DNA of 64,000 bases, from IMG/VR virus record IMGVR_UViG_3300018080_000165, positions 12,078-76,077 of that record; one strand, given 5' to 3'. Position 1 is the stretch's first letter. Every line of letters begins with the position of its first letter. The notes below the pieces were generated by a model. That model did no database searches and had not been told where the DNA came from. It saw only the letters and a program-made list of their open reading frames with translations. This document shows, piece by piece, positions 1 through 64,000 of this stretch. The translations under genes and the position numbers were made by a program. This DNA is from a virus.

Positions 1-1
1 G

Positions 2-1339
2 CTTCCTGGCCGTCTTCTTGCGCGGAGCCTTCGGCTTCCGCTTGGCGGCTTTTTTCACGGTCTTCTTTGCCACTTTCTTTTTCCGGCCCTTCTTTACCAC
101 CTTCTTCTTTGCCGCCTTCTTCTTCACTTTCTTCCTGCCCTTCTTGGCAGCCTTCTTGGGATCGATCTCCCTGTATGCGAAGGCCCGCTTTTTCTTCTCA
201 TCCGGCGGCACCAAGGCGAAGACGGTTCCCGTCACCGAATCCATCGCGGCGAATTCGTCGTCCTTCATTTGGGCTTCCACGTTCGCCAGCGCATCCCCGT
301 CGAGTTCCTTTTCGGCAGGGATCATCACCACCCCATTGCAGAACGGCGTTGCTCGGTCGTTCTTCTCGTGCGTGATGATGTAAGGCACGTCCAGATCGGC
401 GATCTCTCCACCGTCAGCCACGAAGAGTGACTTGAAAAGCGTGTAGGCCGTCCAGAGTTTCTTCTTCTTCAACAATGCCGGAATCTTTGCGTATTCCGGC
501 CACTGCTTCGTGTTGCAGTGCTTGTAGTGTCTCGGTTGGAAGAAGTCCGCGAACTCCTTTTTCACCGAGGCTTGCGTTGCTTCCTTCGACTTCCTAGCTC
601 CGGCGACGAACTCTTTGGCGACGGTCAGACGATCCGGGTTGTCTTCCTCGTCACCTTCTTCGTCGTCGGCTTCCGCTTCCTCTTCTTCTTCCTCTTCCTC
701 TTCCTCCTCTTCTTCCTCTTCGTCAACCTCTACTTCGTCTTCCTCTCCTTCCTCTTCCTCCTCTTCGTCCTCTTCGGATTCCTCTTCCTCTTCTTCTTCC
801 TCTTCTTCGTCCTCCTCACCTTCCTCCTCTTCCTCTTCCTCCTCCTCTTCTTCCTCTTCCTCTTCTTCGGATTCCTCTTCCTCTTCTTCTTCCTCTTCCT
901 CGTCCTCACCGGCAGCGAGCTTTTCGCAAGCCTTCTTCACTGCGGCTTCCTTGTCCTCCAACTTCTTCCCGACCTTCACGTCGAGCAGACGGGCCGCTCG
1001 GGTCAAGGTCTTTTGGTTGGCAACGGCGTCCTCATCGCTGCACACTGCCGCGATACCTTCCAGCGCGGCCTTGATGTCGGCGAAGGTCATGTCGCCAGGA
1101 TCGACGCCGATCTTCTCACAAAGGGCCTTCAACTTCTTGCCCTTCATCTTCTTGATGAGTTTCGCGGAAGGAAGACCGATGTCGATGGTTTCCGCTTCTT
1201 CTTCTTCCTCTTCCTCGGGTTCCTCTTCCTCGGCAGGCTTCGCGGCCTTTCCACCGAGAATCTTGCCGAGTGCCGCGAAGAACTTCTCACAGAGCGCCAA
1301 GCACTTCGCGCCCTTCACAATCTTCGGACTTTTCGCCAT
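2..1339 (-). CDS. Low-complexity protein with central poly-Glu/Asp tract and histone-H1-like Lys/Ala-rich C-terminal tail (runs off window edge)
   Basis: Not in ORF track (no stop inside window). ATG at 1339 with AGGAG RBS; reads MAKSPKIVKGAKCLALCEKFF...EEEEEE...KKAAKKGRKKVKKKAAKKKVVKK; open for ~446 codons. Confidence 0.85.
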   Translation of the reverse strand, partial: MAKSPKIVKGAKCLALCEKFFAALGKILGGKAAKPAEEEEPEEEEEEEAETIDIGLPSAKLIKKMKGKKLKALCEKIGVDPGDMTFADIKAALEGIAAVCSDEDAVANQKTLTRAARLLDVKVGKKLEDKEAAVKKACEKLAAGEDEEEEEEEEEESEEEEEEEEEEEEEEEEGEEDEEEEEEEEEESEEDEEEEEEGEEDEVEVDEEEEEEEEEEEEEEEAEADDEEGDEEDNPDRLTVAKEFVAGARKSKEATQASVKKEFADFFQPRHYKHCNTKQWPEYAKIPALLKKKKLWTAYTLFKSLFVADGGEIADLDVPYIITHEKNDRATPFCNGVVMIPAEKELDGDALANVEAQMKDDEFAAMDSVTGTVFALVPPDEKKKRAFAYREIDPKKAAKKGRKKVKKKAAKKKVVKKGRKKKVAKKTVKKAAKRKPKAPRKKTARK

Positions 1340-1360
1340 CGTTTCATTTCTCCTAAAAGG

Positions 1361-1747
1361 TTAGTGACGTTTTTTCACAACCCGACTCTTCCGTTTTGAA
1401 CTCTGCCCGTCTACATACAATCCTCCTTTCCATGCGTCCGGGTTCCAGCGGATCACCTGAATCGGACAAGCCCCGTTCTCGAAGACGGTCGCGCGAATCC
1501 CCTTTGGGATGATCCTCTTTCCGCGCTTAATCCCCAAAAGCAAAACCAGATGCTTCGAATCGCCCTTTCCTTCTACCTCCTTTCCGCACACGTACAAGTC
1601 CCGATTCAGAAATTTTTCGTCCAGATGCTTTGCCACGATCACGCGGGTTCCTACCCGGAAGATTCTTTTCTGCCGCCGGACCAGTGCGGCGTACATATCC
1701 ACCTTGCTTTCTCCTTTCCAGGCATTCGACGTATGCCAATGTGTCAA
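1361..1747 (-). CDS. Hypothetical protein
   Basis: ORF track; true start may be the internal MYAAL. Confidence 0.55.
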   Translation of the reverse strand: MTHWHTSNAWKGESKVDMYAALVRRQKRIFRVGTRVIVAKHLDEKFLNRDLYVCGKEVEGKGDSKHLVLLLGIKRGKRIIPKGIRATVFENGACPIQVIRWNPDAWKGGLYVDGQSSKRKSRVVKKRH

Positions 1748-1955
1748 ACGCCCCCCGGTCCACGAGGAACTTGATGTGAGAGCATATCGTGCTCTTGCAC
1801 CGAGTACATGATATGCTCCCCGATCTGTACTGCGTGATTGTGAAGTGAGACTTCTTTGTTTTGACCTTGAACGTTTTCTGGATTTGGTTGCCGGTCCTGG
1901 AGAAGTCTCCCAACATGGTGTAGCGGAACATCTTGGTCTTGTACTTGCGCCTCAT
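1527..1955 (-). CDS. Hypothetical protein with SWIM-like Zn motif
   Basis: SCTRCKSTICSHIKF Cys/His cluster; abuts upstream gene. Confidence 0.55.
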   Translation of the reverse strand: MRRKYKTKMFRYTMLGDFSRTGNQIQKTFKVKTKKSHFTITQYRSGSISCTRCKSTICSHIKFLVDRGAFDTLAYVECLERRKQGGYVRRTGPAAEKNLPGRNPRDRGKASGRKISESGLVRVRKGGRRKGRFEASGFAFGD

Positions 1956-2330
1956 CTATCTCGCCGACCTTCGGCCCTTCTTCTCGGCCTTCTTCTTTTT
2001 CTTCCCCCCGGTCCTGTTGGCTTCCTTCGGCACGTCACAGTCCGCCAGTTCGGCGATGTCCACCTTTCCGGCATTGATCCCTTTCAGATTGACATTCACC
2101 AAGGCGGACTTGATGGCCTTGTAGGAAGAAATGGTCAACCGGACGCCACGAGGCGAGGGTTGCCACGTCTTGTACGTCTCCGAATCCTCGCGGTTGTCGA
2201 AATACCACCGACGAATGTCGATCATCGGCTTGCTCTTCTTGGTCTGCTGGACGACGCGAACTCGTAACTGTTCGCGCCCCAGGTCTTCCACGTACACCAG
2301 GACCGACTTGTCCGGGTCTGTTGACACCAT
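1956..2330 (-). CDS. PC4/Sub1 (YdbC)-like ssDNA-binding protein
   Basis: IDIRRWY...WQPSPRGVRLT matches PC4-fold signature (VDIREYY...PGKKGISL). Confidence 0.8.
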   Translation of the reverse strand: MVSTDPDKSVLVYVEDLGREQLRVRVVQQTKKSKPMIDIRRWYFDNREDSETYKTWQPSPRGVRLTISSYKAIKSALVNVNLKGINAGKVDIAELADCDVPKEANRTGGKKKKKAEKKGRRSAR

Positions 2331-2331
2331 C

Positions 2332-2505
2332 TCATTCCCTCCAAAAGAAAATCCACTTCACGAGAAAACCAACGACGACGATGAACACACCACAGATGAA
2401 CGCGGTGAGTAGATCAGCACCCGCGTTCACTACATTGTACTCTTCTCCTTTCTTCTTTTTCATGCTGTCGGCAAAACGATCCCAGTGACTCTTGTCCTTG
2501 CTCAC
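2332..2505 (-). CDS. Small membrane protein (57 aa)
   Basis: GTG start after AAAGGAGG; C-terminal hydrophobic LLTAFICGVFIVVVGFLVKWIFFW. Confidence 0.6.
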   Translation of the reverse strand: MSKDKSHWDRFADSMKKKKGEEYNVVNAGADLLTAFICGVFIVVVGFLVKWIFFWRE

Positions 2506-2538
2506 ATCAAATCAACCTCCTTTCACGCTCCGCGCAAA

Positions 2539-3363
2539 TCAGAAAGCGAACGACGACTGCCGCGCTTTCTTACCTCCTTCGATCCGGGCCTTGTGCTTCT
2601 TGAAATACGCGAGAAGAGCATTTCTTCTTTCGATCTTACTCTCCCTCTTCTTGCACAAGTCGATCATCTGACTGCCTTCGAGGCGAAGAAGACCCAATTC
2701 CTTGGCGGTCTTCCGGTAGTCCACGCCCGTCAACGCTTCCAGATAACCGAACTGGCTTTTCGTGATCTCGTTGCCAGGAACCCGATTGTATCTCCTCTTT
2801 CCCATCTTCTTCTGTTCGGACTTCGGCAGTCCGTTCTTTGTCCGTGCGTTGTCGATCATCGCGGACATCTGTTTCTTGGTATAATTGCCAACGACTGCCG
2901 TTCCGCTCAGGTCTTCGTAGTACCTGATTTGCTTCGCCGTGGCGGGTTCGTTCTCTCTCCTTTCCTTTTCCGCCGCCAACTCCGAAGGACGCTTAGCCGT
3001 CTTCCTTCTGGCGACACCGGCCTTCCACATCTCCTTCGCCCGTTCGCGGACACGTTTCAGCACGCCAGCCCAGTTCTCCGTTCGATTGATCCGAGTGGTC
3101 TTGGCCAACGGAGCTTCCTCTTCAGGATTCTCCCACCGCCGGACAGCGACAACGCGGATCGCGTCTTCCCCTTCCCCACGAAACTTGTCGCCTTTGATGC
3201 TGGAATAGATACGCACCCAGGCGCGAGTACGTAGCTTCTTCCCGTTCTCTTGCGCGACGATCTGCCGTTCGAAGACACGTTCCCCCTTGGACTCCGTTTC
3301 GAGGAACGACATGTTCAACATCAAATGCAAGAACCTTTTCACTTTTATCGAGTCACTCGGCAT
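2539..3363 (-). CDS. Hypothetical protein, ends QSSFAF
   Basis: 274-aa ORF in operon orientation. Confidence 0.75.
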   Translation of the reverse strand: MPSDSIKVKRFLHLMLNMSFLETESKGERVFERQIVAQENGKKLRTRAWVRIYSSIKGDKFRGEGEDAIRVVAVRRWENPEEEAPLAKTTRINRTENWAGVLKRVRERAKEMWKAGVARRKTAKRPSELAAEKERRENEPATAKQIRYYEDLSGTAVVGNYTKKQMSAMIDNARTKNGLPKSEQKKMGKRRYNRVPGNEITKSQFGYLEALTGVDYRKTAKELGLLRLEGSQMIDLCKKRESKIERRNALLAYFKKHKARIEGGKKARQSSFAF

Positions 3364-3758
3364 CCGTGGGTTCTCCTTCCTCTTCTTCCTCCCTCTTCTT
3401 CCTCTTCCAAGGTCCTTTGCCCTTTTTCGAAAACGTCGTACATGACTTCGAGAGACACCTTCCCTTCTCTCATGTACTCTTCGCCCGCGTCCTCAATCGC
3501 GTAGCGATTGTTCCAGATGTAAACGTGCGGCTTGTGACTGTTCTTCGAACGGGTGCGGAGATACAACTGCTCGTCGGCCACCAAATGACCGTCTTTCCAC
3601 ATCCGCTTTTTCACGAGATCGTGATCGCCCGCATTGAGCAACAGCTTGATGTGGTAGAGAAGCTGGGACTCTTTGCTTCCCCATGAACCGCCCTTGATTG
3701 GAGGATCACCTTTCTCCCGCGTGACGATCAGACTCGATCCTTCGAAAACAAGTTTCAT
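3345..3758 (-). CDS. Hypothetical protein
   Basis: ORF with AAGGA RBS. Confidence 0.7.
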   Translation of the reverse strand: MKLVFEGSSLIVTREKGDPPIKGGSWGSKESQLLYHIKLLLNAGDHDLVKKRMWKDGHLVADEQLYLRTRSKNSHKPHVYIWNNRYAIEDAGEEYMREGKVSLEVMYDVFEKGQRTLEEEEEGGRRGRRTHGCRVTR

Positions 3759-3770
3759 GGTTTTTCCTTT

Positions 3771-4058
3771 CTAATCCAGGTATTGAACTTTCACGGAACC
3801 CCGGAATCCGTGTTTTTCCATGTGATCTTTCGTGTAGTTCTCCCTGAAGACTTCGATTTCTTCCGGCGAGCGCCAGCCCGTGATGGTGCCTGTCACACCT
3901 GTTCCCGCTCCCTTCGCCGTGTAGATTCGACCAAACGTAGTGAGTTTGACCTTTCGCTTGCCATCCGTGTCGAAAGGCTTCCCGCACTTGTGGCACGCAT
4001 CCTGGAAATCGAGATCGAAGACCGTACCACAGGCATCGCATGTCCAGCTTGCCATCAT
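3771..4058 (-). CDS. Zn-ribbon protein
   Basis: WTCDACG...CHKCG. Confidence 0.7.
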   Translation of the reverse strand: MMASWTCDACGTVFDLDFQDACHKCGKPFDTDGKRKVKLTTFGRIYTAKGAGTGVTGTITGWRSPEEIEVFRENYTKDHMEKHGFRGSVKVQYLD

Positions 4059-4270
4059 TTCCCCTTTTCTCTGGTTCGCCCTTTCGAGTCCTGTTCCAGC
4101 ATACGTAGCCGACCCATGTGGCGAATCCAGCTTCGGTGGACAGGCTCGTCCCGCTTCACGCAATCGAGAATGTCGGGAAGCGCCTCCCGCATTTCCCGGC
4201 GCGTGGAACCCGTCTCCTTCTTCACGATGTCCAGGATCATCTTGGTCGGGAACTTCGAAAACAGTTTCAT
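4055..4270 (-). CDS. Hypothetical protein
   Basis: ATG after AAGGAG; ATGA overlap with next gene. Confidence 0.65.
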   Translation of the reverse strand: MKLFSKFPTKMILDIVKKETGSTRREMREALPDILDCVKRDEPVHRSWIRHMGRLRMLEQDSKGRTREKGK

Positions 4271-4283
4271 GGTTTTCTCCTTT

Positions 4284-4613
4284 TCAAAACGCGAAAGAAC
4301 CTTGCTTCGCTTTCTGGCCAACGTGCTTACCCCCACCTTTCTTCTTAGCCTTCAACTCCTTGTCCTTCCTGGCTTGCGCGGCCATCTTCGCCTTGTACGA
4401 GATTTCGTACAACTCCATCATCTCGTCCAGCTTGGACCGGACGCCTTTCGGCGTCCACTTGCCCTTGAGCCAGTACGCGCAAGCGGCGTACATGTGAGCA
4501 CCCGCCTGGGTGTCGTCGGCTTTCTTGGCTTCCTTGATGGCCGTAAGACTCTCTTTCTTCTTGGCCGGTTCCTTCTCCTTGACTGCCTTCTTCACAAGCT
4601 TTTTCTTTGCCAC
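4284..4613 (-). CDS. Lys-rich hypothetical protein, ends QGSFAF
   Basis: GTG start after AAGGAG. Confidence 0.7.
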   Translation of the reverse strand: MAKKKLVKKAVKEKEPAKKKESLTAIKEAKKADDTQAGAHMYAACAYWLKGKWTPKGVRSKLDEMMELYEISYKAKMAAQARKDKELKAKKKGGGKHVGQKAKQGSFAF

Positions 4614-4616
4614 TCG

Positions 4617-5054
4617 TTATCTCCTTTTCTTCCACACATCCCGGAAGTACCAGCCATACTCGGGAACACCATTGCCGTCGATCCTCTTGCACACCTGTCG
4701 GAGCGCAAGATCGAACAGTTCGAAGATGTCATCCTTGATGTCGTTCCGGTCTCTGCCGGAAATGGTGATCTTGAATCCTACGAACTGGGGACGCACAATG
4801 ACAGTGTGGTATGTCCACCCGTCGTAGAATCCATACTTGTTCATGTGGTGAAATGATGTGTCGAAAACCAACTTCTCTGCCGTCGAACGGTTGCAGTCCA
4901 GTGTGGTTCCGTCGTCGAACCCGCCCCCGGACGGATAAAACTGCTCTTCCATCCATTGAAGTGTGCTGTAGTACGCGTGCGTATGGTCATCCGTGCACCT
5001 TGTCAGCGCGTTGAGAATGGAAGACAACTCCTGTGCCACGGTGTATTCCGACAT
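4617..5054 (-). CDS. Hypothetical phage protein
   Basis: ORF with AGGAG RBS. Confidence 0.75.
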   Translation of the reverse strand: MSEYTVAQELSSILNALTRCTDDHTHAYYSTLQWMEEQFYPSGGGFDDGTTLDCNRSTAEKLVFDTSFHHMNKYGFYDGWTYHTVIVRPQFVGFKITISGRDRNDIKDDIFELFDLALRQVCKRIDGNGVPEYGWYFRDVWKKRR

Positions 5055-5078
5055 TTGAATCTCCTTTCTTCTCCGAAC

Positions 5079-5423
5079 TCAGACACGAGCCTGTGCCTTC
5101 AACTCTCCGTTCGCTGCGATCTCGTCTCCGTCCTTGAAAGGGAAGCCGCGTTTCCATCCTTCGTGCCAATACCACACGTGGGAATGTTGGCTGATCCTGT
5201 AGTTCCCAGGCAAGTACCGATTGATCCGGTCTTTCGTGGTGACGGTCTCCCATCCGCCCGTCACCACGATGATTCTGCCGTCCGGCTTGAAACGTAGGAT
5301 GTTGGTTCTGTGCAACCGGACGCAGATGTCCTTCCCGTCCCGCTCCAAGTAGGTGTTGTTCGTCAACTTACGGCTTTTCTTACACCTGCCTTGAAGCAAA
5401 CTGTCCGCTTTCTTGTAAGTCAT
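5079..5423 (-). CDS. Conserved-type phage hypothetical protein
   Basis: RLHRTNILRFKPDGRIIVVTGGWETVTTKDRIN pattern typical of phage early proteins. Confidence 0.7.
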   Translation of the reverse strand: MTYKKADSLLQGRCKKSRKLTNNTYLERDGKDICVRLHRTNILRFKPDGRIIVVTGGWETVTTKDRINRYLPGNYRISQHSHVWYWHEGWKRGFPFKDGDEIAANGELKAQARV

Positions 5424-5821
5424 TCCCGTTCTCCTTTCTTCTTCAAGAGTGTTTTGACGGCCCATTTGCGCATTGCCGCCCATTCGGTTCCGACACTGTT
5501 CCAACCCCCGCCCTTGTTCCAGGCGTCGTACAACTCTTGCGGGAGCGGAATGCCTTGCTCCCACGTCTTGCGGGAAACAGTCTTCGGCAAGCCGCTGTTA
5601 CCGTAAGCGCCGCACACGAAGACAGTCCTGTTCTTGACACGGGCACAGCCCATCATCCAATGTCCGCATTGCCTGAGTGCGACCTTGCGGACGATTCCAC
5701 GTAAATTGTTTTTCTTACCCACGTCCTCATCGTCCGGTTGCATGAGGATCAAAAACGGAGCGCGTCTGTGATGCTGCTCCGTACCTTTGTAGTACGTCCC
5801 TGCTTCATCTGTCACGTACAT
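5420..5821 (-). CDS. Hypothetical protein
   Basis: ORF with AGGAG RBS. Confidence 0.7.
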   Translation of the reverse strand: MYVTDEAGTYYKGTEQHHRRAPFLILMQPDDEDVGKKNNLRGIVRKVALRQCGHWMMGCARVKNRTVFVCGAYGNSGLPKTVSRKTWEQGIPLPQELYDAWNKGGGWNSVGTEWAAMRKWAVKTLLKKKGERE

Positions 5822-6191
5822 GCCGGTTCTCCTTTTTCATCAACCGGAATTGACCAGAACATATGGTCAATCTGCCGGACATCCTGTCCTTCTTGTTCTT
5901 TGCTGCGCACACATAGTTCTTCAAGCTACCGCCGGCAGGAACACGGGTTTTCACCCCGCATCTTTGGCAAACAACATCCCTTGTCTTCCGAACATACACC
6001 GTCTTTGCCTTCTTCTTCGTTTTGGTCCCGCTCCCGAAGATTTCGGGATGGCTCTTTGCCAAGCGTTTGTTCACCGCTTCCAGAAGCGCGTTGTTAGGAT
6101 CGTTGTCCATCGCTTCGCCCAATTTCACGAACTCCTCATCCCGAAGATGCTCTTCGAGAACCTTCGCTGTCTTCACGAAAATCGCTTGCAT
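5805..6191 (-). CDS. Hypothetical protein with CxxC
   Basis: VVCQRCG; AGGAG RBS. Confidence 0.7.
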   Translation of the reverse strand: MQAIFVKTAKVLEEHLRDEEFVKLGEAMDNDPNNALLEAVNKRLAKSHPEIFGSGTKTKKKAKTVYVRKTRDVVCQRCGVKTRVPAGGSLKNYVCAAKNKKDRMSGRLTICSGQFRLMKKENRHVRDR

Positions 6192-6244
6192 GATTCTCTC
6201 CTTTCAGATTGTGTTTTCGTCACTTGTGAAAACGAAGAAGTCAA

Positions 6245-6592
6245 TCAACCTTTCTCACGTAGCACACACCCACCAGTGCTCTCTTGATTTCGTGTTCGGC
6301 GGACTTCTTCGCTTCGAGAGCATCCTCTTCCCGACGATGTACTCCGTACTCGGGATGGATTCTCGACTCTTCTTCCGTTGTCATCGTACCCTAGAGAACG
6401 CGCGGCTTGATGGACGTACTCAGCAAACTTCGCGTCCACCGCCGAAAACTCGACGCCCTGTTCTCTCATTGCATCGACCGATTCCAAGGTCTTTTCCCCG
6501 ATCTTGGCGATGTCCAGGATGTGCATGTCGTCTTCACGACCCAAGACGACAGCAACTTCGTACAAAAACGCTTTGACACGACCCATGGTCAT
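6245..6592 (-). CDS. Hypothetical protein (first gene after structured leader)
   Basis: ATG after GAGGGAG. Confidence 0.6.
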   Translation of the reverse strand: MTMGRVKAFLYEVAVVLGREDDMHILDIAKIGEKTLESVDAMREQGVEFSAVDAKFAEYVHQAARSLGYDDNGRRVENPSRVRSTSSGRGCSRSEEVRRTRNQESTGGCVLREKG

Positions 6593-6599
6593 CTCCCTC

Positions 6600-7275
6600 T
6601 CTTTCTTCGGTTCACTTCTCAAAGGCCACTAGCAGTGCTCCCGGCGTTTTCGCGATCCGCCGCTTTTTGCGTCGCGCCTAACCCGCGCTTTCAAGCCAAC
6701 GTGCCGACCTGTTCCGCGCTCGTGACGCCGCATTTTGTTTTCGGCTTGAATCGACATACCAGAAGCATTAGCTAGGGGTCTTTTCCCCTATCCACGGCGA
6801 GACTGCGACTTTGCACGTGCATTCCCCGCGACCTGGCCTATCGGCACGGCCCGCTATGGTTTTGGATTGCCTTACGGGACGAGGTTTGCACGCGACAGCT
6901 TTTGCCAAGACTTAGAACCTAACCATTCCGGTTTTCTGGATTAGGACGGGAGCGAAGATGGCCCGCTTGTCACCACCTAGCCCGATCCGCCGTTCGTCCG
7001 AAGGTCTGCTTGGCCGCTTGTCCGTCTCTGTGTGTTCGCAACCGGGTGCTTTCCCGGTCCACTCGCGGTTTGCGGCCCGCCCCTAGCAATCGTCTCCCGA
7101 CGATTCCGTGGGCGCGAACCCCGCTCTTAATCCTGCGATTCATTCCCGCGACCTTGGCTTGCTCCGTTGGATTCGGCTTCAGGCCGTACCCTAGCTCGGG
7201 TTCCCCGCGCGTCACATAGAACGCGATAACCGGGTTTCGCCGTCGCTCGTAAATCGCTCAATTGTCAAAGAACAT
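6600..7275 (-). ncRNA. Candidate large structured non-coding RNA / 5' leader
   Basis: No credible ORF; multiple hairpins (7088-7105 with GNRA loop, 7041-7058, 6773-6790, 6690-6750), long-range helices and a duplicated internal motif. Confidence 0.6.
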
Positions 7276-7316
7276 TATACTATGTGGCATTATAGCGAAA
7301 TGCCAGCATAGTGCAA
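7261..7316 (-). promoter_or_regulatory. Sigma70-like promoter with overlapping inverted repeat and downstream boxA-like site
   Basis: TTGCAC(7316-7311)-N16-TATAAT(7294-7289); IR 7279-7312; TGTTCTTTGACAAT at 7274-7261. Confidence 0.65.
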
Positions 7317-7477
7317 GCACAGAAAAAACTTTTTCACGTGAAATTTCACTAATTCCTGCACATGGTGCACAAGTGCAGGATAGGGCCACATCTGCTTATA
7401 GGTTATCACATGACGGTAGACGGGGTTTACCAGATTACCTCTATGCGAGCAAAGAAAGGGTATAAGTGACCTTGAAC

Positions 7478-8242
7478 CTATGCCATGCCGAGAAACTTGT
7501 GAACCTGTGGGACAAACCTGACGGCCAAACACCTTTTCACATCGTCGCTGAACGGAAAGGCAAAAGCACATTGATTTGTTTCACGTTGGTTTGAAAACAC
7601 CTTGTCTTTTTCGGAAAAGATTCCACTCTCCAATATCACCTTTATCGCATCTGGATGGCCGTCAGCGGGTTGGATGAAAACTTCTCTCACAAAGACTTCT
7701 TCTTTCAGGATTTCCTCGACTTCCCTCATGTCCTGTTCCGTGCCGACAACGAACTTGAAATAGCAATTCGTCATATAACGGACCAATGTAGGAAGCGCAC
7801 TGCGCCTACCGGAGCTAGAGAGTTTCGGAGAAATGATCCATGCGTCAATGCAAACGAAATGTTTCGGATCGCACTTGTCCAGAAGTTCCCCGTTCGTTTC
7901 GATTGAAGTCCCGAACGCCGGTTCGATCTCTTTGCAGATTTGAACAATCTGTGGAAGGAAGATAGTAGGCTCACCGCCAGTGAAAACAACATGGCGCTTG
8001 TGAAGAGGAAAAGACTTCAAAACAGAAATAACATACTCGACAGATAACGAAAGGTGTTTTGTTTCCGCCTGACTCGGTTTGATATTTTCCGGTTTGTAGC
8101 CGCTATCGCACCAACTACATGTTCGATTGCATCCAAGAGTCCTCAGAAAAACAGAAGGAAGGCCAACTGTTGGACCTTCCCCGGAAATCGTCTCATAAAT
8201 TTCATGTACACCAATTTCTTTAGGAGTTCCTTGCCTCCGCAT
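7478..8242 (-). CDS. queE: 7-carboxy-7-deazaguanine synthase (radical SAM)
   Basis: EIYETISGEG, FLRTLGCNRTCSWCDS, TGGEP, ETNG, ISPKL, PQVHK. Confidence 0.92.
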   Translation of the reverse strand: MRRQGTPKEIGVHEIYETISGEGPTVGLPSVFLRTLGCNRTCSWCDSGYKPENIKPSQAETKHLSLSVEYVISVLKSFPLHKRHVVFTGGEPTIFLPQIVQICKEIEPAFGTSIETNGELLDKCDPKHFVCIDAWIISPKLSSSGRRSALPTLVRYMTNCYFKFVVGTEQDMREVEEILKEEVFVREVFIQPADGHPDAIKVILESGIFSEKDKVFSNQRETNQCAFAFPFSDDVKRCLAVRFVPQVHKFLGMA

Positions 8243-8636
8243 AAGATGTATTCGTTTCCCAAACGCGAAGGGAGTCCAGTCTTGCGGATTCATGCTCGAA
8301 ACACTCCTTCATCTCCGCGAACCAATGAAGCGCCAACACTTCAACCGTAGGGTCTTGATGGATTATGAACACGTGTTCCCTGAAGCCGCCCTCAATGAGA
8401 ACGCCCGCGAGAGGATCGTCTATTTTGAGAACGACTTTATGATCCCATCTCTCCACGACGTGTTTCAACTTTTTGAGTTCCGCGAAGTCCACCACAAATC
8501 CGTTGTCGCCTATGTTGCCGTAGGCCGTCAACTCCACGCGGTAGTTGTGCCCGTGCAAGAAACGACACTTCCCTTCGTGCCGCATCAACCTATGGGCGAT
8601 AGAGAACTCGCCCAAAAATTTCGTTACCTTGACCAT
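8220..8636 (-). CDS. queD: 6-carboxytetrahydropterin synthase
   Basis: AHRL...CRFLHGHNY, VVDF, DH, PTVE, VWET. Confidence 0.93.
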   Translation of the reverse strand: MVKVTKFLGEFSIAHRLMRHEGKCRFLHGHNYRVELTAYGNIGDNGFVVDFAELKKLKHVVERWDHKVVLKIDDPLAGVLIEGGFREHVFIIHQDPTVEVLALHWFAEMKECFEHESARLDSLRVWETNTSYAEARNS

Positions 8637-8640
8637 TAGT

Positions 8641-8838
8641 TTACCTCATTCCTAGGCTACCTCTTCCTTTGTCCTTGCACGCATTCCGACCGAGTTTTTG
8701 TTCGATCCACACTTGCGCCATGGGCCGATCTTCTTTCTTCAACGTCTTGAAATCCTCAAAGCACTCATTACACACGGCATGTCCCGCGATTGTCCTATGA
8801 GGATTCCCTTCGTTTTCCCGGCAGGCGCAACATCTCAT
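8641..8838 (-). CDS. Small Zn-finger protein
   Basis: CCAC...CNEC. Confidence 0.6.
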   Translation of the reverse strand: MRCCACRENEGNPHRTIAGHAVCNECFEDFKTLKKEDRPMAQVWIEQKLGRNACKDKGRGSLGMR

Positions 8839-8841
8839 ACC

Positions 8842-9264
8842 CTACTCTCCTTTGTCTTCTTCGGATTTTTCACCTTCATCTTCCTTGGGCGCTTCTTCAG
8901 GGGATACGACAGTCTTCGGAGGAGCGTCAAAGACGTACTCGACAGTCTTGTTCTTTACGGCTTCGGTGAAATTCCGAAACATGTTCACGCAATCGACACG
9001 GTTCTCGTAGCCTTGCCCGCCTTGCGAGCCGGTGCCGAAGAGATAATTCCCGTTGGCACTGTACACGCTTACCTCGTGTTTGGCTTTCTTTCCCTTTCCC
9101 TGCCTGCTGAACACGACTTGATGAGTCATCTTTCCTGAAATCGCCATTGATTCGCTCCTTTCTTTCTCTTCAATCTTACTTCTCCAAAAAGCAAAAAACG
9201 ACAATGCTCCCACAAGAGCTATGATCGTGAGCGCATACATTAGGTCTACCATGTGATCTCTCAT
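8842..9264 (-). CDS. Membrane-anchored protein with YegP/DUF1508-like segment
   Basis: N-terminal TM helix; VYSANGNYLF...GQGYENRVDC resembles DUF1508. Confidence 0.5.
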   Translation of the reverse strand: MRDHMVDLMYALTIIALVGALSFFAFWRSKIEEKERSESMAISGKMTHQVVFSRQGKGKKAKHEVSVYSANGNYLFGTGSQGGQGYENRVDCVNMFRNFTEAVKNKTVEYVFDAPPKTVVSPEEAPKEDEGEKSEEDKGE

Positions 9265-9309
9265 GGTTTTACTCGCTCGTGATTCGAAGTTCTCCAAAAC
9301 AGCGCGTCG

Positions 9310-9599
9310 TGGCTCCCCCGCCTGGATTCGAACCAGGAATCGCGGATTACGCAGAAAGACGGAGCCTCCCAACAGTAACGGCACGATGACAAACAGCACA
9401 GAGCAACACGCACTTCTCAGCTTCTTTCCGCAGTCGTTCATATGATTCATTACACCCAGCAATTACAAATAGCTTTCGTATGCCTTTTCGATGATGAAAG
9501 TCAAAGCCTTCTCGCCCATCTCGCGTCGGCGTTTTGTCTTCGTCCCTTTCTGCATTTTCAATCTCCTTCGCCGTCGTGATACCATTTCACCACAGGGAA
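9310..9599 (-). tRNA. tRNA-Asn-like gene interrupted at the anticodon loop by a 221-nt insert (probable pseudo/split tRNA)
   Basis: 5' half 9599-9571 TTCCCTG-TG-GTGAAATGGTATCAC-G-ACGG; 3' half 9349-9310 TAATCCGC-GATT-CCTGGTTCGAATCCAGG-CGGGGGA-G-CCA; acceptor stems pair. Confidence 0.75.
9347..9570 (-). pseudogene. HNH endonuclease C-terminal remnant inside the tRNA
   Basis: Frame reads FDFHHRKGIRKLFVIAGCNESYERLRKEAEKCVLLCAVCHRAVTVGRLRLSA*, no ATG start. Confidence 0.7.
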
Positions 9600-10166
9600 T
9601 CATTTTATGTGCTCCAGGATTTCATCCTTGACTTGCAAACCCGCTTGCCCGAGCACGACGCAGACTTTGGTCGCCGCATGGATGTCACCAGTTCCCGTGC
9701 ATACACACGCATGGTGGGCCTTGGAGAGAACGCAAACGGCTTCAGGTTTGAGCCTTTCTTCAAGCTCTGCGGCGATTCTATGCGTGAACTCTTCTTGAAG
9801 AGTTCCGACCTTCGAGAAGAATTCAACCAACTGTGGAAGTTTCGAGAATCCGACGATGTGTTTTCCTGGTAAATAACCGATTCCGACTGTCCCATAGAAC
9901 GGCACGAAGTGATGTTGGCAGATCGATACGAAACAGATGTCTCGCATGACAACGATGTCGTTCCCTCTTGATTTGAACAACTTGAAGTCGAAAGGTAATC
10001 GGTGAGGATAGCGATCATTGATCTTGTCCTTGTTCGCTGTCATCTGTTCAAGCATCTTGACGACACGCCGGGGAGTCTCCAGCGTTTCGTTCTTCAGCTT
10101 TATGCCTAGATGGTGGCACATCCGGGCATAGGCTTTTTCAGCCGATTTACGCTTTCTGGCGTTCAC
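9600..10166 (-). CDS. folE: GTP cyclohydrolase I
   Basis: ETPRRV, SICQHHFVPFYG, VGFSKL, LQEE, HACV. Confidence 0.92.
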   Translation of the reverse strand: MNARKRKSAEKAYARMCHHLGIKLKNETLETPRRVVKMLEQMTANKDKINDRYPHRLPFDFKLFKSRGNDIVVMRDICFVSICQHHFVPFYGTVGIGYLPGKHIVGFSKLPQLVEFFSKVGTLQEEFTHRIAAELEERLKPEAVCVLSKAHHACVCTGTGDIHAATKVCVVLGQAGLQVKDEILEHIK

Positions 10167-10848
10167 AGAACTCCTCCCAACCCTTCTTTCGGAGTAAGCA
10201 AGCTGGACATTTTCCGCATCCGTGTCCCCAACTGTGTTTGCCTAACCCTGTGTTATAGCAAGTCGCTGTTTCAGTCAAGATGGTTTCCAGAACGCCCAAC
10301 TCATCCGCTGCTTCAAAGATGCGCGCCTTCGTCATGTTTATTAACGGCGTGAACAGGCGCACAGTGTTCTTAGGCAATCCCAAGGCGAAGTTGATAGCGT
10401 CTTCACACGCAGCAACAAACTCATAACGGCAATCAGGATAGCCGCTGGAATCCGCTTGGCACACGCCGCTGTAGATGTGCTCTATCCCCCGGCTGACGGC
10501 CACTCCGGCAGCGATAGAGAAGAACACCATGTTCCGGCCAGGAACAAACGACGTGGGCAATCCCTTGAACCTCTTGCTTTCCTCGATCTTCTCAAAACTG
10601 TACCCTGTCAGAGCGGAATCGAGGAGTGCTCCGTAGTTCTTCAAATCAACGGTGTCGTGCTTGCGGACTTCGAAGATTTTCCCTATCCGCTTTGCTTGGA
10701 GCAGTTCCATCTCATGCCGCTGGCCGTAACAAAAAGACAGAGCATCCACGAACGGATACTTGAAGTTCCGTTTCATCAGCGCAAGACAGGTTGCCGAATC
10801 CTGTCCGCCGGAAAGAAGAATCAGTGCGCCTTTTTGTCCTGATTCCAT
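10147..10848 (-). CDS. queC: 7-cyano-7-deazaguanine synthase
   Basis: SGGQDS PP-loop, YGQRH, FVPGRN, DSSGYPDCR, TCY...CGKCPAC. Confidence 0.93.
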   Translation of the reverse strand: MESGQKGALILLSGGQDSATCLALMKRNFKYPFVDALSFCYGQRHEMELLQAKRIGKIFEVRKHDTVDLKNYGALLDSALTGYSFEKIEESKRFKGLPTSFVPGRNMVFFSIAAGVAVSRGIEHIYSGVCQADSSGYPDCRYEFVAACEDAINFALGLPKNTVRLFTPLINMTKARIFEAADELGVLETILTETATCYNTGLGKHSWGHGCGKCPACLLRKKGWEEFCERQKA

Positions 10849-11519
10849 TTCTTGTACACCTTCTGTGCAGAGGTTATCGCGGAAGCCCGAACCAAACATG
10901 CGAGGCACACTTCGCAACCTTTTGGATCGTAGTTGCAGGAATTCGTTTTTTCAAGATCGATGCCGAGACTAAGCGCGAGCAAAGCAACTTGATGCTTCTG
11001 GAATCCGCATTCAAGAAACGGCGCTCGTATCTCGGTGATTTCGTCTTTCGTGAAGCCGCCGACTTCCTGAAGTTCCCGATACGTGTCAAGGAAAGCGGAA
11101 GTGCGATCCGAATGCGGTTCCTCCTCTTCGTGATGGAAACCCACGAACAGGTCCATCTCTTCTATGCTGGCCAAACAAGCGCCCTGTGTGATGAGGAAAG
11201 TGTTCCTTCCGTTGATGTAGTCCTTGGCAATGGAACTGCGTCCAGGTTCTATCTTCTCGCCAAAGCGGAAAATCGGCCCGCCTTTGACTTCATCTTTCAT
11301 CGGTATGTCAGCCCTGTGCCTCACCAAGAATCCTCTCCCGAGAACTCCTTGATGATACTCGACGTACTCTATGGACTTTTCTGTTGTCACTTGCCCGAAG
11401 TCAACGACCAAGTTGATGATCCGTTCTTCAGGGTTCACTCCGTACACAAAGGGGTTCTTTGCGATGGCATAGAACAGCGCGGTAGAATCTAGTCCTCCAG
11501 AAGCCAGGATCACGGGCAT
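10821..11519 (-). CDS. Divergent QueC-family paralog
   Basis: SGGLDS, FGQ, INGRN, APF, NSC...CEVCLACLVR; YPDCR replaced by HSDRT. Confidence 0.85.
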   Translation of the reverse strand: MPVILASGGLDSTALFYAIAKNPFVYGVNPEERIINLVVDFGQVTTEKSIEYVEYHQGVLGRGFLVRHRADIPMKDEVKGGPIFRFGEKIEPGRSSIAKDYINGRNTFLITQGACLASIEEMDLFVGFHHEEEEPHSDRTSAFLDTYRELQEVGGFTKDEITEIRAPFLECGFQKHQVALLALSLGIDLEKTNSCNYDPKGCEVCLACLVRASAITSAQKVYKKWNQDKKAH

Positions 11520-11923
11520 TTTCTTTCTCCTTCCGCTGTGCAACGTATCCTCACACCGCCGCGAGAGTTGAACGTGGTACTCACACTCACAGTCAAAGGA
11601 TCGATGGCTTTCAAGAAGTCATCTCGAATCCTTGCTGTGATGCTTTCCTGAAACGCCTTGAAGTTCCTGTAGCTCCCCAAGTACAGCTTCAGCGACTTCG
11701 ATTCACAGATGCTTTCGAAAGGCGTGTACTGTATGTCGATTGCCCCGAAGTCCGGTTGTCCCGTCACCGGACAGAGAGACGTGAACTCTTCGAAAGAAAT
11801 GCAGATACTCGGCGTTGGATGCTTCACTTGGAAAGGAACGCCTACGAGCAAGGATGGCGAATATTCTTCTGGAAACGGAACCACTTTGCCGAGCGGGATG
11901 TCTTCCATGGCCGTACCGTCCAC
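11510..11923 (-). CDS. queF: NADPH-dependent preQ0 reductase (unimodular)
   Basis: EFTSLCPVTGQPDF catalytic Cys, QueF motif ESKSLKLY, RGG. Confidence 0.9.
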   Translation of the reverse strand: MDGTAMEDIPLGKVVPFPEEYSPSLLVGVPFQVKHPTPSICISFEEFTSLCPVTGQPDFGAIDIQYTPFESICESKSLKLYLGSYRNFKAFQESITARIRDDFLKAIDPLTVSVSTTFNSRGGVRIRCTAEGERKCP

Positions 11924-11933
11924 TGCGGAGAGT

Positions 11934-11989
11934 AAAAGAAAAAGGCGAGTATTTCTAGCGTCCGCAAACGCTAACGGTTGACTCGCCTT
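11934..11989 (-). terminator. Intrinsic terminator upstream of queF
   Basis: AAGGCGAGT...ACTCGCCTT stem with inner TAGCGT/ACGCTA helix followed by TTTCTTTT. Confidence 0.7.
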
Positions 11990-12006
11990 CCCCCTACAAC
12001 GAATGC

Positions 12007-12162
12007 TTACGGTCGCGGGGGACGCCTTCGCTTGCCAGCCTGCACGCCCAGGCGCTGTCTGCCACGGCCTGCCGCTGCACCCCCACGGCGACGGCCTGCA
12101 CGAACGCCTCGACGCCCTTTGCGGCCTGCCGCTGCTGTTCCCCCCTTTCCTCCCCCTGGCAT
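12007..12162 (-). CDS. Protamine-like Arg/Gly-rich peptide (51 aa)
   Basis: GAGGAGG RBS; MPGGGKGGTAAAGRKGRRGVRAGRRRGG...KRRRPPRP. Confidence 0.75.
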   Translation of the reverse strand: MPGGGKGGTAAAGRKGRRGVRAGRRRGGAAAGRGRQRLGVQAGKRRRPPRP

Positions 12163-12213
12163 GATCGCCTCCTCTCTTCCTTGTACCGGCCTGAGTGCCA
12201 GTACGACGATCAC

Positions 12214-12242
12214 AGCCTAGTAGAATCCCGGCTTCCCGTCAA
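12214..12242 (-). promoter_or_regulatory. Putative sigma70-like promoter
   Basis: TTGACG-N17-TAGGCT in intergenic gap. Confidence 0.5.
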
Positions 12243-12703
12243 GCGGACGGCTTATCCGAACTTGCTTCTTGAGGGGTTATTTTATGCACAGGACGCCAGT
12301 TTGCAACCCTGAAATTCTTGTGATTCTCAGGAACCACACTCACAAGGCGCAAAACTGAGCAATCTTTGATGATTTTTTCCTTCGTTTCCCGGTTCTCGAC
12401 TACGACGCTCGTCCAGTAGGGGATACAGGCGACACGCAGCCTGGAACGCTTGGTGACGAAATCCCTGTTGATGGCCCTGCATGTGATGATCGCGCACTTG
12501 TACGCTTGGTGGCCCGCGTTCGCCCCGAGAAAGACGAACTCGATAGGGCGCACTCCCCGTGCCCACAGGTTGTAGGCGTCCATCCCTATCTTGAAAACTT
12601 GGGTCGCTCCGCTGATCCTCACAGACCCCCGGTGGTAGCTGTACTCAGCCTTCTTCACCGAGCCGGTCTTCTCTTCTTTGATGTTCCCGTTTGCTTCCGG
12701 CAT
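12239..12703 (-). CDS. SpoVS-like (Alba-fold) protein
   Basis: FLGANAGHQAYKCAII and VACIPYWTSVVVENRE align with SpoVS IGAGALNQAVKAVAI and LICIPAFTDIQIDGEE. Confidence 0.65.
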   Translation of the reverse strand: MPEANGNIKEEKTGSVKKAEYSYHRGSVRISGATQVFKIGMDAYNLWARGVRPIEFVFLGANAGHQAYKCAIITCRAINRDFVTKRSRLRVACIPYWTSVVVENRETKEKIIKDCSVLRLVSVVPENHKNFRVANWRPVHKITPQEASSDKPSA

Positions 12704-13059
12704 TGTTCCATCCTCGCTTTCGGCAGTAGGGCAGCAATGGTTTTGATGTCTCCCGGATCGATCAACACAAGGAACTGAGGGCATCCCTTCTGTCTGTGTT
12801 GTCGCCGTTGGGCCAAGGCCACGATGAGAGGCTTACCCTCTTCCTGTGCCTTGGGAAGCTGCTCCTTCCACAGCTCCACAGCCGCGTGCTTGTCGCGGTA
12901 CTTCGTTTCGATGTAGAAGTGAGGGCTACGGGAGTCTGATTGGGTGTCGTGGCCCGAGTTGCTACCAGACAGAGGAACGCGCTTGGTTCCGAAGAACGCC
13001 GCTACATCGGCTTCGACCTTCTTCCAGTGCTTCGATCTCTGCTTCGCTGTGCGGGCCAT
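12655..13059 (-). CDS. Hjc-like Holliday junction resolvase
   Basis: E...RVPLSGS...SD...IETK PD-(D/E)XK pattern. Confidence 0.75.
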   Translation of the reverse strand: MARTAKQRSKHWKKVEADVAAFFGTKRVPLSGSNSGHDTQSDSRSPHFYIETKYRDKHAAVELWKEQLPKAQEEGKPLIVALAQRRQHRQKGCPQFLVLIDPGDIKTIAALLPKARMEQCRKQTGTSKKRRPAR

Positions 13060-13080
13060 GACTCTCTCCTGATCTGCCGA

Positions 13081-13108
13081 AGTCTACGAGGTTTTCACCG
13101 CCTGTCAA
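13081..13108 (-). promoter_or_regulatory. Putative promoter
   Basis: TTGACA-N16-TAGACT in intergenic gap. Confidence 0.5.
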
Positions 13109-13156
13109 CCATTTCCTCTTCGACTTCTCGTTGATGACTCGGCTTTCTCCGGCAAC

Positions 13157-13648
13157 TCAAGCTCGACTAGAGCGTTCATACTCGACACTCCTTCTGCTTT
13201 GATCGCGGCTCAACGCCTTGGATTTCCGGTCGTAGTTGTCCACTCGCGTTTCAAGGGCGATTTTCATCGCCTCAAGTTCCTCGCACCTACGGACCAACTT
13301 TTGAATCTTCGGATCAAGGTCCATCTCCGCATCCTGTTCGTACTTCTTTTTCCCTCCGCTTGCGAATCGAATCCTCGCCCTTGCCGTGCGCAAACTTCTT
13401 TGCGCACCGATCAACTGGATTCTCGTTTTGGCGAGATGATCGTTGGCATAGGCATACCACGCCACCATAGCCGTGTAAGCTCGTTGCAGCCTCTTGGGCG
13501 GCAGGCGTGTAGGGTCAATCGGCATTTGCGCCGTGCTGTCCTTCGGCTTGTCCGTATCGACGATACCTACAGCGCGAATGCGGCGCTCCGTTTCTTCGAG
13601 GATGGTCCTTTTCTTTTTGCTTTTCGTCCCTTTGCGTTTTTTAACCAT
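13157..13648 (-). CDS. Coiled-coil protein, possible UvsY-like recombination mediator
   Basis: Helical heptads with DLDPK turn; in recombination cluster. Confidence 0.5.
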   Translation of the reverse strand: MVKKRKGTKSKKKRTILEETERRIRAVGIVDTDKPKDSTAQMPIDPTRLPPKRLQRAYTAMVAWYAYANDHLAKTRIQLIGAQRSLRTARARIRFASGGKKKYEQDAEMDLDPKIQKLVRRCEELEAMKIALETRVDNYDRKSKALSRDQSRRSVEYERSSRA

Positions 13649-14475
13649 TTCCTTCCCTTTCTCTCATCCCAACAAATGTTGGTGTAGAAACATCCCTTGC
13701 AAGGAAAACGGTGCACAGACTCCCCTTCCCTCTTCGGCAACTTCCGGTTGTCCACGTGGTCACGGAGATAATCCAAACGCTTCTTCCGTTTCCTTTCGTC
13801 GCTCTTGTTGAACTCGAAAAACGTCTCGCGCAACGTTTGATCGTTCTTGTTCTCGTAGATGAACACGGCACGATGAATCTTCAAGTGCTTCATGTACATG
13901 TGAATCTGCTGCTTGTACCCTTCCTTCCCGTAATGCCGTCCAAGGTTCTTGAAGCCGTAGTCATTGATGGATTTGAAATCGACGATGTACTTCTTCCCCT
14001 TTAGACTCACTATGGCGTCACAGGTTCCTTGTTCATCGCCGACAGTGAAGGGAACTTCGATGTCATCTATCGTACAAAGGCCCATTCGGACGAAGAGGAC
14101 TTGCATTCGCAAGTGAAGCGAATCGCCCGTGGCAAAGATTCGCTGTGACTTGGCGATGTCCGCGATACCACCCATCGGAGGTTTGTTCTTGGGTGCGCGC
14201 ATGGATTTGTAGACAGTCCTTCTAGCGCATCCCCCGATAGCGGAAGGATGATAATACTTGTCCCTGTAGTCTTTCTTCGCGGCCTTCCACTGCTTGAACT
14301 TGCGTTCGGCCAATGCCAGTTCGATCTTTGCTTCGGCACGCCGAATGTCAACGTCCGTTATTTCCCGGCGCATGAGGGCCATCTGTTCATCGTAAAGGAA
14401 GCGATCAATGACGTTGATGAACGAGACTTTCCTCTTCTTCATCTTGTTCACGTCTTTCCACAGGTTGCGAAGCAT
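13567..14475 (-). CDS. Cas4-like PD-(D/E)XK exonuclease, ends AAFAL
   Basis: PSAIGGC...G..H...D...DFKS...QIHMY...CKGCFYTNIC four-Cys pattern. Confidence 0.85.
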   Translation of the reverse strand: MLRNLWKDVNKMKKRKVSFINVIDRFLYDEQMALMRREITDVDIRRAEAKIELALAERKFKQWKAAKKDYRDKYYHPSAIGGCARRTVYKSMRAPKNKPPMGGIADIAKSQRIFATGDSLHLRMQVLFVRMGLCTIDDIEVPFTVGDEQGTCDAIVSLKGKKYIVDFKSINDYGFKNLGRHYGKEGYKQQIHMYMKHLKIHRAVFIYENKNDQTLRETFFEFNKSDERKRKKRLDYLRDHVDNRKLPKREGESVHRFPCKGCFYTNICWDERKGRKWLKNAKGRKAKRKGPSSKKRSAAFAL

Positions 14476-14869
14476 TCTTCTTTGACTCCCTGTATTTGTC
14501 GATCTGACCCTTAGCTTCTTTCAAACCAAGACCTGTTCTGGCACGGTACTTCTTGACGGCAGGAATGATTCCATCCTGAATGTGTTTATCGACCAGCTTC
14601 TTCTCTTCCTCGTTCAATTCTGGAAACGTACCAACACGAACGGCCTTGGTGATCTCCGGGTACGCTTGCCACACATGAGCCGCCCGAGTAGTGACCACGC
14701 GATGCTCCGTTCCGGGAGCGTAGGCGTCGATATACTTCTGAAGTGTTCTTTTCTTGTGCGCCGTCACAAGATCGACAGTTTCATATTCGAAGCCTTTTCC
14801 TTTGATAGTTCGCAAAAGTCCGTAGTAAGTCCGCTTCGTCCTTGTACCAAACCCCATTGCGCTAGCCAT
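14405..14869 (-). CDS. Protein with ribosomal L7/L12 C-terminal-like domain
   Basis: IIPAVKKYRARTGLGLKEAKGQID. Confidence 0.7.
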   Translation of the reverse strand: MASAMGFGTRTKRTYYGLLRTIKGKGFEYETVDLVTAHKKRTLQKYIDAYAPGTEHRVVTTRAAHVWQAYPEITKAVRVGTFPELNEEEKKLVDKHIQDGIIPAVKKYRARTGLGLKEAKGQIDKYRESKKNASQPVERREQDEEEESLVHQRH

Positions 14870-14979
14870 GATCGTTTCTCCTTTCGGTCAGTGAAAATGC
14901 AAACGCGGGTTCAAGGCGTCGGCTCTCCCTCTCCCCCGCGTTTGCAAGCCGCCCGTCCCAGGGGGCAGCCGTTTTCCAA

Positions 14980-15414
14980 CTAGTTACCCAATGTTTGTGC
15001 ACAAAATGTACACAAATTAACCTTCTTGACGCAGCATCCATCACACACACGTTGCCCACACGAAGGGCATGTGCTCAATTCCCATGGAGGTGTAGAAGAA
15101 ATACAAATAGCACAAAAATGATCGTCATCATCTAACTCATCATCTAACTCATCATCGTCTTCAACTTCTGCGTTGGCTTTTTCAATACACTCATCACAAT
15201 GCCCATCACACTCGTTGTCGCAGCCACAAACGGTGTCAAAACAATCAGAACAAATAGGCTTTTTCTCAGTTTCCATTTCAATGAAAAACACACAAAACGG
15301 ACACGTATTCTGTCCGCACACACAACACTTACGGAGTTCTGTGCCCGCCCTTCCGCAAACACCGCATTTGCAACTATCGGGCATTCGCTCTCCGGTTAAT
15401 CCGTCTTCGATCAT
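14980..15414 (-). CDS. Cys-rich multi-Zn-finger protein with acidic linker
   Basis: Many CxxC pairs in two clusters; AT-richer DNA than flanks. Confidence 0.7.
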   Translation of the reverse strand: MIEDGLTGERMPDSCKCGVCGRAGTELRKCCVCGQNTCPFCVFFIEMETEKKPICSDCFDTVCGCDNECDGHCDECIEKANAEVEDDDELDDELDDDDHFCAICISSTPPWELSTCPSCGQRVCDGCCVKKVNLCTFCAQTLGN

Positions 15415-15697
15415 TCCGTGTCCCTTTCGCGTTCGCACTTCTTGAAACCGGACGAAGATTCGATGAAGCGTTTTTGCTTGTCGGCCCGCCCTGAATGTTG
15501 TGGTTCTTCTTGTCCCGCGTCACGGGCTTGACATGGCCAACAAGTTTTCCCGTCCCGCGTAACTTGTCCCGCATCTTTGCCATGTTCGCCCATCTTCCGT
15601 CCTTCCAGTTCGATCCCGCCTTTCCCTTCTTGCTCCCTGAACCTTTGCCGCCCACTGTTACGCCCTCCTTTTTCTCTGCTTCGTAAGCCAGCCCCAA
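15374..15697 (-). CDS. Basic protein, degenerate HNH/NUMOD-like
   Basis: GSNWKDGR and VGH...NLRPVSRSAN. Confidence 0.45.
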   Translation of the reverse strand: MGLAYEAEKKEGVTVGGKGSGSKKGKAGSNWKDGRWANMAKMRDKLRGTGKLVGHVKPVTRDKKNHNIQGGPTSKNASSNLRPVSRSANAKGTRNDRRRINRRANAR

Positions 15698-16234
15698 GAT
15701 CGACCAAGTTTGATGTCTGTAATCGTAACTTGATGAACACCAAACTTCCTAGAGATTTCAGTTGGGCCTTCACCTTGCGCTAACAATCGACAGATACGGC
15801 GCACATCTCTTTCCTTCAACTTAGCCCCGTTTTGCTTCGATCCTTGAACATGCGTTCCGTGCCGCTTTTTGTCAGCTATGTTTTCTTTCTTAGTCCCCCA
15901 AACCAAATTGCCGATCCTGTTATTGGCCGGGTTCCCGTCCAGATGACGGCATTCCATGCCTTCAGGACACGGGCCGACGAAAGCAAGAAGCACAAGACGG
16001 CAAACCTTGAAGTTGAACGACTTGTTGCTAAGGCTAAACGTAATGATCGGTCTTCCGTTTTCCGAGATGTTGTGCGGGCGTATCCTGGCCGTCTGGCCGA
16101 TGAAGTGTCTAAAGCCACGACACGCCCCCTCTTGTTTTTCGCGCCCAAAAAGAACGCACACGTCCCTGGTCGGAGACTTCATATCCTTCCCATCCGGGAA
16201 TGGGCTTCCAGATTTCTCTCTTCCGCCCGCCCAT
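15658..16234 (-). pseudogene. NUMOD4-HNH homing endonuclease with a frameshift
   Basis: ATG 16234 gives MGGRKREIWKPIPGWEGYEVSDQGRVRS (NUMOD4); HNH (CRHLDGNPANNRIGNL) is in +1 frame after a G5 run at 16125-16129. Confidence 0.75.
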
Positions 16235-16245
16235 CGCTCTCCTCC

Positions 16246-16476
16246 TCAATCTCCGTTCACTGCTTCAAACTTGAACACTTCCCCCGGCAAAAAGTTCTTG
16301 GCTTCTTCCTTGGGCACGAATATACGAAGCTTTCCATCGTCCACGTCTACACAGTTTTCCTTTCCATCCTGTGTGTATCGCAAACACGCGGAAAACAACA
16401 CACTGTAAGCGTTATCGGCCATACTTTCTCTTGCGATGCCTTCCACACGCAAATCAACTTCCTTTAATATCAACAT
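16246..16476 (-). CDS. Hypothetical protein
   Basis: ORF with AGGAG RBS. Confidence 0.6.
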   Translation of the reverse strand: MLILKEVDLRVEGIARESMADNAYSVLFSACLRYTQDGKENCVDVDDGKLRIFVPKEEAKNFLPGEVFKFEAVNGD

Positions 16477-16786
16477 TTTTTTCTCCTTTCAGGAACTCGA
16501 CAAGATCGGGATTGAAAACGGCAAACACATCATCCTCTTCTTTCATAACTTCGACAACTTCTTCGACAGTAGGCGTAGGGCGTTCTCCGCATGAGTACCT
16601 TGCATCCATCACGTAACGCTTCGCTTCCACTTCCCGCAACTTCGTAAAGAGAGGATGATTCCGAACAAACTTATCCGCTTCGTTCTTGCAAGGACAACAA
16701 ATATATGCCGTGATTCCTCCTCGAAACTTTGTCATTTCCCTGCCGAAAAGACCGGCTGCTCTTCCACATCGCTCACACTTGTTCAT
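16454..16786 (-). CDS. Zn-binding hypothetical protein
   Basis: CERC...CCPC. Confidence 0.65.
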   Translation of the reverse strand: MNKCERCGRAAGLFGREMTKFRGGITAYICCPCKNEADKFVRNHPLFTKLREVEAKRYVMDARYSCGERPTPTVEEVVEVMKEEDDVFAVFNPDLVEFLKGEKNVDIKGS

Positions 16787-16787
16787 C

Positions 16788-16943
16788 TCAAATCTCCTTC
16801 CCTCTCAGCGCCCGGTACTTCTCCAAAGCTTCCTCTTTTGAAGCACAGCTTTTCAACTCCAAGTACCATTCCCTAGGCAGCTTCTTCCCGTGGACTTTCT
16901 TAACTGCGCGAAGGATTTTCTTTTCCTCCTTGTACCGGGCCAT
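16788..16943 (-). CDS. Small basic hypothetical protein (51 aa)
   Basis: AAGGAG RBS; MARYKEEKKILRAVKKVHG... Confidence 0.55.
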   Translation of the reverse strand: MARYKEEKKILRAVKKVHGKKLPREWYLELKSCASKEEALEKYRALRGKEI

Positions 16944-17130
16944 GTAGGTTTCTCCTTATCGCCCTCTTTGCCTTGTGCTCGATTCCCGGTGACGCTTCCG
17001 TGTGCGCGCCACTGAGAGGGATGTTCACTATCTCGCCGTTTGGCATCCGGTAAATCTTGTGACTCCCCTTGCTACGTAGGAACTTTCCCCCTTCACTCTC
17101 CACTAATCTGATTAAGGCTTTTGTCTTCAT
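16900..17130 (-). CDS. hicA: HicA-family mRNA interferase-like protein
   Basis: LIRLVESEGGKFLRSKGSHKIY...VNIP...H signature. Confidence 0.75.
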   Translation of the reverse strand: MKTKALIRLVESEGGKFLRSKGSHKIYRMPNGEIVNIPLSGAHTEASPGIEHKAKRAIRRNLHGPVQGGKENPSRS

Positions 17131-17311
17131 CGAGTTTGTCTCCAAAGGCCAATACGAACGCCCCGATCAACGCAGACGCTTCTTTTGAATTAATGGGGCG
17201 GTTTTCTCCGCTTACCCCGAACCAGGTTTCTCCGGTTGTGTCTCGGGAAACAGTTAGAGACGGACCTTTCCGCAAGTGCACATTAATTTCAAGATCGATC
17301 TCAGGCATCAC
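17093..17311 (-). CDS. Hypothetical protein
   Basis: GGAGG RBS. Confidence 0.55.
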   Translation of the reverse strand: MMPEIDLEINVHLRKGPSLTVSRDTTGETWFGVSGENRPINSKEASALIGAFVLAFGDKLDEDKSLNQISGE

Positions 17312-17428
17312 TCATCCTCCACAAAGTGATAGTCGAACGTTGATTCCGCCAGGACATACACGCGCATGTCCTCAATCCCTAAGCTGTTTGCCACACTGTT
17401 CCACAATGTATCTTACTCACCCTCTCTT

Positions 17429-17746
17429 TCATTCTCTAAGTCTCCTTTCTATCGCATCTCGGACAAAATCAAAAGTTGTCTCGGTCAAAATATAAACATT
17501 CACATCTTGAATTTGAATCTCCATGAGCGGTTCCAATCCTTCTTTAGCCGCCCGTTCAATGATCTTCTCGATGTCAGCCTTCTTCAAGATGATTTGTTTC
17601 TTGTCCGTCCTCTTACATTCCGCAAGCCACTGCGGACCTTTCACATCCCCTTTGTTGCGCCATCCGCATCCCGATCCCGGCTGGACACGCCCGTTCAACT
17701 TCTCAGCCAAGCGTTTCTCTTGTTGATCCGATTTCAGCCGCTTCAT
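17429..17746 (-). CDS. Second Hjc-like resolvase/endonuclease
   Basis: QEKRLA...PGSG...KGDV...AECK. Confidence 0.75.
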   Translation of the reverse strand: MKRLKSDQQEKRLAEKLNGRVQPGSGCGWRNKGDVKGPQWLAECKRTDKKQIILKKADIEKIIERAAKEGLEPLMEIQIQDVNVYILTETTFDFVRDAIERRLRE

Positions 17747-18855
17747 AGCGCGAACGCCTTTCTGTTCTTCTTCTGCCGCTTTTTCGCTTTATCCCCGGTG
17801 CGCTTCAGTTGGAGTTTTCCTTTGTGTACCTTCATCACATCGTTGTACAAGTCCTGCAAGACGTACTTGTCCATGTAGATTTTCTTGCAGAACTTCTCTC
17901 TCCCGTTGGCCTTGATCCCCTGATAGGAGTAGGCGTGTCCCTTCTTTCGGACAATCCCGTATACCACGGCCATGGGAAGAAGGTCAAGCGCATTGTCGAT
18001 GGTTCCCCCTTCCCGGTATCCATATGCCCGATTGTAGAAGTTGAAGAATCCCCGTTCGTTCGCGTTGCCGCCGGTCTTGTTCTTCACAACGACGAATCCC
18101 ACCGTTGTTCCCACGGCCTGTTTCAACGTCTCCCCGCTTTCCTTGATTTCCTCATAGATGTAGCCTTTGCGGTACAGCTTCACGCAGACAGATGCCGCGT
18201 GTTCAAGCGCCTTTCCCCCCGGTGCCGTTTCAGGATCGCCGAACATCACGCCGATTTGAACACGGACTTGATTCAACAAAAGGATGGTCGATTTCGGCGT
18301 AGAAGAAAGCAAATCCTTCTTCAATCGCGGAATCAGCTTACGCAGCATCTTGGACACGAAACGCGGGTGCATCCCGACACTGCTTTTCTCCATCTTCTTC
18401 TCGACTTCGAAGTGCGGTGTGATAGCACCGATGGAATCGAAGATCACCAAGACTTGATCCCCCTCGTCCAACACATCGCAAACGATGTCCACGGACTGTT
18501 CGCTTGTCGTCGGCGACACGAGAAGGAACTTGTTCGGATCGGCGTCGAGGAACTTCAACCACTTCACATCGAAAGCGTTCTCCACATCGATGTAGACAAC
18601 GTACCGCTTCTTAGGCTCTTTCTTGATGAACTTCGTGGCTCCGCAAATAGCGAGCGTGCTTTTATACGCGCTGTAGTGTCCTATGACTTCGTTTATCCGG
18701 CCTTCCACGAAGCCCCCGCCTAGAGCAATATCAAGGGAATGGCTCCCTGTGCTGAAACGCTTGATCGTCAATCCAAGTGCATCGCTGGCACGGACGATTG
18801 TTCCCCTACCGTAGCGTTTATTTATGCGGTTCATCACAGTCTCTATCGACATCAC
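17743..18855 (-). CDS. recA: RecA/UvsX-like recombinase, ends KAFAL
   Basis: STGSHSLDIALGGG, IDVE, IFDS, NQVR, GVMFGDPETAPGGKAL, KNK. Confidence 0.93.
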   Translation of the reverse strand: MMSIETVMNRINKRYGRGTIVRASDALGLTIKRFSTGSHSLDIALGGGFVEGRINEVIGHYSAYKSTLAICGATKFIKKEPKKRYVVYIDVENAFDVKWLKFLDADPNKFLLVSPTTSEQSVDIVCDVLDEGDQVLVIFDSIGAITPHFEVEKKMEKSSVGMHPRFVSKMLRKLIPRLKKDLLSSTPKSTILLLNQVRVQIGVMFGDPETAPGGKALEHAASVCVKLYRKGYIYEEIKESGETLKQAVGTTVGFVVVKNKTGGNANERGFFNFYNRAYGYREGGTIDNALDLLPMAVVYGIVRKKGHAYSYQGIKANGREKFCKKIYMDKYVLQDLYNDVMKVHKGKLQLKRTGDKAKKRQKKNRKAFAL

Positions 18856-18882
18856 GCTATCCCCTTTCTAAGAGAAACGAGT

Positions 18883-19209
18883 TTACGGGTAAACAAAGTA
18901 TGGCATCTCTACGACACTTATTGAAGCTCCACTCTCATCTAACAACTCAACTATGTAAATCTTTTCTTTCACAGCTTTTTTTGAACCATAACTGTCTGCA
19001 AAGTGTTTCGAGAGAACTTCTTTTGCAGAAGCGTCTTCGCCGACAAATCTTGTCAACACAAGAGCAAAACCCTCGATCTCGTGAGCATAGATAACGTCAG
19101 GAGGAAGAGGGTTTAGACTTCTTCCTCCATAGGTAGTGGGTTTTTCTTCACACATCGAAATCTCCTTCTTATACTCCCTGTAGATGTTTTCTACGGCTTG
19201 CTTTAACAT
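18883..19209 (-). CDS. Hypothetical protein (AT-rich)
   Basis: ORF track. Confidence 0.6.
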   Translation of the reverse strand: MLKQAVENIYREYKKEISMCEEKPTTYGGRSLNPLPPDVIYAHEIEGFALVLTRFVGEDASAKEVLSKHFADSYGSKKAVKEKIYIVELLDESGASISVVEMPYFVYP

Positions 19210-19260
19210 CTTGACAGTCAGCGTCCCACCCCCGGAGAGAAAAACTGTCCCATGATCTCA

Positions 19261-21168
19261 TTAGTTTTTCGCGGTAGCCCATGAGTCTCCGATCCCCACT
19301 GAAACCAGTAACGGAATCACAAGTTTCCTTGTCAGATTTGGCGGCGGTGTTTCCATGAGTCTTTGAACGACCTTCGCTGCTTCGTTCGCGTACTTCGCGG
19401 GAACTTCGAAGATCAATTCGTCGTGAATCTGCATAAGCATCCTGCACTTCATACTTTTCAACTCCTTGCTTGCATCGCAAAGGATCATCGCGTGCTTCAG
19501 CCAATCGGCGGCGGAACTCTGAATCTGTGTGTTGATGCATTGCCTTTCAGCCGCCTTTCGTTCCCGGAATACTTCGCTGGAAATGTTCCTGATCCTGAAA
19601 GGACGGCCACAGATGTTCTTGATGAAGCCCCTTTCCCGGCAGGATTCATAAAGCTGTTCCCGGTAGATCGGCACACCGTAATAGATGTTCCAATACTTGT
19701 CGATGATGTCTATCGCTTCTTCTTTCTCTATGAAGACGCCTTCAAGAATCAACTGTCTTTGGAGGGTGAACCACATTCCCTCGTATTGAAGAGCAAAATT
19801 GCAATTTTTAGCAATCATATAAGACCGATCGTATTTTAATTCCGCCTTAATCTCATCCTTCGTTATTCCTTTAGGCAGCAATCCTGTTTCCACTCCCGTT
19901 TGGATGTGAATCGATATTCCCTTCCGAAAACAACGGAGCATCATTTTATCCAAACTGAAGATTGCCATAAGACGCAATTCAAGTTGTTCCATATCCGCGA
20001 CAATCAGTTTGTTTCCAGGTTTCGGCACGAAGCATTCGCGGATATGAAGGATGTCCGTTTTAGAGGGAATCTGTTGAAGATTCGGGTTGGACGACGAAGA
20101 CCGGGCCGTGCGCGCTCCCACTTGCGAATAGGTAGTATGAATCCTGTTGTTATCGTCGCAGTAGAGAAAGAGTCCCGTATCCGGCCCGGTAAATCTACGT
20201 AATGAGAGATAGGCGTTGTAGTTGACAATCTGTTTCACCAACGGATGTTCATCCAGCAAATACGCCAAGCAAACCTTGTCAACTTTCGGCCTGCCTGTGG
20301 GTGTCTTCTCCACAGGTTCCAATCCCAATTTTCCGAAAAGAAACTTTCCTAGCTGTATCTTGGAATTGAGATTGAATTCCTTCCCGTTCTTTTGATAGAC
20401 TTTGGCCGCACATTTGTCCATCTTATCTGCCAAAAGACGATCTATCCTCTTGATCCCTTTCGGATTCAGTCTGATTCCCCGGCGTTCCATGCGAATCACA
20501 CCTGCGAGGCTTTCCATTTCCATCTCGAAAAACTTTCGGCGCGTTCCTTTCAACAGCATGTTGCGAACGCCGTCAACGGTCCTGGCTTTGTACCCACGCT
20601 CATATGCGTCATAAAGTTTCCACGTGGAGATAGCATCGTTACAGGCATAGGGAACAATTTCATCGATGTTCTTCATGTCCACACTGGACGTTTTTCTAAG
20701 CCGCATTCCGATAAGAACAGCGCGTTCCTTGAGCGCATTAGGTATTCTCTCGTCCCAACAGTGTCCCGCAATCATCGTGCAATAGATGGAGCGAAGATCG
20801 AACTTCACGCCGTGGTTCATAACCATGTTGATGTCGTAGTTGGCATGATGCATTACCTTGGTGAGTCTTCTGTCCGCGAAGAAAGGTTCCAGCTTCTTCA
20901 TAACGTACTGTGTGTCGAGATACGCCGGATCGAAGCTGGATAGAGGGATTCCCCATGCACGATTCTTTCGCGCGATGGATATGAACATCACACGTCCACG
21001 GTCAATAACCAACCCCTCTTTCTTAAAAGTCTTCTTTCCGCCCGGAGCATATGTCTCCGTGTCGAAAGCAAAAGCCCGCCAGAACGGATTCTTGCGCTTG
21101 CTGACTTCCTCAAGATATTCACACAGAAGACGCAAGTCCTTCTTCGTCTTGACAGTCTTTATCTTCAT
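19261..21168 (-). CDS. polA: Family A DNA polymerase (3'-5' exo + polymerase)
   Basis: FDTET exoI, YD exoII, YACND exoIII, PNLQQIP, DMEQLELR, IQSSAAD, QIHDEL. Confidence 0.93.
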   Translation of the reverse strand: MKIKTVKTKKDLRLLCEYLEEVSKRKNPFWRAFAFDTETYAPGGKKTFKKEGLVIDRGRVMFISIARKNRAWGIPLSSFDPAYLDTQYVMKKLEPFFADRRLTKVMHHANYDINMVMNHGVKFDLRSIYCTMIAGHCWDERIPNALKERAVLIGMRLRKTSSVDMKNIDEIVPYACNDAISTWKLYDAYERGYKARTVDGVRNMLLKGTRRKFFEMEMESLAGVIRMERRGIRLNPKGIKRIDRLLADKMDKCAAKVYQKNGKEFNLNSKIQLGKFLFGKLGLEPVEKTPTGRPKVDKVCLAYLLDEHPLVKQIVNYNAYLSLRRFTGPDTGLFLYCDDNNRIHTTYSQVGARTARSSSSNPNLQQIPSKTDILHIRECFVPKPGNKLIVADMEQLELRLMAIFSLDKMMLRCFRKGISIHIQTGVETGLLPKGITKDEIKAELKYDRSYMIAKNCNFALQYEGMWFTLQRQLILEGVFIEKEEAIDIIDKYWNIYYGVPIYREQLYESCRERGFIKNICGRPFRIRNISSEVFRERKAAERQCINTQIQSSAADWLKHAMILCDASKELKSMKCRMLMQIHDELIFEVPAKYANEAAKVVQRLMETPPPNLTRKLVIPLLVSVGIGDSWATAKN

Positions 21169-21593
21169 CGTCCTCTTCCTCTCTTCTTTCTAGGCGGAGG
21201 ACCAAACTTGTTTCGGTATTGAGGGCTTCCGGGCGTGATGATACCTCCCGCATTCGGCTTTGTCTTCATCGCGGCTGCTTGCGTGATTTGCTTCAGGTTC
21301 ACCACATGCGCTTGAAGCAAAGACCGATGTAGTTGGATGTTCTCGCCGGGAATGTTGCTGTCATGGACGATCTTCATGTTGAACAATCCGACGCTGTTGA
21401 TGTTGTCTTCGTACAGAATGCTCAAGCACGTGAAGTAGGAGATTCCTTCACGAAGGGTGACAACGGTACTATACTTTTGCTTTTCCTTTTCTTCTTCGTC
21501 TTGGTTTGGTACTCCCATGAGAATGTCGATTGACTTGACTTTCCCCGATGACTTCGGCGGCTCCTCTTGCGGCGTTTTTTCTTCCTCGCTCAT
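21165..21593 (-). CDS. Hypothetical protein
   Basis: ORF; ATGA overlap with polA. Confidence 0.7.
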   Translation of the reverse strand: MSEEEKTPQEEPPKSSGKVKSIDILMGVPNQDEEEKEKQKYSTVVTLREGISYFTCLSILYEDNINSVGLFNMKIVHDSNIPGENIQLHRSLLQAHVVNLKQITQAAAMKTKPNAGGIITPGSPQYRNKFGPPPRKKRGRGR

Positions 21594-21825
21594 TGGAATC
21601 GTCCTTTACTTTCAACTTGGCCAAGTGTTTTCTCAACCTTCTGAGGGTTGTCGGAGTGAATCCGTCCATACGCCCGATGTAAACATATCCAGGTTGTGCT
21701 TCTCCGTCGTTCAGCGTCTCCCTTCGATTGCGCCACATCTCAATAGAAACACGAAGAAAAGCGTGAGAATCAAACTTCTTCTCCCTCAGTCGAAACACTG
21801 GAATCGTCTTTATCTTTTTTGCCAT
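21469..21825 (-). CDS. Hypothetical protein
   Basis: ORF with AAGGG RBS. Confidence 0.6.
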   Translation of the reverse strand: MAKKIKTIPVFRLREKKFDSHAFLRVSIEMWRNRRETLNDGEAQPGYVYIGRMDGFTPTTLRRLRKHLAKLKVKDDSNERGRKNAARGAAEVIGESQVNRHSHGSTKPRRRRKGKAKV

Positions 21826-21835
21826 CGCTTTTCCC

Positions 21836-21890
21836 TTAAAAGTAGGGACAGGGTGGAAGAGGCTCGCAACTCAACCACCCTGTTCCCCGA
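21836..21890 (-). terminator. Hairpin/terminator after SSB gene
   Basis: ACAGGGTGG...CCACCCTGT stem then short T run. Confidence 0.5.
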
Positions 21891-21919
21891 GACACCCCCA
21901 TTTAGGTAGGAGAGGATGT

Positions 21920-22888
21920 CTAATCCTCGTCCATCTCCGCGCCTTCGCTCAGACGGCCACGAATGACCTTCTTTGCTTCCTTACTCTTTAGCGGAGCGTA
22001 GTATTTCTTGAACCTCTTCGTGAGATTCGGCAGTTTCTTTTCGTCGGCCTTTGCCGGACTCTTCTTTTCCGGCCAGAAAGTGTAGGCCACATTCCGCCGT
22101 TCCCCGGTTCGGCTGACTTCAACGAGCCACAGAGGCAGCTTGTCCTTTTTCTTCTTGCGGATCATCTGAATCTGTTTGTGCCGCGCTTCGTTGACTTCGT
22201 AGAATCTCGAATTCATCCTCACGACTTTCTTCGTCGCTCTCGAACGATATTTAGTGAAGTCAACGACTTCGTACAGGAAGACGACGGAACGAGGGATATT
22301 CTGTTGACAGAACAGACACGAGTCTTTTTCCGAACAAGTGTACTTCGGAAAGACAGCCTTTCCCCCTCTGCTGCGAGACGGAACCGTGTGCATGAACAGC
22401 ATGGCAATCGGTTCGTTGCTGCGAAAGCGGAAAGTCTTCTTGTCCTCCTTCTCGGTGAGATAGGTCACAGGACGAAAACTTGCAGCGACTTCTTTCTGAT
22501 GTGTTTTTAGGCGGCGATCCGCCTTCTTCCCACGATGATACCAACCTTCATCGTCGTCTTCCTTGTCTTCGTCCTCACTTTCCTCATCCTCATCCTCATC
22601 CTCTTCGTCTTCCTCATCCTCCTCATCTTCGTCTTCTTCGTCTTCCTCATCCTCGTCCTCTTCCTCTTCATCCTCCTCGTCTTCTTCATCCTCCTCTTCG
22701 TCCTCTTCCTCTTCTTCGTCTTCCTCCTCTTCGTCCTCTTCGTCCTCTTCATCTTCTTCAACTTCAACTTCTTCGTCGTCGTCTTCTTCCTCTTCGTCCT
22801 CTTCATCTTCGACAGGACGAGCAGCCTTGCGCTTCTTTTTCTTCGTCTTTTTCCGTGACTTCTTACTTCGGCGAGTCCTTTTTGCCAT
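21920..22888 (-). CDS. gp32-like ssDNA-binding protein with basic+acidic N-terminal extension
   Basis: FRF...H...YTC...SCLFC Zn site, RTGE motif; ~85-aa Asp/Glu tract. Confidence 0.7.
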   Translation of the reverse strand: MAKRTRRSKKSRKKTKKKKRKAARPVEDEEDEEEEDDDEEVEVEEDEEDEEDEEEEDEEEEEDEEEDEEDEEDEEEEDEDEEDEEDEDEEDEEDEEDEDEDEESEDEDKEDDDEGWYHRGKKADRRLKTHQKEVAASFRPVTYLTEKEDKKTFRFRSNEPIAMLFMHTVPSRSRGGKAVFPKYTCSEKDSCLFCQQNIPRSVVFLYEVVDFTKYRSRATKKVVRMNSRFYEVNEARHKQIQMIRKKKKDKLPLWLVEVSRTGERRNVAYTFWPEKKSPAKADEKKLPNLTKRFKKYYAPLKSKEAKKVIRGRLSEGAEMDED

Positions 22889-23051
22889 GACTGCGTGCTC
22901 CTTTCTCTCTGTATGCCTCGACAATCTCCCGCAACGTTCTTGCCACTGACGGCCTTCCCCCGTCCCGTTTGGCCCGTTCCTTCGCTTCACGCTTCAGAAA
23001 AGCAAACTGTTCCTTGCTGAACTGACCCATGTAGCGGATAAAAGCGGACAC
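22863..23051 (-). CDS. Ribbon-helix-helix-like regulator
   Basis: YMGQFSKEQFAFLKREA...SVARTLREIVEAY. Confidence 0.55.
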   Translation of the reverse strand: MSAFIRYMGQFSKEQFAFLKREAKERAKRDGGRPSVARTLREIVEAYREKGARSHGKKDSPK

Positions 23052-23085
23052 ACTTCCCCCTTCCTGCCGACGTAAGCCAGTCCAC

Positions 23086-23113
23086 ACTATAGCAGACTGA
23101 TAGCGTGCTGCAA
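23086..23113 (-). promoter_or_regulatory. Putative promoter
   Basis: TTGCAG-N16-TATAGT with TG extended -10. Confidence 0.55.
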
Positions 23114-23132
23114 GCAGTAAAAACATATTCTC

Positions 23133-24083
23133 CTAAACTCCTAGCCAGTTGGAACTTGTGAGGGCTTTAATGATCTGGAGATGGCTGCAAGAGCCAGGGT
23201 CTTCTTCCGGCCAGCGAACGTGCTTCAGGGGGCAGGAGCTACCCAATGTCATTTCCAGTATCGTCGTTCCCTCGTTGCCGTCCTCGTCATTGTCCAGTCC
23301 ACCAACGAACGGTCCACCGATCTCCCGCAACTGTTTAACTTGGGCCTTTGAAACTTTGCAGTTCCCCAACCCGACGCCCAACATCCGGGTCTGCTTGTAC
23401 GTCTGACTCACTCGTATGGCATCGATTTCGCCCTCCACAATGACGTAGGCCAACGGTTCGTATCTCTGCCACTTCATGTGGCCAAAAAAGAGATGGTTGC
23501 TTTTCTTCAGCCCGAAGTATGGCATGTATCGTGGGATGCCGCTTTTGTTCACAATCGATCTTCCAGTGCATCCATAGAAATTCCCATCCGAATCATACCA
23601 CGGAAACATCACACGATACTGTTCAAGATCGTAGCCAATCTCGTGAAAAGTCTTGGTTAGTGTACCGGATTTTCGGTACAACACCCCACGCTGCCGAAGG
23701 TACGCATGAGCGAGTTCGAGATTCTCTCTTGACGTGAAGGGCGCATATCTCGAAGGCAAGACGATCTCGATTTGCTTCTTGTCTTTGCACGCGAAAAGAA
23801 GATTCTCCCTGTCAGTGAGTTCTATCCCGTACTCACCAAAGTCCTCTATGAACTCAAGCGCCTTCTCAAGAGTGAACTTCTTCAGTCGAGCTACGAGCGT
23901 GAGGAGCGTGCCGGAAGCCCTGCACCCGTAGCAATTGAATATCAGTTTCTCCGTGCTCACGCCGAACGAAGGACGATGCTCGTCATGGAAGGGACAAAGG
24001 CCGGTTATCTCGTTCCCCCTTGAAGTCATCTTCAGCCGCTCGATCTTCAACGTGTCCAACAAAAACATGAGTTCGTCACTTTC
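23133..24083 (-). CDS. DnaG-type primase
   Basis: CPFHDEHRPSF/CYGC Zn finger; TOPRIM VEGEID and DND. Confidence 0.9.
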   Translation of the reverse strand, partial: ESDELMFLLDTLKIERLKMTSRGNEITGLCPFHDEHRPSFGVSTEKLIFNCYGCRASGTLLTLVARLKKFTLEKALEFIEDFGEYGIELTDRENLLFACKDKKQIEIVLPSRYAPFTSRENLELAHAYLRQRGVLYRKSGTLTKTFHEIGYDLEQYRVMFPWYDSDGNFYGCTGRSIVNKSGIPRYMPYFGLKKSNHLFFGHMKWQRYEPLAYVIVEGEIDAIRVSQTYKQTRMLGVGLGNCKVSKAQVKQLREIGGPFVGGLDNDEDGNEGTTILEMTLGSSCPLKHVRWPEEDPGSCSHLQIIKALTSSNWLGV

Positions 24084-24096
24084 CATCACGTTCTCC

Positions 24097-24537
24097 TCAA
24101 AACGAATTAGAGGCTTCCCCATGTTTAGCGTGCCATTGACTATGGTGTGCAACACAAAGCCATCTTACGTTAAGTGGTTTAGCGTAATCGTCGTGATGTG
24201 CATGAACTTTTTTTGATCCACAAATTACACACGGTTGACGAGATAACTTCCCATTTTTAATAGCACGAAAAACAATGCATGTAGCCTTATTCTTATTCGG
24301 ATAGCGTATTACATACTTTTTACCGTAATCTGGCGATTGTCTATTTCCCCGTTTTCTATCGAACGCCCGATAATACTCAATCCGTTTAAGTCTGTTTGCT
24401 TTAACATCTTTTTTCGTACATTTCTTACACTTATTCACACACCCGTCGCGCATTTCTCTGTGCGCATAAAAATCACACAGCTTTTGTCGCTTCCCACACT
24501 TGAAACATATTTTCGTTTTTTTCGTTTTTTTCTTCAT
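24097..24537 (-). CDS. HNH-type endonuclease with Zn finger
   Basis: CFKC...CKKC; CVICG...AHHDDYAKPLNVRWLCVAHH; AT-rich. Confidence 0.75.
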   Translation of the reverse strand: MKKKTKKTKICFKCGKRQKLCDFYAHREMRDGCVNKCKKCTKKDVKANRLKRIEYYRAFDRKRGNRQSPDYGKKYVIRYPNKNKATCIVFRAIKNGKLSRQPCVICGSKKVHAHHDDYAKPLNVRWLCVAHHSQWHAKHGEASNSF

Positions 24538-24576
24538 CTCAACACCTCCTGCCTTTCTATGTACAAAAGTATTTTC

Positions 24577-25398
24577 TCAGAAAGGAGCTACGTCGTCCGG
24601 TTTTTTCGCCAACAGTTCGGGAAACTCCTTGAATCCCTTCGGCCTAGTGTATGAGTACACAGGAAACGAATGCACAGGAAACGACACGTCCTCGAATCGA
24701 ACTTCAGCACCTTCCACAACACGATTCGGAGATTTCACAACATACTCATCCCATTCTGCTATATCGAAACACAAGTCCTCCACAAACGCTTGAAAAGGCG
24801 CGTCTCTCAGCTTCTCCAGAAAACGGTGTCCGATCTGAATCACTTTATACTCCTCTCCCTTTTCATTGCGCCAAGTCTGATACTCCCGATAATAGCACGT
24901 ATCCGGCTCCTCTCGGCAAATACGGTCTATGATCGTCCAATGAATGATGTCCAAGCACTTGACGCTGGCTAGGACTCTCTCGATCATGTGCCGGACGTTC
25001 TTGGACTCTTTCACCAAATTGAGAGCCGTGTACGTCCACAGGTAGTACACCACCTGATAGTTCTCCCCCTCGTAAGCATGTTCCTTTACGAGTTCTTCGT
25101 ACAAGTCGAATTGCATACTGGACAACTTGAAACAATGACTTCTCTGTGCCGCTTTGCTTTCGATATACGTCCTAGTGCCGCTGTTGAGAAGATCGGGACA
25201 AAGGTCGTTGTCCGAATCCGTGGTCAGACGCTTCCACCGGTTTCCGCCGATCACAAGAGACAGGCGTTCGAAAATCTCCCCCGTAAGCTGCGCCGCGAAC
25301 TGAGGCTTATTCACTTTGTTCCTCAACGTGATTCCAGGAAACAGATATGACCCATCCGCGTCACGTTTCCTGTAACGCCGCGTCACTCGTATGTTCAT
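24577..25398 (-). CDS. Restriction-endonuclease-like PD-(D/E)XK protein
   Basis: GEIFE...CPDL...YIESK. Confidence 0.55.
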   Translation of the reverse strand: MNIRVTRRYRKRDADGSYLFPGITLRNKVNKPQFAAQLTGEIFERLSLVIGGNRWKRLTTDSDNDLCPDLLNSGTRTYIESKAAQRSHCFKLSSMQFDLYEELVKEHAYEGENYQVVYYLWTYTALNLVKESKNVRHMIERVLASVKCLDIIHWTIIDRICREEPDTCYYREYQTWRNEKGEEYKVIQIGHRFLEKLRDAPFQAFVEDLCFDIAEWDEYVVKSPNRVVEGAEVRFEDVSFPVHSFPVYSYTRPKGFKEFPELLAKKPDDVAPF

Positions 25399-25401
25399 GG
25401 C

Positions 25402-26676
25402 TCACTCCATGATTTTGCGCATCTTGAACATCTTCCCTTTCTTCCCGCCCCGTGCTGCCCCTATTTCGCCAAGGTCAACAGGCTTCATGTTCATGTTGAT
25501 GTGAACTTCCCCGTACTGCGTGTTCCTTCCCTTGATGATCTTGAGCACTCTAAACGGCCTATCTCTTCCTTCAGGCGCGATTAGTTCCAACACGATGTCC
25601 GATTCCTGTCCCACGGTATCGGACCAAGAAAGCGTTGCCACGCCGCCGCCTTTCTTCTTCCCTTCGGCTTGACGGTTCAACTGAACGGTTTGTAGGAAGA
25701 GAACTTTCCTAGCTTTCGCAATGCGCTTCGCTGTTCGAACGACCTTTATCAAGCGTTGGACTTCATCCCGAACGCCCGTGACTTCGTAGTGATAGATTCC
25801 GTCCACGAGAACAACATCGGGACCAAAGTTGTCGATCTCCCGCACAAGGCTGTCCAATCCTTGCGCCTCTATACTTTCTTCCCCGACGATCTGAATGACA
25901 CCGCTGCACTTCTTCCTTGCCCGCAAACGCTTCTTGTATCGCTTTCTCTGGACGGGCTTCAAGGAACCACTCAGGAAATCCGTCCAGTTTAGTCTCGCGT
26001 CTATCGCGTCCAAACGATCCTCAAACTCTTGTTCGGACATTTCCTTTGTGATAATCAGCACCTTCGCCCCGCTCCAAAAGTAATGCAGCGCGAACTTCAA
26101 CAAGAGCCAACTCTTTCCGATGCCGAGACGTGCCGCTATCGTGATAAGATTTTCAGGTCGAAGAGATATGATGTACTTGTTCAATTTCGGATACGGTGTA
26201 TCAAAAACATCTCCGCTCATAAGCTGCTTCCTTCGTCGCACCACGGCGTTCTTGTAGCGCAACGTTCCTTTTTTCTTCCAATCGAGCGCCTTTGACGACG
26301 TGTGCAATGCCGTTGTTTCCAACCCTATCCGCAATTCGGAAATCGCTTTCGATACATCGCCTTGATCGATCAAAGGCGATATGTTTTTGCTGAGTTCCTT
26401 CAAGCGAATCAGGTTCTCACGCTCGACTAGTTGATCGCAGTAATACTCCATCCCTTCCTTCGTAGTGACAATCTTGAAGTCCTTGAACTTCCGCTTGAAC
26501 GCGGCCTTGCTAGGCGGCTTGCCGTACTTCTCTTCGAAGTCTTGCAGAAAATTGAAATGCGCCGTGTACGTGTGGAACATGTCGCTCACGAATCCATACG
26601 CAGCAAACTTCGCTCTCGTTGCCTTGTTTCCGCGAAGCCAACGCGAGAGCACAAGGCGTTCAATGTTGACAGCCAC
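25402..26676 (-). CDS. DnaB-like replicative helicase
   Basis: AARLGIGKS, EM, LVDG, QLNR, SD..GQESD; GTG start after AGGAGG. Confidence 0.9.
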   Translation of the reverse strand: MAVNIERLVLSRWLRGNKATRAKFAAYGFVSDMFHTYTAHFNFLQDFEEKYGKPPSKAAFKRKFKDFKIVTTKEGMEYYCDQLVERENLIRLKELSKNISPLIDQGDVSKAISELRIGLETTALHTSSKALDWKKKGTLRYKNAVVRRRKQLMSGDVFDTPYPKLNKYIISLRPENLITIAARLGIGKSWLLLKFALHYFWSGAKVLIITKEMSEQEFEDRLDAIDARLNWTDFLSGSLKPVQRKRYKKRLRARKKCSGVIQIVGEESIEAQGLDSLVREIDNFGPDVVLVDGIYHYEVTGVRDEVQRLIKVVRTAKRIAKARKVLFLQTVQLNRQAEGKKKGGGVATLSWSDTVGQESDIVLELIAPEGRDRPFRVLKIIKGRNTQYGEVHINMNMKPVDLGEIGAARGGKKGKMFKMRKIME

Positions 26677-26687
26677 GCGGTTTCCTC

Positions 26688-27362
26688 CTATCCCAACGGC
26701 AGCTTCCACCGGATTGTCGTTTTCTTGTGCTTGAAGTTCACGATCACTTTCCTCATCGCCTTCCAGAAGGCTTCCCACTCGTCTTCTCTTCCGCGATTGT
26801 ACATGATGGCGGCAGGATGAAGGGACTTCACAAAGCTAACGCCGCCGATCTTCAGATTCGCGGGAATGTGAGTCAGCGCAAAAACGCTTTCTGTCGCGCT
26901 GTTCCCTAGAAGAATCACGAGTCGAGGACGCGCGGCCCTCAGGATGCTTTGAAGCCGTGGCCTGCAATTCTCCAACTCTTTCGACGTGGGTCGTCTGTTC
27001 TTCACTCGGTTGAAGTCGTTGCACGGGCGGCATCCGAGCGCATTAGTTATAAAGCAGTTCGAGTTCTTTCCCTTGTACCGGAGTTTGGCTCTTCGCATCG
27101 CGTTGTCGAGATTTTCTCCACACTCCCCGACAAACGGGACGCCTTCCTCGTCTTCCACTCTCCCCGGCGCTTCGCCAACCAAGACGATGCCGCTATCCAG
27201 TTTTCCTTTCCCCCAAACCATGTTGGTCCGGTAAGCGGAAAACTCGCATTTCATACAACGACGCCACTTGTTTTGAACATCACACAACTTCTCAAAAGAT
27301 GATTTCTTCTCGTATTGAATTGAAGACAGACAGCCAATCCCCTTCAGGGTACTCGTAGACAT
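26688..27362 (-). CDS. Uracil-DNA glycosylase family 4
   Basis: CxxC, GEAPG..ED..G.PFVG, TN...CRP, HPAA. Confidence 0.9.
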   Translation of the reverse strand: MSTSTLKGIGCLSSIQYEKKSSFEKLCDVQNKWRRCMKCEFSAYRTNMVWGKGKLDSGIVLVGEAPGRVEDEEGVPFVGECGENLDNAMRRAKLRYKGKNSNCFITNALGCRPCNDFNRVKNRRPTSKELENCRPRLQSILRAARPRLVILLGNSATESVFALTHIPANLKIGGVSFVKSLHPAAIMYNRGREDEWEAFWKAMRKVIVNFKHKKTTIRWKLPLG

Positions 27363-27720
27363 CGTTGTATTCCCCTTTCCACAGTCGTTGCGGGATGTTG
27401 CTGTGAATGGTGTGAGGAAAGAACCTGTCCCTGAACATTTCGAACTCGGCTTTACAAGACGTTCGAATCAGGTAGTTGTAACAAGCGGGTTCAATCACTT
27501 TCTCCGCGAGCTGAAGCCGCCAGATTTCATAGTCACAAAGCAAACAAACCACGGCGACCTTTTTCAACTGAATCGCCATGTACTCCGCGTCTATGTTCGC
27601 CATGTCCAACGGACGTGCAAACGGTTTCATCACTTTCCATTTCGGCGGCGGCTTCAGCAACAAGACATCTACGTCGAGCGCGAAAAGCGGTAGAGACTCA
27701 TTCGTCAGTGCCATCGTCAT
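27292..27720 (-). CDS. Hypothetical protein (weak HAD-like N-terminus)
   Basis: FALDVDVLL. Confidence 0.5.
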   Translation of the reverse strand: MTMALTNESLPLFALDVDVLLLKPPPKWKVMKPFARPLDMANIDAEYMAIQLKKVAVVCLLCDYEIWRLQLAEKVIEPACYNYLIRTSCKAEFEMFRDRFFPHTIHSNIPQRLWKGEYNDVYEYPEGDWLSVFNSIREEIIF

Positions 27721-28309
27721 CCCTCACTCGTTTCCGTTTCCACTTTGCCACTCGAATGCAATCAAGCGGCATGAAATTTTCTTCTAACAATCCCATTACA
27801 CTGTCTCCAAAAGTCTTTTCAATTTCAATATCGGTCATTCGCGTTGTTACGACTGTTGGAAGAACTTGCTTATCCCTGAATTTCAGCACGTCATAAAACG
27901 CTGCAACCATTCCATCGTTGATAGCATACTTATCCGCTTGATGCTCTAGCTTCAATCCATCAATAATGAGAAAATCTATTCCTAGGATTTCATCAAACGC
28001 TGTTTCATCGAAGTTGCCTGTGTCGAATTTCAAAGCTGTGAGTTCTGAAAGCGAAAGAAGCTGGACTTTGAATCCATAAGCCAAAGCAGACATGCCGATC
28101 AAGTTTGCAAGCAAGCTCTTTCCGCTTTGATCCGCTCCTTGAATCAAAAGTCCTTCGCCCTTTGAAGCCTTGGACTTCATGTACTTCATGTAGCTTCGAA
28201 CAACCTTCCGTTCTTTTGAATTCCCGAGGAAGTTCTTCAACGACTTCCCAAGGAACTTTTTGCTGAAGCCGATTTGAAGCAACTGCGTTTCGGTCATTTC
28301 AACTTCCAT
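27698..28309 (-). CDS. DnaC/IstB-like helicase loader ATPase
   Basis: GADQSGKS Walker A, FLIIDG, PTVVTT. Confidence 0.8.
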   Translation of the reverse strand: MEVEMTETQLLQIGFSKKFLGKSLKNFLGNSKERKVVRSYMKYMKSKASKGEGLLIQGADQSGKSLLANLIGMSALAYGFKVQLLSLSELTALKFDTGNFDETAFDEILGIDFLIIDGLKLEHQADKYAINDGMVAAFYDVLKFRDKQVLPTVVTTRMTDIEIEKTFGDSVMGLLEENFMPLDCIRVAKWKRKRVRDDDGTDE

Positions 28310-28387
28310 GTTGAATCCTCCCAAGAACGCGCGCACGCGCATAAAAGAAGACTTCAATGACATCCTCTGTTACGATAGTAACATAGG

Positions 28388-28430
28388 TGTCTCTATATAT
28401 CACGAGCGAAGCGAGTGATATATAGAGACA
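28388..28430. repeat. Perfect 16-bp inverted repeat in AT-rich gap (candidate origin)
   Basis: TGTCTCTATATATCAC-GAGCGAAGCGA-GTGATATATAGAGACA. Confidence 0.8.
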
Positions 28431-28477
28431 TATTATAATAATTATATTGCGTATGCAGTGTACTAGTACAAGAAGGT

Positions 28478-29089
28478 CTACAGGCGAAGACAGATGTTGC
28501 TGCGCATTTTGAAAAATGTTTCGGCGTCGTATTCCTGTTTCATTCGAACGAAGTTGTCGGCAAAGAACTCCAACATCAATTTTGTTTTCTTCCCCCCGAA
28601 CTCCGTAAGCACTTTTCGAAGCAACGACAAGTGCCTTGTGTTGTCCGATTTCTTGCGCTTGCATTTCTGATCCTTTCGCCTACCTAGAAGATCGAAGTAG
28701 TGCATCGCGTCCCTTGGTTGCCAATCTCGTGGATTTGAAGTCAAAGACTCCACGACATCGGGATTCTTCGATTCGACAGCCGCAAAGCGCCAAATCCAAG
28801 GCTTGACTTGTGTCTCTCGCTTCAATCCATTCAACCTCAACAACTTCTTCAGCCGCAACTTGTAGACGACCCGGTTTCCTTCCCCGGCGGATTTCCTCAG
28901 CACGCCCATTTCGACCAACTCGCTCAAATGCTTTTGTATCGTTGATCGAGATGTGTTCCTTATCCGCTTTAGCTCATTCAACGAAGGCAGTTTTCCTCTG
29001 TCGAAGTGCAAAAGCATTTCCGTCAGCGTAACTTTGGCTCCGTCGCTCAGGCCGGGACACCTACACACCAAGGCGATGTAGGTTTCCAC
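28478..29089 (-). CDS. wHTH replication initiator-like protein
   Basis: LSDGAK...PSLNELKRIRNTSRSTIQKHLSELVEMG; upstream of loader. Confidence 0.7.
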   Translation of the reverse strand: METYIALVCRCPGLSDGAKVTLTEMLLHFDRGKLPSLNELKRIRNTSRSTIQKHLSELVEMGVLRKSAGEGNRVVYKLRLKKLLRLNGLKRETQVKPWIWRFAAVESKNPDVVESLTSNPRDWQPRDAMHYFDLLGRRKDQKCKRKKSDNTRHLSLLRKVLTEFGGKKTKLMLEFFADNFVRMKQEYDAETFFKMRSNICLRL

Positions 29090-29104
29090 GATCCTTCTCC
29101 AAAG

Positions 29105-29362
29105 TTATCTCATTTGCCTCGCAAGTGCACGCAACGCTTTCTTCATGTCAGGCACTTCGACTTCAAGAACCTCGTCAACAGTTCTCTTCAGCTTCGCGAC
29201 GGTCTGTTTGACGGATTCTCCTTTCGACGTGTCAATGGCGGCTTTCATTCCTGCCGTTGTTCCCATCGACTGGTATTCATGGCTCAACTTCACATCTTGC
29301 GAGAAAAACACTTCAACGATCTTTCCCGCCTTTTTCTTCGTCAGTTTCTTCTTTACTGTCAT
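29105..29362 (-). CDS. Hypothetical protein
   Basis: ORF track. Confidence 0.65.
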   Translation of the reverse strand: MTVKKKLTKKKAGKIVEVFFSQDVKLSHEYQSMGTTAGMKAAIDTSKGESVKQTVAKLKRTVDEVLEVEVPDMKKALRALARQMR

Positions 29363-29682
29363 GCCCTAATCTCCTTCTCCAGACGTTTCTTGAGCGCCTG
29401 TATTTCTGCAAAGACACGCTCTGTAAACTTGGTTTCGCCGAAGCCTTTGCCGGGTTTGACTTGTTCCTCTTCGGCTATGCGCTCGTAGATTTCAATTTCT
29501 CCTTCCGTGTACCAGCGCCAGCCGTCTTTCGTTTTGAGAATCGGTTTGGGAATAACTTTCTTCCATTCCCATCTCCGAATCGTTTGCGGCCCGCGATGCA
29601 ACTTCATCCCCAAGTATCTAGGAGAGAATACAGCAACTTCCGCATCTCCAATGAAGACTTTCTTTGTCAATGCTTGTGCCAC
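29359..29682 (-). CDS. MerR-like HTH DNA-binding protein
   Basis: RGPQTIRRWEWKKVIP...DGWRWYT; GTG start after AGGAGG. Confidence 0.7.
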   Translation of the reverse strand: MAQALTKKVFIGDAEVAVFSPRYLGMKLHRGPQTIRRWEWKKVIPKPILKTKDGWRWYTEGEIEIYERIAEEEQVKPGKGFGETKFTERVFAEIQALKKRLEKEIRA

Positions 29683-29686
29683 TGGT

Positions 29687-30265
29687 CTACCTCCTACGTT
29701 CCGTGTACGACTTGAATGCCCGTATCTCTTTGACGATCCTACGACGCCAGTAGTCGTTTTCGTAGGCTTCTTCCAGGTCCACTTTTCTATAGTCGGAAAA
29801 GAAGAAAAAAGGATAGGGATAGGCTGCTTCTTTATGGCCGGTTCCATACAACAATTCCGGGATTCCCCCGTCGTTGAAGAAGGCTTTATACACGTCATTT
29901 CCGCAAACAATTACCAGTTTGGCTTTCGTTAAAAAGAGGCTGGTAAATTCGAAACAATTCCTGGCGCATGTCACGGTCATTTTTGAGATGCAGAACGTGA
30001 CCGGGACTTGTAAACCTTCATGCCTAGCATCGAACCCACCGACATCCAAAAGCGTATCGAGAAACCAATGGGCTTTGGATGAAAACATGATGTTGGCTTC
30101 GCACATATCGGGAATAGTTGGTGCGGGCATGAGCATGACAGTATCCGCGTCCAAGTAACCCTTTGGACTTGTCAGTCGCGGAGTTCCGTGAAACTTCTTT
30201 CCGCACAAAGTACATGCCAACACTTTCTTCTTGAACTTCTTCAGGTTGATCTTACGTCTCGGCAT
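29687..30265 (-). CDS. Degenerate UDG-superfamily protein
   Basis: ACTLC N-terminus, MPAP in place of GEAPG, KLVIVCGN; no HP motif. Confidence 0.55.
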   Translation of the reverse strand: MPRRKINLKKFKKKVLACTLCGKKFHGTPRLTSPKGYLDADTVMLMPAPTIPDMCEANIMFSSKAHWFLDTLLDVGGFDARHEGLQVPVTFCISKMTVTCARNCFEFTSLFLTKAKLVIVCGNDVYKAFFNDGGIPELLYGTGHKEAAYPYPFFFFSDYRKVDLEEAYENDYWRRRIVKEIRAFKSYTERRR

Positions 30266-30710
30266 CGTTTTTCTCCACAAGAAAGGCTTCGCTCATTTTC
30301 GTGTCGTACATCTTGGCGATGTCGTCTTCGGTCAAATCGCCGTCCGCGAACAGCCCTTCAACCTTCTCTTCTTCGATGATGGTTATCCGTGTCTGCGCCT
30401 TTTCGAGAACGCCACGATGCTTGAGCACTCTTTCCGCTTTGTCTGGATTGAACGCTCCTCTTTCCCGCGTTTCGATTGACATTTTCACGGAGCCGGATCG
30501 GACGACAAGATGATTTTCGTCTTCCTGTTCGCCCAATTCTTTGATAACAGGCATGAATGTGTTTTTGATTGCTTCTTCGCGTTTTTTGTTGTCCTTGTCC
30601 GCTTGCTTGAGTCCCATATACTCAAGCCCTTCTACTTCAGCTTTGTAGAGAGCCACGTTCTTGTCCTCTTCCGTCACAAGGCTTAACGGTTTCGCTTTTG
30701 CCTTTGCCAT
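30252..30710 (-). CDS. Hypothetical protein (Gam/gp157-like helical)
   Basis: AGGAG RBS; charged helical. Confidence 0.6.
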   Translation of the reverse strand: MAKAKAKPLSLVTEEDKNVALYKAEVEGLEYMGLKQADKDNKKREEAIKNTFMPVIKELGEQEDENHLVVRSGSVKMSIETRERGAFNPDKAERVLKHRGVLEKAQTRITIIEEEKVEGLFADGDLTEDDIAKMYDTKMSEAFLVEKNDAET

Positions 30711-30724
30711 TCGCCTCTCCTTTC

Positions 30725-32272
30725 TCATGCGATGTACATATCCCGGTATCGAGGAATGTTCAACTTGTCTCGATACAACGGAACTGCACGCTTGATGAAA
30801 TGCCGACGACACATCGGAATCTCCCAATCGACACAATGGATTATCTTCGCATCCTTCTTCTTTTCCGCTTTCCGCCTGATCCTGCCCACAACTTGCTCCA
30901 AGTCTTGCTCTCCCCCAACCGTAGTTGTGATGAAAAGCCGATTCAGCGGGGGAATTGAAGCGCCCGACTTGATTAGCTGCATCGTCGCGACAACACAGCG
31001 GAGTTTCCTTTCCCGAAGCATGTTTTCGTACTTCTCGACTTTCTTTCGACTGCCGCCGAGCATGATTGCGACGCCTTTCTTGTAGACTCTTTTAATGGCT
31101 TTGCGTAGAGCCTTGGCGTGTGCCACTCGGTGTGTGACCACAAGAACGGAATTGCTCTTGTCCGCTTTCAATTCCTCGTACACTCTCTGTGCGATGATCT
31201 CCGTTCTCTCCTCGCTCTCGGTGACAACATCCAGGACAACTTTGTAGTCGCGTTCGCCGTCAGGAGGAACCCTGATCTTCTTCTTCACGAATCGTCCATC
31301 GATCTTTGCTTTCACGATGCGGGTTATCTTTTTCGGCAGCCGTGTTTCCAACTTCAACAATTCAGCATCGGCGATAGGCAACGAGTTCTCGGTTTCTTTT
31401 CCAAACGTTCCTTCCATGCTATAGAATGCTGTACCGAATACTCGGTACATGACTTTGTGCATCCCGTCTTTCCTCTTAGGTGTTCCGGTGATTCCGATCC
31501 GATACGCGGCAGGACTTTGGTTGACGCATTCGAGGAAAGTTCTCGCGGGACAGACATGGCACTCATCGAACACAACACATCCGAAGTTCTTTTCCCATGT
31601 CTTCCAATGCTCTTGGCGTTTGAACCACGTCTGCGCCATGGCGACGGTGAAATGCGGGCCTAACGTAGCTTTCGGTCCTCGAATGATCCCGATCTTTTCT
31701 TTGTACTCTTCGCCGAACGCCTTCATAAGATCGTGAATCCATGCGTTCATCACTACGCTCGTGTGAGTGAAGATGAGCGTCTTCTGTTCCAGTTGCATGG
31801 CCATGAGGATCACGCCGATAGTTTTTCCTGCAGCAACCTCCATCACATTGAGGTAAGTGCCCAACGGACGTTGCCTGTCTTCGGCCAGGATGTCTTTTCG
31901 GAATTGATCGAGAGAGACTTGTTGTTCCTTACGAGGAGAAACTTGAAGATCGGGATACGGTTCTTCGATGTCACAGAAGATTCTCTTGTCTATGACTTCT
32001 GCTCGGCCTAAAGCATCGTATGCGTCCTTACCTATAACGCCGCTTTCGAAGACGTATCCACGTGGAACGTAGATCGTCTTACCCTTCTCATCATACATCT
32101 CTATGTACTTCTCGACGTTCTTAATAAAGGCCGGATTTATGCCGGAATACTTCACAGCTTTCTGGAAAACAGGGTTGGGTATGGTCAAATGGTCCTTGAT
32201 TCCTTCTCTTACCGATCTTCTGAATCCTGAGACACCAACTCTCCTTCCTACGACAAAGCGTAGACTTCCCAT
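30725..32272 (-). CDS. SF2 DExH helicase
   Basis: AAGKT, DECH, TGTPKRKDG, QVVGRIRR. Confidence 0.88.
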   Translation of the reverse strand: MGSLRFVVGRRVGVSGFRRSVREGIKDHLTIPNPVFQKAVKYSGINPAFIKNVEKYIEMYDEKGKTIYVPRGYVFESGVIGKDAYDALGRAEVIDKRIFCDIEEPYPDLQVSPRKEQQVSLDQFRKDILAEDRQRPLGTYLNVMEVAAGKTIGVILMAMQLEQKTLIFTHTSVVMNAWIHDLMKAFGEEYKEKIGIIRGPKATLGPHFTVAMAQTWFKRQEHWKTWEKNFGCVVFDECHVCPARTFLECVNQSPAAYRIGITGTPKRKDGMHKVMYRVFGTAFYSMEGTFGKETENSLPIADAELLKLETRLPKKITRIVKAKIDGRFVKKKIRVPPDGERDYKVVLDVVTESEERTEIIAQRVYEELKADKSNSVLVVTHRVAHAKALRKAIKRVYKKGVAIMLGGSRKKVEKYENMLRERKLRCVVATMQLIKSGASIPPLNRLFITTTVGGEQDLEQVVGRIRRKAEKKKDAKIIHCVDWEIPMCRRHFIKRAVPLYRDKLNIPRYRDMYIA

Positions 32273-32366
32273 GAGAGGATTTCCCTTCTCTTGAAGCACT
32301 CCTACGCCCAAACGGCCCGGAAAATCGCAAGCTGTGAAAGCTGTGCGAGCTAACTGTTTTGGGGAA

Positions 32367-32395
32367 AGGCTAGGGGGTTCCACACGTTGTGTCAA
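32367..32395 (-). promoter_or_regulatory. Promoter of replication module
   Basis: TTGACA-N17-TAGCCT. Confidence 0.6.
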
Positions 32396-32398
32396 GAG

Positions 32399-32428
32399 AA
32401 AAATAACTCCTTGTGGAGCAAGGAGTTA
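32399..32428 (-). terminator. Terminator ending structural operon
   Basis: TAACTCCTTG-loop-CAAGGAGTTA then T tract. Confidence 0.75.
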
Positions 32429-32460
32429 AGGGGACAATCCAGGGGAAGCGCGAGCGTGGA

Positions 32461-33480
32461 TCAGACAGGATCGTACTTGAAGCCAAGACGGAGCGGAAGG
32501 GCCGCGATGTTGATAGCGCCCTTCGGAACGTTCCTCTTCAGCCACACGGAAAGAACCTCTCCTGCCGCAAGAGTGAAGGCTGTCTGGTAGTGCGGCGGAT
32601 CGGACGTGGGGGGCGCAAAGAAGTTGATCCCTGAAGGAGCCACACTGTCTTGAACGATGACCGGCTCCCCTGTGGTTGAATTATACATTCCAATCGACAT
32701 GTCAATTGGCGAAACAAGTTCGATGGTATCGCCTTCGTTTCCTTCGGCTGGAGAAGACATCCGCTGTCCTCTTGCAGCGGCAGAAACAACAAGTGTTCGC
32801 CCGTCCGTCCCTCCACGGCTGTTGTAGTACATGATTTCCTGTGTGCGTGTATTGCGGATGTAGTAGCTCGAAGGAAAGTTCCTGGCGTCGTCGATCTCGA
32901 TCTGCACATCTCCGCTCTGAGGATAGTATCCTTGACAACGAACTCTTGTTGGAAGACCGGGAACTTCGATGACAGGAACAACATTCTTGTAGCTCACAGC
33001 CCCCGTGTTCTTCAGGAAAAGACATGCGTAGTTCGGAGTGCCCTTCATCGCTTCATCCAAAGAAACGTCGTCAAAGAGAACGTTCTTGACAGCATCGATG
33101 ACGGCGTTTTCTTCCGTGTCTGCGATAGGAAGATCGACAGCCACGACACTGACTTCGATCCAAGCGTTTTCCGTGCTGCTTTCGAGTTCGAAAGTCCCCC
33201 CGGCACCCACGGCCACGGATGTTCCGGCTGTCTTGTCTCTCGGTGCCTGCCAAGCAAGCGTCTGTCCTGAGTTCTTGAAGACAAACTTTCCCACGCCACT
33301 GAGGTTCTTTCCGCCTATCTTCGTGATAGTGACGGCACTCAGGACGAGCATAGGACGCGCGATGAGGCTGGAAACAAGATCGGCACTTATCCTGCCGCCC
33401 AAACCATCGTGTCCGGCTTCGTCATCCGCCGCAGCGGCGGACTTGCTGTGGAAAAGTTCAATGTCTGAATTGTGCGCCAT
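32461..33480 (-). CDS. Putative virion/tail protein
   Basis: Beta-rich 339 aa at end of tail operon. Confidence 0.65.
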   Translation of the reverse strand: MAHNSDIELFHSKSAAAADDEAGHDGLGGRISADLVSSLIARPMLVLSAVTITKIGGKNLSGVGKFVFKNSGQTLAWQAPRDKTAGTSVAVGAGGTFELESSTENAWIEVSVVAVDLPIADTEENAVIDAVKNVLFDDVSLDEAMKGTPNYACLFLKNTGAVSYKNVVPVIEVPGLPTRVRCQGYYPQSGDVQIEIDDARNFPSSYYIRNTRTQEIMYYNSRGGTDGRTLVVSAAARGQRMSSPAEGNEGDTIELVSPIDMSIGMYNSTTGEPVIVQDSVAPSGINFFAPPTSDPPHYQTAFTLAAGEVLSVWLKRNVPKGAINIAALPLRLGFKYDPV

Positions 33481-33483
33481 CGT

Positions 33484-33783
33484 TTAACCTCCCTGGAACA
33501 CTTTGTTCACACGACTCTGATTGTCTTGAGTCGCGACAGCCGCATTCCTGAAGAAGTTCTCGAATTCATCGAGAACCTCCATGAACTCTTGATACTTTTC
33601 TTTCGTGATCTCGGGAGACACATCGGGAACAGGCGTTGTGGGCGTAGCAAGCGCGGCGACTTCAGCCTGTACGCCTGTTGAAACATAGGCTTCCCGAACG
33701 TCGCTCACCAAGTTATTCGCCGAGCGAAGATACTTCGCTACTGACTTCGCTCTTGTCAGCACGTTTTGTGCTTCCACGCTCAT
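33484..33783 (-). CDS. Hypothetical protein
   Basis: GGAGG RBS. Confidence 0.7.
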   Translation of the reverse strand: MSVEAQNVLTRAKSVAKYLRSANNLVSDVREAYVSTGVQAEVAALATPTTPVPDVSPEITKEKYQEFMEVLDEFENFFRNAAVATQDNQSRVNKVFQGG

Positions 33784-34111
33784 CAGTTTCTACCTCCTCT
33801 TCCCTCGTTACTTTGATCCCTGAACGTTCCAAAGCGGCAATCATCTTAGCCGCTTCTTCAGGACTGTCAAACTCAATTTCTTCCGCTCTTTCCCCTCGCT
33901 TCTCTCCCTTGGAATCCCTCAAGGCTTTGATGAAGGGTTCCAGGTCTTTCTCGGCCACATTCGACGCCAGCCGAAACACTTTCGCTTTCTCGTCATACGC
34001 CAAAAAGACGAACTGCCGCACCCCGCTCGCCATCAATTTCAACTCGTCCGACATGTTTGCTTTCATGTAGAACGCATAGCGAGCCTTGTTTGGATCAACC
34101 ATGTCCGCCAC
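33713..34111 (-). CDS. Hypothetical protein
   Basis: ORF track. Confidence 0.65.
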   Translation of the reverse strand: MADMVDPNKARYAFYMKANMSDELKLMASGVRQFVFLAYDEKAKVFRLASNVAEKDLEPFIKALRDSKGEKRGERAEEIEFDSPEEAAKMIAALERSGIKVTREEEVETDERGSTKRADKSEVSSEVSSLGE

Positions 34112-34553
34112 AGCATCCGCTCCTTACGTTCGTGTTGATGGCAATGGACGGGGGTTTCTTGCCCGCGTCCCGGTACATGACAGTCAAGTTCATGTGCGCC
34201 TTGGCGATCTCGTCTTCTATGCTTTTTCCTTTCAAGTCAATGGTGATCGTGTGATCCCTGTTGTTCCCGAAACAGAACTTCGCAAACCAACCTTCCGTTT
34301 GGATGAGAACAAGATTGTACATTGCCGCCGTTTCCTGAATCCTTTGCGGCAACGGCGGTTCTTTGTAGATGTGCTGCTTGAACGCCTCTCTCACAACGTC
34401 CAAGTTCTCAAGAACGAGATAAACGCTTCCATCTCCCTGCATGATGGCTGTCTTTGCAGGACAGTTCTTGAAGTTCACAGCATGAACGTTTATCACGCTC
34501 ACAGGAACTTCTATGGGCGTTTCATCCGGTGAAGTCATCGTGATCGTGTCCAT
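34095..34553 (-). CDS. Hypothetical protein ending SGCCGGHG
   Basis: ORF with GAGG RBS. Confidence 0.65.
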   Translation of the reverse strand: MDTITMTSPDETPIEVPVSVINVHAVNFKNCPAKTAIMQGDGSVYLVLENLDVVREAFKQHIYKEPPLPQRIQETAAMYNLVLIQTEGWFAKFCFGNNRDHTITIDLKGKSIEDEIAKAHMNLTVMYRDAGKKPPSIAINTNVRSGCCGGHG

Positions 34554-34563
34554 GGCAGTATCC

Positions 34564-34983
34564 TCACCACTTTCCCAACGGGCAGTGTTCGTTCTTCGCT
34601 TTCCACTTCACAGTCAAAAAACATCCGCATCCTTCTTCGGTTTCGTTTCTAGGTTCCGTGTCCAGGTACTTCGGTTGTCCGCACACGGGAGCGCCTTGCC
34701 AAGCCATCCTGAAGAGTCTCTTTCCTTCAGGATTCAATGCCGTACACGCTTCACAAATAGCCTGTCTTTCGTTAAACTCCTCTCTTTCGACCTTCGGACC
34801 GACCACAGCCTTAGAAAGCTGATACGCTGCCTTCACCATGTCTTTAGCTTTCTCGATGGCCGTATAGTCATGCCCTTCGGAAGCCATTTGATCGACAATC
34901 CTTTGATGCCGAGTCTCGGCGGTTTCTTCTTCTCGGGGAGCGTCTTCCGTTGCCCCGCTGTCACCCACATACTCTTCCGGCAT
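34564..34983 (-). CDS. Small Cys-rich protein
   Basis: RQAICEAC...CG...GCGCFL..K...CPLGKW. Confidence 0.7.
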   Translation of the reverse strand: MPEEYVGDSGATEDAPREEETAETRHQRIVDQMASEGHDYTAIEKAKDMVKAAYQLSKAVVGPKVEREEFNERQAICEACTALNPEGKRLFRMAWQGAPVCGQPKYLDTEPRNETEEGCGCFLTVKWKAKNEHCPLGKW

Positions 34984-34992
34984 CGTCTTCTC

Positions 34993-36033
34993 CTACGGAC
35001 AAGTGTTGCACGTAATGCAGGGCGGCAACTGAGCCGCGCAGAAGCCTGGATTCGCGAAGTCAACACAACACGCTGCCATTTCCACAGTGAATCCGTAGCT
35101 CCCGCAACAAGGAAGACAGTTGAAGTCATCAACCCAAAATGCGATGTCCGTTGTCACGATGTTCCCAAAAGGCTGACAAAGACACTGAAAATACTTTGCC
35201 CCTCCCGGTCCTCCACCGATCAAGTTTCCACACGGAGTACATCCGCCTGAAACCAAAGTTGTGCACAGTTTTGTAGGGCACACGCCGAAGATGTTTGTAA
35301 AACGGATCAGCGTCATTATACATCTCGATGGAACAGTGTTGTTGACACTGGAAATCCTGAGAAGATGTGTAGCGTCTGGAGGACCGCCCGGCCTTCGGCC
35401 CGTGCAGACATTCATGGAAACGCCGCTGACAGGCACATATGCTGGAACAAAGCAGTTCGCGCTCCACCCTGGGGCGGCTTGTGACCAAACAGGCATGAGA
35501 AACGTGTGTGCTCCTGGAGCGCAAGGCACAGGCACATCTCCCGTGCAGCAAAGGTTCAACTCGATTCCCACATCTACATTCAGTTCACAGCAAGAGCAAA
35601 GTTCGTCTGCCGTGTTTTTCAACGTAACGGAAATCGTCTTTGTTTCCCCGGCGTTGATCCAACAACGGGAAGCAAGCGATTCGATGAACTCGGTTGAAGA
35701 GGGACAGAGAAGACATCCTTCTCTGTAACTGTTGATTGTAACCGCTCCTCTCACAGCGATGGCACAGGTAGTGTTATTGAACACGTCCACTGTGTAAGTA
35801 AGTGTGAATCCGTCTATAGCTATACACTGGCCGTAAGGACGGATGAAACAGATTGTCTTGTTTGTCCATCCGGTAGCGTAGAGTTTCAACGGCGGTGGTG
35901 TTGCACAATCCGAAGGGCCAACAGTTATTGTTCCGATGCTTCCCAAGTCAAGGGAATCCTGTGCGCATCCGATGGCAATGTCGGAATTGTCACAACAACA
36001 ATCAGGATGTGGAGACATTGCCGGAACAGCCAT
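34993..36033 (-). CDS. Very Cys-rich tail-associated protein
   Basis: ~35 Cys in 346 aa, N-terminal CCC. Confidence 0.75.
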   Translation of the reverse strand: MAVPAMSPHPDCCCDNSDIAIGCAQDSLDLGSIGTITVGPSDCATPPPLKLYATGWTNKTICFIRPYGQCIAIDGFTLTYTVDVFNNTTCAIAVRGAVTINSYREGCLLCPSSTEFIESLASRCWINAGETKTISVTLKNTADELCSCCELNVDVGIELNLCCTGDVPVPCAPGAHTFLMPVWSQAAPGWSANCFVPAYVPVSGVSMNVCTGRRPGGPPDATHLLRISSVNNTVPSRCIMTLIRFTNIFGVCPTKLCTTLVSGGCTPCGNLIGGGPGGAKYFQCLCQPFGNIVTTDIAFWVDDFNCLPCCGSYGFTVEMAACCVDFANPGFCAAQLPPCITCNTCP

Positions 36034-36042
36034 CGTGATCCT

Positions 36043-37200
36043 CTACGGACAGTTGCCAACGTCAGTGTAGCTTCCCGGAGTTCCTGGGTTCACCACTTCA
36101 ATCGTGATGAATCTCTTTTTCAACACACACGTACTTGTATCAAAACAGATGTCATGTAGAACCTGAACAGACGTGTGCGTAAGCCCGCCGCCCTCTTCGA
36201 TGCAGCCGTAGGTAACTGTGATCGTTTTTCCACACTGACAGTCGCCTTTGGACGCCACAGTTATTCCCGTGACAACTTCTGTTTCACTCCCGGAACAAGA
36301 ACCTGGAGGAGATGTAGGAGTCCAGTCGTCTTCAGGAATCACGATCTCTTTCGTATTGTACGTCAATTTCCACTGCGTTGAAGTTGGAGACGGTGTACAA
36401 GAAAAAGTCATTCCGGTAACTACATGAAGTTCTTCGCAACAGTCAAGAGTTCCTTCGTAGTTCTCTTCTGTCGAAGGAAGCAACAGCCGATAAGTTTCAA
36501 CGCCTTTCACGTGCCCGCTACAATCGATTTCAATGACTTTGGGAAAGATGAGATTATCGCAATCGATCCCTCCAGGCATTGCGTTTCCTTTGTCTGCCTG
36601 TGGACATCCTACGTTTACACATCCCCCCGGAGCTATGCCTGCCGCGAAAGCGTTCCAAGGATGAAGAATAGTCAAAGTGGGATCGCATCTCGTCGGATTC
36701 CAATTTACGGCGTTTACAGCGTTCCCTTGTCGGTCGTTTACACGAAAGCCGTCATTCTGTCTGAGAAGTTGTGTTGTATTTATGGTTTTGAGTTGTACGT
36801 CTCCAACGTGCCTGTCGTTTCCCCCGGCACCATCGCAAGGCTCGAACATCTTGATAGAGCCAACGCCTTGATGTTGATGATTGAACGGGGCTTTCGCCTT
36901 TGCCATTCCAGGATCGTTTTCGCACGTGACAGGTTTGATCTGATTACCTAACCCTCCGACACCATCTTTGCCCGGTTCAGAAGGCTCTTCCGCGTCTTCT
37001 ACTTCTTCGTCCGTGACTCCGCTCACTGAAGACGAAAGAGCATTGAGTTGAGCCTGGACTTTTCTGAACTCGTTTTCGAGCCATCCAATACGAGCATCCT
37101 TTTCCACCAGTTCTTTCTGGAGGAAGAGAAGTCTTTTTGCTACTTCGGTTTCCCAAGCCATTGTTTCACCGTTGTAAGTTGGTAAGCGGCCTGTCGCCAA
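36043..37200 (-). CDS. Tail fibre-like protein (N-terminal coiled coil, Cys-rich beta C-terminus)
   Basis: Position and composition. Confidence 0.65.
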   Translation of the reverse strand: MATGRLPTYNGETMAWETEVAKRLLFLQKELVEKDARIGWLENEFRKVQAQLNALSSSVSGVTDEEVEDAEEPSEPGKDGVGGLGNQIKPVTCENDPGMAKAKAPFNHQHQGVGSIKMFEPCDGAGGNDRHVGDVQLKTINTTQLLRQNDGFRVNDRQGNAVNAVNWNPTRCDPTLTILHPWNAFAAGIAPGGCVNVGCPQADKGNAMPGGIDCDNLIFPKVIEIDCSGHVKGVETYRLLLPSTEENYEGTLDCCEELHVVTGMTFSCTPSPTSTQWKLTYNTKEIVIPEDDWTPTSPPGSCSGSETEVVTGITVASKGDCQCGKTITVTYGCIEEGGGLTHTSVQVLHDICFDTSTCVLKKRFITIEVVNPGTPGSYTDVGNCP

Positions 37201-38962
37201 AGATGAACGGACTGTTGGCGACTCTTAGGACGAGCGATTGCTTCGCCCTGTTGAACGACATCCCCATTACACGAAGGTCCATCGTTTCCCACGTCAAGTC
37301 TGTGCCTGCCGGTCCAGCATCGGGAACCACCCCTTTACCATCTGGGTAAGGATCGACTCCGAAAGTCTCGGTAGGATCGTACATGACATTGATCGAATCG
37401 CCAAGTTCGATTCCGAGATAGTCGATATAGGGTATGATGTCGGGTCTGGTGTAGCTTTCGTCTCCCGTTCCCGTATGCCGGGGATGGAGATGAATTTGAA
37501 TTTCGCCGGACACTTTAGGACGCCCGATCTGTTCCATGAGTTGATCGGCGAAGTCTATCAGGAAAGCCTCATCGTCTCTGACTACGCCTCCGCTCTGATC
37601 GAGAATCTTCACCCAATCGATGTTGTATCGCTGATAGACTCTTCCGTTCGGACATCCTCCGGTCTTCACCACAACAAGTTCGCCAAGGTCTTCCCAAAGG
37701 TTCGCGAACAAATCCCACACCAAGATTTTCGGATCGGTGGGATACTCGTCAACATGTTCGCTACCTTCAGGCGACCAAAAAGGAAGCATGGACATGAGGC
37801 GCTTGGGACAGAAGGAAACTACGTACTCACCACAAGAATTCTTGTCTGCTGGTGGTGTGATCGTAGCAACCTCTACAAGTTCGAAGTCAGCCCATTCCCA
37901 AGGCGTCTCTTGCTTTTCGCAATGAGGATCGACGCCTTCTGGAATCTCGCCCCCCGGATAGTCTTCAGCCTCTTTGCAACGTCCGAGATTTCTCTTTGGG
38001 ATGTTCGCCATGACGACAATCTGATTGTCTCCCACAACGGAAAACTTCCCGTCCTCTTCCTTGAAAGAGAACGCGGCAGGTCTTATGTCGTTCGGAAAGA
38101 GATAGCGACAAGCGAACGGCGGACATCCCGAAATCTCTTCCGGGAAATAAGGCTCAACAAGATTGAAGCACGCCGGTTTGTGTTCTGCTTCTATGCACTG
38201 ACTAAACCATCCCGGCAAGAGTTGGACATCCGGCCTGTAGCGGAATCGGCCAAGACCTTCAAGCCGAATCTTCTCGTAGCAGTCTGACTTGTCGATCCGA
38301 AGATTCAACTTGACGAGGTTGTCCCATTTTGGCGTCCGAAGATGCCATTGGCCGACCAACTTGCTAAGGCGAATCTCTTTCTGTTTGACGACAGTCAAAT
38401 CGATGAACTTCGCCTTGTCATTCAACGAGTCGTAGTACCAGCGCCAAGCAGGACCAAACTTGAGGATTTGCGTCAGCATCTCTCCGATGCTGCGCCCCTC
38501 GACTTGAATGTTCTTTTCGATCAGCACGGAACTAGGAACGGGATCAACGAACGTCGTTCCTGTAAGGATGCTGCTCGCGTTCACGATTGCATTCAATGCG
38601 TCTTCAAGATTTTCTTCTCCGGTGTAGCGTTCGTCATTGAAAGCAAAGCGTGCCGTCGTTTCCGATGAAGAATCGGGGTACTCACGGTCACGAAGAAAAG
38701 GTTCCCTGGAAACGTCATCGAATCCGTCCGTCAATTCGTAACGCTGGAAGTCTTCGTTAGGAGAAATCTGTTCTTCCAATGTACGCAGCCGACCTTTCAG
38801 CCGAACGGTTCCGTTGATCGTGTACGTCCAGACCAAATCCATGTCAAGAGGAGTGTCATCCGATCTCTTCTCAACAAGAGTGAACGACAAACGCCATGCG
38901 CTTTCAAACTGCATCTCAAGTTGATCCTCTCTAAATCCCGTAAGGGTTGTGACTTCAGGCAT
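37166..38962 (-). CDS. Tail tip/hub-like protein
   Basis: Second gene after tape measure. Confidence 0.6.
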   Translation of the reverse strand: MPEVTTLTGFREDQLEMQFESAWRLSFTLVEKRSDDTPLDMDLVWTYTINGTVRLKGRLRTLEEQISPNEDFQRYELTDGFDDVSREPFLRDREYPDSSSETTARFAFNDERYTGEENLEDALNAIVNASSILTGTTFVDPVPSSVLIEKNIQVEGRSIGEMLTQILKFGPAWRWYYDSLNDKAKFIDLTVVKQKEIRLSKLVGQWHLRTPKWDNLVKLNLRIDKSDCYEKIRLEGLGRFRYRPDVQLLPGWFSQCIEAEHKPACFNLVEPYFPEEISGCPPFACRYLFPNDIRPAAFSFKEEDGKFSVVGDNQIVVMANIPKRNLGRCKEAEDYPGGEIPEGVDPHCEKQETPWEWADFELVEVATITPPADKNSCGEYVVSFCPKRLMSMLPFWSPEGSEHVDEYPTDPKILVWDLFANLWEDLGELVVVKTGGCPNGRVYQRYNIDWVKILDQSGGVVRDDEAFLIDFADQLMEQIGRPKVSGEIQIHLHPRHTGTGDESYTRPDIIPYIDYLGIELGDSINVMYDPTETFGVDPYPDGKGVVPDAGPAGTDLTWETMDLRVMGMSFNRAKQSLVLRVANSPFIFGDRPLTNLQR

Positions 38963-38963
38963 C

Positions 38964-39494
38964 TTATGGTCCCACCAAAGGTTCTTCCGAAGTCTCGAAA
39001 AGCAAGCTGTACTCCACGAAGTTCTTCGACCCATCGTAAGCGTGACTCATCTTCCGATAGTAACTGTTCACATATCTTCGATAGACTGTGGTGTAGTCGT
39101 CCTCATAGACACGCAAAATTCCAGCATACGGCCCGATGGCGTTCGGAGCGGCACGGATGAAGTCTTCCACTTCCTGAATGTTCCGCCCATGATAGTACAG
39201 TTTGTCGAGAACAAGCGCATACTTGCTTGTGGTTCCCAGCAACAACGGTGCTGGAGTCGAACGAGCCAATCCCTGCCAGTTCAATCCGAAGTCACGAGTA
39301 GGATTGGGATTCAAAAAGCCGCCAATCCCCAAACCAAGTGTTCCACTGGCGGCTGGCGTCGTTTGATCGGACACAAGAGTATAGTATACTCCTATGTCTT
39401 TCAATCCTTGGCTCGGTCCTTGTGTCCTCTCGAAGGTGAATCGAGAGGCGATCTCGCAGCCTATTTCCAGGACCATTGGCTCAATCACGGGCAT
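38964..39494 (-). CDS. Distal-tail-like protein
   Basis: Immediately after tape measure. Confidence 0.55.
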   Translation of the reverse strand: MPVIEPMVLEIGCEIASRFTFERTQGPSQGLKDIGVYYTLVSDQTTPAASGTLGLGIGGFLNPNPTRDFGLNWQGLARSTPAPLLLGTTSKYALVLDKLYYHGRNIQEVEDFIRAAPNAIGPYAGILRVYEDDYTTVYRRYVNSYYRKMSHAYDGSKNFVEYSLLFETSEEPLVGP

Positions 39495-39504
39495 TACTTT
39501 TCTC

Positions 39505-42500
39505 CTACAAAGTTGCGCTGTTGAGGATTTCCTGTGCCGTCGCCACGTTCTCTTTTTTCTCCGCGATGTAGTTCGTGTGCTCTCTCGTCTTCTCGGCGGA
39601 CTGTAACGCAAAATCAGCGACATTTTCGGCAAGCCCGTTGATGGCTTCGATGTTTTCACTTTGAACATCGAGAAGACCTGTGAGCGAAGCATTCGCGTCA
39701 GCGACGGAATCATTCAAGGTTGTAGTTGCCTCACTGAGTGTTTCCAAGTTAATGCCTTTCAGCATTTCGGTAAACGGCACGATAGCTTTGTCAAAAACGG
39801 CTTGTACTTCATTCAACTTTCCTGCAACAGCCGTGAATCCTTCTTGAACTTTGGCCGTGAAGGTTTCTGTAGCCGTCTTGACACGATCTGTGGCTTCTAC
39901 GGCGGGTTCCGCGATAGGAGCGGCTTCGGCGGCTTCCGTAGCTCCTTCGACTCCTCTTGCGCCTTCGGCTCCTATTTCTTCCTTCATAACTTCTTGAATT
40001 TCGCGCTCTATCTCTTTTTCCTTTTGTTGTTTTTCAGCAAGAGAAACAACCGTGTGACGAAGCCTTGAATCAGTTTCCTGGAACTGCCTGAAGAGTTCGT
40101 TCATCTGCGTGATCGCGGCGTGTCTGAAAGCAAACGCCTTATCAAGCGGGAACTCTGCCGCGTCAAAAGCCGCTTTCCCGGCGTTCTCTATGAGCGTGAA
40201 CATCCTGTCGAAGAGTTCTTTGTTCGCGCTGCTTTGTTTGCTCCAGAAGTCATTCAAAGCGGCCGTTGCCTGAATCAGCCTTTCTCTTGCGGCGGCAACA
40301 GCGCCTTCGTCAGTCAAGTCAACGTCGTACACTTCTGCTTGGGCCTTGACAAGATCAAGGGCAAACTGAGTGAACTCAAACGTATCCTCCTTACTCACCT
40401 TGGCGGCTTTCTTCTCACGCTCGGCAGGTGCCTTCGCCGCTTCTTCGACGGGCTTGACAACTTCAGGCTTCGAGAGAGCGCGCTTCGCGATGTCTTCCGC
40501 TTTGTCAGCGGCTTCATTCAGTTTTTCATTACCCTTCTTGAACGCTTCGAAAGTCTTTTCGATTGTTTTGGGAAGCGCCTCAAGGAACGTGTCCATTTTG
40601 TCGGACAACTTCTGCGTGCTCTTCTCGATCTCAGTGCGCCTGAAGTTGATGTCGTTGATAAGATCGCGGATGGCTTTGTCGGTAAGTTCACTGACAAAAC
40701 CAAAAGCCTCTTGTGTCGGGCCAGCCCTTTCAACGGACGTGAGGATTTTATCGAAGCCTTCAGCAAAGGCTTTCTGCAAGTCCTCTCTTTCAGGAAAGGC
40801 TTCTTTGAGTCTTTCCGCGAACTCAACAGCCAAAGCACCTTGCTTTTCCCGGAACGCTCTCAGCGTTTCCCTGTTTTGCTTCTCGGTTTCCTCAAGCCTC
40901 TTCCTGTCCCTCTTGAGACTCTTTTGCCGCGCTTCGGCGTTTAGAAGGGCTTCCCTTTCAGTTTCAGTGAGTATCTCTCCGCTAGTCTCCTTCAGTTTAA
41001 GCTGACGGATCAACTGTTCCGTCTCACCAAGACTAGCATTGATGGCAACCAACTTCTTTCCTGAAGTCAAAAACTCCGTGCCGAAGTCTTCGAACGTTCG
41101 CGCGAACTCACTCAGCTTCTCTCGGAATTCGACATCCAAAAGCTGTTGGAGACTGGTGAATGTTTTGATGGTCGCGTTTGCGGCATCCAAGCGCGCTTCG
41201 TTCGTGGCTTTTTGCTGATCGAACTCTTCTTTGAAGATTCGGCGGAAGAACGCCAGCTTCGCGGCTTCTTCAAGTTTCCTTGCCGCATCGGCAAGTTCAC
41301 GCGAAGCCGTGATAATACCGTTGGAAGCATTCTTGGCGCGTCTCTCCATCTCTTTCACGCGAGCATCGCCAATAGCAAAGGCTTTCTGCAATTCAGCAGA
41401 CGCGCTTTTGTAAAGAGCTTGTACTTTGCCTTGATTGTTGAACGTCCTGTTTTGGATGTCTGTGATTTTGGTTTCGGTTTCTTCAAGTTCTTTGGTAGCA
41501 CTTTCGAAATTGCGGTTTCGAACCCTGTCTTCCTGTTCGATTTCAAACATCCGCTTCTGCAATTCGAGTTCGAGTGCTTGTCCTCTCAAGCCCTTCTCAC
41601 GCAACAACTGACGTTCACGATTTTGGTTGAGAGAATCGAGTCTGGCCTTTTCGTCTTCGAAACCGAGTTCCTGAAGCCTCTCTTGGACTTCAATCCGTTT
41701 CTTGAACAAGTCTTGAAGTTGAGTCTGATCTTCCTTTTTTTGTTCTGCCGCGACTTGCTGGAAACGCTTCTGGAAGCGCGTGAGAGCCACACGTTCAAGA
41801 CCTACGAAGCCGCCCTTGAGGGCTTCCTTCTGGAACTCATCAAACAGGTCTTCAAGAGCGTTGATCTGCTTGTTAGGATCGAGCAGCCGAAGTTGTCTTC
41901 GAAGGAACGCTTCTCCGCTCTTCTGAAGTTTGTCCAAGTCACGAACGGCTTTTTGCTGTTCGCGCCGGAAAACTTCAAGCTGCTTCGTCAAGAAAGTTGT
42001 TTCAGCAAGGAGGGCATTTTGTGTGGCCTTGACACGCGCCTTCGCGATGTCCTGGGCAGTCGCTCCTTGCTTACGCAGTGTATCGACGATTGCCATCTCG
42101 CGTTTATGAATCGCTTCGATTTGCGCCGCCATATCCTTTGCAGTTTCCGCCTGTCGCGCGAGAAGAGATTCGTTACGCCGATTGATTCGCTCAAGGAGAC
42201 GATTGATCCGCACACGTTCCTTGTCGTTATCCTGGGTCTTCTTCGTTTCCTTCGCAATCTTTTCTTCAAGCTGAAGAATGATTGTTTTGGTATTTTCTTC
42301 ATCTTTAAGCAGTTCTGGCGACTTGTCCTTACCTTGAAGTTCCAAATTCCTTTGGATGAAGCGCAGTATTTCTTTCTGAAAGTTCAAACGCTTGCGGAGT
42401 GCTGTAAGACCTTTTTCTTCCTGTCTAGCAATTTCCTTAGCATTATCCGCAATGCCTTTTTGTAGTTTAGCACGAACTTTCTGTTGCTCCACGATCTCAA

Positions 42501-45474
42501 CGAGTTTGGTTTGCTGTTCCGCCGTCAAATTGACGAACGTTCGCAATGACTCGTTGGCCGTATCCAATTTCAGGTCCGAAACAAAATCGATGTCAGGAAT
42601 AGAAACAATACTGGATCGGAATTTTGTGAGCGTGTTAATGAACTCATCGAACACTTCTATTCCACGCTGTCCACTCCCGAATAGTCGTTCAAGCTGGAAC
42701 ATGAAAGGATTCAGGCCACCAGCAACTTGCGCAAGAGGAATCCGGCTTGCCTGGAGTTTCGTGGCGAAGATAAGCGCCTGTTCCGATGTGATGTCAAAAG
42801 TTTCTCGAAGGCTTTGCAGGTCTTTATCAAATTGTTTAAGAGCTTCGGCACCAAAAGTGGCTGCGTCGATAGCACCAAAGACTTGAAGAAACTTGGCGAG
42901 AGCTTTACTTGCTTTTTCGCTGTCATCGGAGACAGCTTCAAAAGCAAGTGCCTTGATAAACTCGTTGACTTGTCCGCGCACTCTATCGAAATTGGCTTTA
43001 TCAACTTCGATTTTGAATTGCGGCGCATCCTTTCCTACGATGAAGTTGATCCGATCCACAACGCGCTGAACGCGAGCAATAGCTTCCTCTTCGCCTACTT
43101 TGCCTTCACGGCTTGTCAACGCTTCCTGTATGAATTGATCGAAAGCCTGCCGCACGCCCACAGCGCCTTGCCGAAGCGTTCTTGCGATGCCTTCGGTCAA
43201 ACCTTCCTGATCGATCAACTCTTGAAGTTTTACGTCTGTACGACTAAACTGCGTGAGCAAATTGTTGATGGACTCTCTTGAAACTTCCGTGAAGTCCTTC
43301 AACCCCGTGCTGACACGCTCTGTAGCATCCGCAATCGTCTTGAACTCTTGGTTCAAAACGTTCACAGCGTTCGTCAACGCGCCGGTTTCTTCTGCCGATT
43401 TCTTTGCTTCTTCACGTATTTCCCTGAGCCTGTTCCTGGTTTTCTCCGTCTGTTTCTCGACAAAGCCGAACGTCTCTCCGAGTTTTTTCCATCCAGTGTT
43501 CAAGAATTCCGTAGGCTTTTGAATCAGACCAAGAGCATAGGCTAATTCGGAAGCAAGATCGATGATGGCCACAAGGCCAGCAACAAGGATTCCGACAACG
43601 GCAATGATCTTTGCTGCGGATGCAAGGAAGATGAGTGCGGCTTTAGATGCTGCAAGAAAAGCGATACGCACTTTTCCGAGCGCGCCGATAAGACTCACGC
43701 CGCCCACACCTGCTCCTGTGATAGCCGCGATGAGATTGGCAATGGCAATCTTTGCTGCTCTTGTCGAAGCCACCGAGAAGAAAAGGATGGCCCTTGAAGC
43801 TGCTCCAAACGCGGGAACAAGTCTGGCCAACCAAAGAAGAAGTCTTCCCACAGAACCAACGAAAGCCGTTATGACACCGAGCGCACTTCCAAAAACTTCG
43901 ATGAAGATGAATGCCGCTGTCGCCACGGTGCCAAGCACAGCAACCAACGCACCAAACTCAATGGCAAGCGTTGCGATCTGCTTTGCGAACTCAGGGTTCT
44001 CCTTGATCCATTCGCGCACTTGGAAAAGCACGTCTTTAACGATCTTACCGAACGGTTCGAACGCATCTCTGATAACACGCCCGATTTCATTCGCCGTTTG
44101 CTGGAACTGACTTTGAAGCGTTGCCAACTGCCGTTGCACCTCCGCTTCAACGGAGACGCCGTCTCGGAAAGCCTGATTGGCGATGAGTTGTTTCTGTGCC
44201 ACTCGTTCCGTGTTCGCGGCCAGTAAGTTAAGAACACGTCCAACGCGAATGTTGTTAAGGCCGAGAAGCGTTTGCGCCGTGATCTTTCCTTGCGCATCAA
44301 GAGCATTGAATCCCTTCAACACAAGATCGAGAGCGCCGAGCATATCCGTTTTGAGGAGTTTCGAGAACTCTTCGAAGGAAACGCCCGCGACTCTTGCCGC
44401 TTCCCTGGAACGGTCTGTGATCTGCGCGAGGATTCTCTGCAAGCCTGTTCCTGTGACTTGCGCCGAAACACCCAACTCCGCGAGCACGGCACCAAGAGCC
44501 GTCATAGCTCCAATGCCTTCCGTGCCGAGAATGTTGAACTGATTCGCCACAGGTCCAAGGAACTGCACGAAACGAACGAGAGAAGCAGCGGAGACGGCTG
44601 AAGCATCGGCCACGGCATTGAATGCGTCGCCGATCTTGGTGATGTTCGCAATGTCGATCTTGAAGAGAAGCGTAAACGACTTGAACGCTTCAGCCGCTTC
44701 CTGTCCGGTCAACTGCAACGCGATAGCGACTTTTTGGGCTTGCTTGACAAACTGCACGAGATTGTCTTGAGCAACGCCCAACCTCGCAGCCGCTTCCGCA
44801 AGATCGAGAACTTCGTTCGTTGCGATGCCGAGACTGCTTGCAACGTTCGTAAGTTCTTCTCCCAAGTCCCGCAACTGATCGCCGGACTTTCCAACCAAAC
44901 GCCCGACACGAACAAGTTTTGTTTCGAACTCGGTGAACGTTTCAACAACGCTGCGCAAGACACGCTGGCCTATCGCGGCAGCCGCCACAAAGCCGAAGAA
45001 CGACTGTCTCGTTATTCCGAGAGCACGATTGAGCAATCCCGCTGACTTCGTGGTTTCCGCGAATGCTCCACCAGCACCACCGGCAATACGAGCGCGGTTC
45101 AAGTCTCTGATTGCTTTGTTGGCTTGATTCACCACAGTAGAAAACTGAGTGAAGCCTTTAGATGCCGCCGTGGTAGATGCAGCGATCTTCCGAGTGAAGT
45201 TGTTTATCGAAGCGAGTGCCGTTTGGAGTCCGGCCAATGCCGCGCTGTCAACTTGGATTCTCGCTTTGATAACAAGTCTGTCTTGTGCTCGTTTCCGAAA
45301 AGCATCCAGCTTCTTTTCGGCGGCTTTGAGAGTAGCCGTAAGCGCAGCCTGATTGATTTTGATCTTCAGGTTAAGCCTTGCTTCGACTCGCGTCTTAAAC
45401 TTCTTCAAGCGTTCTTCAACGACTTGAATACTTCGCGTGTCGAGTTGAAGCCTAATCAGAATGGTTTCGGCCAC
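39505..45474 (-). CDS. Tail tape measure protein
   Basis: 1989 aa, TP901-type core, hydrophobic middle, long coiled coils. Confidence 0.92.
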   Translation of the reverse strand: MAETILIRLQLDTRSIQVVEERLKKFKTRVEARLNLKIKINQAALTATLKAAEKKLDAFRKRAQDRLVIKARIQVDSAALAGLQTALASINNFTRKIAASTTAASKGFTQFSTVVNQANKAIRDLNRARIAGGAGGAFAETTKSAGLLNRALGITRQSFFGFVAAAAIGQRVLRSVVETFTEFETKLVRVGRLVGKSGDQLRDLGEELTNVASSLGIATNEVLDLAEAAARLGVAQDNLVQFVKQAQKVAIALQLTGQEAAEAFKSFTLLFKIDIANITKIGDAFNAVADASAVSAASLVRFVQFLGPVANQFNILGTEGIGAMTALGAVLAELGVSAQVTGTGLQRILAQITDRSREAARVAGVSFEEFSKLLKTDMLGALDLVLKGFNALDAQGKITAQTLLGLNNIRVGRVLNLLAANTERVAQKQLIANQAFRDGVSVEAEVQRQLATLQSQFQQTANEIGRVIRDAFEPFGKIVKDVLFQVREWIKENPEFAKQIATLAIEFGALVAVLGTVATAAFIFIEVFGSALGVITAFVGSVGRLLLWLARLVPAFGAASRAILFFSVASTRAAKIAIANLIAAITGAGVGGVSLIGALGKVRIAFLAASKAALIFLASAAKIIAVVGILVAGLVAIIDLASELAYALGLIQKPTEFLNTGWKKLGETFGFVEKQTEKTRNRLREIREEAKKSAEETGALTNAVNVLNQEFKTIADATERVSTGLKDFTEVSRESINNLLTQFSRTDVKLQELIDQEGLTEGIARTLRQGAVGVRQAFDQFIQEALTSREGKVGEEEAIARVQRVVDRINFIVGKDAPQFKIEVDKANFDRVRGQVNEFIKALAFEAVSDDSEKASKALAKFLQVFGAIDAATFGAEALKQFDKDLQSLRETFDITSEQALIFATKLQASRIPLAQVAGGLNPFMFQLERLFGSGQRGIEVFDEFINTLTKFRSSIVSIPDIDFVSDLKLDTANESLRTFVNLTAEQQTKLVEIVEQQKVRAKLQKGIADNAKEIARQEEKGLTALRKRLNFQKEILRFIQRNLELQGKDKSPELLKDEENTKTIILQLEEKIAKETKKTQDNDKERVRINRLLERINRRNESLLARQAETAKDMAAQIEAIHKREMAIVDTLRKQGATAQDIAKARVKATQNALLAETTFLTKQLEVFRREQQKAVRDLDKLQKSGEAFLRRQLRLLDPNKQINALEDLFDEFQKEALKGGFVGLERVALTRFQKRFQQVAAEQKKEDQTQLQDLFKKRIEVQERLQELGFEDEKARLDSLNQNRERQLLREKGLRGQALELELQKRMFEIEQEDRVRNRNFESATKELEETETKITDIQNRTFNNQGKVQALYKSASAELQKAFAIGDARVKEMERRAKNASNGIITASRELADAARKLEEAAKLAFFRRIFKEEFDQQKATNEARLDAANATIKTFTSLQQLLDVEFREKLSEFARTFEDFGTEFLTSGKKLVAINASLGETEQLIRQLKLKETSGEILTETEREALLNAEARQKSLKRDRKRLEETEKQNRETLRAFREKQGALAVEFAERLKEAFPEREDLQKAFAEGFDKILTSVERAGPTQEAFGFVSELTDKAIRDLINDINFRRTEIEKSTQKLSDKMDTFLEALPKTIEKTFEAFKKGNEKLNEAADKAEDIAKRALSKPEVVKPVEEAAKAPAEREKKAAKVSKEDTFEFTQFALDLVKAQAEVYDVDLTDEGAVAAARERLIQATAALNDFWSKQSSANKELFDRMFTLIENAGKAAFDAAEFPLDKAFAFRHAAITQMNELFRQFQETDSRLRHTVVSLAEKQQKEKEIEREIQEVMKEEIGAEGARGVEGATEAAEAAPIAEPAVEATDRVKTATETFTAKVQEGFTAVAGKLNEVQAVFDKAIVPFTEMLKGINLETLSEATTTLNDSVADANASLTGLLDVQSENIEAINGLAENVADFALQSAEKTREHTNYIAEKKENVATAQEILNSATL

Positions 45475-45486
45475 GGTCTTGCTCCC

Positions 45487-46460
45487 TTACCCCATAGAGG
45501 GCGGCGGGGGTCTTCTAGGGACTCGTCCTTTGTAGTTCGGTCGTCCCTTGTTTCTTGCCCCGCTCCCTCTAAGTTTGTTGAGCACTTGCAACTTCTCCAC
45601 AAACTGAGAATTGATCCCGCGTTCTTTTGGTCGATCTCCCTTTCCGGCTTCGTCGTACTCTTTCATCACTCGTTTGAACTGTTTCGCGTCGGCATTGACG
45701 CCAAGACGAGTGGCGATGGCCATTTGTTTGATGTCCTCCAACTCCCCCGTGATGACTTCCTTGTACAAGATGCTGATCTCCTCTTCGCTGAACTCCCACA
45801 AGATGTTCCTTATCGTGTACCCGTGCCTTACCAAGCGCGAGATTATTTGCGCGTCGGAGACAGGTTCGGACTGGCGATCTTTTCCATCGTCACCAGTCCG
45901 CTTAGCAGGTTTTTTAGGATGAACTCAAAGTTCTGTTCGAAGATGATCTTTCCAAGTTCAACGATGTCGAAGAACTCAAGTTCATGGACGTAATCGAAAG
46001 CCTCCTTTTCGCTGCTGAAGTTGTACGGCCTTTTGTTGTCATCTGTTTGCGCGAGCGTCTTTGCGATGATTTCCGTCACAGACGCAGAATTGTCCGTGAG
46101 CATCTTTCCGATGTTGTCTTCGGTGAAAATGCCGATCATGGATGAAATGCTGATTGCCAACTCTCCTTGGGGAGAAATCAAACCTCCAAGAGAAGAGCCG
46201 AAAATCTGAACGCCTTGGGGTAGAAGTGTCATTCCCAAGCCCCACGGCCAGCGACGAAGAATCAGTTTCTTCGGGCGCTTTTCCGCGTACATGCCGAGAG
46301 GTTCATACTCTTCTTCTCTCGTCGTAAGAAGTTTCCGAAGCCTTGCCTTTCTTTCTTCTTCGGTTTCTTCCTTCTTCTCAGGAACTTCCTGCTTTGCTTT
46401 TTCTTCTTTTTCCGCCGCCAACTCGTCTACCTTCGTGGCTTCTCCGTTCATGTCAGTCAT
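45487..46460 (-). CDS. Tail assembly chaperones G/GT joined by -1 programmed frameshift
   Basis: G = 45843-46460; A AAA AAC at 45915-45909; -1 frame open into 45487-45834 ORF. Confidence 0.85.
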
Positions 46461-46470
46461 CTCCCGTGAT

Positions 46471-46520
46471 AAATGAAAGAGAGAGAGTGAGGTTCAAGGC
46501 CCTCACTCCCTCTCTCCTTT
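46471..46520 (-). terminator. Hairpin/terminator after tail tube gene
   Basis: GAGAGGGAGTGAGG...CCTCACTCTCTCTC then TTTCATTT. Confidence 0.6.
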
Positions 46521-46554
46521 TCGGACAGTAACAGCCGACAGCACATGCTATCGA

Positions 46555-47370
46555 CTAAATGTTCTGGCCAGCCCCAAGTTGCTGAATGACCCCGTAGGGC
46601 GCACTCGGCGCAGCAAGGCTGTTGTCCAGAATGTCCAGTTCCAACTGGAACGAAGTCCAGTCGTCGCTGTTCCAACTGAAGTCACCAGTCGGATTGATCT
46701 GAACGTTGTCAAACTGTGCGATCATTTCCTGTCCGGTATCCGACACACCGATGAACTGGACCTGCGCAGTCTTGAGAATTTGGGTGAGCGGATTGAAACT
46801 TCTGCTCTCCAAAACATCATGCGTGTAGTCCACTTCAACGAAGTCGCCATCGCCGATGCTGCCAGTGGCAACACGACGGATGGCCTTGTGGCCGAAATGA
46901 TCCTCGATCACGTAGTCGGTCGTGACAGTGAACGCAGCGCCGCCACCATACGGTTCAACAACAACCGAAGAGGCGTTGACACCATCCTTCAGAATGCGCC
47001 TTTCCGTTCCGGTCAGCTTCATCACTTCGGTTGTCACACTCCCACCACCTGGAGAAGCAGCAACGTCCGTGATGTCCCCACCAAGGAAGAAGAGCCGAAG
47101 GTTCTCGGGATCGGCTTCAACGATGGTGACAGTGATGGTCGAAGAGATTTCCTTGACAATCTTTCGATCCTTCACCCGCGTTCCGGTGGACGCGCAGAAG
47201 TGCTCTTGAAAGTCAATCGCTTGTGCGAAAGGAGCCTCTTCGATGCAGCCAAGATCGACAAATCCGCGATACTTAGGCGGAGTTGCGGAAGCATCGAGAA
47301 GTTCGTTCACCCACAAACGAATGCCCCCAAGAGTGTAGTTGTAGGGACTTGGGCGCTCGTAATGAGCCAT
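46555..47370 (-). CDS. Major tail tube protein
   Basis: YTLGGIRLW...FVDLG, NLRLFFLG, F.L.ILD; upstream of chaperone and TMP. Confidence 0.8.
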   Translation of the reverse strand: MAHYERPSPYNYTLGGIRLWVNELLDASATPPKYRGFVDLGCIEEAPFAQAIDFQEHFCASTGTRVKDRKIVKEISSTITVTIVEADPENLRLFFLGGDITDVAASPGGGSVTTEVMKLTGTERRILKDGVNASSVVVEPYGGGAAFTVTTDYVIEDHFGHKAIRRVATGSIGDGDFVEVDYTHDVLESRSFNPLTQILKTAQVQFIGVSDTGQEMIAQFDNVQINPTGDFSWNSDDWTSFQLELDILDNSLAAPSAPYGVIQQLGAGQNI

Positions 47371-47394
47371 TGTTCCACACTCCTGTCTTTGTCC

Positions 47395-47919
47395 TTATCG
47401 AAGGCGTCTCAGTTCCTCAAGGAGAAACTTCCTCGCCTTGGACACAGCCTTTTGCAAGAAACGATTGGGCTTCGCTCCAGGGTGAAGTACGTGAGTGGCA
47501 TATTGCTTGTAGAGATTCCCCTTACCCAATCCCTTCCTTTGTGCTTTGCTCCGTCTTCGACGAAGCGTGTCTGTCCCTTTCCGCAACAAAAAGTTCTTGT
47601 TAGGAAAGGCCAGTATTCCCCCCGCCCTCTTTGCGAAGATGAAGTTCGGGCCGAAGCCTTCAGTCAACGGCAACAAGTGCGGGGCATCCGAAACGACAGT
47701 AACGCTATCGCCACGGACGACAACACGGAGAGAATCGACTAGTCCTTTTCCTGTTTCTCTACGATAAGGACCGGGAGCATTCTTATCCCCGCGCGGTGCG
47801 GTTCTTCGAATCTCCTTTTCGAGTCTCACACCAACATTCCGCAACGCCTCGCGGAATTCTCTGCGGGCACGCTGTTTGTCAGTCCCAAGCATGACTGCCA
47901 ATCTGCTTTCAGCCATCAT
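47395..47919 (-). CDS. Neck/tail completion protein (HK97 gp10-like)
   Basis: AP...TG..L..S, HPG.KPNRFL. Confidence 0.7.
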   Translation of the reverse strand: MMAESRLAVMLGTDKQRARREFREALRNVGVRLEKEIRRTAPRGDKNAPGPYRRETGKGLVDSLRVVVRGDSVTVVSDAPHLLPLTEGFGPNFIFAKRAGGILAFPNKNFLLRKGTDTLRRRRSKAQRKGLGKGNLYKQYATHVLHPGAKPNRFLQKAVSKARKFLLEELRRLR

Positions 47920-48398
47920 GGAGTCCTAACATACTTAGTGGCCCACTGACTGCGGAGCCGGTACGTATCCGTTCTCTCATCGAATACGTTATCCTCAACC
48001 GACTCTTGCCGGAAAAGAGCGACATTGATCTTCAAATCCGGCACGGGAGACGGAACCACGGCTTGAAGAAGCCTTGGGGTCACGGCCAACTGAATGGCCC
48101 GGTGAACCAACCAAATGGTTTTCTTCTCCTTCGTCTGCCCTTTGTGAATCACATCGATCTGAACCGTCCCGTCGATCCTTCCGCAAGGATCAACAGTTTC
48201 GGCCAGCATGTTAAACGTTACGGCAGGCAGCTTGCCGTCTGTCAAATCCTCAAGCATCTTGCTGTCGGACGGATAAATCCGATCACCAACAAGCGGCCCA
48301 ACGCCCGTGGTAGGATCGTCAGAAGCCACCAACGCGCGTCTAACAGCTTCCAAAATCTCGTAACTAATCGTTAGTGCCCTCCTCATCTTTATTCCCAT
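47916..48398 (-). CDS. Tail terminator-like protein
   Basis: LVGDRIYP...LPAVTF...VQIDV. Confidence 0.7.
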   Translation of the reverse strand: MGIKMRRALTISYEILEAVRRALVASDDPTTGVGPLVGDRIYPSDSKMLEDLTDGKLPAVTFNMLAETVDPCGRIDGTVQIDVIHKGQTKEKKTIWLVHRAIQLAVTPRLLQAVVPSPVPDLKINVALFRQESVEDNVFDERTDTYRLRSQWATKYVRTP

Positions 48399-48441
48399 TT
48401 CTGACTTGACTATCGCACGATTTTCGTGTAATAGTTAAGAC

Positions 48442-48936
48442 ATGAGATGGAAACAGATTCCAGGCTACGAAGGCTTCTACAGTGTCTCCCACACAGGACT
48501 TGTGAGAAGAGACACTACGGAAAAAATACTCAAGCCTTCGCCAACGGGCAAAACAGGATATGTAAGCGTTGATCTTTCCAAGAAAGGAAAGCGCAAACGC
48601 ATAAACATCCATCGTCTTGTGATGCTTGCCTTCGTCAGTCCTTGCCCTCCTGGCCTTGAAGTCAACCACATTGACGGAAAAAGAACCAACAACAGACGAG
48701 ACAATCTTGAGTACGTCACACGCTCTGAAAACCACCTTAACGCCTACAGAGACAGAGGCGTTAAAGTAAACCAAGGTTCCAACCACGGAATGAGCCGCCT
48801 TACGGAACAAAAAGTGAAACGCATTCGACGCCTTATTCGAAAAGGTTGGAGCCTCAAACGAATAGCCAAGAAGTTCAGAGTTGATCCTTCCTGCATTTCT
48901 AGGATCAAATCCTACGAACTCTGGAAACACGTTTAA
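48442..48936 (+). mobile_element. Free-standing NUMOD4-HNH homing endonuclease
   Basis: WKQIPGYEGFYSVS, HRLV, VNHIDG..NN...NLE; only convincing plus-strand gene. Confidence 0.88.
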
Positions 48937-48950
48937 GTATGACATCTCGG

Positions 48951-49721
48951 TCAGTTCTCCCCGTACCGGCGACACAACAGCCGGTAGAAGTCTTCTCTCG
49001 GATCGAAACGAACGCCGACAACAATGAACTCTTGATCCGCTCCGGTATGATCCGTGTCAAGAATCCTATCTTCCATTGTTGGCCGGAATTCCGTTTCGTC
49101 AAGCAACTTGAATTCTTCCTTCAACGCCCAAAAGACGACATCTCCAACAGCGATGATCCCCGAAAAGATCAACTCGGCTTCCATGTCCACGTCGCTTTTG
49201 TTTACAGTCAGTACGATCTTTTCAACGTCGTCTGTCACTTGCCAAGACGGCCCTGCAAATGTCTGAGCCTTGATTCGCGTGTACACAACACCTTTCAAAT
49301 GGTTGTCTTGGCGAATGAGCATTTCACAGCGTCCACTTGCAGGGTTGTACTCCTTTCGTTTGATCGTGAACAGATTGCCCGATCCAGACGGCCAAGTAAC
49401 CACGGAAAGGATGTTCGGGTTTACATCGTACACACTCAAAAAACGATCCGTGGGAAGAATCAATCCGCCGCTGTTGGCGATTTGTTCGTCATCCAGATTC
49501 GGCACACTGGCGGGAATGGCAGTGTACTGTTTCACCAATTCCCTTCTAGGCCGAATGTTTCCGCTTCCAAGGTCTTCCCGACAAAAAGCGTATTGGTGAA
49601 AGTCTACAAGAGGATCATTCAGCAATGAACGCTCTTGATGGAAAATTGATTTGAGTTCCTCGTTAAAGGTTACGACTTCACGAGGACCAAGCCCCTTTGG
49701 AAAGTTCGGAAGAAGAGCCAA
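48951..49721 (-). CDS. Head-closure/neck protein
   Basis: Position between adaptor and tail terminator. Confidence 0.6.
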   Translation of the reverse strand: MALLPNFPKGLGPREVVTFNEELKSIFHQERSLLNDPLVDFHQYAFCREDLGSGNIRPRRELVKQYTAIPASVPNLDDEQIANSGGLILPTDRFLSVYDVNPNILSVVTWPSGSGNLFTIKRKEYNPASGRCEMLIRQDNHLKGVVYTRIKAQTFAGPSWQVTDDVEKIVLTVNKSDVDMEAELIFSGIIAVGDVVFWALKEEFKLLDETEFRPTMEDRILDTDHTGADQEFIVVGVRFDPREDFYRLLCRRYGEN

Positions 49722-49722
49722 C

Positions 49723-50043
49723 TCAAATCTCCTTCAGCGGAACGATGGGTTTGGTGAACTCGGCGAACACCACATCGTCTGTCACAGGCTCGCATGTGCG
49801 ATGAAAACAATGATCGCACTCTTGGGTAAAATCCTCAAAGATGTCTTTCGGCCATGCCGCGAGATGCTTTCTCAGACAAATGCGACACTTCAACACTCCT
49901 ATGATGTACCTGTCGGGGTCGCCCTTCTCCTTTGGACAGTCAGCCCACGCGCACACGAAATCGTTGGGAACATCGATGTTGATCTCGCCAGCGAGAACGT
50001 CATCGATACATTTATCCCAACGTGCTTCCATCGTGGCGTCCAT
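49723..50043 (-). CDS. Cys-containing hypothetical protein
   Basis: CAWADC...CRIC...CDHC. Confidence 0.55.
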   Translation of the reverse strand: MDATMEARWDKCIDDVLAGEINIDVPNDFVCAWADCPKEKGDPDRYIIGVLKCRICLRKHLAAWPKDIFEDFTQECDHCFHRTCEPVTDDVVFAEFTKPIVPLKEI

Positions 50044-50044
50044 A

Positions 50045-50239
50045 TCACGCTCTCCGATTCTTTTTCCCTGTCCGTTTCTTCGGTACACTTTTTCCACGTC
50101 CGCCCCGGACAAGTTTCTGCGATCCTTTTTCCATCTTCCCTTCTTTCTGAAGGGCAGACGTAGCGATGGCAAAAGCACGGCTTTCGTCGAAGCCTTGCCG
50201 CTTGAGTGCCGCTACTCTCTTGTCAAGAATTCTAGGCAT
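50045..50239 (-). CDS. Small basic ChaB-like protein
   Basis: FDESRAFAIATSALQK plus K/R tail. Confidence 0.55.
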   Translation of the reverse strand: MPRILDKRVAALKRQGFDESRAFAIATSALQKEGKMEKGSQKLVRGGRGKSVPKKRTGKKNRRA

Positions 50240-51044
50240 CTGTCCTCACCTGAAGTTCGTTGGAGATGGCGATGCGCCCATTGTAGTCCGTCGTCCCAAC
50301 GACGATCCAATAGACGGTATCGGGAGTCAAGTCACTCAGTCTAGCGGCGTTCTGCCACTGTTCCTGAGAGATGACAAGAATGGGTTCAAGCCCTTCTCTC
50401 ACGCCTGGATTTGTCAAAGCGGAAGAAAGGCGCGTCTTATCTTCAATCTCAGGAAGCGTATCGATGTAGACAACGTAAGAGTAGAAGTCACTCACCGTTG
50501 CCCGCGTCCACTGGATGTCAATCGTCGTGTCCGTCTTCTTCAACAACTGAAGCGTTGTTTTCGGAGGAGTGTGTTGAACATCCGTAGGAACCATAGCATC
50601 GATCACAATATCTCGCCGGATGAGTTCTCCTTGAAGAATGCTCTCGTCACCGAGAGTGAGTTGAGAATCATCCAAGTAACGTTCGAACTGTTGCCGAAGT
50701 TCCTTTTTGATGAGCGCATTGTTTTTTACGCTTTGGCCTGGATCGGTTTTCCCGACACGAGAATCAATCAGGAAATACTTGGCGAAGTGGAGTAGGCGCG
50801 AATCAGTTACCATCATCGCGGCCCAAAGAAGAATTGCAGGTTCTTCAATGGGTTTCACTTCATCGAAACTTTGAATCTCTTCATTGAAGAGACGAGCGCC
50901 GTCAAAAAGAAACGCCGAGAGTTCATTGTCTGGTAGCTCATCGTGCGGCACGCTTCCCATAGAGCGCAACCGCCCGATGAGTTCCAGACGCTTCGGGGAA
51001 TCGATCACACTGTACTGATCCAGCAACATCACTTCGAAAGACAT
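50232..51044 (-). CDS. Head-tail adaptor-like protein with C-terminal FN3 domain
   Basis: IQWT...Y.VY...LSDLTPDTVYWIVV. Confidence 0.7.
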   Translation of the reverse strand: MSFEVMLLDQYSVIDSPKRLELIGRLRSMGSVPHDELPDNELSAFLFDGARLFNEEIQSFDEVKPIEEPAILLWAAMMVTDSRLLHFAKYFLIDSRVGKTDPGQSVKNNALIKKELRQQFERYLDDSQLTLGDESILQGELIRRDIVIDAMVPTDVQHTPPKTTLQLLKKTDTTIDIQWTRATVSDFYSYVVYIDTLPEIEDKTRLSSALTNPGVREGLEPILVISQEQWQNAARLSDLTPDTVYWIVVGTTDYNGRIAISNELQVRTDA

Positions 51045-51055
51045 CGTAATTCCCC

Positions 51056-51640
51056 TTACTCAAGCGTGATGGCGTTGTCTCCCTCTTCAAGCGCGTCTGC
51101 CACGAAACGGGGGCAAACGTATTTCATCCCGTCGAGAAAGCTGTTGTACACGTCCTGAAAACTAAACGTGCCTATCGTCGGTGCGGGATGGTGCGACTTC
51201 ATGGCGCGAATCGTGACGAGTTCCGTACTGCGCGCCAAAGTCGGATTCGCATCCGTGGGTTGATATGTCTGCATGAACCTTTTCGCCGCGTTGTCGATCT
51301 TCGCTTGAAGAGCTTTTCGCTGACGAACTTTTTCCATCGTGTTCTGCGAGCGAAGACCGCCAGCGGAAAGAACTTCCGAGCCATCTTCTCGCAAAGCAGC
51401 TTCATCCACAAACTCAAACTCGTGCAGAAACTTTCCTGGCCTTGTTGATCGCGGCTGATTCATCTCAGCAACTTTCGCCGGGTTGTTCACGGCAGCGGAA
51501 CTTTGTGGTACGATTGTTTCCGCTGTTGGAGAAGCAGACGGGGACGTGGCAGTAGCCGTGCCCACATCGCCTTTTCCTTCGTCCTTCGGTGCTTCGTTCG
51601 TGCCCGCATTCTTCGGGGGAGTTTTGTTGTCCTTCGCCAT
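51056..51640 (-). CDS. Hypothetical head-module protein
   Basis: AGGAG RBS. Confidence 0.7.
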   Translation of the reverse strand: MAKDNKTPPKNAGTNEAPKDEGKGDVGTATATSPSASPTAETIVPQSSAAVNNPAKVAEMNQPRSTRPGKFLHEFEFVDEAALREDGSEVLSAGGLRSQNTMEKVRQRKALQAKIDNAAKRFMQTYQPTDANPTLARSTELVTIRAMKSHHPAPTIGTFSFQDVYNSFLDGMKYVCPRFVADALEEGDNAITLE

Positions 51641-51726
51641 GGTCTTTCTCCTTTGTTAGTGAAAAATCGACACGGTTGTTTCGAGAGAGTCCACGTGTCA
51701 TTCTCTCTACTCACATCCTCGTCTCC

Positions 51727-52542
51727 CTAGACGAAGGTGACTTTCTTCTGCCCTTGCGAAAGAACCGCCAACGCAGCGGTATTGCTTCCAACACGAGCAG
51801 TCACGTAGACATCTTCCGCCGCCGTGTCGGCGACGTAGCCGCTCACTTTCCCGTCAGCGTCACTCAACATCTCCACACCATCGTTTCCACCTGCCTCCGT
51901 GTCAAGAAGTTGACCAAGAGACATAAGGCCAAGAGCCGTGGTAGCGATGACAACTCCAGAAGCATCCAACGCGGACAGGAACACTTTCTTGTTGGAAAGA
52001 ACATTTCCTTCCTGATCCTGCACGGTGAACTCAAAAGCCCCGCCCGCTTGATCCGCACCACCAACAGCACTTCCCGGAGCAACGGCAGTAGTGAAAACAC
52101 CAGCCAACTTCGCGGCAGCAGCGCCAGTGAAATACATCTTGAAACGACTGGAAGGCATTCGCGCGTTCAGCCGAAGCGTTCCACCGTTGTCTGACGCGGC
52201 GATGTACTTGTCGAAGACGGCATTCGCGGCAAGAAGCGCGGCAAGTTCAGCCGCCGTGGTCGCGGCAGGCGTAGCGCCCACAAGACCATCGATGGAGACT
52301 TTCTTGTACGAAGCCCCGTTGTCTTCGCTGAAGTACGTGTTGAGAAGTTGGTCGGCAGTCACACTCATGTCGTAAGTGCCCGCCCCGGCATCGTGATTGG
52401 TCGCGCCACTGTGCTTTGTGACACCACCAAGGTCCGCTTCGTCAAGAACGCCGCCAATGACTTCAACAGGCGGCGATTCACGTTGAGGTTTATACCCGTC
52501 TCCGAAGACATTTGGATCGGCATCGTTGATTTGTCGGCTCAT
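51727..52542 (-). CDS. Putative head decoration/virion protein
   Basis: Ala/Gly/Thr-rich, follows capsid gene. Confidence 0.65.
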   Translation of the reverse strand: MSRQINDADPNVFGDGYKPQRESPPVEVIGGVLDEADLGGVTKHSGATNHDAGAGTYDMSVTADQLLNTYFSEDNGASYKKVSIDGLVGATPAATTAAELAALLAANAVFDKYIAASDNGGTLRLNARMPSSRFKMYFTGAAAAKLAGVFTTAVAPGSAVGGADQAGGAFEFTVQDQEGNVLSNKKVFLSALDASGVVIATTALGLMSLGQLLDTEAGGNDGVEMLSDADGKVSGYVADTAAEDVYVTARVGSNTAALAVLSQGQKKVTFV

Positions 52543-52554
52543 CCGATTTCTCCT

Positions 52555-52812
52555 TTTAGCACAAAGGAGGATAGGAACGGCTTTGAAACACTCGCCACCG
52601 TTGCCCCTATCCCCCTATGTACTGCGCTCCACAAAACAAGGCAAGGCCGGATTCCGGGGACCATTTGGTCTAAGCGGGTCATGCCCGCCCCCTCCACGCC
52701 ATCATGCACGTACCGGCCAGGGGTCTGAGGAAAGTTCCCCGTGGTGGACATGGAGTGCAGTCCTTTGTGCCACCACGGCATGATGTAACCTCCCTGCACG
52801 GTTGCCTTGCTC
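52555..52812 (-). ncRNA. Candidate structured RNA downstream of capsid gene
   Basis: Nested 8-9 bp helices, a 6-bp pseudoknot and a long 3' hairpin. Confidence 0.55.
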
Positions 52813-52814
52813 AC

Positions 52815-53777
52815 TCACGCAGACTCCAACACCAGACCATGCGCACTTTCGACCAAGCCAGTACCCCAAATGCCGTAGTAGGCAATGGAGTGCTTCCGCC
52901 CATGGTCCTTCACGCCATCGTCCCGCATTTCCGCTTCCAGGGAAATGGCAAGGCCAATCACGTGATCCCCGACGATGAGGGCCGAGTAAACATCGGCGTT
53001 CGTGCTGAACACGCCAGCGTCCACGCCGGTATCCTCGTTGTCGGTGTAGATCGATCCATCGGTGCTCAGAATCTTCCGAACCTGAGTCGTCTCGATGAAA
53101 CGAACGTCTTCGATGCGCCCGATCTCCCCAAGGAAAATCTGATCGGGAGCGCCGTAGTTCGCGGCATTCACCCACGCCTGATCCCGACGAAGGAACTTCG
53201 CCTGATGAGGATGGATGAAACAAATGTAGGCATCCCCGTTGAACTTGGGAGCCTTGTTGGTTGCCAGGGTGGAAACAGCATCACGAATCAAGTCCACGTC
53301 GAAAGTGTCGGAACTCGTGATAGCGGCACGTCCGCTTCTGCCTCGCGCGTACAGCGCGCCAGGAACGGTGTACAGCGTATCGCGGATTTCCGCGTCCCGC
53401 GTCTTGGCGAAGTGCATTCCGAGCAGTTGCGCGGAACTCGCCAAGATGTCATCGAAAGACGAGCGAAGCAACAGTTCGCTCACCCCAATGGCTTTGCCTC
53501 GCTCGCCAACAGCGATGCTAATCTGCGAAGCGGCCAGGGCATCCGGCACGATGTCAACGTTCTCGGTGAGAACATTCGAGCCGGTGAGGGAAGAATACTT
53601 TAGGAACTTGATCGTCAGGCCCGGAAGGACGTTCAACTCTTCCTTCACACTCGCCACCTGTTCAAAGCGCAGCAAGGGTTGCGCCTGGAAGATGATTTCC
53701 TGCGAGTACACTTCCAGGATCGCTTCAGGAAGAGGAGTAGCGCCGCCACCAGACGCGATTGCGGTTGCAATGGCCAT
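52815..53777 (-). CDS. Major capsid protein (N4-gp56-like)
   Basis: FEQVA...G.TIKF.KY..L, HPHQ, GEIGRIEDVRFIET. Confidence 0.9.
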   Translation of the reverse strand: MAIATAIASGGGATPLPEAILEVYSQEIIFQAQPLLRFEQVASVKEELNVLPGLTIKFLKYSSLTGSNVLTENVDIVPDALAASQISIAVGERGKAIGVSELLLRSSFDDILASSAQLLGMHFAKTRDAEIRDTLYTVPGALYARGRSGRAAITSSDTFDVDLIRDAVSTLATNKAPKFNGDAYICFIHPHQAKFLRRDQAWVNAANYGAPDQIFLGEIGRIEDVRFIETTQVRKILSTDGSIYTDNEDTGVDAGVFSTNADVYSALIVGDHVIGLAISLEAEMRDDGVKDHGRKHSIAYYGIWGTGLVESAHGLVLESA

Positions 53778-53813
53778 TGTTCTCTTTCTCCAAACAGTCT
53801 AGTCCCTCAAAGA

Positions 53814-54833
53814 CTATCGGCTTGTAAGAGGATTTGGATTGCGCGGATAAATCTGCCGCACTCTGCTCAAAATCTTCTTACGATTAGCCGCGTAATCTTC
53901 AGGGGACATGTTTCTCACATCCTGGTGAAGTTTTTCTTCTTCGGTTTGCGCCGGGATGCCTTCGACGCCCGAAGTTGCCGGACGGGGAGCAGACAACGGC
54001 GTAGGAGCCGCCGGTTGCACCCCATTTGCAGCGGGGACGCTGTGCGTTTGTGGCATGGTGGCAGTAGGGGTGGTCCCCTGTGGCGTCTGTGCGGATTCAG
54101 ACGATGAAGCATTCGCCGCCGGTTCTGCGCTCGAAATTGCTCCGGCAGGGAAATATCGAGCATAGACAGCCTTTGCCTCAAGAGCACTCGCGCGAAGTTC
54201 TTCTTCCGTCGAGCCTTTCACGAGTTCAGCAACAATCTTCCCACCCGCTTCATCGATGAGTCTTTGACGGAAAGCAGCTAAGCTGTCGCCTTGCAGGGCC
54301 GAGACGCGAGAAGTGAGTTCCCTGATCTCGGTAGTGTACTGTGCACGCTCTTCATCGAACTGCTTCTTCATTGCGGCAGTGGCTTGGGCGGCTGTGTCCT
54401 CGATCAACGCTTGGACATCAAACCCAGGATTATCTTCTTTCTTTGCTTTTGAAGAAGCCTTTTCGACTTTCGCCTTCAGCGTGTCAACAGCACTTTGAAG
54501 TTCAGCGTTCTGATCGGTCAACAGCGTAACGTTCTGCTTGAGAGTTCCGTTCTCCGACTCGTAATGTTCGAGTTTGGAAAGTTTGTCGTACAACTTTTGC
54601 TTCTCTTGCTGCCGAACTTTTTCGAGTTCAGCTTTCACGTCGGCTGGATACTCCGTCTTCGTTTGCCCATCCCATCCACAAGACGGACAACGGGCTTCGG
54701 GAGTCGGAGTAACCTTCTCGACAACAGCAGGCGTTGCCGCTTGATTCCCCTCTGCCCCAAGACGCTTCTTCTCTTCGGCGGCTTGAAGCGCAGCCGTCGC
54801 TTTTGACGCGGGGATTCCACTAGTCGTTTCCAT
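53814..54833 (-). CDS. Capsid scaffolding protein
   Basis: Coiled coil, VRQQEKQKLY, MSPEDYAANRKKIL; upstream of capsid. Confidence 0.8.
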   Translation of the reverse strand: METTSGIPASKATAALQAAEEKKRLGAEGNQAATPAVVEKVTPTPEARCPSCGWDGQTKTEYPADVKAELEKVRQQEKQKLYDKLSKLEHYESENGTLKQNVTLLTDQNAELQSAVDTLKAKVEKASSKAKKEDNPGFDVQALIEDTAAQATAAMKKQFDEERAQYTTEIRELTSRVSALQGDSLAAFRQRLIDEAGGKIVAELVKGSTEEELRASALEAKAVYARYFPAGAISSAEPAANASSSESAQTPQGTTPTATMPQTHSVPAANGVQPAAPTPLSAPRPATSGVEGIPAQTEEEKLHQDVRNMSPEDYAANRKKILSRVRQIYPRNPNPLTSR

Positions 54834-54889
54834 CTCTCGTCTCCTTCTTGTTCTTAGTCAGTAGTCGGCAACTCCACACGATCCACGTA

Positions 54890-55105
54890 CTACCTGCCAG
54901 CGGGCTTCGAACGAACGGTGGTGCCCCTGCCGACAGGCTGAGACAGTCCAGCGCCTTGCATCCGGGTCACGCGCTCGCCGTCCATCTTCGAGCCTTGCTG
55001 CGTGCCCTGTTGCTGGAGCATTCCGGCACGGAACGCCCCTTCCATTACGGACTGATCGCTGCCACCAAGGTAGTCATCGCTCAGACCGTGAGTGAAACGA
55101 GCCAT
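54890..55105 (-). CDS. Small Gly/Gln-rich head-module protein
   Basis: AAGGAG RBS. Confidence 0.6.
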   Translation of the reverse strand: MARFTHGLSDDYLGGSDQSVMEGAFRAGMLQQQGTQQGSKMDGERVTRMQGAGLSQPVGRGTTVRSKPAGR

Positions 55106-55198
55106 GATCTTTCTCCTTCCCGAAACAAGTCTACACGAAACTTCACGATGCGCCGTGCTTCCCAGTCGTCCCTACGCCCACGGTCAGTGCCCTTACGG

Positions 55199-55236
55199 TA
55201 GTGTACCGATTATTCGGTTATCCCCGAAAATGTCAA
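55199..55236 (-). promoter_or_regulatory. Putative promoter overlapped by palindromic operator
   Basis: TTGACA-N16-AATAAT; -10 lies in centre of TGTACCG-N6-CGGT. Confidence 0.5.
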
Positions 55237-56864
55237 GGACTTTCTCCCCCGCCTACACCCTCTTCCGTCTTCTCCATTTCGGACAGTAGCTCGTCATAGG
55301 CTGTATCCTGCGCCTGGAAAGAGGCTTCCAGTTCAGGCAGGTTCAATCCGTATGAGCCGAGCGCGTACACGTTCAGATTCACGGGACGCTCGCCGAGAGC
55401 CGCCACAGCGCGTTCAACGTCTTCGGCCAACGTCTGTCTTTGATCTGCGAGGATTTCCAGCATCCTCCTCTTCACGTCCTTGACACCGAGAGTTCTCAGT
55501 GCTCCCGCTCTGGACTCCAATCCTTGCTCCATCTTGGCGACAAGCATGTCCACCACGAGTTTTTCATCTCGCGGCAACGGGGAGTTGAACTCAATTCCCG
55601 TTTCGTACATCCTCGTCTTGTCCTGGATTTGTTCTCCGATCTTGACGCCGAAGCGTTGATCCAAAATCTGAAGAACGATCTCGTTCGCCTGGACGATGGA
55701 ACTGCCGTATGTCGTGTACTTCCTTCGAGTCTTTTCGATCAAAGGAAGATAGGTCACTTCCAACGCGGCGGCAGATGTGTTGCTGATTTCTTGGATCGAT
55801 CCCAAGGAGTTCTCGGGCGTATTGGAGATTTCATGCAAGGACAGCTTCAGGAACTTCAAGTGATTCACTGCCGCTTCAAGTTCCCCTTCCAGTCCCAAGT
55901 TCTCCACTCTCGCCTTTTCAGGAAGGCCGGACCATACCTGATTCGGCGACTTCTCAAGTTGCTGCGCTCTCGCTCCGAAGATGAGGGTTGTCGGAGCGGA
56001 ATGATACTTGATGATCGAATCGATGTCGTTAGCCGCTTCATTGATGTGCTCATTCAAAGGAATGATGTCGTCAATGTCGGACTCACCAAAGAACGAACTT
56101 GCGATAGGGATGTTCCTCGTATGGACGACAGGAATCCGGCCAAGGAAGTTCTTCCTTCTGGAACCCGGAATCTCGTCCCGGTTCCAATACTCAACGACTT
56201 CTCTCCGGGTGATGATGATGGAGTACAATCCAAGCGGGCGTCCGCTTCTCAATGTCATGGCCCGCAAAGGTCTGTCCGAAGAGTTGAACACAGTCGGGAA
56301 CTGGATGAGAACGGCATACATCTCCCGTTCGTCGCTTTCGTCGTAGATGGGGTGGACATAAGAACTGTTTATATTGCGAATGACGATCTTTTGCTGATCG
56401 AGAGGGAGAGGCTTTCCGTCCACACCACGATCTTCGACGGTGATGTAAAGAAAAGCATCGCCTGTCACAGCGCCCATCTGTCCGTGTTCCCAAAGCATCT
56501 TGTCTCTATCGTTGGCTCTCCACACCATATCGAGAAGCGGAACAATGTTTTCGTTCCCCGGTGGTGTAGTGATCTTAAACCCGGAGCCAAAGAGCCAATC
56601 GACGGACTTGTTTATAATGGGACGACAGTAGTTGATGGCGAGTTTTCTTTGCCCGTCAATGGTTCGAACTTCGAAGTGTTCTCCGCGATAAAAGCGCCAG
56701 TTGCGCTTGTAGCGAGCAAGGCGTGTATGCGTGTAGTCTCGGGAGTGATCTTCAAAGAAAGTTCCGGTAACGTCCAAGACATCGTTCCCCGACAAAGCAG
56801 AATCGAGATACGTATCGGTACGTCCCGTGAAAGTCTTTCTCAAGAAGCCAAGCACTTTGCTCAT
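55233..56864 (-). CDS. Portal protein (SPP1 gp6-like)
   Basis: FY.G.H, INYC, IPVVH..N, GESDI, SNTSAAAL. Confidence 0.88.
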   Translation of the reverse strand: MSKVLGFLRKTFTGRTDTYLDSALSGNDVLDVTGTFFEDHSRDYTHTRLARYKRNWRFYRGEHFEVRTIDGQRKLAINYCRPIINKSVDWLFGSGFKITTPPGNENIVPLLDMVWRANDRDKMLWEHGQMGAVTGDAFLYITVEDRGVDGKPLPLDQQKIVIRNINSSYVHPIYDESDEREMYAVLIQFPTVFNSSDRPLRAMTLRSGRPLGLYSIIITRREVVEYWNRDEIPGSRRKNFLGRIPVVHTRNIPIASSFFGESDIDDIIPLNEHINEAANDIDSIIKYHSAPTTLIFGARAQQLEKSPNQVWSGLPEKARVENLGLEGELEAAVNHLKFLKLSLHEISNTPENSLGSIQEISNTSAAALEVTYLPLIEKTRRKYTTYGSSIVQANEIVLQILDQRFGVKIGEQIQDKTRMYETGIEFNSPLPRDEKLVVDMLVAKMEQGLESRAGALRTLGVKDVKRRMLEILADQRQTLAEDVERAVAALGERPVNLNVYALGSYGLNLPELEASFQAQDTAYDELLSEMEKTEEGVGGGESP

Positions 56865-56905
56865 GGTCTAACCTCACTCTATTAGTGTGCCGAAAATTCG
56901 GTACA

Positions 56906-57112
56906 CTACTTAGCCCTCTTGCGTCCAGCGGCAGCCATCTTGGCCATCTTCTTTGCGCCGAACTTTTTCCGGCCTATGACAGCGGCCAAAGCCTTTGGGT
57001 CTTCAATCCCGTCTTCCTGTCTTCCCAAGGATCGTTGAAGCCGTTGAAAACGTTTCCCGGTTCCCAACTTGGGCAGCTTCTTTTTCTGTCCACGTCCGCC
57101 ACGCTGTGCCAT
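56906..57112 (-). CDS. Small basic protein
   Basis: DPKALAAVIGRKKFGAKKMAKMAAAGRKR. Confidence 0.65.
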   Translation of the reverse strand: MAQRGGRGQKKKLPKLGTGKRFQRLQRSLGRQEDGIEDPKALAAVIGRKKFGAKKMAKMAAAGRKRAK

Positions 57113-59880
57113 TACGCTATTACCCCCGCTCCTACCATGAAGTTCTGTTGAACTTCGATTTCGCCCGTGTCTGCCGGTTCCTGCGCGCCGTAGGCGGCAA
57201 GCATGAGAGAAACAGGGTAGTCGTCATGCGCTCCCGGTTCGTCTGGATGCTCGCACACCATGTAGTTGTTCTTGTACAACTTTCTCAAGTCCAACATCTC
57301 TCCCACGAAGCGCCTGAAGTGTCTTGACTTTCTCGCCTTCTCTCCGGCAGGGAAGGAGAGTCTACCCGACATGAGATCGGAATGCAATATCTTAAAACCA
57401 TCCGACTTCGAAGCCGGGGTGAACTTCACTCCCTGCACTTCGACAAATCCCATTTCAGGCGTTCCATCCGCCCCCTTCCCGCGATCAAACTCGCTGTAGT
57501 ACACGGTGAACTTGTCAAGTCCCCATTCCCCCACACCTGTTGCATCGAGAGTGATCTTCCTCAGTCCTTTGAAATTGGAGAGGAAGTTCACAATCTCGTG
57601 GAATTGGTGCTCGTAGTTGTCGCCGAGAAGCATGTGCCAAGCAACGACACGCTTGTTGTAGGCGATCCAATGGAAACTCCCTTCAGGCGTGTCAACCCAT
57701 TCATCAGCGACGGGAGTTCTCCAATCCACGTCCATTACGGTAATCACACTTGGATCGTGGATTTTTCCGAAGTCAATCCCGGCGATCTGAGTTGTCACAC
57801 GAGAAGATCGGTGCCAAATCTCGTGATAGCCGCCGTGCGTCTTAGCGATTGCGGGCGTCATAAGCTGCTTGTCCGTGATGAACTGTCCACGCTCAAGCAA
57901 CCATTCGCAGCAATAGCTAAGACGGAACTCATCGCTGTCTTCACCAAGGCGAACTTTTTCTTTCTTGATGTAGTCCCGATACATGGAGTTGTACTTTTGA
58001 CAAACAAGATAGTCGTATCGGTAGTGGTTCTTCGCTTCGCCTTGCGCGTACAAACGCTGATTGGACTTGATCGACGTGTAGAAATCAGACTTCTCCGTCG
58101 AACAAGTTCCGATCTTCACAATGACGCCGTTGTACGCGGCAACCATGGGATGAAGGCTGTTACCTGTTACGATTCCATTAGCAATGACAAAATGCCGTTC
58201 ATCTGGAACAGTCACGCAGTATGTGGGTTTCTTTCCGATATGTCTGACGGATTTAACACTAACAAACTGTATGTCTTCAGGATAAAACTGACTTCTACTC
58301 CGCCCTCTTTTTCCTTGAATAGTGCGGATACCCGCTTCAAGAGCGTCTTGTTTTGGCCCTAAGTTAAACTGCTTATGAAATTCACGCACATCTTCAACAG
58401 ACTTTATATGCAGTCGGTACATATAGGTGCCTAGACGTTCTTTTATTCCCGGCAAATTCCCTGTGCTTTCCACGAAACCTTCGAACTTAGCACATTGAAT
58501 GCCGAAGTGTAACAAAGTTTTCCGAAGGCCGTCTACAAGATACTCTGAACAGTTGGAAAATGAAACAACAGGTTTCACAGTCGGATTTTCTATACTGCCG
58601 TCAGCTATAATCAACCCGGAAGCAAGTCCGCGCAGAAATTCTAAGCTCCAAGGAAGATTGGGTATACGCTTGTTCTCACGCTTTGCCCCCCAAACGCCGA
58701 TTTTTTTCAGCCATTCTGTCAACTTATTAGAGCCTTTCTTGTTTCCAGGCGAAGTAAGCCCACATTCAAGCATTCCACTAGATTGCTCGTTATAGACTAC
58801 AGGACGCACGCCGAATTCATGCGGACATATACGGTCAAGTAGTTTCTTTACAGAAGGCTCAACAATTATTTGCGGCTTATCGCCAGTGAAACATCCGTCA
58901 CCAAGAAGCAAGCCAAGCAAGAATCCTCGATCAAAGTTCCCTAAGACACCTGCTGCATTATTCAATCGTGTAGGAACAGCCATTTGCCAGCCGGGCTGGA
59001 TTTCGTAAGTCAAGGCTTCGAAAGGAACCCTCCGAGTTCTGCTGCGCACAAAATGCCGGTGATTGGCCGTAACGTCTAAGTATCTTCCTCCTGCTAATGT
59101 CACACGATACACGGGTTGCACACCATTATCATGGTACTCAATATCACGAGACTCAAAAAAGCCAGAAGGAGTCAACACAGGCAGTTTCTTTTTGACAACT
59201 TCTTCCACAGGAACTTCGATTCCTCCAGAAGTAATGAAAAGCGTGCCTTCAGCAAAACACTTCCTCACCTTCAGCGTCCCGATGTCTTGCGCCTCATCAA
59301 GAATCAGGATGTGGTACGTGTCGCCTTCGATGTGTGACTGTTCCGAAGCCGACTGAGAACGAATCCGGCTTCCATTCGAAAGACGAGTCTTGTTGGCGTT
59401 GCCGATGTCAAGGGCAACGTTCAATTCGGCGGCTACTTCCTTCGTGGTGTCCGTTTCGAGCGTGTCACGAAGGCGACTGTAAACGATGTCAGCCTGTTCC
59501 TGTTTCGGCGCGTAGATGCCGACAACGACACCGTACTTGTAGCCGCGATAGTTGCCTTGCTCGTCGGTACAGTTCAAGCGCCAATCGTCTTCGAAGATTT
59601 TCATTCTCGCAAGAAGCGGAAGAATCAAGCAGCACGCGGCGAGAATGTCCGCAATCAACTGAGACTTGCCGGACTGCCTAGCCCAAAGCGCGGTAAGCAT
59701 GTCGCCGTCATGGAGAAGAACGGCTTCCACAAAACGATAGCCGAACTCCTTCTGATACTTGAAGTGCCTCTTCTGAGAAAGGATTTCGGCAAGACGGAGA
59801 ATACGCAAAACAAGACTATCCAACGGCACAGTCGGTTGACTGGTTTCCCGCGTGCAGACACGCGGTGCCATGGGTTCCAT
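57112..59880 (-). CDS. Terminase large subunit (intein-containing)
   Basis: ARQSGKS, ILDEAQD, GIDFG..HD, DATGVG, HDDYP. Confidence 0.92.
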   Translation of the reverse strand: MEPMAPRVCTRETSQPTVPLDSLVLRILRLAEILSQKRHFKYQKEFGYRFVEAVLLHDGDMLTALWARQSGKSQLIADILAACCLILPLLARMKIFEDDWRLNCTDEQGNYRGYKYGVVVGIYAPKQEQADIVYSRLRDTLETDTTKEVAAELNVALDIGNANKTRLSNGSRIRSQSASEQSHIEGDTYHILILDEAQDIGTLKVRKCFAEGTLFITSGGIEVPVEEVVKKKLPVLTPSGFFESRDIEYHDNGVQPVYRVTLAGGRYLDVTANHRHFVRSRTRRVPFEALTYEIQPGWQMAVPTRLNNAAGVLGNFDRGFLLGLLLGDGCFTGDKPQIIVEPSVKKLLDRICPHEFGVRPVVYNEQSSGMLECGLTSPGNKKGSNKLTEWLKKIGVWGAKRENKRIPNLPWSLEFLRGLASGLIIADGSIENPTVKPVVSFSNCSEYLVDGLRKTLLHFGIQCAKFEGFVESTGNLPGIKERLGTYMYRLHIKSVEDVREFHKQFNLGPKQDALEAGIRTIQGKRGRSRSQFYPEDIQFVSVKSVRHIGKKPTYCVTVPDERHFVIANGIVTGNSLHPMVAAYNGVIVKIGTCSTEKSDFYTSIKSNQRLYAQGEAKNHYRYDYLVCQKYNSMYRDYIKKEKVRLGEDSDEFRLSYCCEWLLERGQFITDKQLMTPAIAKTHGGYHEIWHRSSRVTTQIAGIDFGKIHDPSVITVMDVDWRTPVADEWVDTPEGSFHWIAYNKRVVAWHMLLGDNYEHQFHEIVNFLSNFKGLRKITLDATGVGEWGLDKFTVYYSEFDRGKGADGTPEMGFVEVQGVKFTPASKSDGFKILHSDLMSGRLSFPAGEKARKSRHFRRFVGEMLDLRKLYKNNYMVCEHPDEPGAHDDYPVSLMLAAYGAQEPADTGEIEVQQNFMVGAGVIA
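58159..59259 (-). mobile_element. Intein with LAGLIDADG homing endonuclease (367 aa)
   Basis: K|CFAEGT start, TANH block B, LGLLLGDG and LIIADG, ends VTGN|S; lower GC. Confidence 0.92.
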
Positions 59881-59888
59881 AAGACTGT

Positions 59889-60275
59889 TCACGGATTCCG
59901 CGTCTCCAGTTCCTTCTGAATGACTTTCACGTCTATTTGCATCTGTTGCTGGCGCGTGTCCATCTTTGTGTTCCACGCCTTCTGTTCTTCCATGTGCCGC
60001 TCGATTCTCTTGTACGCTTTCTCGGTGATCTCCTTGTTGTGCTCGTTATCTTTCTGCAAGTCCTTGATGTTGCCGTGGTTTTCCCAACTCCGCTTGTTGA
60101 CCGGCAAAAGGCGCTCTTCGTTTCTCTGAATGCCTTCTTTGTTCTCTTTCACATCCCGCTGCATCTGAAGAAACGTGTAGTAGAATCCGATGATCGCGGC
60201 GCATAGCGCGAGCACGAACTTAATCAATTCAAATCCATGCTTCGACGCATGTTTCTTCAGCGTTGAAGTGTTCAT
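59889..60275 (-). CDS. Single-TM coiled-coil protein
   Basis: LIKFVLALCAAIIGFYYTFL then heptads. Confidence 0.65.
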   Translation of the reverse strand: MNTSTLKKHASKHGFELIKFVLALCAAIIGFYYTFLQMQRDVKENKEGIQRNEERLLPVNKRSWENHGNIKDLQKDNEHNKEITEKAYKRIERHMEEQKAWNTKMDTRQQQMQIDVKVIQKELETRNP

Positions 60276-60643
60276 ACAGGCGCACTCCTGTTGCTGACCC
60301 TCGCTACGTAAGGAGTGAGAGCCGCTTGAACATCCGGCAACGACGGCTTCCTGATGAAATCCCGTTTGCACTCCGACATGAGATTCCACGCCATATCCGT
60401 GCTCAACGGTGTCCAAATGACGACGAGAGTCTTGATTTCAGAAAGAACAGCGATAACTTCGTCTGCATCGATTGTGGACAACACATCCGCCAAAATCAAA
60501 TCGTAGGTTTTGTTTTCCAGCCTACGTTTGAGTATGTATATATTGGGACATGTGTCCACGAACGCTTGCGGAACGAAACCTGCGATCCTCTCCGCAACAT
60601 GATTCGCAAAAACCCTATTGGAATCGAAAACGAGAATGTTCAT
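60272..60643 (-). CDS. Stand-alone response-regulator receiver (CheY-like)
   Basis: NILVFDS, YDLILAD, VVIWT, DFIRKP. Confidence 0.75.
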   Translation of the reverse strand: MNILVFDSNRVFANHVAERIAGFVPQAFVDTCPNIYILKRRLENKTYDLILADVLSTIDADEVIAVLSEIKTLVVIWTPLSTDMAWNLMSECKRDFIRKPSLPDVQAALTPYVARVSNRSAPV

Positions 60644-60954
60644 CGCTTTCCTCTCCCGCTACGTGTAGTTGCTATATCCCATTCGTTGAACTCTTTCCGG
60701 GTCAAATAGATTCCCGGAAAACCTGAAACAGTCGCGTCAAGATCGTTGATGTCCTTCTTGGCGTCATCTATCCTCTGGTAGAGATGTCTCACATCTTCAC
60801 GGTGTTTCTCTTCGTGAGCGATCAATCTTCCTTCGACTTCTTTCAACTTGCCCCAAAAGAGCCGCCCAATAACAAAGATCAACGTTCCAACGACAGCTAA
60901 GAGCGCCGAAAGGAGCGTAAAAATGATCGTCATTGTGTAGTTGTCACCTTTCAT
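60640..60954 (-). CDS. Single-TM coiled-coil protein (holin-like position)
   Basis: IIFTLLSALLAVVGTLIFVIG then heptads. Confidence 0.65.
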   Translation of the reverse strand: MKGDNYTMTIIFTLLSALLAVVGTLIFVIGRLFWGKLKEVEGRLIAHEEKHREDVRHLYQRIDDAKKDINDLDATVSGFPGIYLTRKEFNEWDIATTRSGRGKR

Positions 60955-60963
60955 CTCACACTC

Positions 60964-61311
60964 CTATCCGCTGTAAGTCACGTCGCCTTTGATCTTGAAC
61001 ACGCCTTGAAGAACTGTGTGAATGTCGCCAGAAGGCAACTCTACTTCAACGTCATACACGAAGTTTCCGCAATAGTTCAACTCCCTTGTGTCAGCGGGAA
61101 CAAGATAGATTTCGAGCACGCCATTTGTTGGATCGGTGATCGCGGCTTCGCCAGCAACGGCAGAAGACTTCTCGATCAAAGCTGTGGTGTTGAAGTCCTT
61201 TCGGACGGTGAATCGCGCTGTGCTTCCGGTGATGTCAAACACAACGCCGTCAACGTCCTTAACGGTCACTTCAAGCGTTTGGTTGTCACCCCTGAAGATT
61301 TCAACGTCCAT
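60964..61311 (-). CDS. BppU N-terminal-like beta-sandwich protein
   Basis: RGDN...DITG....F.V...L.PADT...YDVE....G...T...G.F. Confidence 0.75.
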   Translation of the reverse strand: MDVEIFRGDNQTLEVTVKDVDGVVFDITGSTARFTVRKDFNTTALIEKSSAVAGEAAITDPTNGVLEIYLVPADTRELNYCGNFVYDVEVELPSGDIHTVLQGVFKIKGDVTYSG

Positions 61312-61321
61312 CTTCCGCTCC

Positions 61322-61492
61322 TTAGACGCAACAGCACTTTAGGGTGCCGACAAGTTGGCTCTTGTCAACAATGGTTCCTTTCAAGCCGGTTCGCTTGACA
61401 ACGATTGTTCCCGTCAAAGGAAAGTGCAGGCACAAGTTTCTTCTCGGCCTGCAAATCATTCCCTTGGTTGCCAAACACACGCCTGAAGCCAT
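61322..61492 (-). CDS. Small hypothetical protein (56 aa, ends KCCCV)
   Basis: ATG after AGGAG; fills gap. Confidence 0.5.
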   Translation of the reverse strand: MASGVCLATKGMICRPRRNLCLHFPLTGTIVVKRTGLKGTIVDKSQLVGTLKCCCV

Positions 61493-61496
61493 CGTA

Positions 61497-62054
61497 CTAC
61501 TCCTTGACCACCTGATACGTAAGCATCTCGTCGTCCACGTTGTACGTCGCCGATACGGAGTATTCCGCGAGAACGTTCGTGTTCGCGATGGTATCCGCCT
61601 TGGAAGGGTATATCCTGATCGTCGCGGAAGTCAAGTTGTGTCTCGCGTCATACACCGGAGAGAAGATTCTGAAGTTCTCTTGGACAAGCCCAAGGACTCT
61701 TTGCAAGAGGGTCAGAAGGGAAGTTACGTCTCCGGTAACTGTATCGACGGCAGTCCGAATGGAATCCAGATCGTTTGCTTCCACGAGCACGGTTTCAAGT
61801 TCGGTCGAAATGTATTCGTCCAGCGTCGTGTGTCCTGCATCGGTGTACGTCACGAAACGAGCGTTGTACTTCCCTACGGCAGTGAAGGTGTAGGACGCTT
61901 CATAGTAGCCGCCCGAACGATGCGGAAGATCGACAGTGACAAAGGGTGTTGCCGATCCGGGAATGAAGATTTCCACTTGAGGAAACTTCGTGGTTTCCCT
62001 ATCAGCCAACTGAAGGCCCAAAGAAGTTGTCTCGTCTTTGACGCCACGTATCAT
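61497..62054 (-). CDS. Putative virion protein
   Basis: ATGA-coupled to upstream gene. Confidence 0.65.
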   Translation of the reverse strand: MIRGVKDETTSLGLQLADRETTKFPQVEIFIPGSATPFVTVDLPHRSGGYYEASYTFTAVGKYNARFVTYTDAGHTTLDEYISTELETVLVEANDLDSIRTAVDTVTGDVTSLLTLLQRVLGLVQENFRIFSPVYDARHNLTSATIRIYPSKADTIANTNVLAEYSVSATYNVDDEMLTYQVVKE

Positions 62055-62872
62055 TTCAAGAACCTCGTTGCATCCGGCGCTGTCAACACTGCCTGTCTCA
62101 CTTTTTCCGGCCACATGCTTTGCTTGCTGAACATTGGATTGTTGCAGGCCACGGAACAACAAATCATCGGGAACTGCAAGAACGCATCCGCTAGATAGAC
62201 TCTCTGCTTGAATCTATCGAACGGAAGAAAGATCGCTGTCAGAGAAGCCTTGATTTTCCTCTTCGACGGAGCATGTCGCTTGATCTTGTCACAGCAGAAA
62301 GCGCCAAGTTCGGTGCAATACGAAGCGGGCTTACCGCTCGGCTTGAAATCGAAGTTGTAGCCGATGCCGGATTGACTCAATGCGGCATCAACAATGATCT
62401 GCGCTTCCGAATGCACGACCCACGGACGAACGACAGCGGCATAGTCGGAATGGAACAGAAGTTCTCCCAAGTCTTGAACAACCACTCCTTCGCTGATCGC
62501 GTGTGTAATCGTTCTTACGAACGTCCCCACTTGTTGTCCGCCCGTATGAACTCTGTCCACTCCAAGAGATCGAGGTTTGTAGATGAACTTCGTTTTCTGA
62601 TCCCTGTATCCGGTGACAGGCCCGGTAAACACAGCAAGATGTTTCCATGCTCCAGGAATGAACTTCGCGGAACCAATATAGTGTCTGGATTGTGTAAGGA
62701 TGAAGTCTCCGGGCTGCATGAGACTCGTAAAGCAACGGTAGTCATCCCATGTGAAATGCACTTTTGGCATCCCGTAGACAACAGCGGGCCAAAGAAGCGG
62801 ATTCAGACAGAGACACTTGGGAGAAGCCCAAATGTCGCCGCCAAAAGCCGCTAGCCTCGCCTGAATGTTCAT
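62051..62872 (-). CDS. Permuted papain-like NlpC/P60 (YiiX/YebB-type) protein
   Basis: QPGDFIL...WKHLAVF...YNFDF...YCTEL: His before Cys. Confidence 0.8.
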   Translation of the reverse strand: MNIQARLAAFGGDIWASPKCLCLNPLLWPAVVYGMPKVHFTWDDYRCFTSLMQPGDFILTQSRHYIGSAKFIPGAWKHLAVFTGPVTGYRDQKTKFIYKPRSLGVDRVHTGGQQVGTFVRTITHAISEGVVVQDLGELLFHSDYAAVVRPWVVHSEAQIIVDAALSQSGIGYNFDFKPSGKPASYCTELGAFCCDKIKRHAPSKRKIKASLTAIFLPFDRFKQRVYLADAFLQFPMICCSVACNNPMFSKQSMWPEKVRQAVLTAPDATRFLK

Positions 62873-62881
62873 TCCTGTTCC

Positions 62882-63205
62882 TCACACGCTTTCCACGTCG
62901 AGCACTCCGTTGTCACAGACAATGCGGAAAAGAGCACCTGTTGTTTTGTCCTTTATCAAAAGCCTGGAAGGAATGTTACCTGGAAAAGCGGCCATCCAAT
63001 CTTCGTTCATAAGAATTTCCTTGATGGCCGCGTTGTCGTACACGTCATATGAGTCGAATAGTTCTTGGGGCGGGAGGAATTCCACCACGACTCGTGTTCC
63101 GTCGATTGACTTCAACATGGTGCCGAGCGACAACGACGTGGACACGTCAATCATCTCTTGCGTGATTTCGGTAGAGGGAACGATTGCGTATGCTACATTG
63201 CTCAC
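62882..63205 (-). CDS. Hypothetical protein
   Basis: GGAGG RBS. Confidence 0.6.
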   Translation of the reverse strand: MSNVAYAIVPSTEITQEMIDVSTSLSLGTMLKSIDGTRVVVEFLPPQELFDSYDVYDNAAIKEILMNEDWMAAFPGNIPSRLLIKDKTTGALFRIVCDNGVLDVESV

Positions 63206-64000
63206 GTGTTCATCCTCCCGCCAGGAGGGTAGTTGTTCCTAAACGGGGACGCGGGGAAGTTGACCATCGTCCCATTATTGCTGTTGACGGAGTTGTCCGT
63301 GATTGTCGGAGCGGTGTCTGTTTGGTCACAGCGCCACCAGCCGACAAGATTCGCGGATAGACTATGGAAAGTCGGATCGGACGGAGTTCCGGCATTATAG
63401 AGTTCGCGGACTTCTTCAGCCGTCAACTCAGCGTTCCAGATTGTCGCGCTCGTTGAGAATCCATCGAAGAATCTGCTAAATCCGTCACGGGAACTTATGG
63501 CAAGATTCGCCGCCGCTTCGACTATGGTGGCCGTCAAGTTGTCTCCCGTGATGTTGTTCCGCGTTAGTTCCTTGCCGTCCAAATACAGCTTCACACCTGA
63601 AGCCGCGCTGCTTCCGTCATAGGTCACGCACACATGATGCCACAGGCCGTTGTTGACTTCTCTGTAGCCTATGGGAAAATCCACTTCGATCCCGTTCAAG
63701 GTATCCGTACTCGTTATGCCAACGACAAAATCGGGATTAGACGGACGGTAAACAAGCGACCAACCTCTCCTTGTTCCTCCGTCCAGCCGCTTGCTCAAAA
63801 GAGCGCCGACAGTGGAAAGTTCAAGAGTGCAAAACCAAATGCCGAAAGAAAACGAGTCCAGCAGGTCGAACTGAATCTCTGCCGGATTCCCGATGTCAAT
63901 CCAGTCGTTGACTCCATCGAATTCAAGAGTCTCTGTCAATGCCAGGGCGGAAGCAACAGGTATGCCCGCGATCAACTTTTCCTGGTCCGTAAGACCACCA
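63202..64000 (-). CDS. LamG/concanavalin-A-like domain virion protein (probably 5' partial)
   Basis: LEFDGVND, WHHVCVTYDG, KLYLDG, FDG, LVGWW. Confidence 0.85.
   Translation of the reverse strand, partial: GGLTDQEKLIAGIPVASALALTETLEFDGVNDWIDIGNPAEIQFDLLDSFSFGIWFCTLELSTVGALLSKRLDGGTRRGWSLVYRPSNPDFVVGITSTDTLNGIEVDFPIGYREVNNGLWHHVCVTYDGSSAASGVKLYLDGKELTRNNITGDNLTATIVEAAANLAISSRDGFSRFFDGFSTSATIWNAELTAEEVRELYNAGTPSDPTFHSLSANLVGWWRCDQTDTAPTITDNSVNSNNGTMVNFPASPFRNNYPPGGRMNT

Follow-up and report, generated by a model that had tools for sequence, protein, structure and literature searches.

A shared basic tail ending in F-[A/S]-[F/L] on unrelated proteins of an uncultured phage: a possible docking tag

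Introduction

Why should a recombinase, a nuclease and a series of orphan proteins of one phage all end in nearly the same residues? The question is raised by a window of 64,000 nucleotides, the greater part of a 76 kb virus record from an uncultured tailed phage (completeness ~79%). An earlier note on this DNA had described a basic tail ending in FA[F/L] on four ORFs, and had proposed it to be a phage-wide docking tag; all four are minus-strand ORFs with the C-termini given there. The two looser occurrences that it mentioned, SGFAFGD at the end of the ORF at 1527 and QCAFAF in QueE (7478-8293), are also present, the latter in the interior of the protein and not at its terminus.

Results

The tail and its carriers

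The ending [G/S/A/P]-F-[A/S]-[F/L]-COOH, preceded by a K/R-rich run, occurs in exact form in eight minus-strand genes of the record, four of them inside the window and four just outside it, to the left (Table 1). In a ninth tail, at the end of ORF 1527-1955, the tip (GFAFGD) falls two residues short of the terminus; the motif thus occupies the exact C-terminus in 8/9 copies.

Table 1. Tagged genes and candidate partners. Coordinates with the prefix L001 lie in the record immediately to the left of the window; all others are window positions.
Feature	Position	Strand	Length	Characteristics
Tagged protein E	2539..3363	(-)	274 aa	DUF3072-like repeats; end KKARQSSFAF; F-A-F codons 2542-2550
Tagged protein F	4284..4613	(-)	109 aa	Lys-rich; end QKAKQGSFAF
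Tagged Cas4-like PD-(D/E)XK exonuclease	13567..14475	(-)	291-302 aa	end KKRSAAFAL
Tagged RecA/UvsX-like recombinase	17743..18855	(-)	370 aa	end KKNRKAFAL
Near-terminal case	1527..1955	(-)	142 aa	CxC...CxH (SWIM-like) cysteine pattern; end RRKGRFEASGFAFGD
Tagged gene	L001:5311-5766	(-)		end KKSPFAF
Tagged gene	L001:6918-7274	(-)		end KQKGFAF
Tagged gene	L001:7584-8183	(-)		end KKEGGFSF
Tagged gene	L001:8194-8691	(-)		end KKEEGFSF
Putative gp32-like SSB, candidate partner	21923..22888	(-)	322 aa	
Second hyper-acidic protein	2..1339	(-)	448 aa	~110 residues poly-Glu/Asp
MoxR AAA+	L001:10416-11654			PF20030, E 1e-28; PF07728, E 1e-16
Weak VWA protein	L001:8825-10519			E 0.004-0.01, below cut-off

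The nine tails share their residue class at five positions: K or R at -9, a small residue at -4, F at -3, A or S at -2, and F or L at -1. The 20 residues before the tip form a disordered run with 5-10 Lys/Arg and a net charge of +4 to +9 in eight tails and +1 in the remaining one; a spacer of 1-3 small or polar residues separates this run from the tip. The tails contain Gly, Pro and Ser, and do not form an amphipathic helix.

The carriers are unrelated and their bodies not paralogous: an all-against-all BLASTP of the tagged proteins returns low-complexity, K-rich matches only. At least eight proteins are tagged, and six of these are complete orphans. Two carriers are enzymes of DNA transactions: the recombinase, which matches PF00154 (E 1e-49) and whose tail lies outside the conserved core in alignments with homologues, and the Cas4-like nuclease, which matches PHROG 1706/1990 (E 1e-30 and 1e-23). 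Protein E has, besides itself, no homologue in 5.8 billion proteins, and the Atlas offers DUF3072 as a lead only; the protein is also present on a 96 kb contig. Protein F, which starts 4 nt past the end of the upstream gene, matches no Pfam or PHROG family. None of the structural proteins of the phage carries the tag.

Enrichment and protein-level selection

Among the 866 ORFs of at least 30 aa in six frames, nine end in F[AS][FL]: the eight real minus-strand genes and a 35-aa ORF nested inside another gene; none of the 489 plus-strand ORFs does. The earlier note had proposed counting FA[FL] C-termini against expectation, and the count comes out clearly in its favor: the minus-strand genes show 7-8 such endings, where amino-acid composition predicts 0.09. 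Internal occurrences of the motif number 29, against 17.7 expected, so that the enrichment is ~80-fold at the C-terminus and 1.6-fold inside proteins. The control was drawn from 286 other phage or MAG loci, with 5232 ORFs in total; six of these ORFs have an F[AS][FL] ending, and none combines it with four or more K/R in positions -13 to -4. The Poisson probability of eight or more cases is ~2e-9, even with the ORF count of the phage's own genome inflated to 286.

A pattern of this kind could in principle arise by chance, or at the DNA level, if the gene ends held a repeated element or a terminator or overlapped a ribosome-binding site. One tail would allow such an origin, as GAAGGAGG within the KKEGG of the gene at L001:7584 could be the SD of the overlapping next start. 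The codons of the tagged genes, however, differ at every wobble position (TTT/TTC at -3; GCG/GCA/GCT/TCT/TCC at -2; TTC/TTT/CTG/CTA at -1), the sequences downstream are unrelated, and the SD of the next gene mostly lies past the stop. Together with the Poisson probability and the absence of the ending from the plus strand, these observations effectively refute chance and DNA-level artefact. Since the codons vary throughout, as the earlier note had already argued from fewer cases, the bodies are not paralogous and the SD is mostly located beyond the stop, selection on the tail acts at the protein level.

Basic tails with and without the tip

Basic tails that lack the tip are a common feature of this phage. 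In its record, 21 minus-strand ORFs have at least six K/R in their last 15 residues, against 4.5% of the control ORFs. Such a basic run may by itself simply bind DNA.

In homologues of the nuclease and of RecA, at 40-50% identity, the tail is still basic, but the FA[F/L] tip is missing: the nuclease homologues end in TSAF, LPKK, SPKE or ISLL, and the RecA homologues in LTWA, AAFG or KLRK. Among the RecA homologues of phages, roughly one in three carries a basic tail. The earlier note had named homologues without the tail as a finding that would tell against a shared tag; this applies to the tip, which is absent, but not to the basic run, which is kept. The tag is thus lineage-specific, and the homologue tips argue against a universally conserved host pocket, not against a lineage-specific tag; basic tails with differing tips are what a reader confined to one lineage would predict.

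The abundance of tip-less basic tails, in this phage and among RecA homologues, speaks for the possibility that the tail is a non-specific anchor with no dedicated pocket, holding its carriers on DNA or ssDNA, on anionic lipids in the manner of MARCKS-type basic/Phe segments, or in a coacervate with poly-Asp/Glu proteins, of which the phage encodes two. Peptides combining basic residues with Phe do bind acidic membranes and ssDNA. Non-specific binding would, however, need neither an exact terminus nor small residues at -4 and -2 and F at -3 in all nine tails, and the tails form no amphipathic helix. Because five positions are fixed in 9/9 tails, recognition by a pocket fits the set better, and we regard a mere anchor as very unlikely.

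Candidate readers of the tail

For a pocket, the beta sliding clamp of the host is one candidate. The C-terminal clamp motif of Pol IV is QLVLGL, and the tails could be a variant of this hexapeptide class (QLxLxL), by which the phage proteins would be hung on the DnaN ring. The spacing of two hydrophobic residues around a small one at the extreme C-terminus corresponds to the second half of the hexapeptide; three tails read Q-x-x-F-A-F-COOH, and Gln at -6 in 3/9 tails has a probability of ~0.004 at 4% Gln. The usual clients of the clamp are DNA enzymes, such as the RecA and nuclease tagged here, and terminal motifs by which phage proteins use host or phage clamps are known from MuC (QPDLF; PMC12867686) and T4 (PMC2988020). 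The likeness to the clamp motif claimed in the earlier note is nevertheless not supported at the level of residues. Against the consensus QL[SD]LF (as quoted in PMC12867686), the six other tails have K, E, E, A, S and R in place of Gln; the second position, -5, is occupied by S, K, G, E, S, S, G, A and K, hence by Leu or any other hydrophobic residue in 0/9; the L-F pair occurs in none; and the flanks are polybasic. The family A DNA polymerase of the phage, PolA, is untagged, and no terminus has a canonical clamp motif. A six-frame search of the record, ~79% complete, gave no match to the profiles for gp45 and DnaN (PF02916 and PF00712). Moreover, the clamp pocket varies very little from one bacterium to another, yet the tip is lost at 40-50% identity. 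A clamp motif is accordingly a quite unlikely reading.

The exact terminal position would also suit recognition of a free carboxylate by an AAA+ machine, for which the tail would be a degron or handle; its reading, by a host unfoldase/protease (ClpXP) or by the phage's own MoxR/VWA pair, would time the removal or remodelling of the tagged proteins. C-motif-2 of ClpX, with the consensus R/H-x-K/R-K-phi (PMC3983244), likewise consists of a basic run with a hydrophobic end on phage proteins, as in MuA ...NRRKKAI (PMC3983244, PMC12723719), and the tails of RecA (...KKNRKAFAL) and of the nuclease (...KKRSAAFAL) come nearest to it. In all tails, however, 1-3 small residues intervene between the basic run and the tip, which is a fixed plug of four residues, two of them aromatic or aliphatic (F-x-F/L), in place of a single aliphatic residue. 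A degron has no obvious use on a recombinase and a nuclease that are required throughout replication, and if a conserved host ClpX were the reader, the tip should persist in relatives, which it does not.

The MoxR alternative has a precedent in NorQD, where NorD, the VWA partner, docks by its two C-terminal residues on hydrophobic post-sensor-1 loops of NorQ, the MoxR ring (PMC13036017). As there, MoxR and its weak VWA partner are encoded together in the phage, directly upstream of four tagged genes. The docking tail of NorQD, however, belongs to the VWA protein, whereas the phage VWA protein is untagged and ends in ...DDIAKAASD, which bears no likeness to the tag. The one link between MoxR and the tagged proteins is positional, and the pair is an alternative candidate partner. 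Overall, a degron or AAA+ handle is unlikely.

A two-part docking peptide

Genome-wide enrichment and unrelated carriers support the tag of the earlier proposal, which is their simplest reading; docking is the role that we infer for it. The tail would be a two-part short linear motif, made of a basic electrostatic run and a hydrophobic C-terminal plug (small residue, Phe, Ala/Ser, Phe/Leu, COOH), which selection has placed, in this one lineage, on at least eight non-structural proteins that are unrelated to each other. The basic run would provide long-range capture on an acidic surface of the partner, and the F-x-F/L, with small residues between and before, would enter a hydrophobic pocket as an extended strand, the free carboxylate probably being read too. 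One common partner would thereby tether the tagged proteins, gathering recombination, nuclease and accessory proteins at one site. We give this reading a little less than an even chance.

The likeliest partner would be acidic and encoded by the phage, which has two proteins with poly-D/E tracts of ~100 residues. The top candidate, by analogy with T4, whose SSB acts as a recruiting hub through its acidic part, is the putative gp32-like SSB, whose gene lies in the replication module next to the polymerase gene; its N-terminus is basic and its end acidic, and it contains a poly-Asp/Glu tract of ~100 residues and a C-x6-C-x2-C core. Its assignment is a lead only, drawn from Atlas look-alikes: the Atlas model resembles clusters in which 52% of the members have PF08804 (TM 0.69, feature score 0.86), while the protein has no match in a search with the Pfam gp32 profile, and its single-sequence model (pLDDT 36) is unusable. 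The second hyper-acidic protein, which matches no family in Pfam or PHROG, has an internal copy of the tag core, KKKRAFAY, and a Lys-rich tail resembling that of histone H1. Since the record is ~79% complete and protein E recurs on the 96 kb contig, the true reader may also be encoded by the host or by the ~20 kb that the record lacks.

In a wider form, the phage might run a protein-addressing system of its own, in which the FAF-COOH tag and a phage-encoded receptor (the gp32-like SSB, the second poly-Glu protein or the MoxR/VWA machine) would bring recombinase, nuclease and orphans into one replication and recombination factory, possibly a charge-driven condensate; this extension is doubtful.

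Discussion

If the docking peptide has a reader, it would give a common cellular address or fate to proteins that are otherwise unannotatable, offer a ready affinity handle for fishing out the hub, and add one more case of what may be a general phage strategy. Even as a degron or an anchor to DNA, the tail would still be a compact, portable and testable signal.

Comparison with known systems

Among peptides read at a free C-terminus, class II PDZ ligands have the pattern phi-x-phi-COOH, which F-A-F-COOH and F-A-L-COOH fit formally, as do all eight exact tails. Bacterial PDZ readers are mostly periplasmic, and the best PDZ match in the record is to PF13180 (PDZ_2), in an ORF of the structural module, at E 0.095 and 9.5 bits (cut-off 27).

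In acidic SSB-type tails, such as those of E. coli SSB (...DDDIPF) and of T7 gp2.5 and gp4, which end in Phe, and the A domain of T4 gp32, a disordered, charged tail whose last residue is aromatic serves as a universal handle of replication and recombination hubs. Here the charge is reversed, and the tail is carried by clients that are not SSBs, whereas in known SSB hubs the hydrophobic tip is on the SSB; docking as proposed would thus have the opposite polarity, and the gp32-like candidate in fact ends in ...EGAEMDED, with no aromatic residue. In T4, the C-terminal domain of gp32 recruits gp59, UvsX, UvsY and Dda (PMC11551737).

The closest parallel is that of the interchangeable, highly similar C-terminal epitopes, with a variable linker, by which T4 gp43, gp55 and gp33 bind gp45 (PMC2988020). 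There, as here in sequence, unrelated phage proteins share one peptide at the extreme C-terminus. The T4 epitopes are hydrophobic and acidic, whereas the present tails are hydrophobic and strongly basic (+1 to +9); T4 encodes its clamp and tags its polymerase, whereas here no clamp was found in the record and PolA ends in ...DSWATAKN. Shared terminal peptides that hang proteins on a hub are known for few model phages, with three proteins on the clamp in T4 and two on the polymerase in T7; in the present lineage, which has no cultured relative, one sharply defined tag, opposite in charge, is found on at least eight proteins that are unrelated.

A selected C-terminal tag on unrelated proteins

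Nine proteins of this phage end in a K/R-rich run followed by [G/S/A/P]-F-[A/S]-[F/L], eight of them exactly and one with two further residues (Table); this is a selected, lineage-specific C-terminal tag carried by unrelated proteins. The four cases cited in the earlier note (protein E, the product of window 4284-4613, the Cas4-like nuclease, and RecA) end as claimed there when their C-termini are re-read, and four further exact cases sit just outside the window, to its left in the same virus record (L001 coordinates). In the aligned tails, counted backwards from the C-terminus, position -9 is K or R, position -4 is G, S, A, or P, position -3 is F, position -2 is A or S, and position -1 is F or L, each in 9/9; the 20 residues preceding the tip contain 5-10 K/R, and 63-87% of the last 30 residues are disorder-promoting. 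The tip comes in three flavours: [G/S/P]-F-A-F in four orphan proteins, with the GFAFGD protein as a fifth; G-F-S-F in two neighbouring orphans; and A-F-A-L in the two enzymes of known function, RecA (PF00154, E 1e-49) and the Cas4-like PD-(D/E)XK exonuclease (PHROG 1706, E 1e-30). The remaining seven match no Pfam or PHROG family; protein E yields only a DUF3072-like lead, and finds no homologue but itself among 5.8 billion proteins.

Features of the virus record discussed in the text
Feature	Position	Strand	Ending or match
Tagged orphan	L001:5311-5766	-	SPFAF
Tagged orphan	L001:6918-7274	-	KGFAF
Tagged orphan	L001:7584-8183	-	GGFSF
Tagged orphan	L001:8194-8691	-	EGFSF
Tagged orphan	window 1527-1955	-	GFAFGD
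Tagged orphan	window 4284-4613	-	GSFAF
Protein E, tagged	window 2539-3363	-
Cas4-like nuclease, tagged	window 13567-14475		AFAL
RecA, tagged	window 17743-18855		AFAL
MoxR-type AAA+ ATPase	L001:10416-11654	-	bpMoxR PF20030, E 1e-28
Protein with weak VWA signal, 525-564 aa, after MoxR	L001:8825-10519	-
DpdA-like queuine/7-deazaguanine transglycosylase	L001:3159-4442	-	PHROG 887, E 7e-41
Second ORF, DpdA-like fragment	L001:446-1516	-	C-terminal part of DpdA-like family, E 2e-10; PFAFGND at residue 62
QueE	window 7478-8293	-	PFAFGKR at residue 9
L7/L12-like protein	window 14405-14869	-	PF00542, E 5e-4
L7/L12-like protein	L001:6322-6675	-	PF00542, E 1.5e-5
Large terminase ORF, 954 aa	window 57112-59976	-	terminase at residues ~72-235 only; recombinase-like, short, at 573-607
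160-aa structural-module ORF	window 48237-48395	-	PDZ_2, sub-threshold
Poly-Glu protein, 448 aa	window 2-1339	-	KKKRAFAY, internal
SSB-like ORF	window 21923-22888	-

The genome-wide enrichment that the earlier note had proposed as a check is present: in the minus-strand gene set, F[AS][FL] is terminal in 7-8 cases against 0.09 expected from composition, while internal occurrences number 29 against 17.7. None of 489 plus-strand ORFs ends in F[AS][FL]. Control ORFs, obtained by the identical calling procedure from 286 loci (other RecA- or Cas4-bearing phages, MAG contigs), number 5232; six of them have this ending, and none has it after a basic run. A scan of other RecA- or Cas4-bearing phage loci for recurrent C-terminal tripeptides likewise finds none comparable to the tag.

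An origin at the level of DNA, as a repeat or a ribosome-binding site, is ruled out, since every wobble position of the tag's codons is variable, the sequences 3' of the tagged genes' stop codons are unrelated, and the Shine-Dalgarno sequence of the next gene mostly follows the stop (only at L001:7584 does the sequence coding for KKEGG double as one). Paralogy of the carriers is likewise ruled out, as all-against-all BLASTP finds only K-rich low complexity. Together with the composition statistics, these results bear out selection at the protein level.

Of the nine tagged genes, seven are within ~5.5 kb of the MoxR/VWA pair, four of these immediately downstream of it; those of the two enzymes belong to the replication module. 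PolA, the primase, and the helicases are untagged. The tag is also missing from the head, portal, terminase, and tail proteins, which makes a role in capsid targeting (one of the alternatives in the earlier note) or virion targeting unlikely.

The string FAFG occurs three times in the record, in QueE, in the DpdA-like fragment, and in the C-terminal GFAFGD, against ~0.3 expected by a rough composition estimate; the core of the tag may therefore also be present at internal sites.

The phage and its relatives

The record is linear, 76,077 bp long and ~79% complete (CheckV), with nearly all genes on the minus strand; the window corresponds to its bases 12078-76077. It belongs to a tailed phage, encoding a major head protein, a portal, and a large terminase, and further a family A DNA polymerase (PolA), a DnaG-type primase, a DnaB-type and an SF2 helicase, RecA, the Cas4-like exonuclease, and a 7-deazaguanine pathway; left of the window are a DpdA-like transglycosylase, a staphylococcal-type nuclease, and the MoxR AAA+/VWA pair. 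With the DpdA-like genes, the preQ pathway of the window has its transglycosylase partner in the same record. The terminase ORF may carry an insert or fusion, given its partial terminase match and its recombinase-like match, and two small proteins share a segment closely resembling the C-terminal domain of ribosomal L7/L12 (...TGLGLKEAK...), with matches below or at the cut-off.

No close relative is found in the phage database by DNA, or in IMG/VR using protein E, RecA, and MoxR. Alignments of RecA and the nuclease against IMG/VR, JGI metagenomes, and GTDB genomes reach at most 37% identity, the value of the best RecA match; the best cultured match of PolA is 32%. Relatives at 40-50% identity are present only as Logan/ENA proteins.

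Tails of homologues

Nuclease homologues at 40-49% identity have a common body up to a conserved Trp and then basic tails, with the tips TSAF, LPKK, SPKE, and ISLL; more distant, shorter homologues have no tail. The nearest RecAs (50, 47, and 41% identity) end in KKLTWA, SEAAFG, and KLKLRK. Of the best 150 RecA representatives, roughly one in three has a basic tail, in several cases with alternating K-φ-K-φ, but F[AS][FL] ends only the RecA of this phage. The basic tail is thus kept in homologues at 40-50% identity and the FA[F/L] tip is not: of the two, the basic extension has the greater age and the wider distribution, whereas the tip is specific to this lineage.

Many phage RecA homologues (P0014, P0018, P0059, P0062, P0073, and others) have K-φ-K-φ-K tails such as KLKLRK, KFKLKLRK, LKFKMRIKK, and KLKIRMGK, which may represent a separate C-terminal motif of wider distribution. 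IPL is the ending of two ORFs at each locus in one group of IMG/VR phages with RecA (L050, L052, L053, L054), possibly an SSB-type tail common to two proteins.

Possible readers of the tag

A docking tag is the best supported, but unproven, reading of the tail; the likeness to the β-clamp motif drawn in the earlier note is weak, and would hold only for a variant of the hexapeptide class. Most defining features of the clamp motif are missing: Gln is present in only 3/9 tails, Leu at motif position 2 and the L-F pair are absent, PolA is untagged, and a canonical clamp motif occurs at no terminus of the phage proteins. DnaN and gp45 profile searches find no clamp gene in the record (~79% complete), and the failure of relatives to keep the tip argues against a conserved host pocket.

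A serious rival is that the tail acts as a degron or handle for an AAA+ machine: ClpX C-motif-2 is likewise basic and hydrophobic (PMC3983244, PMC12723719), and MoxR rings hold the terminal residues of the VWA protein with which they pair (PMC13036017); the VWA protein of this phage, however, lacks the tag at its C-terminus. Basic runs are common in this phage, and non-specific anchoring to DNA, membrane, or coacervates would account for them, but leaves the rigid tip unexplained.

For the docking tag, the exact terminus, the fixed φ-small-φ spacing, the preceding small residue, and the flexible basic lead-in suggest that the tail peptide would sit in a protein pocket where its carboxylate is read, the basic run serving as an electrostatic steering segment ahead of the pocket-binding tip. 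A PDZ-like reader would fit such a tag; a PDZ profile search of the record returns only the PDZ_2 match in the structural module, which is not significant (E 0.095, 9.5 bits).

Two proteins of the record contain ~100-110 consecutive Asp/Glu residues. One, the poly-Glu protein, also has a histone-H1-like Lys-rich C-terminal tail of ~55 residues, and its internal KKKRAFAY is like the A-F-A-L flavour. The gene of the other is flanked by those of the primase and the polymerase; in this protein a basic N-terminus precedes ~100 consecutive Asp/Glu, the core is Cys-rich, and the end is again acidic. By its Atlas model it resembles clusters of which half the members are annotated as gp32 (TM 0.69), so that it looks like a gp32-type SSB with an acidic tract inserted after the basic N-terminus; the gp32 Pfam profile, run over the record, does not match it, a homologue search with its SSB-like domain finds none, and a single-sequence fold of this domain has a pLDDT of 36.

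T4 gp32 uses its C-terminal domain to recruit UvsX, UvsY, gp59, and Dda (PMC11551737), and by analogy a recombinase and a nuclease would be the clients expected of a gp32-like hub. From these considerations we rank a phage-encoded acidic hub first among the candidate partners of the tag. The T4 gp43, gp55, and gp33 tails on gp45 (PMC2988020) and the tails of SSBs follow the same terminal-peptide logic, but with the charge reversed relative to the tag described here.

Follow-up and report, generated by a model that had tools for sequence, protein, structure and literature searches.

The early leader of phage lambda (pL-nutL-N) is about 220 nt long. Its boxA is followed after a few nt by boxB, a hairpin of 5 bp closed by a GNRA-like pentaloop. 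Among cis-acting RNAs of processive antitermination, the put element of HK022 comprises two stem-loops of about 70 nt that lie just past the promoter and act on RNA polymerase, and the EAR element, which is represented in Rfam, is about 120 nt. Leaders containing boxA are found in rRNA operons, where the NusB/NusE/NusA/NusG/SuhB antitermination complex acts, and in suhB (PMC5725501, PMC6614797). The gamma-proteobacterial boxA consensus is GYTCTTTAANA (PMC5725501), and the rrn boxA consensus is UGCUCUUUAACA in E. coli and (A)UGAUCUUUGAAA in B. subtilis (PMC13753749). In addition, giant RNAs associated with phages are known, including GOLLD and ROOL (PMC12286853, PMC5737381).

The locus described here lies in a 76-kb IMG/VR virus record with an estimated completeness of 79%, of which a stretch of 64,000 nucleotides (the window, whose positions are used throughout) was analyzed. 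The phage is uncultured, from marine or sediment sources. The minus strand holds nearly all genes of the window, and PHROG matches in the window include terminase, portal, DNA polymerase, a DnaB-like helicase and a UvsX/RecA-like recombinase. Upstream of the locus, in transcriptional order, is a 7-deazaguanine (queuosine-type) gene cluster (7478-11923, minus strand), in which Pfam identified a radical-SAM QueE-like protein (7478-8293) and PTPS/QueD (8220-8636). Downstream of it is a series of small genes whose function is unassigned. The QueE-like protein is very divergent, as its nearest relative among 5.8 billion proteins had 39% identity and was on a 1.1-kb contig. The nearest cultured-phage relatives of the portal protein, at 32% identity, were those of Streptomyces BRock-like phages and Bacillus BCD7. 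By these comparisons the phage is a singleton from a lineage without close relatives.

A sequence-only reading of the window had proposed that the stretch between the two gene groups is a large ornate RNA of about 650 nt heading an early operon. We instead interpret it, tentatively and at somewhat under even confidence, as a long untranslated 5' leader (about 0.7 kb) of the small-gene operon, which is presumed to be early. In function, the stretch would appear to most resemble the boxA-containing leaders of rRNA operons, suhB and lambda nutL. As in the rRNA and suhB leaders, a boxA-like sequence, UGUUCUUUGACAA, is located a few tens of nt or less past a predicted sigma-70-type promoter, and as in rRNA leaders a long, untranslated, structured and G-rich RNA would face the problem of escape from Rho. 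Unlike in rRNA operons, the RNA downstream is not rRNA and the leader precedes protein-coding genes. The boxA-like sequence also differs from rrn boxA: compared with the E. coli consensus it matches 10 of 12 positions and departs at two, and the same holds for that of B. subtilis.

The predicted order of an early promoter, an untranslated leader with a boxA-like sequence and then a small first gene resembles that of lambda pL-nutL-N, and the product of the first small gene of this phage, like lambda N, has an Arg-rich segment. Unlike lambda nut, however, the locus has no boxB hairpin after the boxA-like site and no recognizable N-like protein, and unlike lambda N the 113-aa first product has no detectable relatives or family. 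Like HK022 put and EAR, the stretch would be RNA close to the promoter within a long operon's leader, but at about 700 nt it is far from the dimensions of either, and no Rfam match to EAR was obtained in it. With ROOL, GOLLD and OLE it shares the size class (about 600-800 nt), phage association, a non-coding and purine-rich sequence, and GNRA-type loops. It differs from them in matching none of their covariance models, in having neither thermodynamic nor comparative evidence of a conserved fold, in having no terminator of its own, and in its position, which is that of a 5' leader and not of a distinct gene beside tRNAs.

The stretch had been described as the longest gene-free one in the window, and this was borne out. 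No credible gene was found in the 891 bases between the stop of the QueE-like gene at 7478 and the ATG of the first small gene at 6586 (minus strand). In the whole window, 6587-7477 is the longest run lacking a credible minus-strand gene, the next largest gaps being about 200-300 nt. The ORFs inside 6587-7477 are spurious, Arg-rich and only 81-95 aa long. No single stop-codon reassignment opened a frame, as several mixed stops were present in all three minus-strand and all three plus-strand frames. The longest stop-to-stop fragments returned nothing credible from PHROG or Pfam, where DUF4714 alone was listed (E = 0.042, 14.4 bits vs a 27-bit cutoff), and had no tblastn match in 50,697 phage records. 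A tRNA/tmRNA scan found neither.

A codon log-odds score trained on the long genes of the phage itself gave +0.11 +/- 0.08 in frame and -0.24 +/- 0.12 off frame for true genes. Over 7400-6650 the best frame scored from -0.19 to +0.05, between the in-frame and off-frame values, and therefore carried neither a gene-like signal nor that of a recent frameshifted pseudogene. Together, an open frame, gene-like codon usage and residual protein similarity, by which a gene or recent pseudogene would be recognized, were all absent from the stretch. The stretch has no coding capacity, as the sequence-only reading held. One or more unconventional small genes, such as a frameshifted gene or short ORFs whose start signals are weak, might still be hidden here, as minus-strand ORFs of 42-81 aa are present. 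We regard this as extremely unlikely, because none of these ORFs has a Shine-Dalgarno sequence, whereas the real genes here have strong ones, their products are Arg-rich, junk-like and without homologues, and a gene-like codon score is reached in no frame.

The upstream end of the stretch is formed by an AT-rich segment (7335-7262, minus strand) that contains, in order, an A/T tract, a -35-like hexamer, a 17-nt spacer, a -10 hexamer and a boxA-like 13-mer (Table 1). The arrangement TTGCAC-17-TATAAT at 7317-7289 suggests a promoter, and the A/T-rich tract AAAAAGTTTTTTCTGTGC is, by its position, a candidate UP element. The claim that the stretch lies directly behind a promoter therefore has this minus-strand arrangement in its favor, but a consensus promoter scan called no site at threshold in the stretch, since the -35 hexamer fits only 3 of 6 positions of TTGACA. 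Between the QueE-like gene and the A/T tract are two inverted-repeat elements (Table 1); the fold of 7300-7420, which includes them, had z = -1.4. The hairpin at 7354-7380 is possibly the end or terminator of the upstream 7-deazaguanine (Que) operon, or an operator. Taken together with the palindrome at 7336-7347, it could likewise terminate the Que operon or be a site for an activator or repressor-type operator.

Table 1. Sequence features in and around the gene-free stretch (positions in the window).
Feature	Position	Strand	Remarks
Hairpin CCUGCAC...GUGCAGG	7354..7380	-	After QueE-like gene; inverted repeat I5, 9-11 bp
Perfect 12-bp palindrome TTTCACGTGAAA	7336-7347		Between the 7354-7380 hairpin and the -35
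A/T-rich tract AAAAAGTTTTTTCTGTGC	7318..7335	-	Adjoins the -35 upstream, in the UP-element position
-35-like hexamer TTGCAC	7312..7317	-	From sequence; 17 nt upstream of a perfect TATAAT
-10 hexamer TATAAT	7289..7294	-	From sequence
Predicted untranslated 5' leader of small-gene operon, ~696 nt	6587..7282	-	Runs from the inferred start (~7282) up to the last base preceding ATG 6586
Second TATAAT	7279-7274	-	Overlaps the boxA-like element
boxA-like 13-mer UGUUCUUUGACAA	7262..7274	-	~+9 to +21 of the predicted transcript
Motif copy 1 GCCAAGGUCGCGGGAAUG	7140..7158	-	Sequence search
Locally over-stable element	7020..7125	-	-47.2 kcal/mol, z = -3.30, 1/200 shuffles as good
Motif copy 2 GCCA-GGUCGCGGGGAAUG	6820..6838	-	Sequence search
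Hairpin UAGGGG-AAAAGA-CCCCUA, 6 bp	6773..6790	-	In MFE and centroid of every window containing it
10-bp helix 6690-6699/6741-6750 enclosing a small hairpin	6690..6750	-	z = -0.24, not above chance
Shine-Dalgarno GAGGGAG	6593..6599	-	6 nt upstream of ATG 6586-6584

The boxA-like 13-mer was the sole exact match to TGYTCTTTRAMAA within the window. It agrees with GYTCTTTAANA at 10 of 11 positions, although this consensus is gamma-proteobacterial and may not be that of the host. The relaxed 11-mer occurred twice in the genome vs once for a reversed control, about the chance rate, and so the resemblance to boxA is suggestive rather than significant. The element also contains TTGACA and could be a coincidental -35-like string. 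We consider that it possibly acts as a boxA for Nus-type antitermination. No lambda-type boxB was detected: when 7141-7290 was folded, the 40 nt that follow the boxA-like site formed no hairpin, and the nearest hairpin with an A-rich loop (6773-6790) is about 480 nt away. No other boxB-like partner was seen for this site, nor any boxC-like one. The fold of the first 100 nt of the predicted transcript was no better than that of shuffles (z = 0.35).

Downstream of the boxA-like site, the stretch had no terminator-like site on the minus strand and no U-run of four or more, and G exceeded C (C/G below 1) in nearly all 78-nt windows. As there is no terminator or U4 run, a transcript from about 7282 would continue into the small-gene operon. 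This read-through argues for a 5' leader and against an independently terminated RNA gene. The first gene of the operon encodes a 113-aa product that is 100% identical to database protein P0001, and its codon log-odds are plainly coding from about 6575 downstream. P0001 has no relative besides itself in the protein database and no family match, and is carried by eight other contigs. The C-terminal half of this product is Arg/Ser-rich (6245-6425, minus strand), and the codon log-odds were non-coding from about 6425 to the next gene at 6191. The gene may in truth be shorter, or its tail may be a disordered or low-complexity segment.

Of the readings considered here, the leader requires the fewest assumptions. 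The earlier proposal also stood as to the position of the stretch at the head of the operon: it runs, on the transcribed minus strand, into the small genes without a terminator, which makes a leader reasonable. Against this, the boxA-like 11-mer is genome-wide no rarer than expected by chance, and the promoter is only consensus-like. A simple leader also leaves unexplained why about 0.7 kb has been kept in a densely coded phage and why its GC content is above that of its neighbors. The stretch had been called GC-rich, which holds to the extent of this rise, a modest one (58% vs about 53%).

If the leader reading is correct, host RNA polymerase would start near 7282 at a sigma-70-type, rRNA-like promoter made up of the A/T tract, TTGCAC, the 17-nt spacer and TATAAT, and would transcribe the boxA-like element within the first ~20 nt. 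The polymerase would then traverse about 670 nt of G-rich, U-poor RNA without an intrinsic terminator before arriving at the first gene (6586) and the strong ribosome-binding site that precedes it. Untranslated RNA of such length is normally exposed to Rho. We speculate that the excess of G over C lets transcription reach the genes despite Rho, and that a NusB/NusE complex loaded at the boxA-like site possibly adds protection, as in rRNA operons; the leader would then be one that is possibly protected by Nus factors at boxA. The alternative offered by the sequence-only reading, a put-like antitermination leader, gains some footing for antitermination from the boxA-like element, but nothing specific to HK022 put was found.

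Folding of the minus strand over 6590-7270 gave a minimum free energy (MFE) of -251.9 kcal/mol vs -248.2 +/- 5.7 for dinucleotide shuffles (z = -0.65), and 6 of 20 shuffles were as stable; the plus strand had z = +1.1. The proposal of an ornate RNA had itself named a folding energy no better than that of dinucleotide shuffles as evidence against it, and this was the outcome. Nine overlapping 150-nt windows had z values of 0.35, -1.30, -2.54, 0.60, 1.19, -1.79, -0.39, 0.54 and -0.89 (mean about -0.5), vs a mean of about -0.8 for 11 flanking coding windows, which included values of -2.4 and -3.2. The stretch is thermodynamically no more structured than the surrounding genes.

The only element that stands out for stability is at 7020-7125 (Table 1), consistent with the low value of the overlapping window 6991-7140 (z = -2.54). 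As this element was picked post hoc from about ten windows, its corrected significance is marginal. It consists of two hairpins, one at 7041-7058 and an extended one (about 7070-7120) whose cap is the GGGA-looped stem at 7088-7105. In the leader, such a stable hairpin domain could serve processing, stability or regulation. The local hairpins listed in the sequence-only reading were all present on inspection: the minus-strand stem at 7088-7105 has 7 bp closed by the GGGA loop, those at 7041-7058 and 6773-6790 have 6 bp each, and 6690-6699 pairs with 6741-6750 over 10 bp. The last of these includes one G-U pair if read as minus-strand RNA; in plus-strand RNA the same position would be mismatched (A-C).

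The long-range helices fared less well. Complementarity between 6794-6800 and 7237-7243 exists, and extends to 6794-6803/7234-7243, but it is within chance. The helix proposed between 7120-7133 and 6938-6950 is interrupted, with 6 bp, a loop and 3 bp rather than 13 bp. Such matches of 7-10 bp are as expected in 700 GC-rich bases.

These observations bear on whether the stretch is a new large structured non-coding RNA of about 650 nt, processed from the leader or acting within it, with a conserved complex fold on the scale of ROOL, GOLLD or OLE. We consider this distinctly unlikely. It would account for the raised GC content and for why a compact phage genome keeps so long a non-coding stretch. 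It is also consistent with several hairpins that have GNRA-type or A-rich loops, with one over-stable domain (z = -3.3), with some helices whose G-U pairs fit the minus strand only, and with the rRNA-style promoter and boxA-like arrangement, and phage-associated GOLLD and ROOL provide a precedent. On such a reading Nus factors loading at boxA would assist co-transcriptional folding, as they do for rRNA. The whole-region fold (z = -0.65), the 150-nt windows that were on average no more stable than flanking coding ones, the repeated motif and long-range helices within chance, and the lack of an own terminator all argue against it, as do the results of the family and homologue searches given below. 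The claim of a large ornate RNA of the ROOL/GOLLD/OLE class was thus not upheld, either by the folding energy or by the repeats and long-range helices.

A stronger version, in which the stretch is the founding member of a new class of large (about 0.65 kb) phage RNAs, made early from an rRNA-style promoter with boxA/Nus-assisted folding and acting on its own, for example as a scaffold, decoy or ROOL/GOLLD-like multimer, before or besides any role as a leader, is quite improbable; weakly in its favor are the long non-coding stretch that has been kept, the single over-stable domain and the boxA-like site. The result is mainly a negative one, in that features that looked ornate do not exceed chance. 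To list the stretch among structured-RNA discoveries would for this reason require expression or comparative data.

Searches for known RNA families yielded no candidates. Rfam 15 at gathering score had no match across the whole window, with ROOL, GOLLD, OLE, raiA and HEARO among its models, and at E <= 10 on 6300-7600 the only matches were two chance snoRNA hits, both outside the GC-rich stretch. This agrees with the statement in the sequence-only reading that no known family could be matched. The search for homologues, proposed there as a further check, was equally negative in INPHARED, IMG/VR, JGI metagenomes and GTDB genomes. Blastn against INPHARED phages returned no relative of the stretch. 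In IMG/VR, the 17-mer of motif copy 2 had one chance match, in a coding region, and the gapped motif had 10 chance matches; the promoter-plus-boxA pattern was present at at least 116 loci, none of them similar downstream by nhmmer or blastn. The neighboring proteins (the 113/114-aa product, QueE and portal) had no close relatives in IMG/VR. A 20-base gapped motif matched 65 and 73 loci in JGI metagenome contigs and GTDB species genomes, respectively, all of them matching the motif only.

The repeated motif, GGTCGCGGG(G)AATG (as RNA, GCCA(A)GGUCGCGGG(G)AAUG), is present in two copies, both in the stretch and nowhere else in the 76-kb genome. The sequence-only reading was thus correct that the motif occurs twice, but the duplication is not significant, as the best local alignment between the halves of the stretch scored 24 vs 19.6 +/- 2.4 (maximum 30) for shuffles. 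A second motif, GCTAG[GT][GT]G, has five copies in the stretch, all but one of them on the minus strand and the fifth on the plus strand. The density of CTAG is 8 times that of the whole window. The CTAG enrichment is real relative to the genome and absent relative to the stretch's own base composition. The sizes of k-mer repeat families in the stretch, that of GCTAGGGG included, were within the shuffle range.

Palindromes and repeats of this kind raise the question of whether the stretch matters as double-stranded DNA, for example by binding several proteins, by serving as an origin of replication, or as a site of recombination or attachment. No intergenic region is larger, and it has the palindrome at 7336-7347 and the inverted repeat at 7354-7380 at its upstream edge, together with the five GCTAG[GT][GT]G copies and dense CTAG. 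A DNA-level element is nonetheless very unlikely in our view, given that neither CTAG, relative to the stretch's own composition, nor the motif family, relative to shuffles, is enriched. Moreover, the GC-rich part has no AT-rich unwinding region, iteron-like tandem repeats are lacking, the cumulative GC skew does not turn at the stretch, and neither an integrase nor a replication initiator is adjacent.

In the index of public runs, the stretch was present in seven DNA runs with all sampled words, and in a low-depth eighth. These runs derive from sediment (2018) and seawater (2021), with six studies in all, and there were no RNA runs among them. Comparison of four of the DNA runs over 5000-9000 revealed no variant letters except for a 1-base deletion at 5676 in one contig. 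The public runs carried only the identical sequence and no homologue was found in the collections searched, so these data contain neither strain-level nor distant variation from which covariation could be read.

The same data are relevant to whether the stretch is non-functional spacer DNA, perhaps what is left of one or two fully decayed genes or of an inserted element between the Que and small-gene operons, and transcribed passively or not at all. Identical sequence in seven runs from six studies between 2018 and 2021 would argue against mere spacer, but the whole 4-kb region is equally invariant. The absence of any statistically supported feature other than one hairpin domain fits a spacer, and so do the intermediate codon scores, as expected of random or long-decayed sequence. 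The poorly scoring tail of the downstream 113-aa ORF is a further hint of local decay. Phages, however, rapidly delete useless DNA, and this genome is otherwise tight, with the next gaps at about 200-300 nt; no residual protein similarity was found in any frame, and the GC content is raised, not lowered. Based on both sets of observations we regard a spacer as fairly unlikely.

If the leader reading is true, the phage drives its early genes through an unusually long untranslated RNA, in a lineage without close relatives, and perhaps borrows the host rRNA antitermination machinery without a lambda-type N and boxB. This would be a modest addition to known phage transcription strategies. Were the stretch instead a new large structured RNA, it would join the very short list of giant phage-associated RNAs, which have no assigned functions.

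Several neighboring genes and sites merit description. A protein of the small-gene operon encoded at 5079-5564 (minus strand) had a weak Pfam match to Kyano_Gp96. Tblastn relatives at 32-51% identity come from Caulobacter phiCbK-like phages, where they lie in the terminal-repeat (early) regions, and from a 636-kb uncultured phage. The location of the phiCbK-like relatives in early regions fits the operon behind the leader being an early module. On the other side of the stretch, the 7-deazaguanine cluster also has a candidate FolE-like protein, two QueC-like ORFs and a QueF-like ORF, in addition to the QueE and QueD that the Pfam check returned.

Within the 3' end of the QueE-like gene, Logan contigs of three independent runs (X1, X2 and X5) end at 7569-7576 and the next contig starts at 7575-7585, with equal depth on either side. 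No repeated 14-mer that would explain this break was found at 7569-7585; it may be a small polymorphic site, and it is located a few codons before an odd 'QCAFAF' segment of QueE. The other end of these 6.7-kb contigs (about 872) coincides with the repetitive GAA/GAG codons of the protein encoded at 2-1339 (minus strand), in which a very long run of Glu/Asp residues and a tail rich in Lys were noted.

Follow-up and report, generated by a model that had tools for sequence, protein, structure and literature searches.

The terminator T-phi of T7, located after gene 10, is an example of a terminator behind a phage major capsid gene. The ssRNA phage Q-beta produces its A1 protein by read-through of the coat-gene UGA, and the resulting extension is conserved and essential. 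The read-through signal of MuLV lies about 8 nt past its stop. Morons are small units inserted between phage structural genes, and among structured RNAs, a P3/L3 hairpin is a requirement of the HDV-like ribozyme. In T3, T7, Lactobacillus phage A2, and Listeria phages A118/A500/PSA, capsid C-terminal extensions are produced via ribosomal frameshifting and often add Ig-like domains (PMC5009743). Read-through pseudoknots of the MuLV type are covered by the same source (PMC5009743).

Here, we analyze the spacer between the major capsid protein gene and the next gene of a metagenomic tailed phage and compare it with these systems. As at post-capsid terminators, a strong GC-rich hairpin immediately follows the most abundant structural gene and precedes the next gene's own Shine-Dalgarno (SD) sequence, although the U-run is weak or missing in this clade. 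The capsid gene ends in UGA with an in-frame open extension, as in Q-beta; unlike in Q-beta, the closest relatives do not have the extension, which appears to be non-coding. The likeness to frameshift-extended capsids is that a tailed-phage capsid gene may be followed by additional coding sequence and has an Ig-like gene nearby, whereas here the Ig-like protein is encoded separately, behind an SD of its own. Downstream of the stop, an H-type pseudoknot topology can be drawn, as in MuLV, but its first stem is a 6-bp helix at chance level that begins 16 nt past the stop and faces a competing nested fold that is 7.7 kcal/mol better. Finally, the spacer resembles a moron locus in that a lineage-specific insertion with an SD-led small ORF inside lies between two head genes; unlike for morons, no promoter was found, and the ORF has a weak coding signal and neither a stop nor a terminator of its own.

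Results

The window, i.e., the whole 64,000-nt stretch of DNA analyzed here, comes from a 76-kb IMG/VR virus record that is linear and approximately 79% complete. All genes surrounding the post-capsid spacer are encoded on the minus strand (Table 1), and more head and tail genes lie 3' of the 271-aa gene that follows the spacer. The intein in the large terminase carries a LAGLIDADG homing-endonuclease domain, with Pfam matches at residues 287-605. The C-terminus of the capsid protein aligns to the same end point as the capsids of its relatives. Of 20 genes of this phage, 9 end in TGA, more than in any other stop codon. The use of TGA as a sense codon was rejected because the capsid has the same end point as its homologues and table 11 leaves long ORFs intact. 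The phage occurs in sediment and seawater samples. The stretch is present in nine public DNA runs, in which all contigs are identical and thus provide no natural variation; no RNA run is among those listed.

The 271-aa gene has homologues in two relatives, L116 (56% identical) and L001 (50% identical), and is confined to this small clade; when it was used as search bait, the same two relatives were recovered and none further. The structure model of its product was unusable (pLDDT 32.5). The AAGGAG preceding this gene is unpaired in the predicted fold of the spacer, and the same arrangement is found in L116 and L001.

Table 1 Positions of the spacer elements and of the surrounding genes, in window coordinates.
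Feature	Position	Strand	Details
Large terminase with LAGLIDADG intein	57112-59976	minus	
SPP1-type portal	55233-56864	minus	
Probable scaffold, 339 aa	53814-54833	minus	
Major capsid protein gene, 320 aa	52815-53777	minus	Pfam Phage_capsid_3; PHROG 1357 major head protein, E 2.5e-55
Capsid stop TGA	52815-52817	minus	
Spacer between capsid gene and 271-aa gene, 272 nt	52543-52814	minus	
Open frame, 91 codons, capsid frame	52539-52814	minus	Ends in the TGA of the ATGA overlap (52539-52542)
5' domain	52634-52812	minus	P1 closing helix, 9-bp hairpin 52739-52778, three small hairpins
Internal SD GGGAGG	52789-52794	minus	7 nt from ATG 52779-52781; gives the 80-codon version of the open frame
Post-capsid (3') stem-loop	52558-52623	minus	About 23 bp interrupted by one mismatch and an internal loop; followed by a weak U-run
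SD AAGGAG of the 271-aa gene	52550-52555	minus	7 nt before ATG 52540-52542
271-aa gene	51727-52542	minus	Weak Ig-like match (Big_1, E 5e-5, below cut-off)

Searching viral, metagenome and genome collections with the capsid, we obtained about 150 related loci. L116 is the closest relative, with a capsid 82% identical to that of our phage, followed by L001 and L002 at 72%, and the gene order, including the 271-aa gene, is common to all three. In L116 and L001, the capsid ends at the same residue but with TAA, and the next in-frame stop follows 4 codons on (L116) or 24 codons on (L001). TAA is also the capsid stop in most of approximately 80 relatives, often with tandem or nearby in-frame stops. 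The spacer measures 109 and 129 nt in the closest relatives compared with 272 nt in our phage, and in L116, L001 and L002 it retains nothing but the 3' stem-loop and the SD of the 271-aa gene. The difference is the 5' domain, a lineage-specific insertion of approximately 140-160 nt for which the spacers of the relatives offer too little room; since two successive relatives lack it, its history is most parsimoniously explained by a gain in the lineage of this phage. At 59% capsid identity, relatives carry a spacer of 25 nt and do not have the 271-aa gene. In L207, L209-L213, L215 and L219, a small SD-led ORF (approximately 40-45 aa, Lys/Glu-rich) has been inserted ahead of the gene that follows the capsid gene, approximately 145-148 nt past the capsid stop, indicating that the post-capsid position accepts small insertions. 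The 7-kb contig of L116 (CAZWDF010000055.1) was assigned to a Candidatus Saccharibacteria MAG by binning, which is a weak host clue and possibly a binning artefact.

The earlier note on this DNA had described a long 3' hairpin beside the ribosome-binding site of the next gene, and this hairpin proved to be both present and conserved. Its helix 52606-52623/52558-52575 consists of 6 bp, one mismatch and 12 bp, followed by an inner 5-bp helix, and the stem-loop as a whole is clearly non-random (z -4.8), with none of 200 shuffles folding as well. The stem-loops of L116 and L001 differ in sequence but fold alike (z -4.0 and -4.1, respectively). In an alignment of the three phages, which comprises only three independent sequences and from which the structure itself was derived, 8 of the 21 predicted pairs are compensated (both sides changed) and 92% of cells are paired, while none of 500 shuffles was as good and slid controls gave 0-1 compensated pairs. 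Covariation, one of the checks proposed earlier, thus favors the stem-loop. Beyond this trio, the post-capsid spacer folds with a z below -2 in 25 of the 32 relatives whose spacer is at least 47 nt long (median -3.7); nearly all of these relatives have a single long GC-rich hairpin, several with a clear U-run. In our phage, only UUUGUGCU stands behind the 3' stem, and a terminator consensus scan made no call.

Given the recurrence of post-capsid hairpins, the covariation and a comparable hairpin behind the putative major tail gene of the same phage (46461-46554), we interpret 52558-52623 as a stem-loop of the type that commonly follows abundant structural genes. Judged from sequence comparison, this stem-loop is the conserved, functional piece of the spacer, and its role is most likely that of a terminator or stabilizer. 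At the RNA level, it would serve as a partial terminator and/or as a structure that protects the 3' end (exonuclease-blocking, possibly of the RNase III type), thereby making the capsid message more abundant than the message of the genes behind it, and the 271-aa gene would be translated from its own free Shine-Dalgarno. As the U-run is weak or missing in this clade, the stem-loop may stabilize or process RNA rather than terminate transcription. Of the earlier proposals, that of an RNA element that could set capsid against downstream expression keeps some support, for the 3' stem-loop with its compensatory changes and family-wide occurrence, but not for the 5' domain.

In the 5' domain, all four helices named in the earlier note pair when checked base by base: 52802-52810/52636-52644 (9 bp, one G-U), 52778-52785/52700-52707 (8 bp, perfect), 52770-52778/52739-52747 (9 bp, perfect) and the pseudoknot stem 52755-52760/52794-52799 (6 bp, perfect). 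The fold built from them stands only in part. P1, the 9-bp hairpin and the three small hairpins are robust, with ensemble probabilities of 0.89, 0.95 and 0.90-0.99, respectively, whereas the 8-bp helix competes with a better nested fold and has an ensemble probability of 0.001, and a fold forced to include it is 7.7 kcal/mol worse than the minimum free energy (MFE) fold. The pseudoknot stem does pair, but at chance level, as 9 perfect 6-bp helices are seen where 4.8 are expected in shuffles (P 0.05). It is worth about -7.8 kcal/mol before loop penalties, which would bring a pseudoknotted fold at best to parity with the MFE fold.

In the predicted fold of the 5' domain, the long P1 helix encloses several GC-rich hairpins. 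With statistics computed on 52630-52817 (188 nt), this fold is moderately non-random, with an MFE of -80.8 kcal/mol and a z of -2.2 (5 of 200 shuffles are as good). Three perfect helices of at least 8 bp, all nested, are present against 0.37 expected (P about 0.01), and the domain ranks in the top 1% of 679 genome windows of the same size after GC correction. The fold is slightly better on the minus strand (z -2.4 vs -1.8).

Searches for a counterpart of the 5' domain covered DNA and RNA families. The domain is present as a single copy in its own 76-kb record, and no similar DNA was detected in approximately 270 retrieved loci or in the whole records of five relatives. In a phage collection, a 2.1-kb query had no match and the 188-nt domain query returned only a 24-nt chance match; a plasmid collection gave no match to the domain, and exact-pattern scans of viral contigs gave chance matches only, with no wider similarity. 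The cmscan run that had been suggested as a check, performed against Rfam 15 with permissive filters and E values up to 10, gave no match inside 52539-52817, and ARAGORN reported no tRNA or tmRNA in the region. By eye, we also rejected a bacterial SECIS element, as no local hairpin is suitably spaced from the stop, and an HDV-like ribozyme, as the pseudoknot topology comes without the P3/L3 hairpin.

These data suggest that the 5' domain is an orphan insertion confined to the lineage of this phage, leaving the capsid frame open by happenstance. We put the chances at about even that the insertion is inert sequence acquired by recombination, and we infer that it lacks a specific function.

The main alternative is that the insertion is a small gene, i.e., that an 80-aa orphan protein is made from the ATG at 52781, coupled to the 271-aa gene via the ATGA overlap, as a moron-like addition between head genes. 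The frame on which this depends, described earlier as staying open for 91 codons after the capsid TGA and ending in that overlap, was confirmed. In addition, the internal ATG is preceded by a consensus SD at ideal spacing that matches the SDs of neighboring genes, gene callers in public collections predict the ORF (as 91 or 80 aa), and L207-type relatives have an SD-led small ORF at the same position. However, codon usage argues against a gene: the 91-codon frame scores 0.04 compared with 0.23 +/- 0.09 in gene windows, 97% of which score higher, and the value of the whole ORF is also reached by 10% of random open frames. The portion between the ATG and the end of the insertion scores 0.03, which lies under the 5th percentile for gene windows, and the part of the ORF that runs through the ancestral hairpin scores -0.09. 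The last third of the ORF is in fact encoded by this hairpin and the SD of the next gene, which are non-coding in the relatives. Compared with 5.8 and 1.84 billion proteins, the 91-aa frame found only identical copies and no homologue; Pfam searches in all frames on both strands at E 10 gave no match, PHROGs gave none, and the ESM Atlas gave no usable match. AF2 returned no confident fold for the 80-aa ORF (pLDDT 58.6), and both its SD and its ATG are paired in the predicted fold. Taken together, we regard a small gene as unlikely, if the first of the alternatives to consider.

In the course of the protein searches, HMMER matches of the 91-aa frame to P0004-P0006 were rejected, as their scores are built up from 4-8 repeated weak matches, the best of which covers 13 of 24 residues. 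P0004 (613 aa) resembles phage fibres and carries at least five tandem repeats of approximately 58 aa that contain TGNTPQTGDxFARxGVSGAGLTNLGD. Residues 25-48 of the frame resemble this repeat at 13 of 24 positions, a similarity that we judged to be chance amplified by repetition.

Since the 5' domain folds better than chance, it could have a function of its own as an RNA private to this lineage, for instance as an additional 3' module that stabilizes or processes the capsid mRNA, as a small regulatory RNA or as a self-cleaving element of a new type. The moderately significant fold with its nested long helices, the slight preference for the minus strand and the position in a non-coding spacer adjoining a conserved RNA hairpin are all consistent with this idea. 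On the other side, the RNA-family and tRNA/tmRNA searches were negative, every collection searched lacks a homologue, and the closest relatives do without the domain. Moreover, a ribosome terminating at the TGA would presumably melt the 5' strand of P1, which lies 3 nt past the stop. We therefore consider a private functional RNA rather improbable. The specific roles put forward in the earlier note for an RNA at this site fared no better, as no evidence was obtained for a ribozyme, for which Rfam gave no match, or for a packaging-type RNA.

A miniature mobile element with P1 formed by its terminal inverted repeats is a very unlikely reading of the insertion. The domain does end in inverted repeats of 9-10 bp and is lacking at the orthologous site in relatives, but no second copy was found in the 76-kb record, in the records of five relatives, in the approximately 270 loci or in the phage and plasmid collections, and we saw no target-site duplication.

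The foremost suggestion of the earlier note, a read-through signal at the capsid stop giving an extended capsid protein, is the least probable reading. In this scenario, the downstream structure would promote programmed read-through of the UGA, so that a minority of subunits would gain a 91-aa C-terminal extension. Although the UGA is followed by G and 91 in-frame open codons, structure begins a few bases past the stop, and recoded capsid extensions are known in tailed phages (albeit via frameshifting; PMC5009743), the extension is not conserved in relatives that end in TAA, some of them with tandem stops, and lack the 5' domain, it has weak codon usage and neither homologues nor a confident fold, 4.7% of dinucleotide shuffles are open for as long, TGA is simply the stop that this phage uses most, and the only pseudoknot stem is at chance level and begins well past the stop. 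Nor is there a hint of a frameshift product, as the other two frames behind the capsid stop remain open for only 1 and 37 codons.

Discussion

On balance, our analysis favors a variable spacer composed of two pieces with different histories, a conserved post-capsid hairpin and an insertion of approximately 150 nt found in this lineage only. If the proposed role of the stem-loop is true, it would be one more case in which tailed phages separate capsid expression from that of the genes behind, an expected finding that is nevertheless useful for annotation. The orphan insertion is a single sequence with modest statistics and would matter only if it were a selected RNA or a newly born gene. We see a fairly low probability that 52634-52812 is a functional element born in this lineage, be it a structured RNA that processes or stabilizes the capsid mRNA or a young gene whose frame runs through the older hairpin. 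More generally, when phage DNA is G-rich, recoding is only weakly supported by a frame that stays open past the capsid UGA.

Two other folded regions of the window, both on the minus strand, came to our attention. At 46461-46554, a 17-bp GC-rich hairpin with a U-run, preceded by a second hairpin of 10 bp (z -6.1), lies in the spacer behind a 271-aa gene at the major-tail-protein position (a putative major tail gene) and has the appearance of a canonical terminator, again behind an abundant structural gene. The most strongly folded genome window after GC correction is 28281-28468 (z -5.3, GC 0.39), which contains a perfect AT-rich hairpin of 16 bp together with additional hairpins; an SD and ATG follow immediately downstream.
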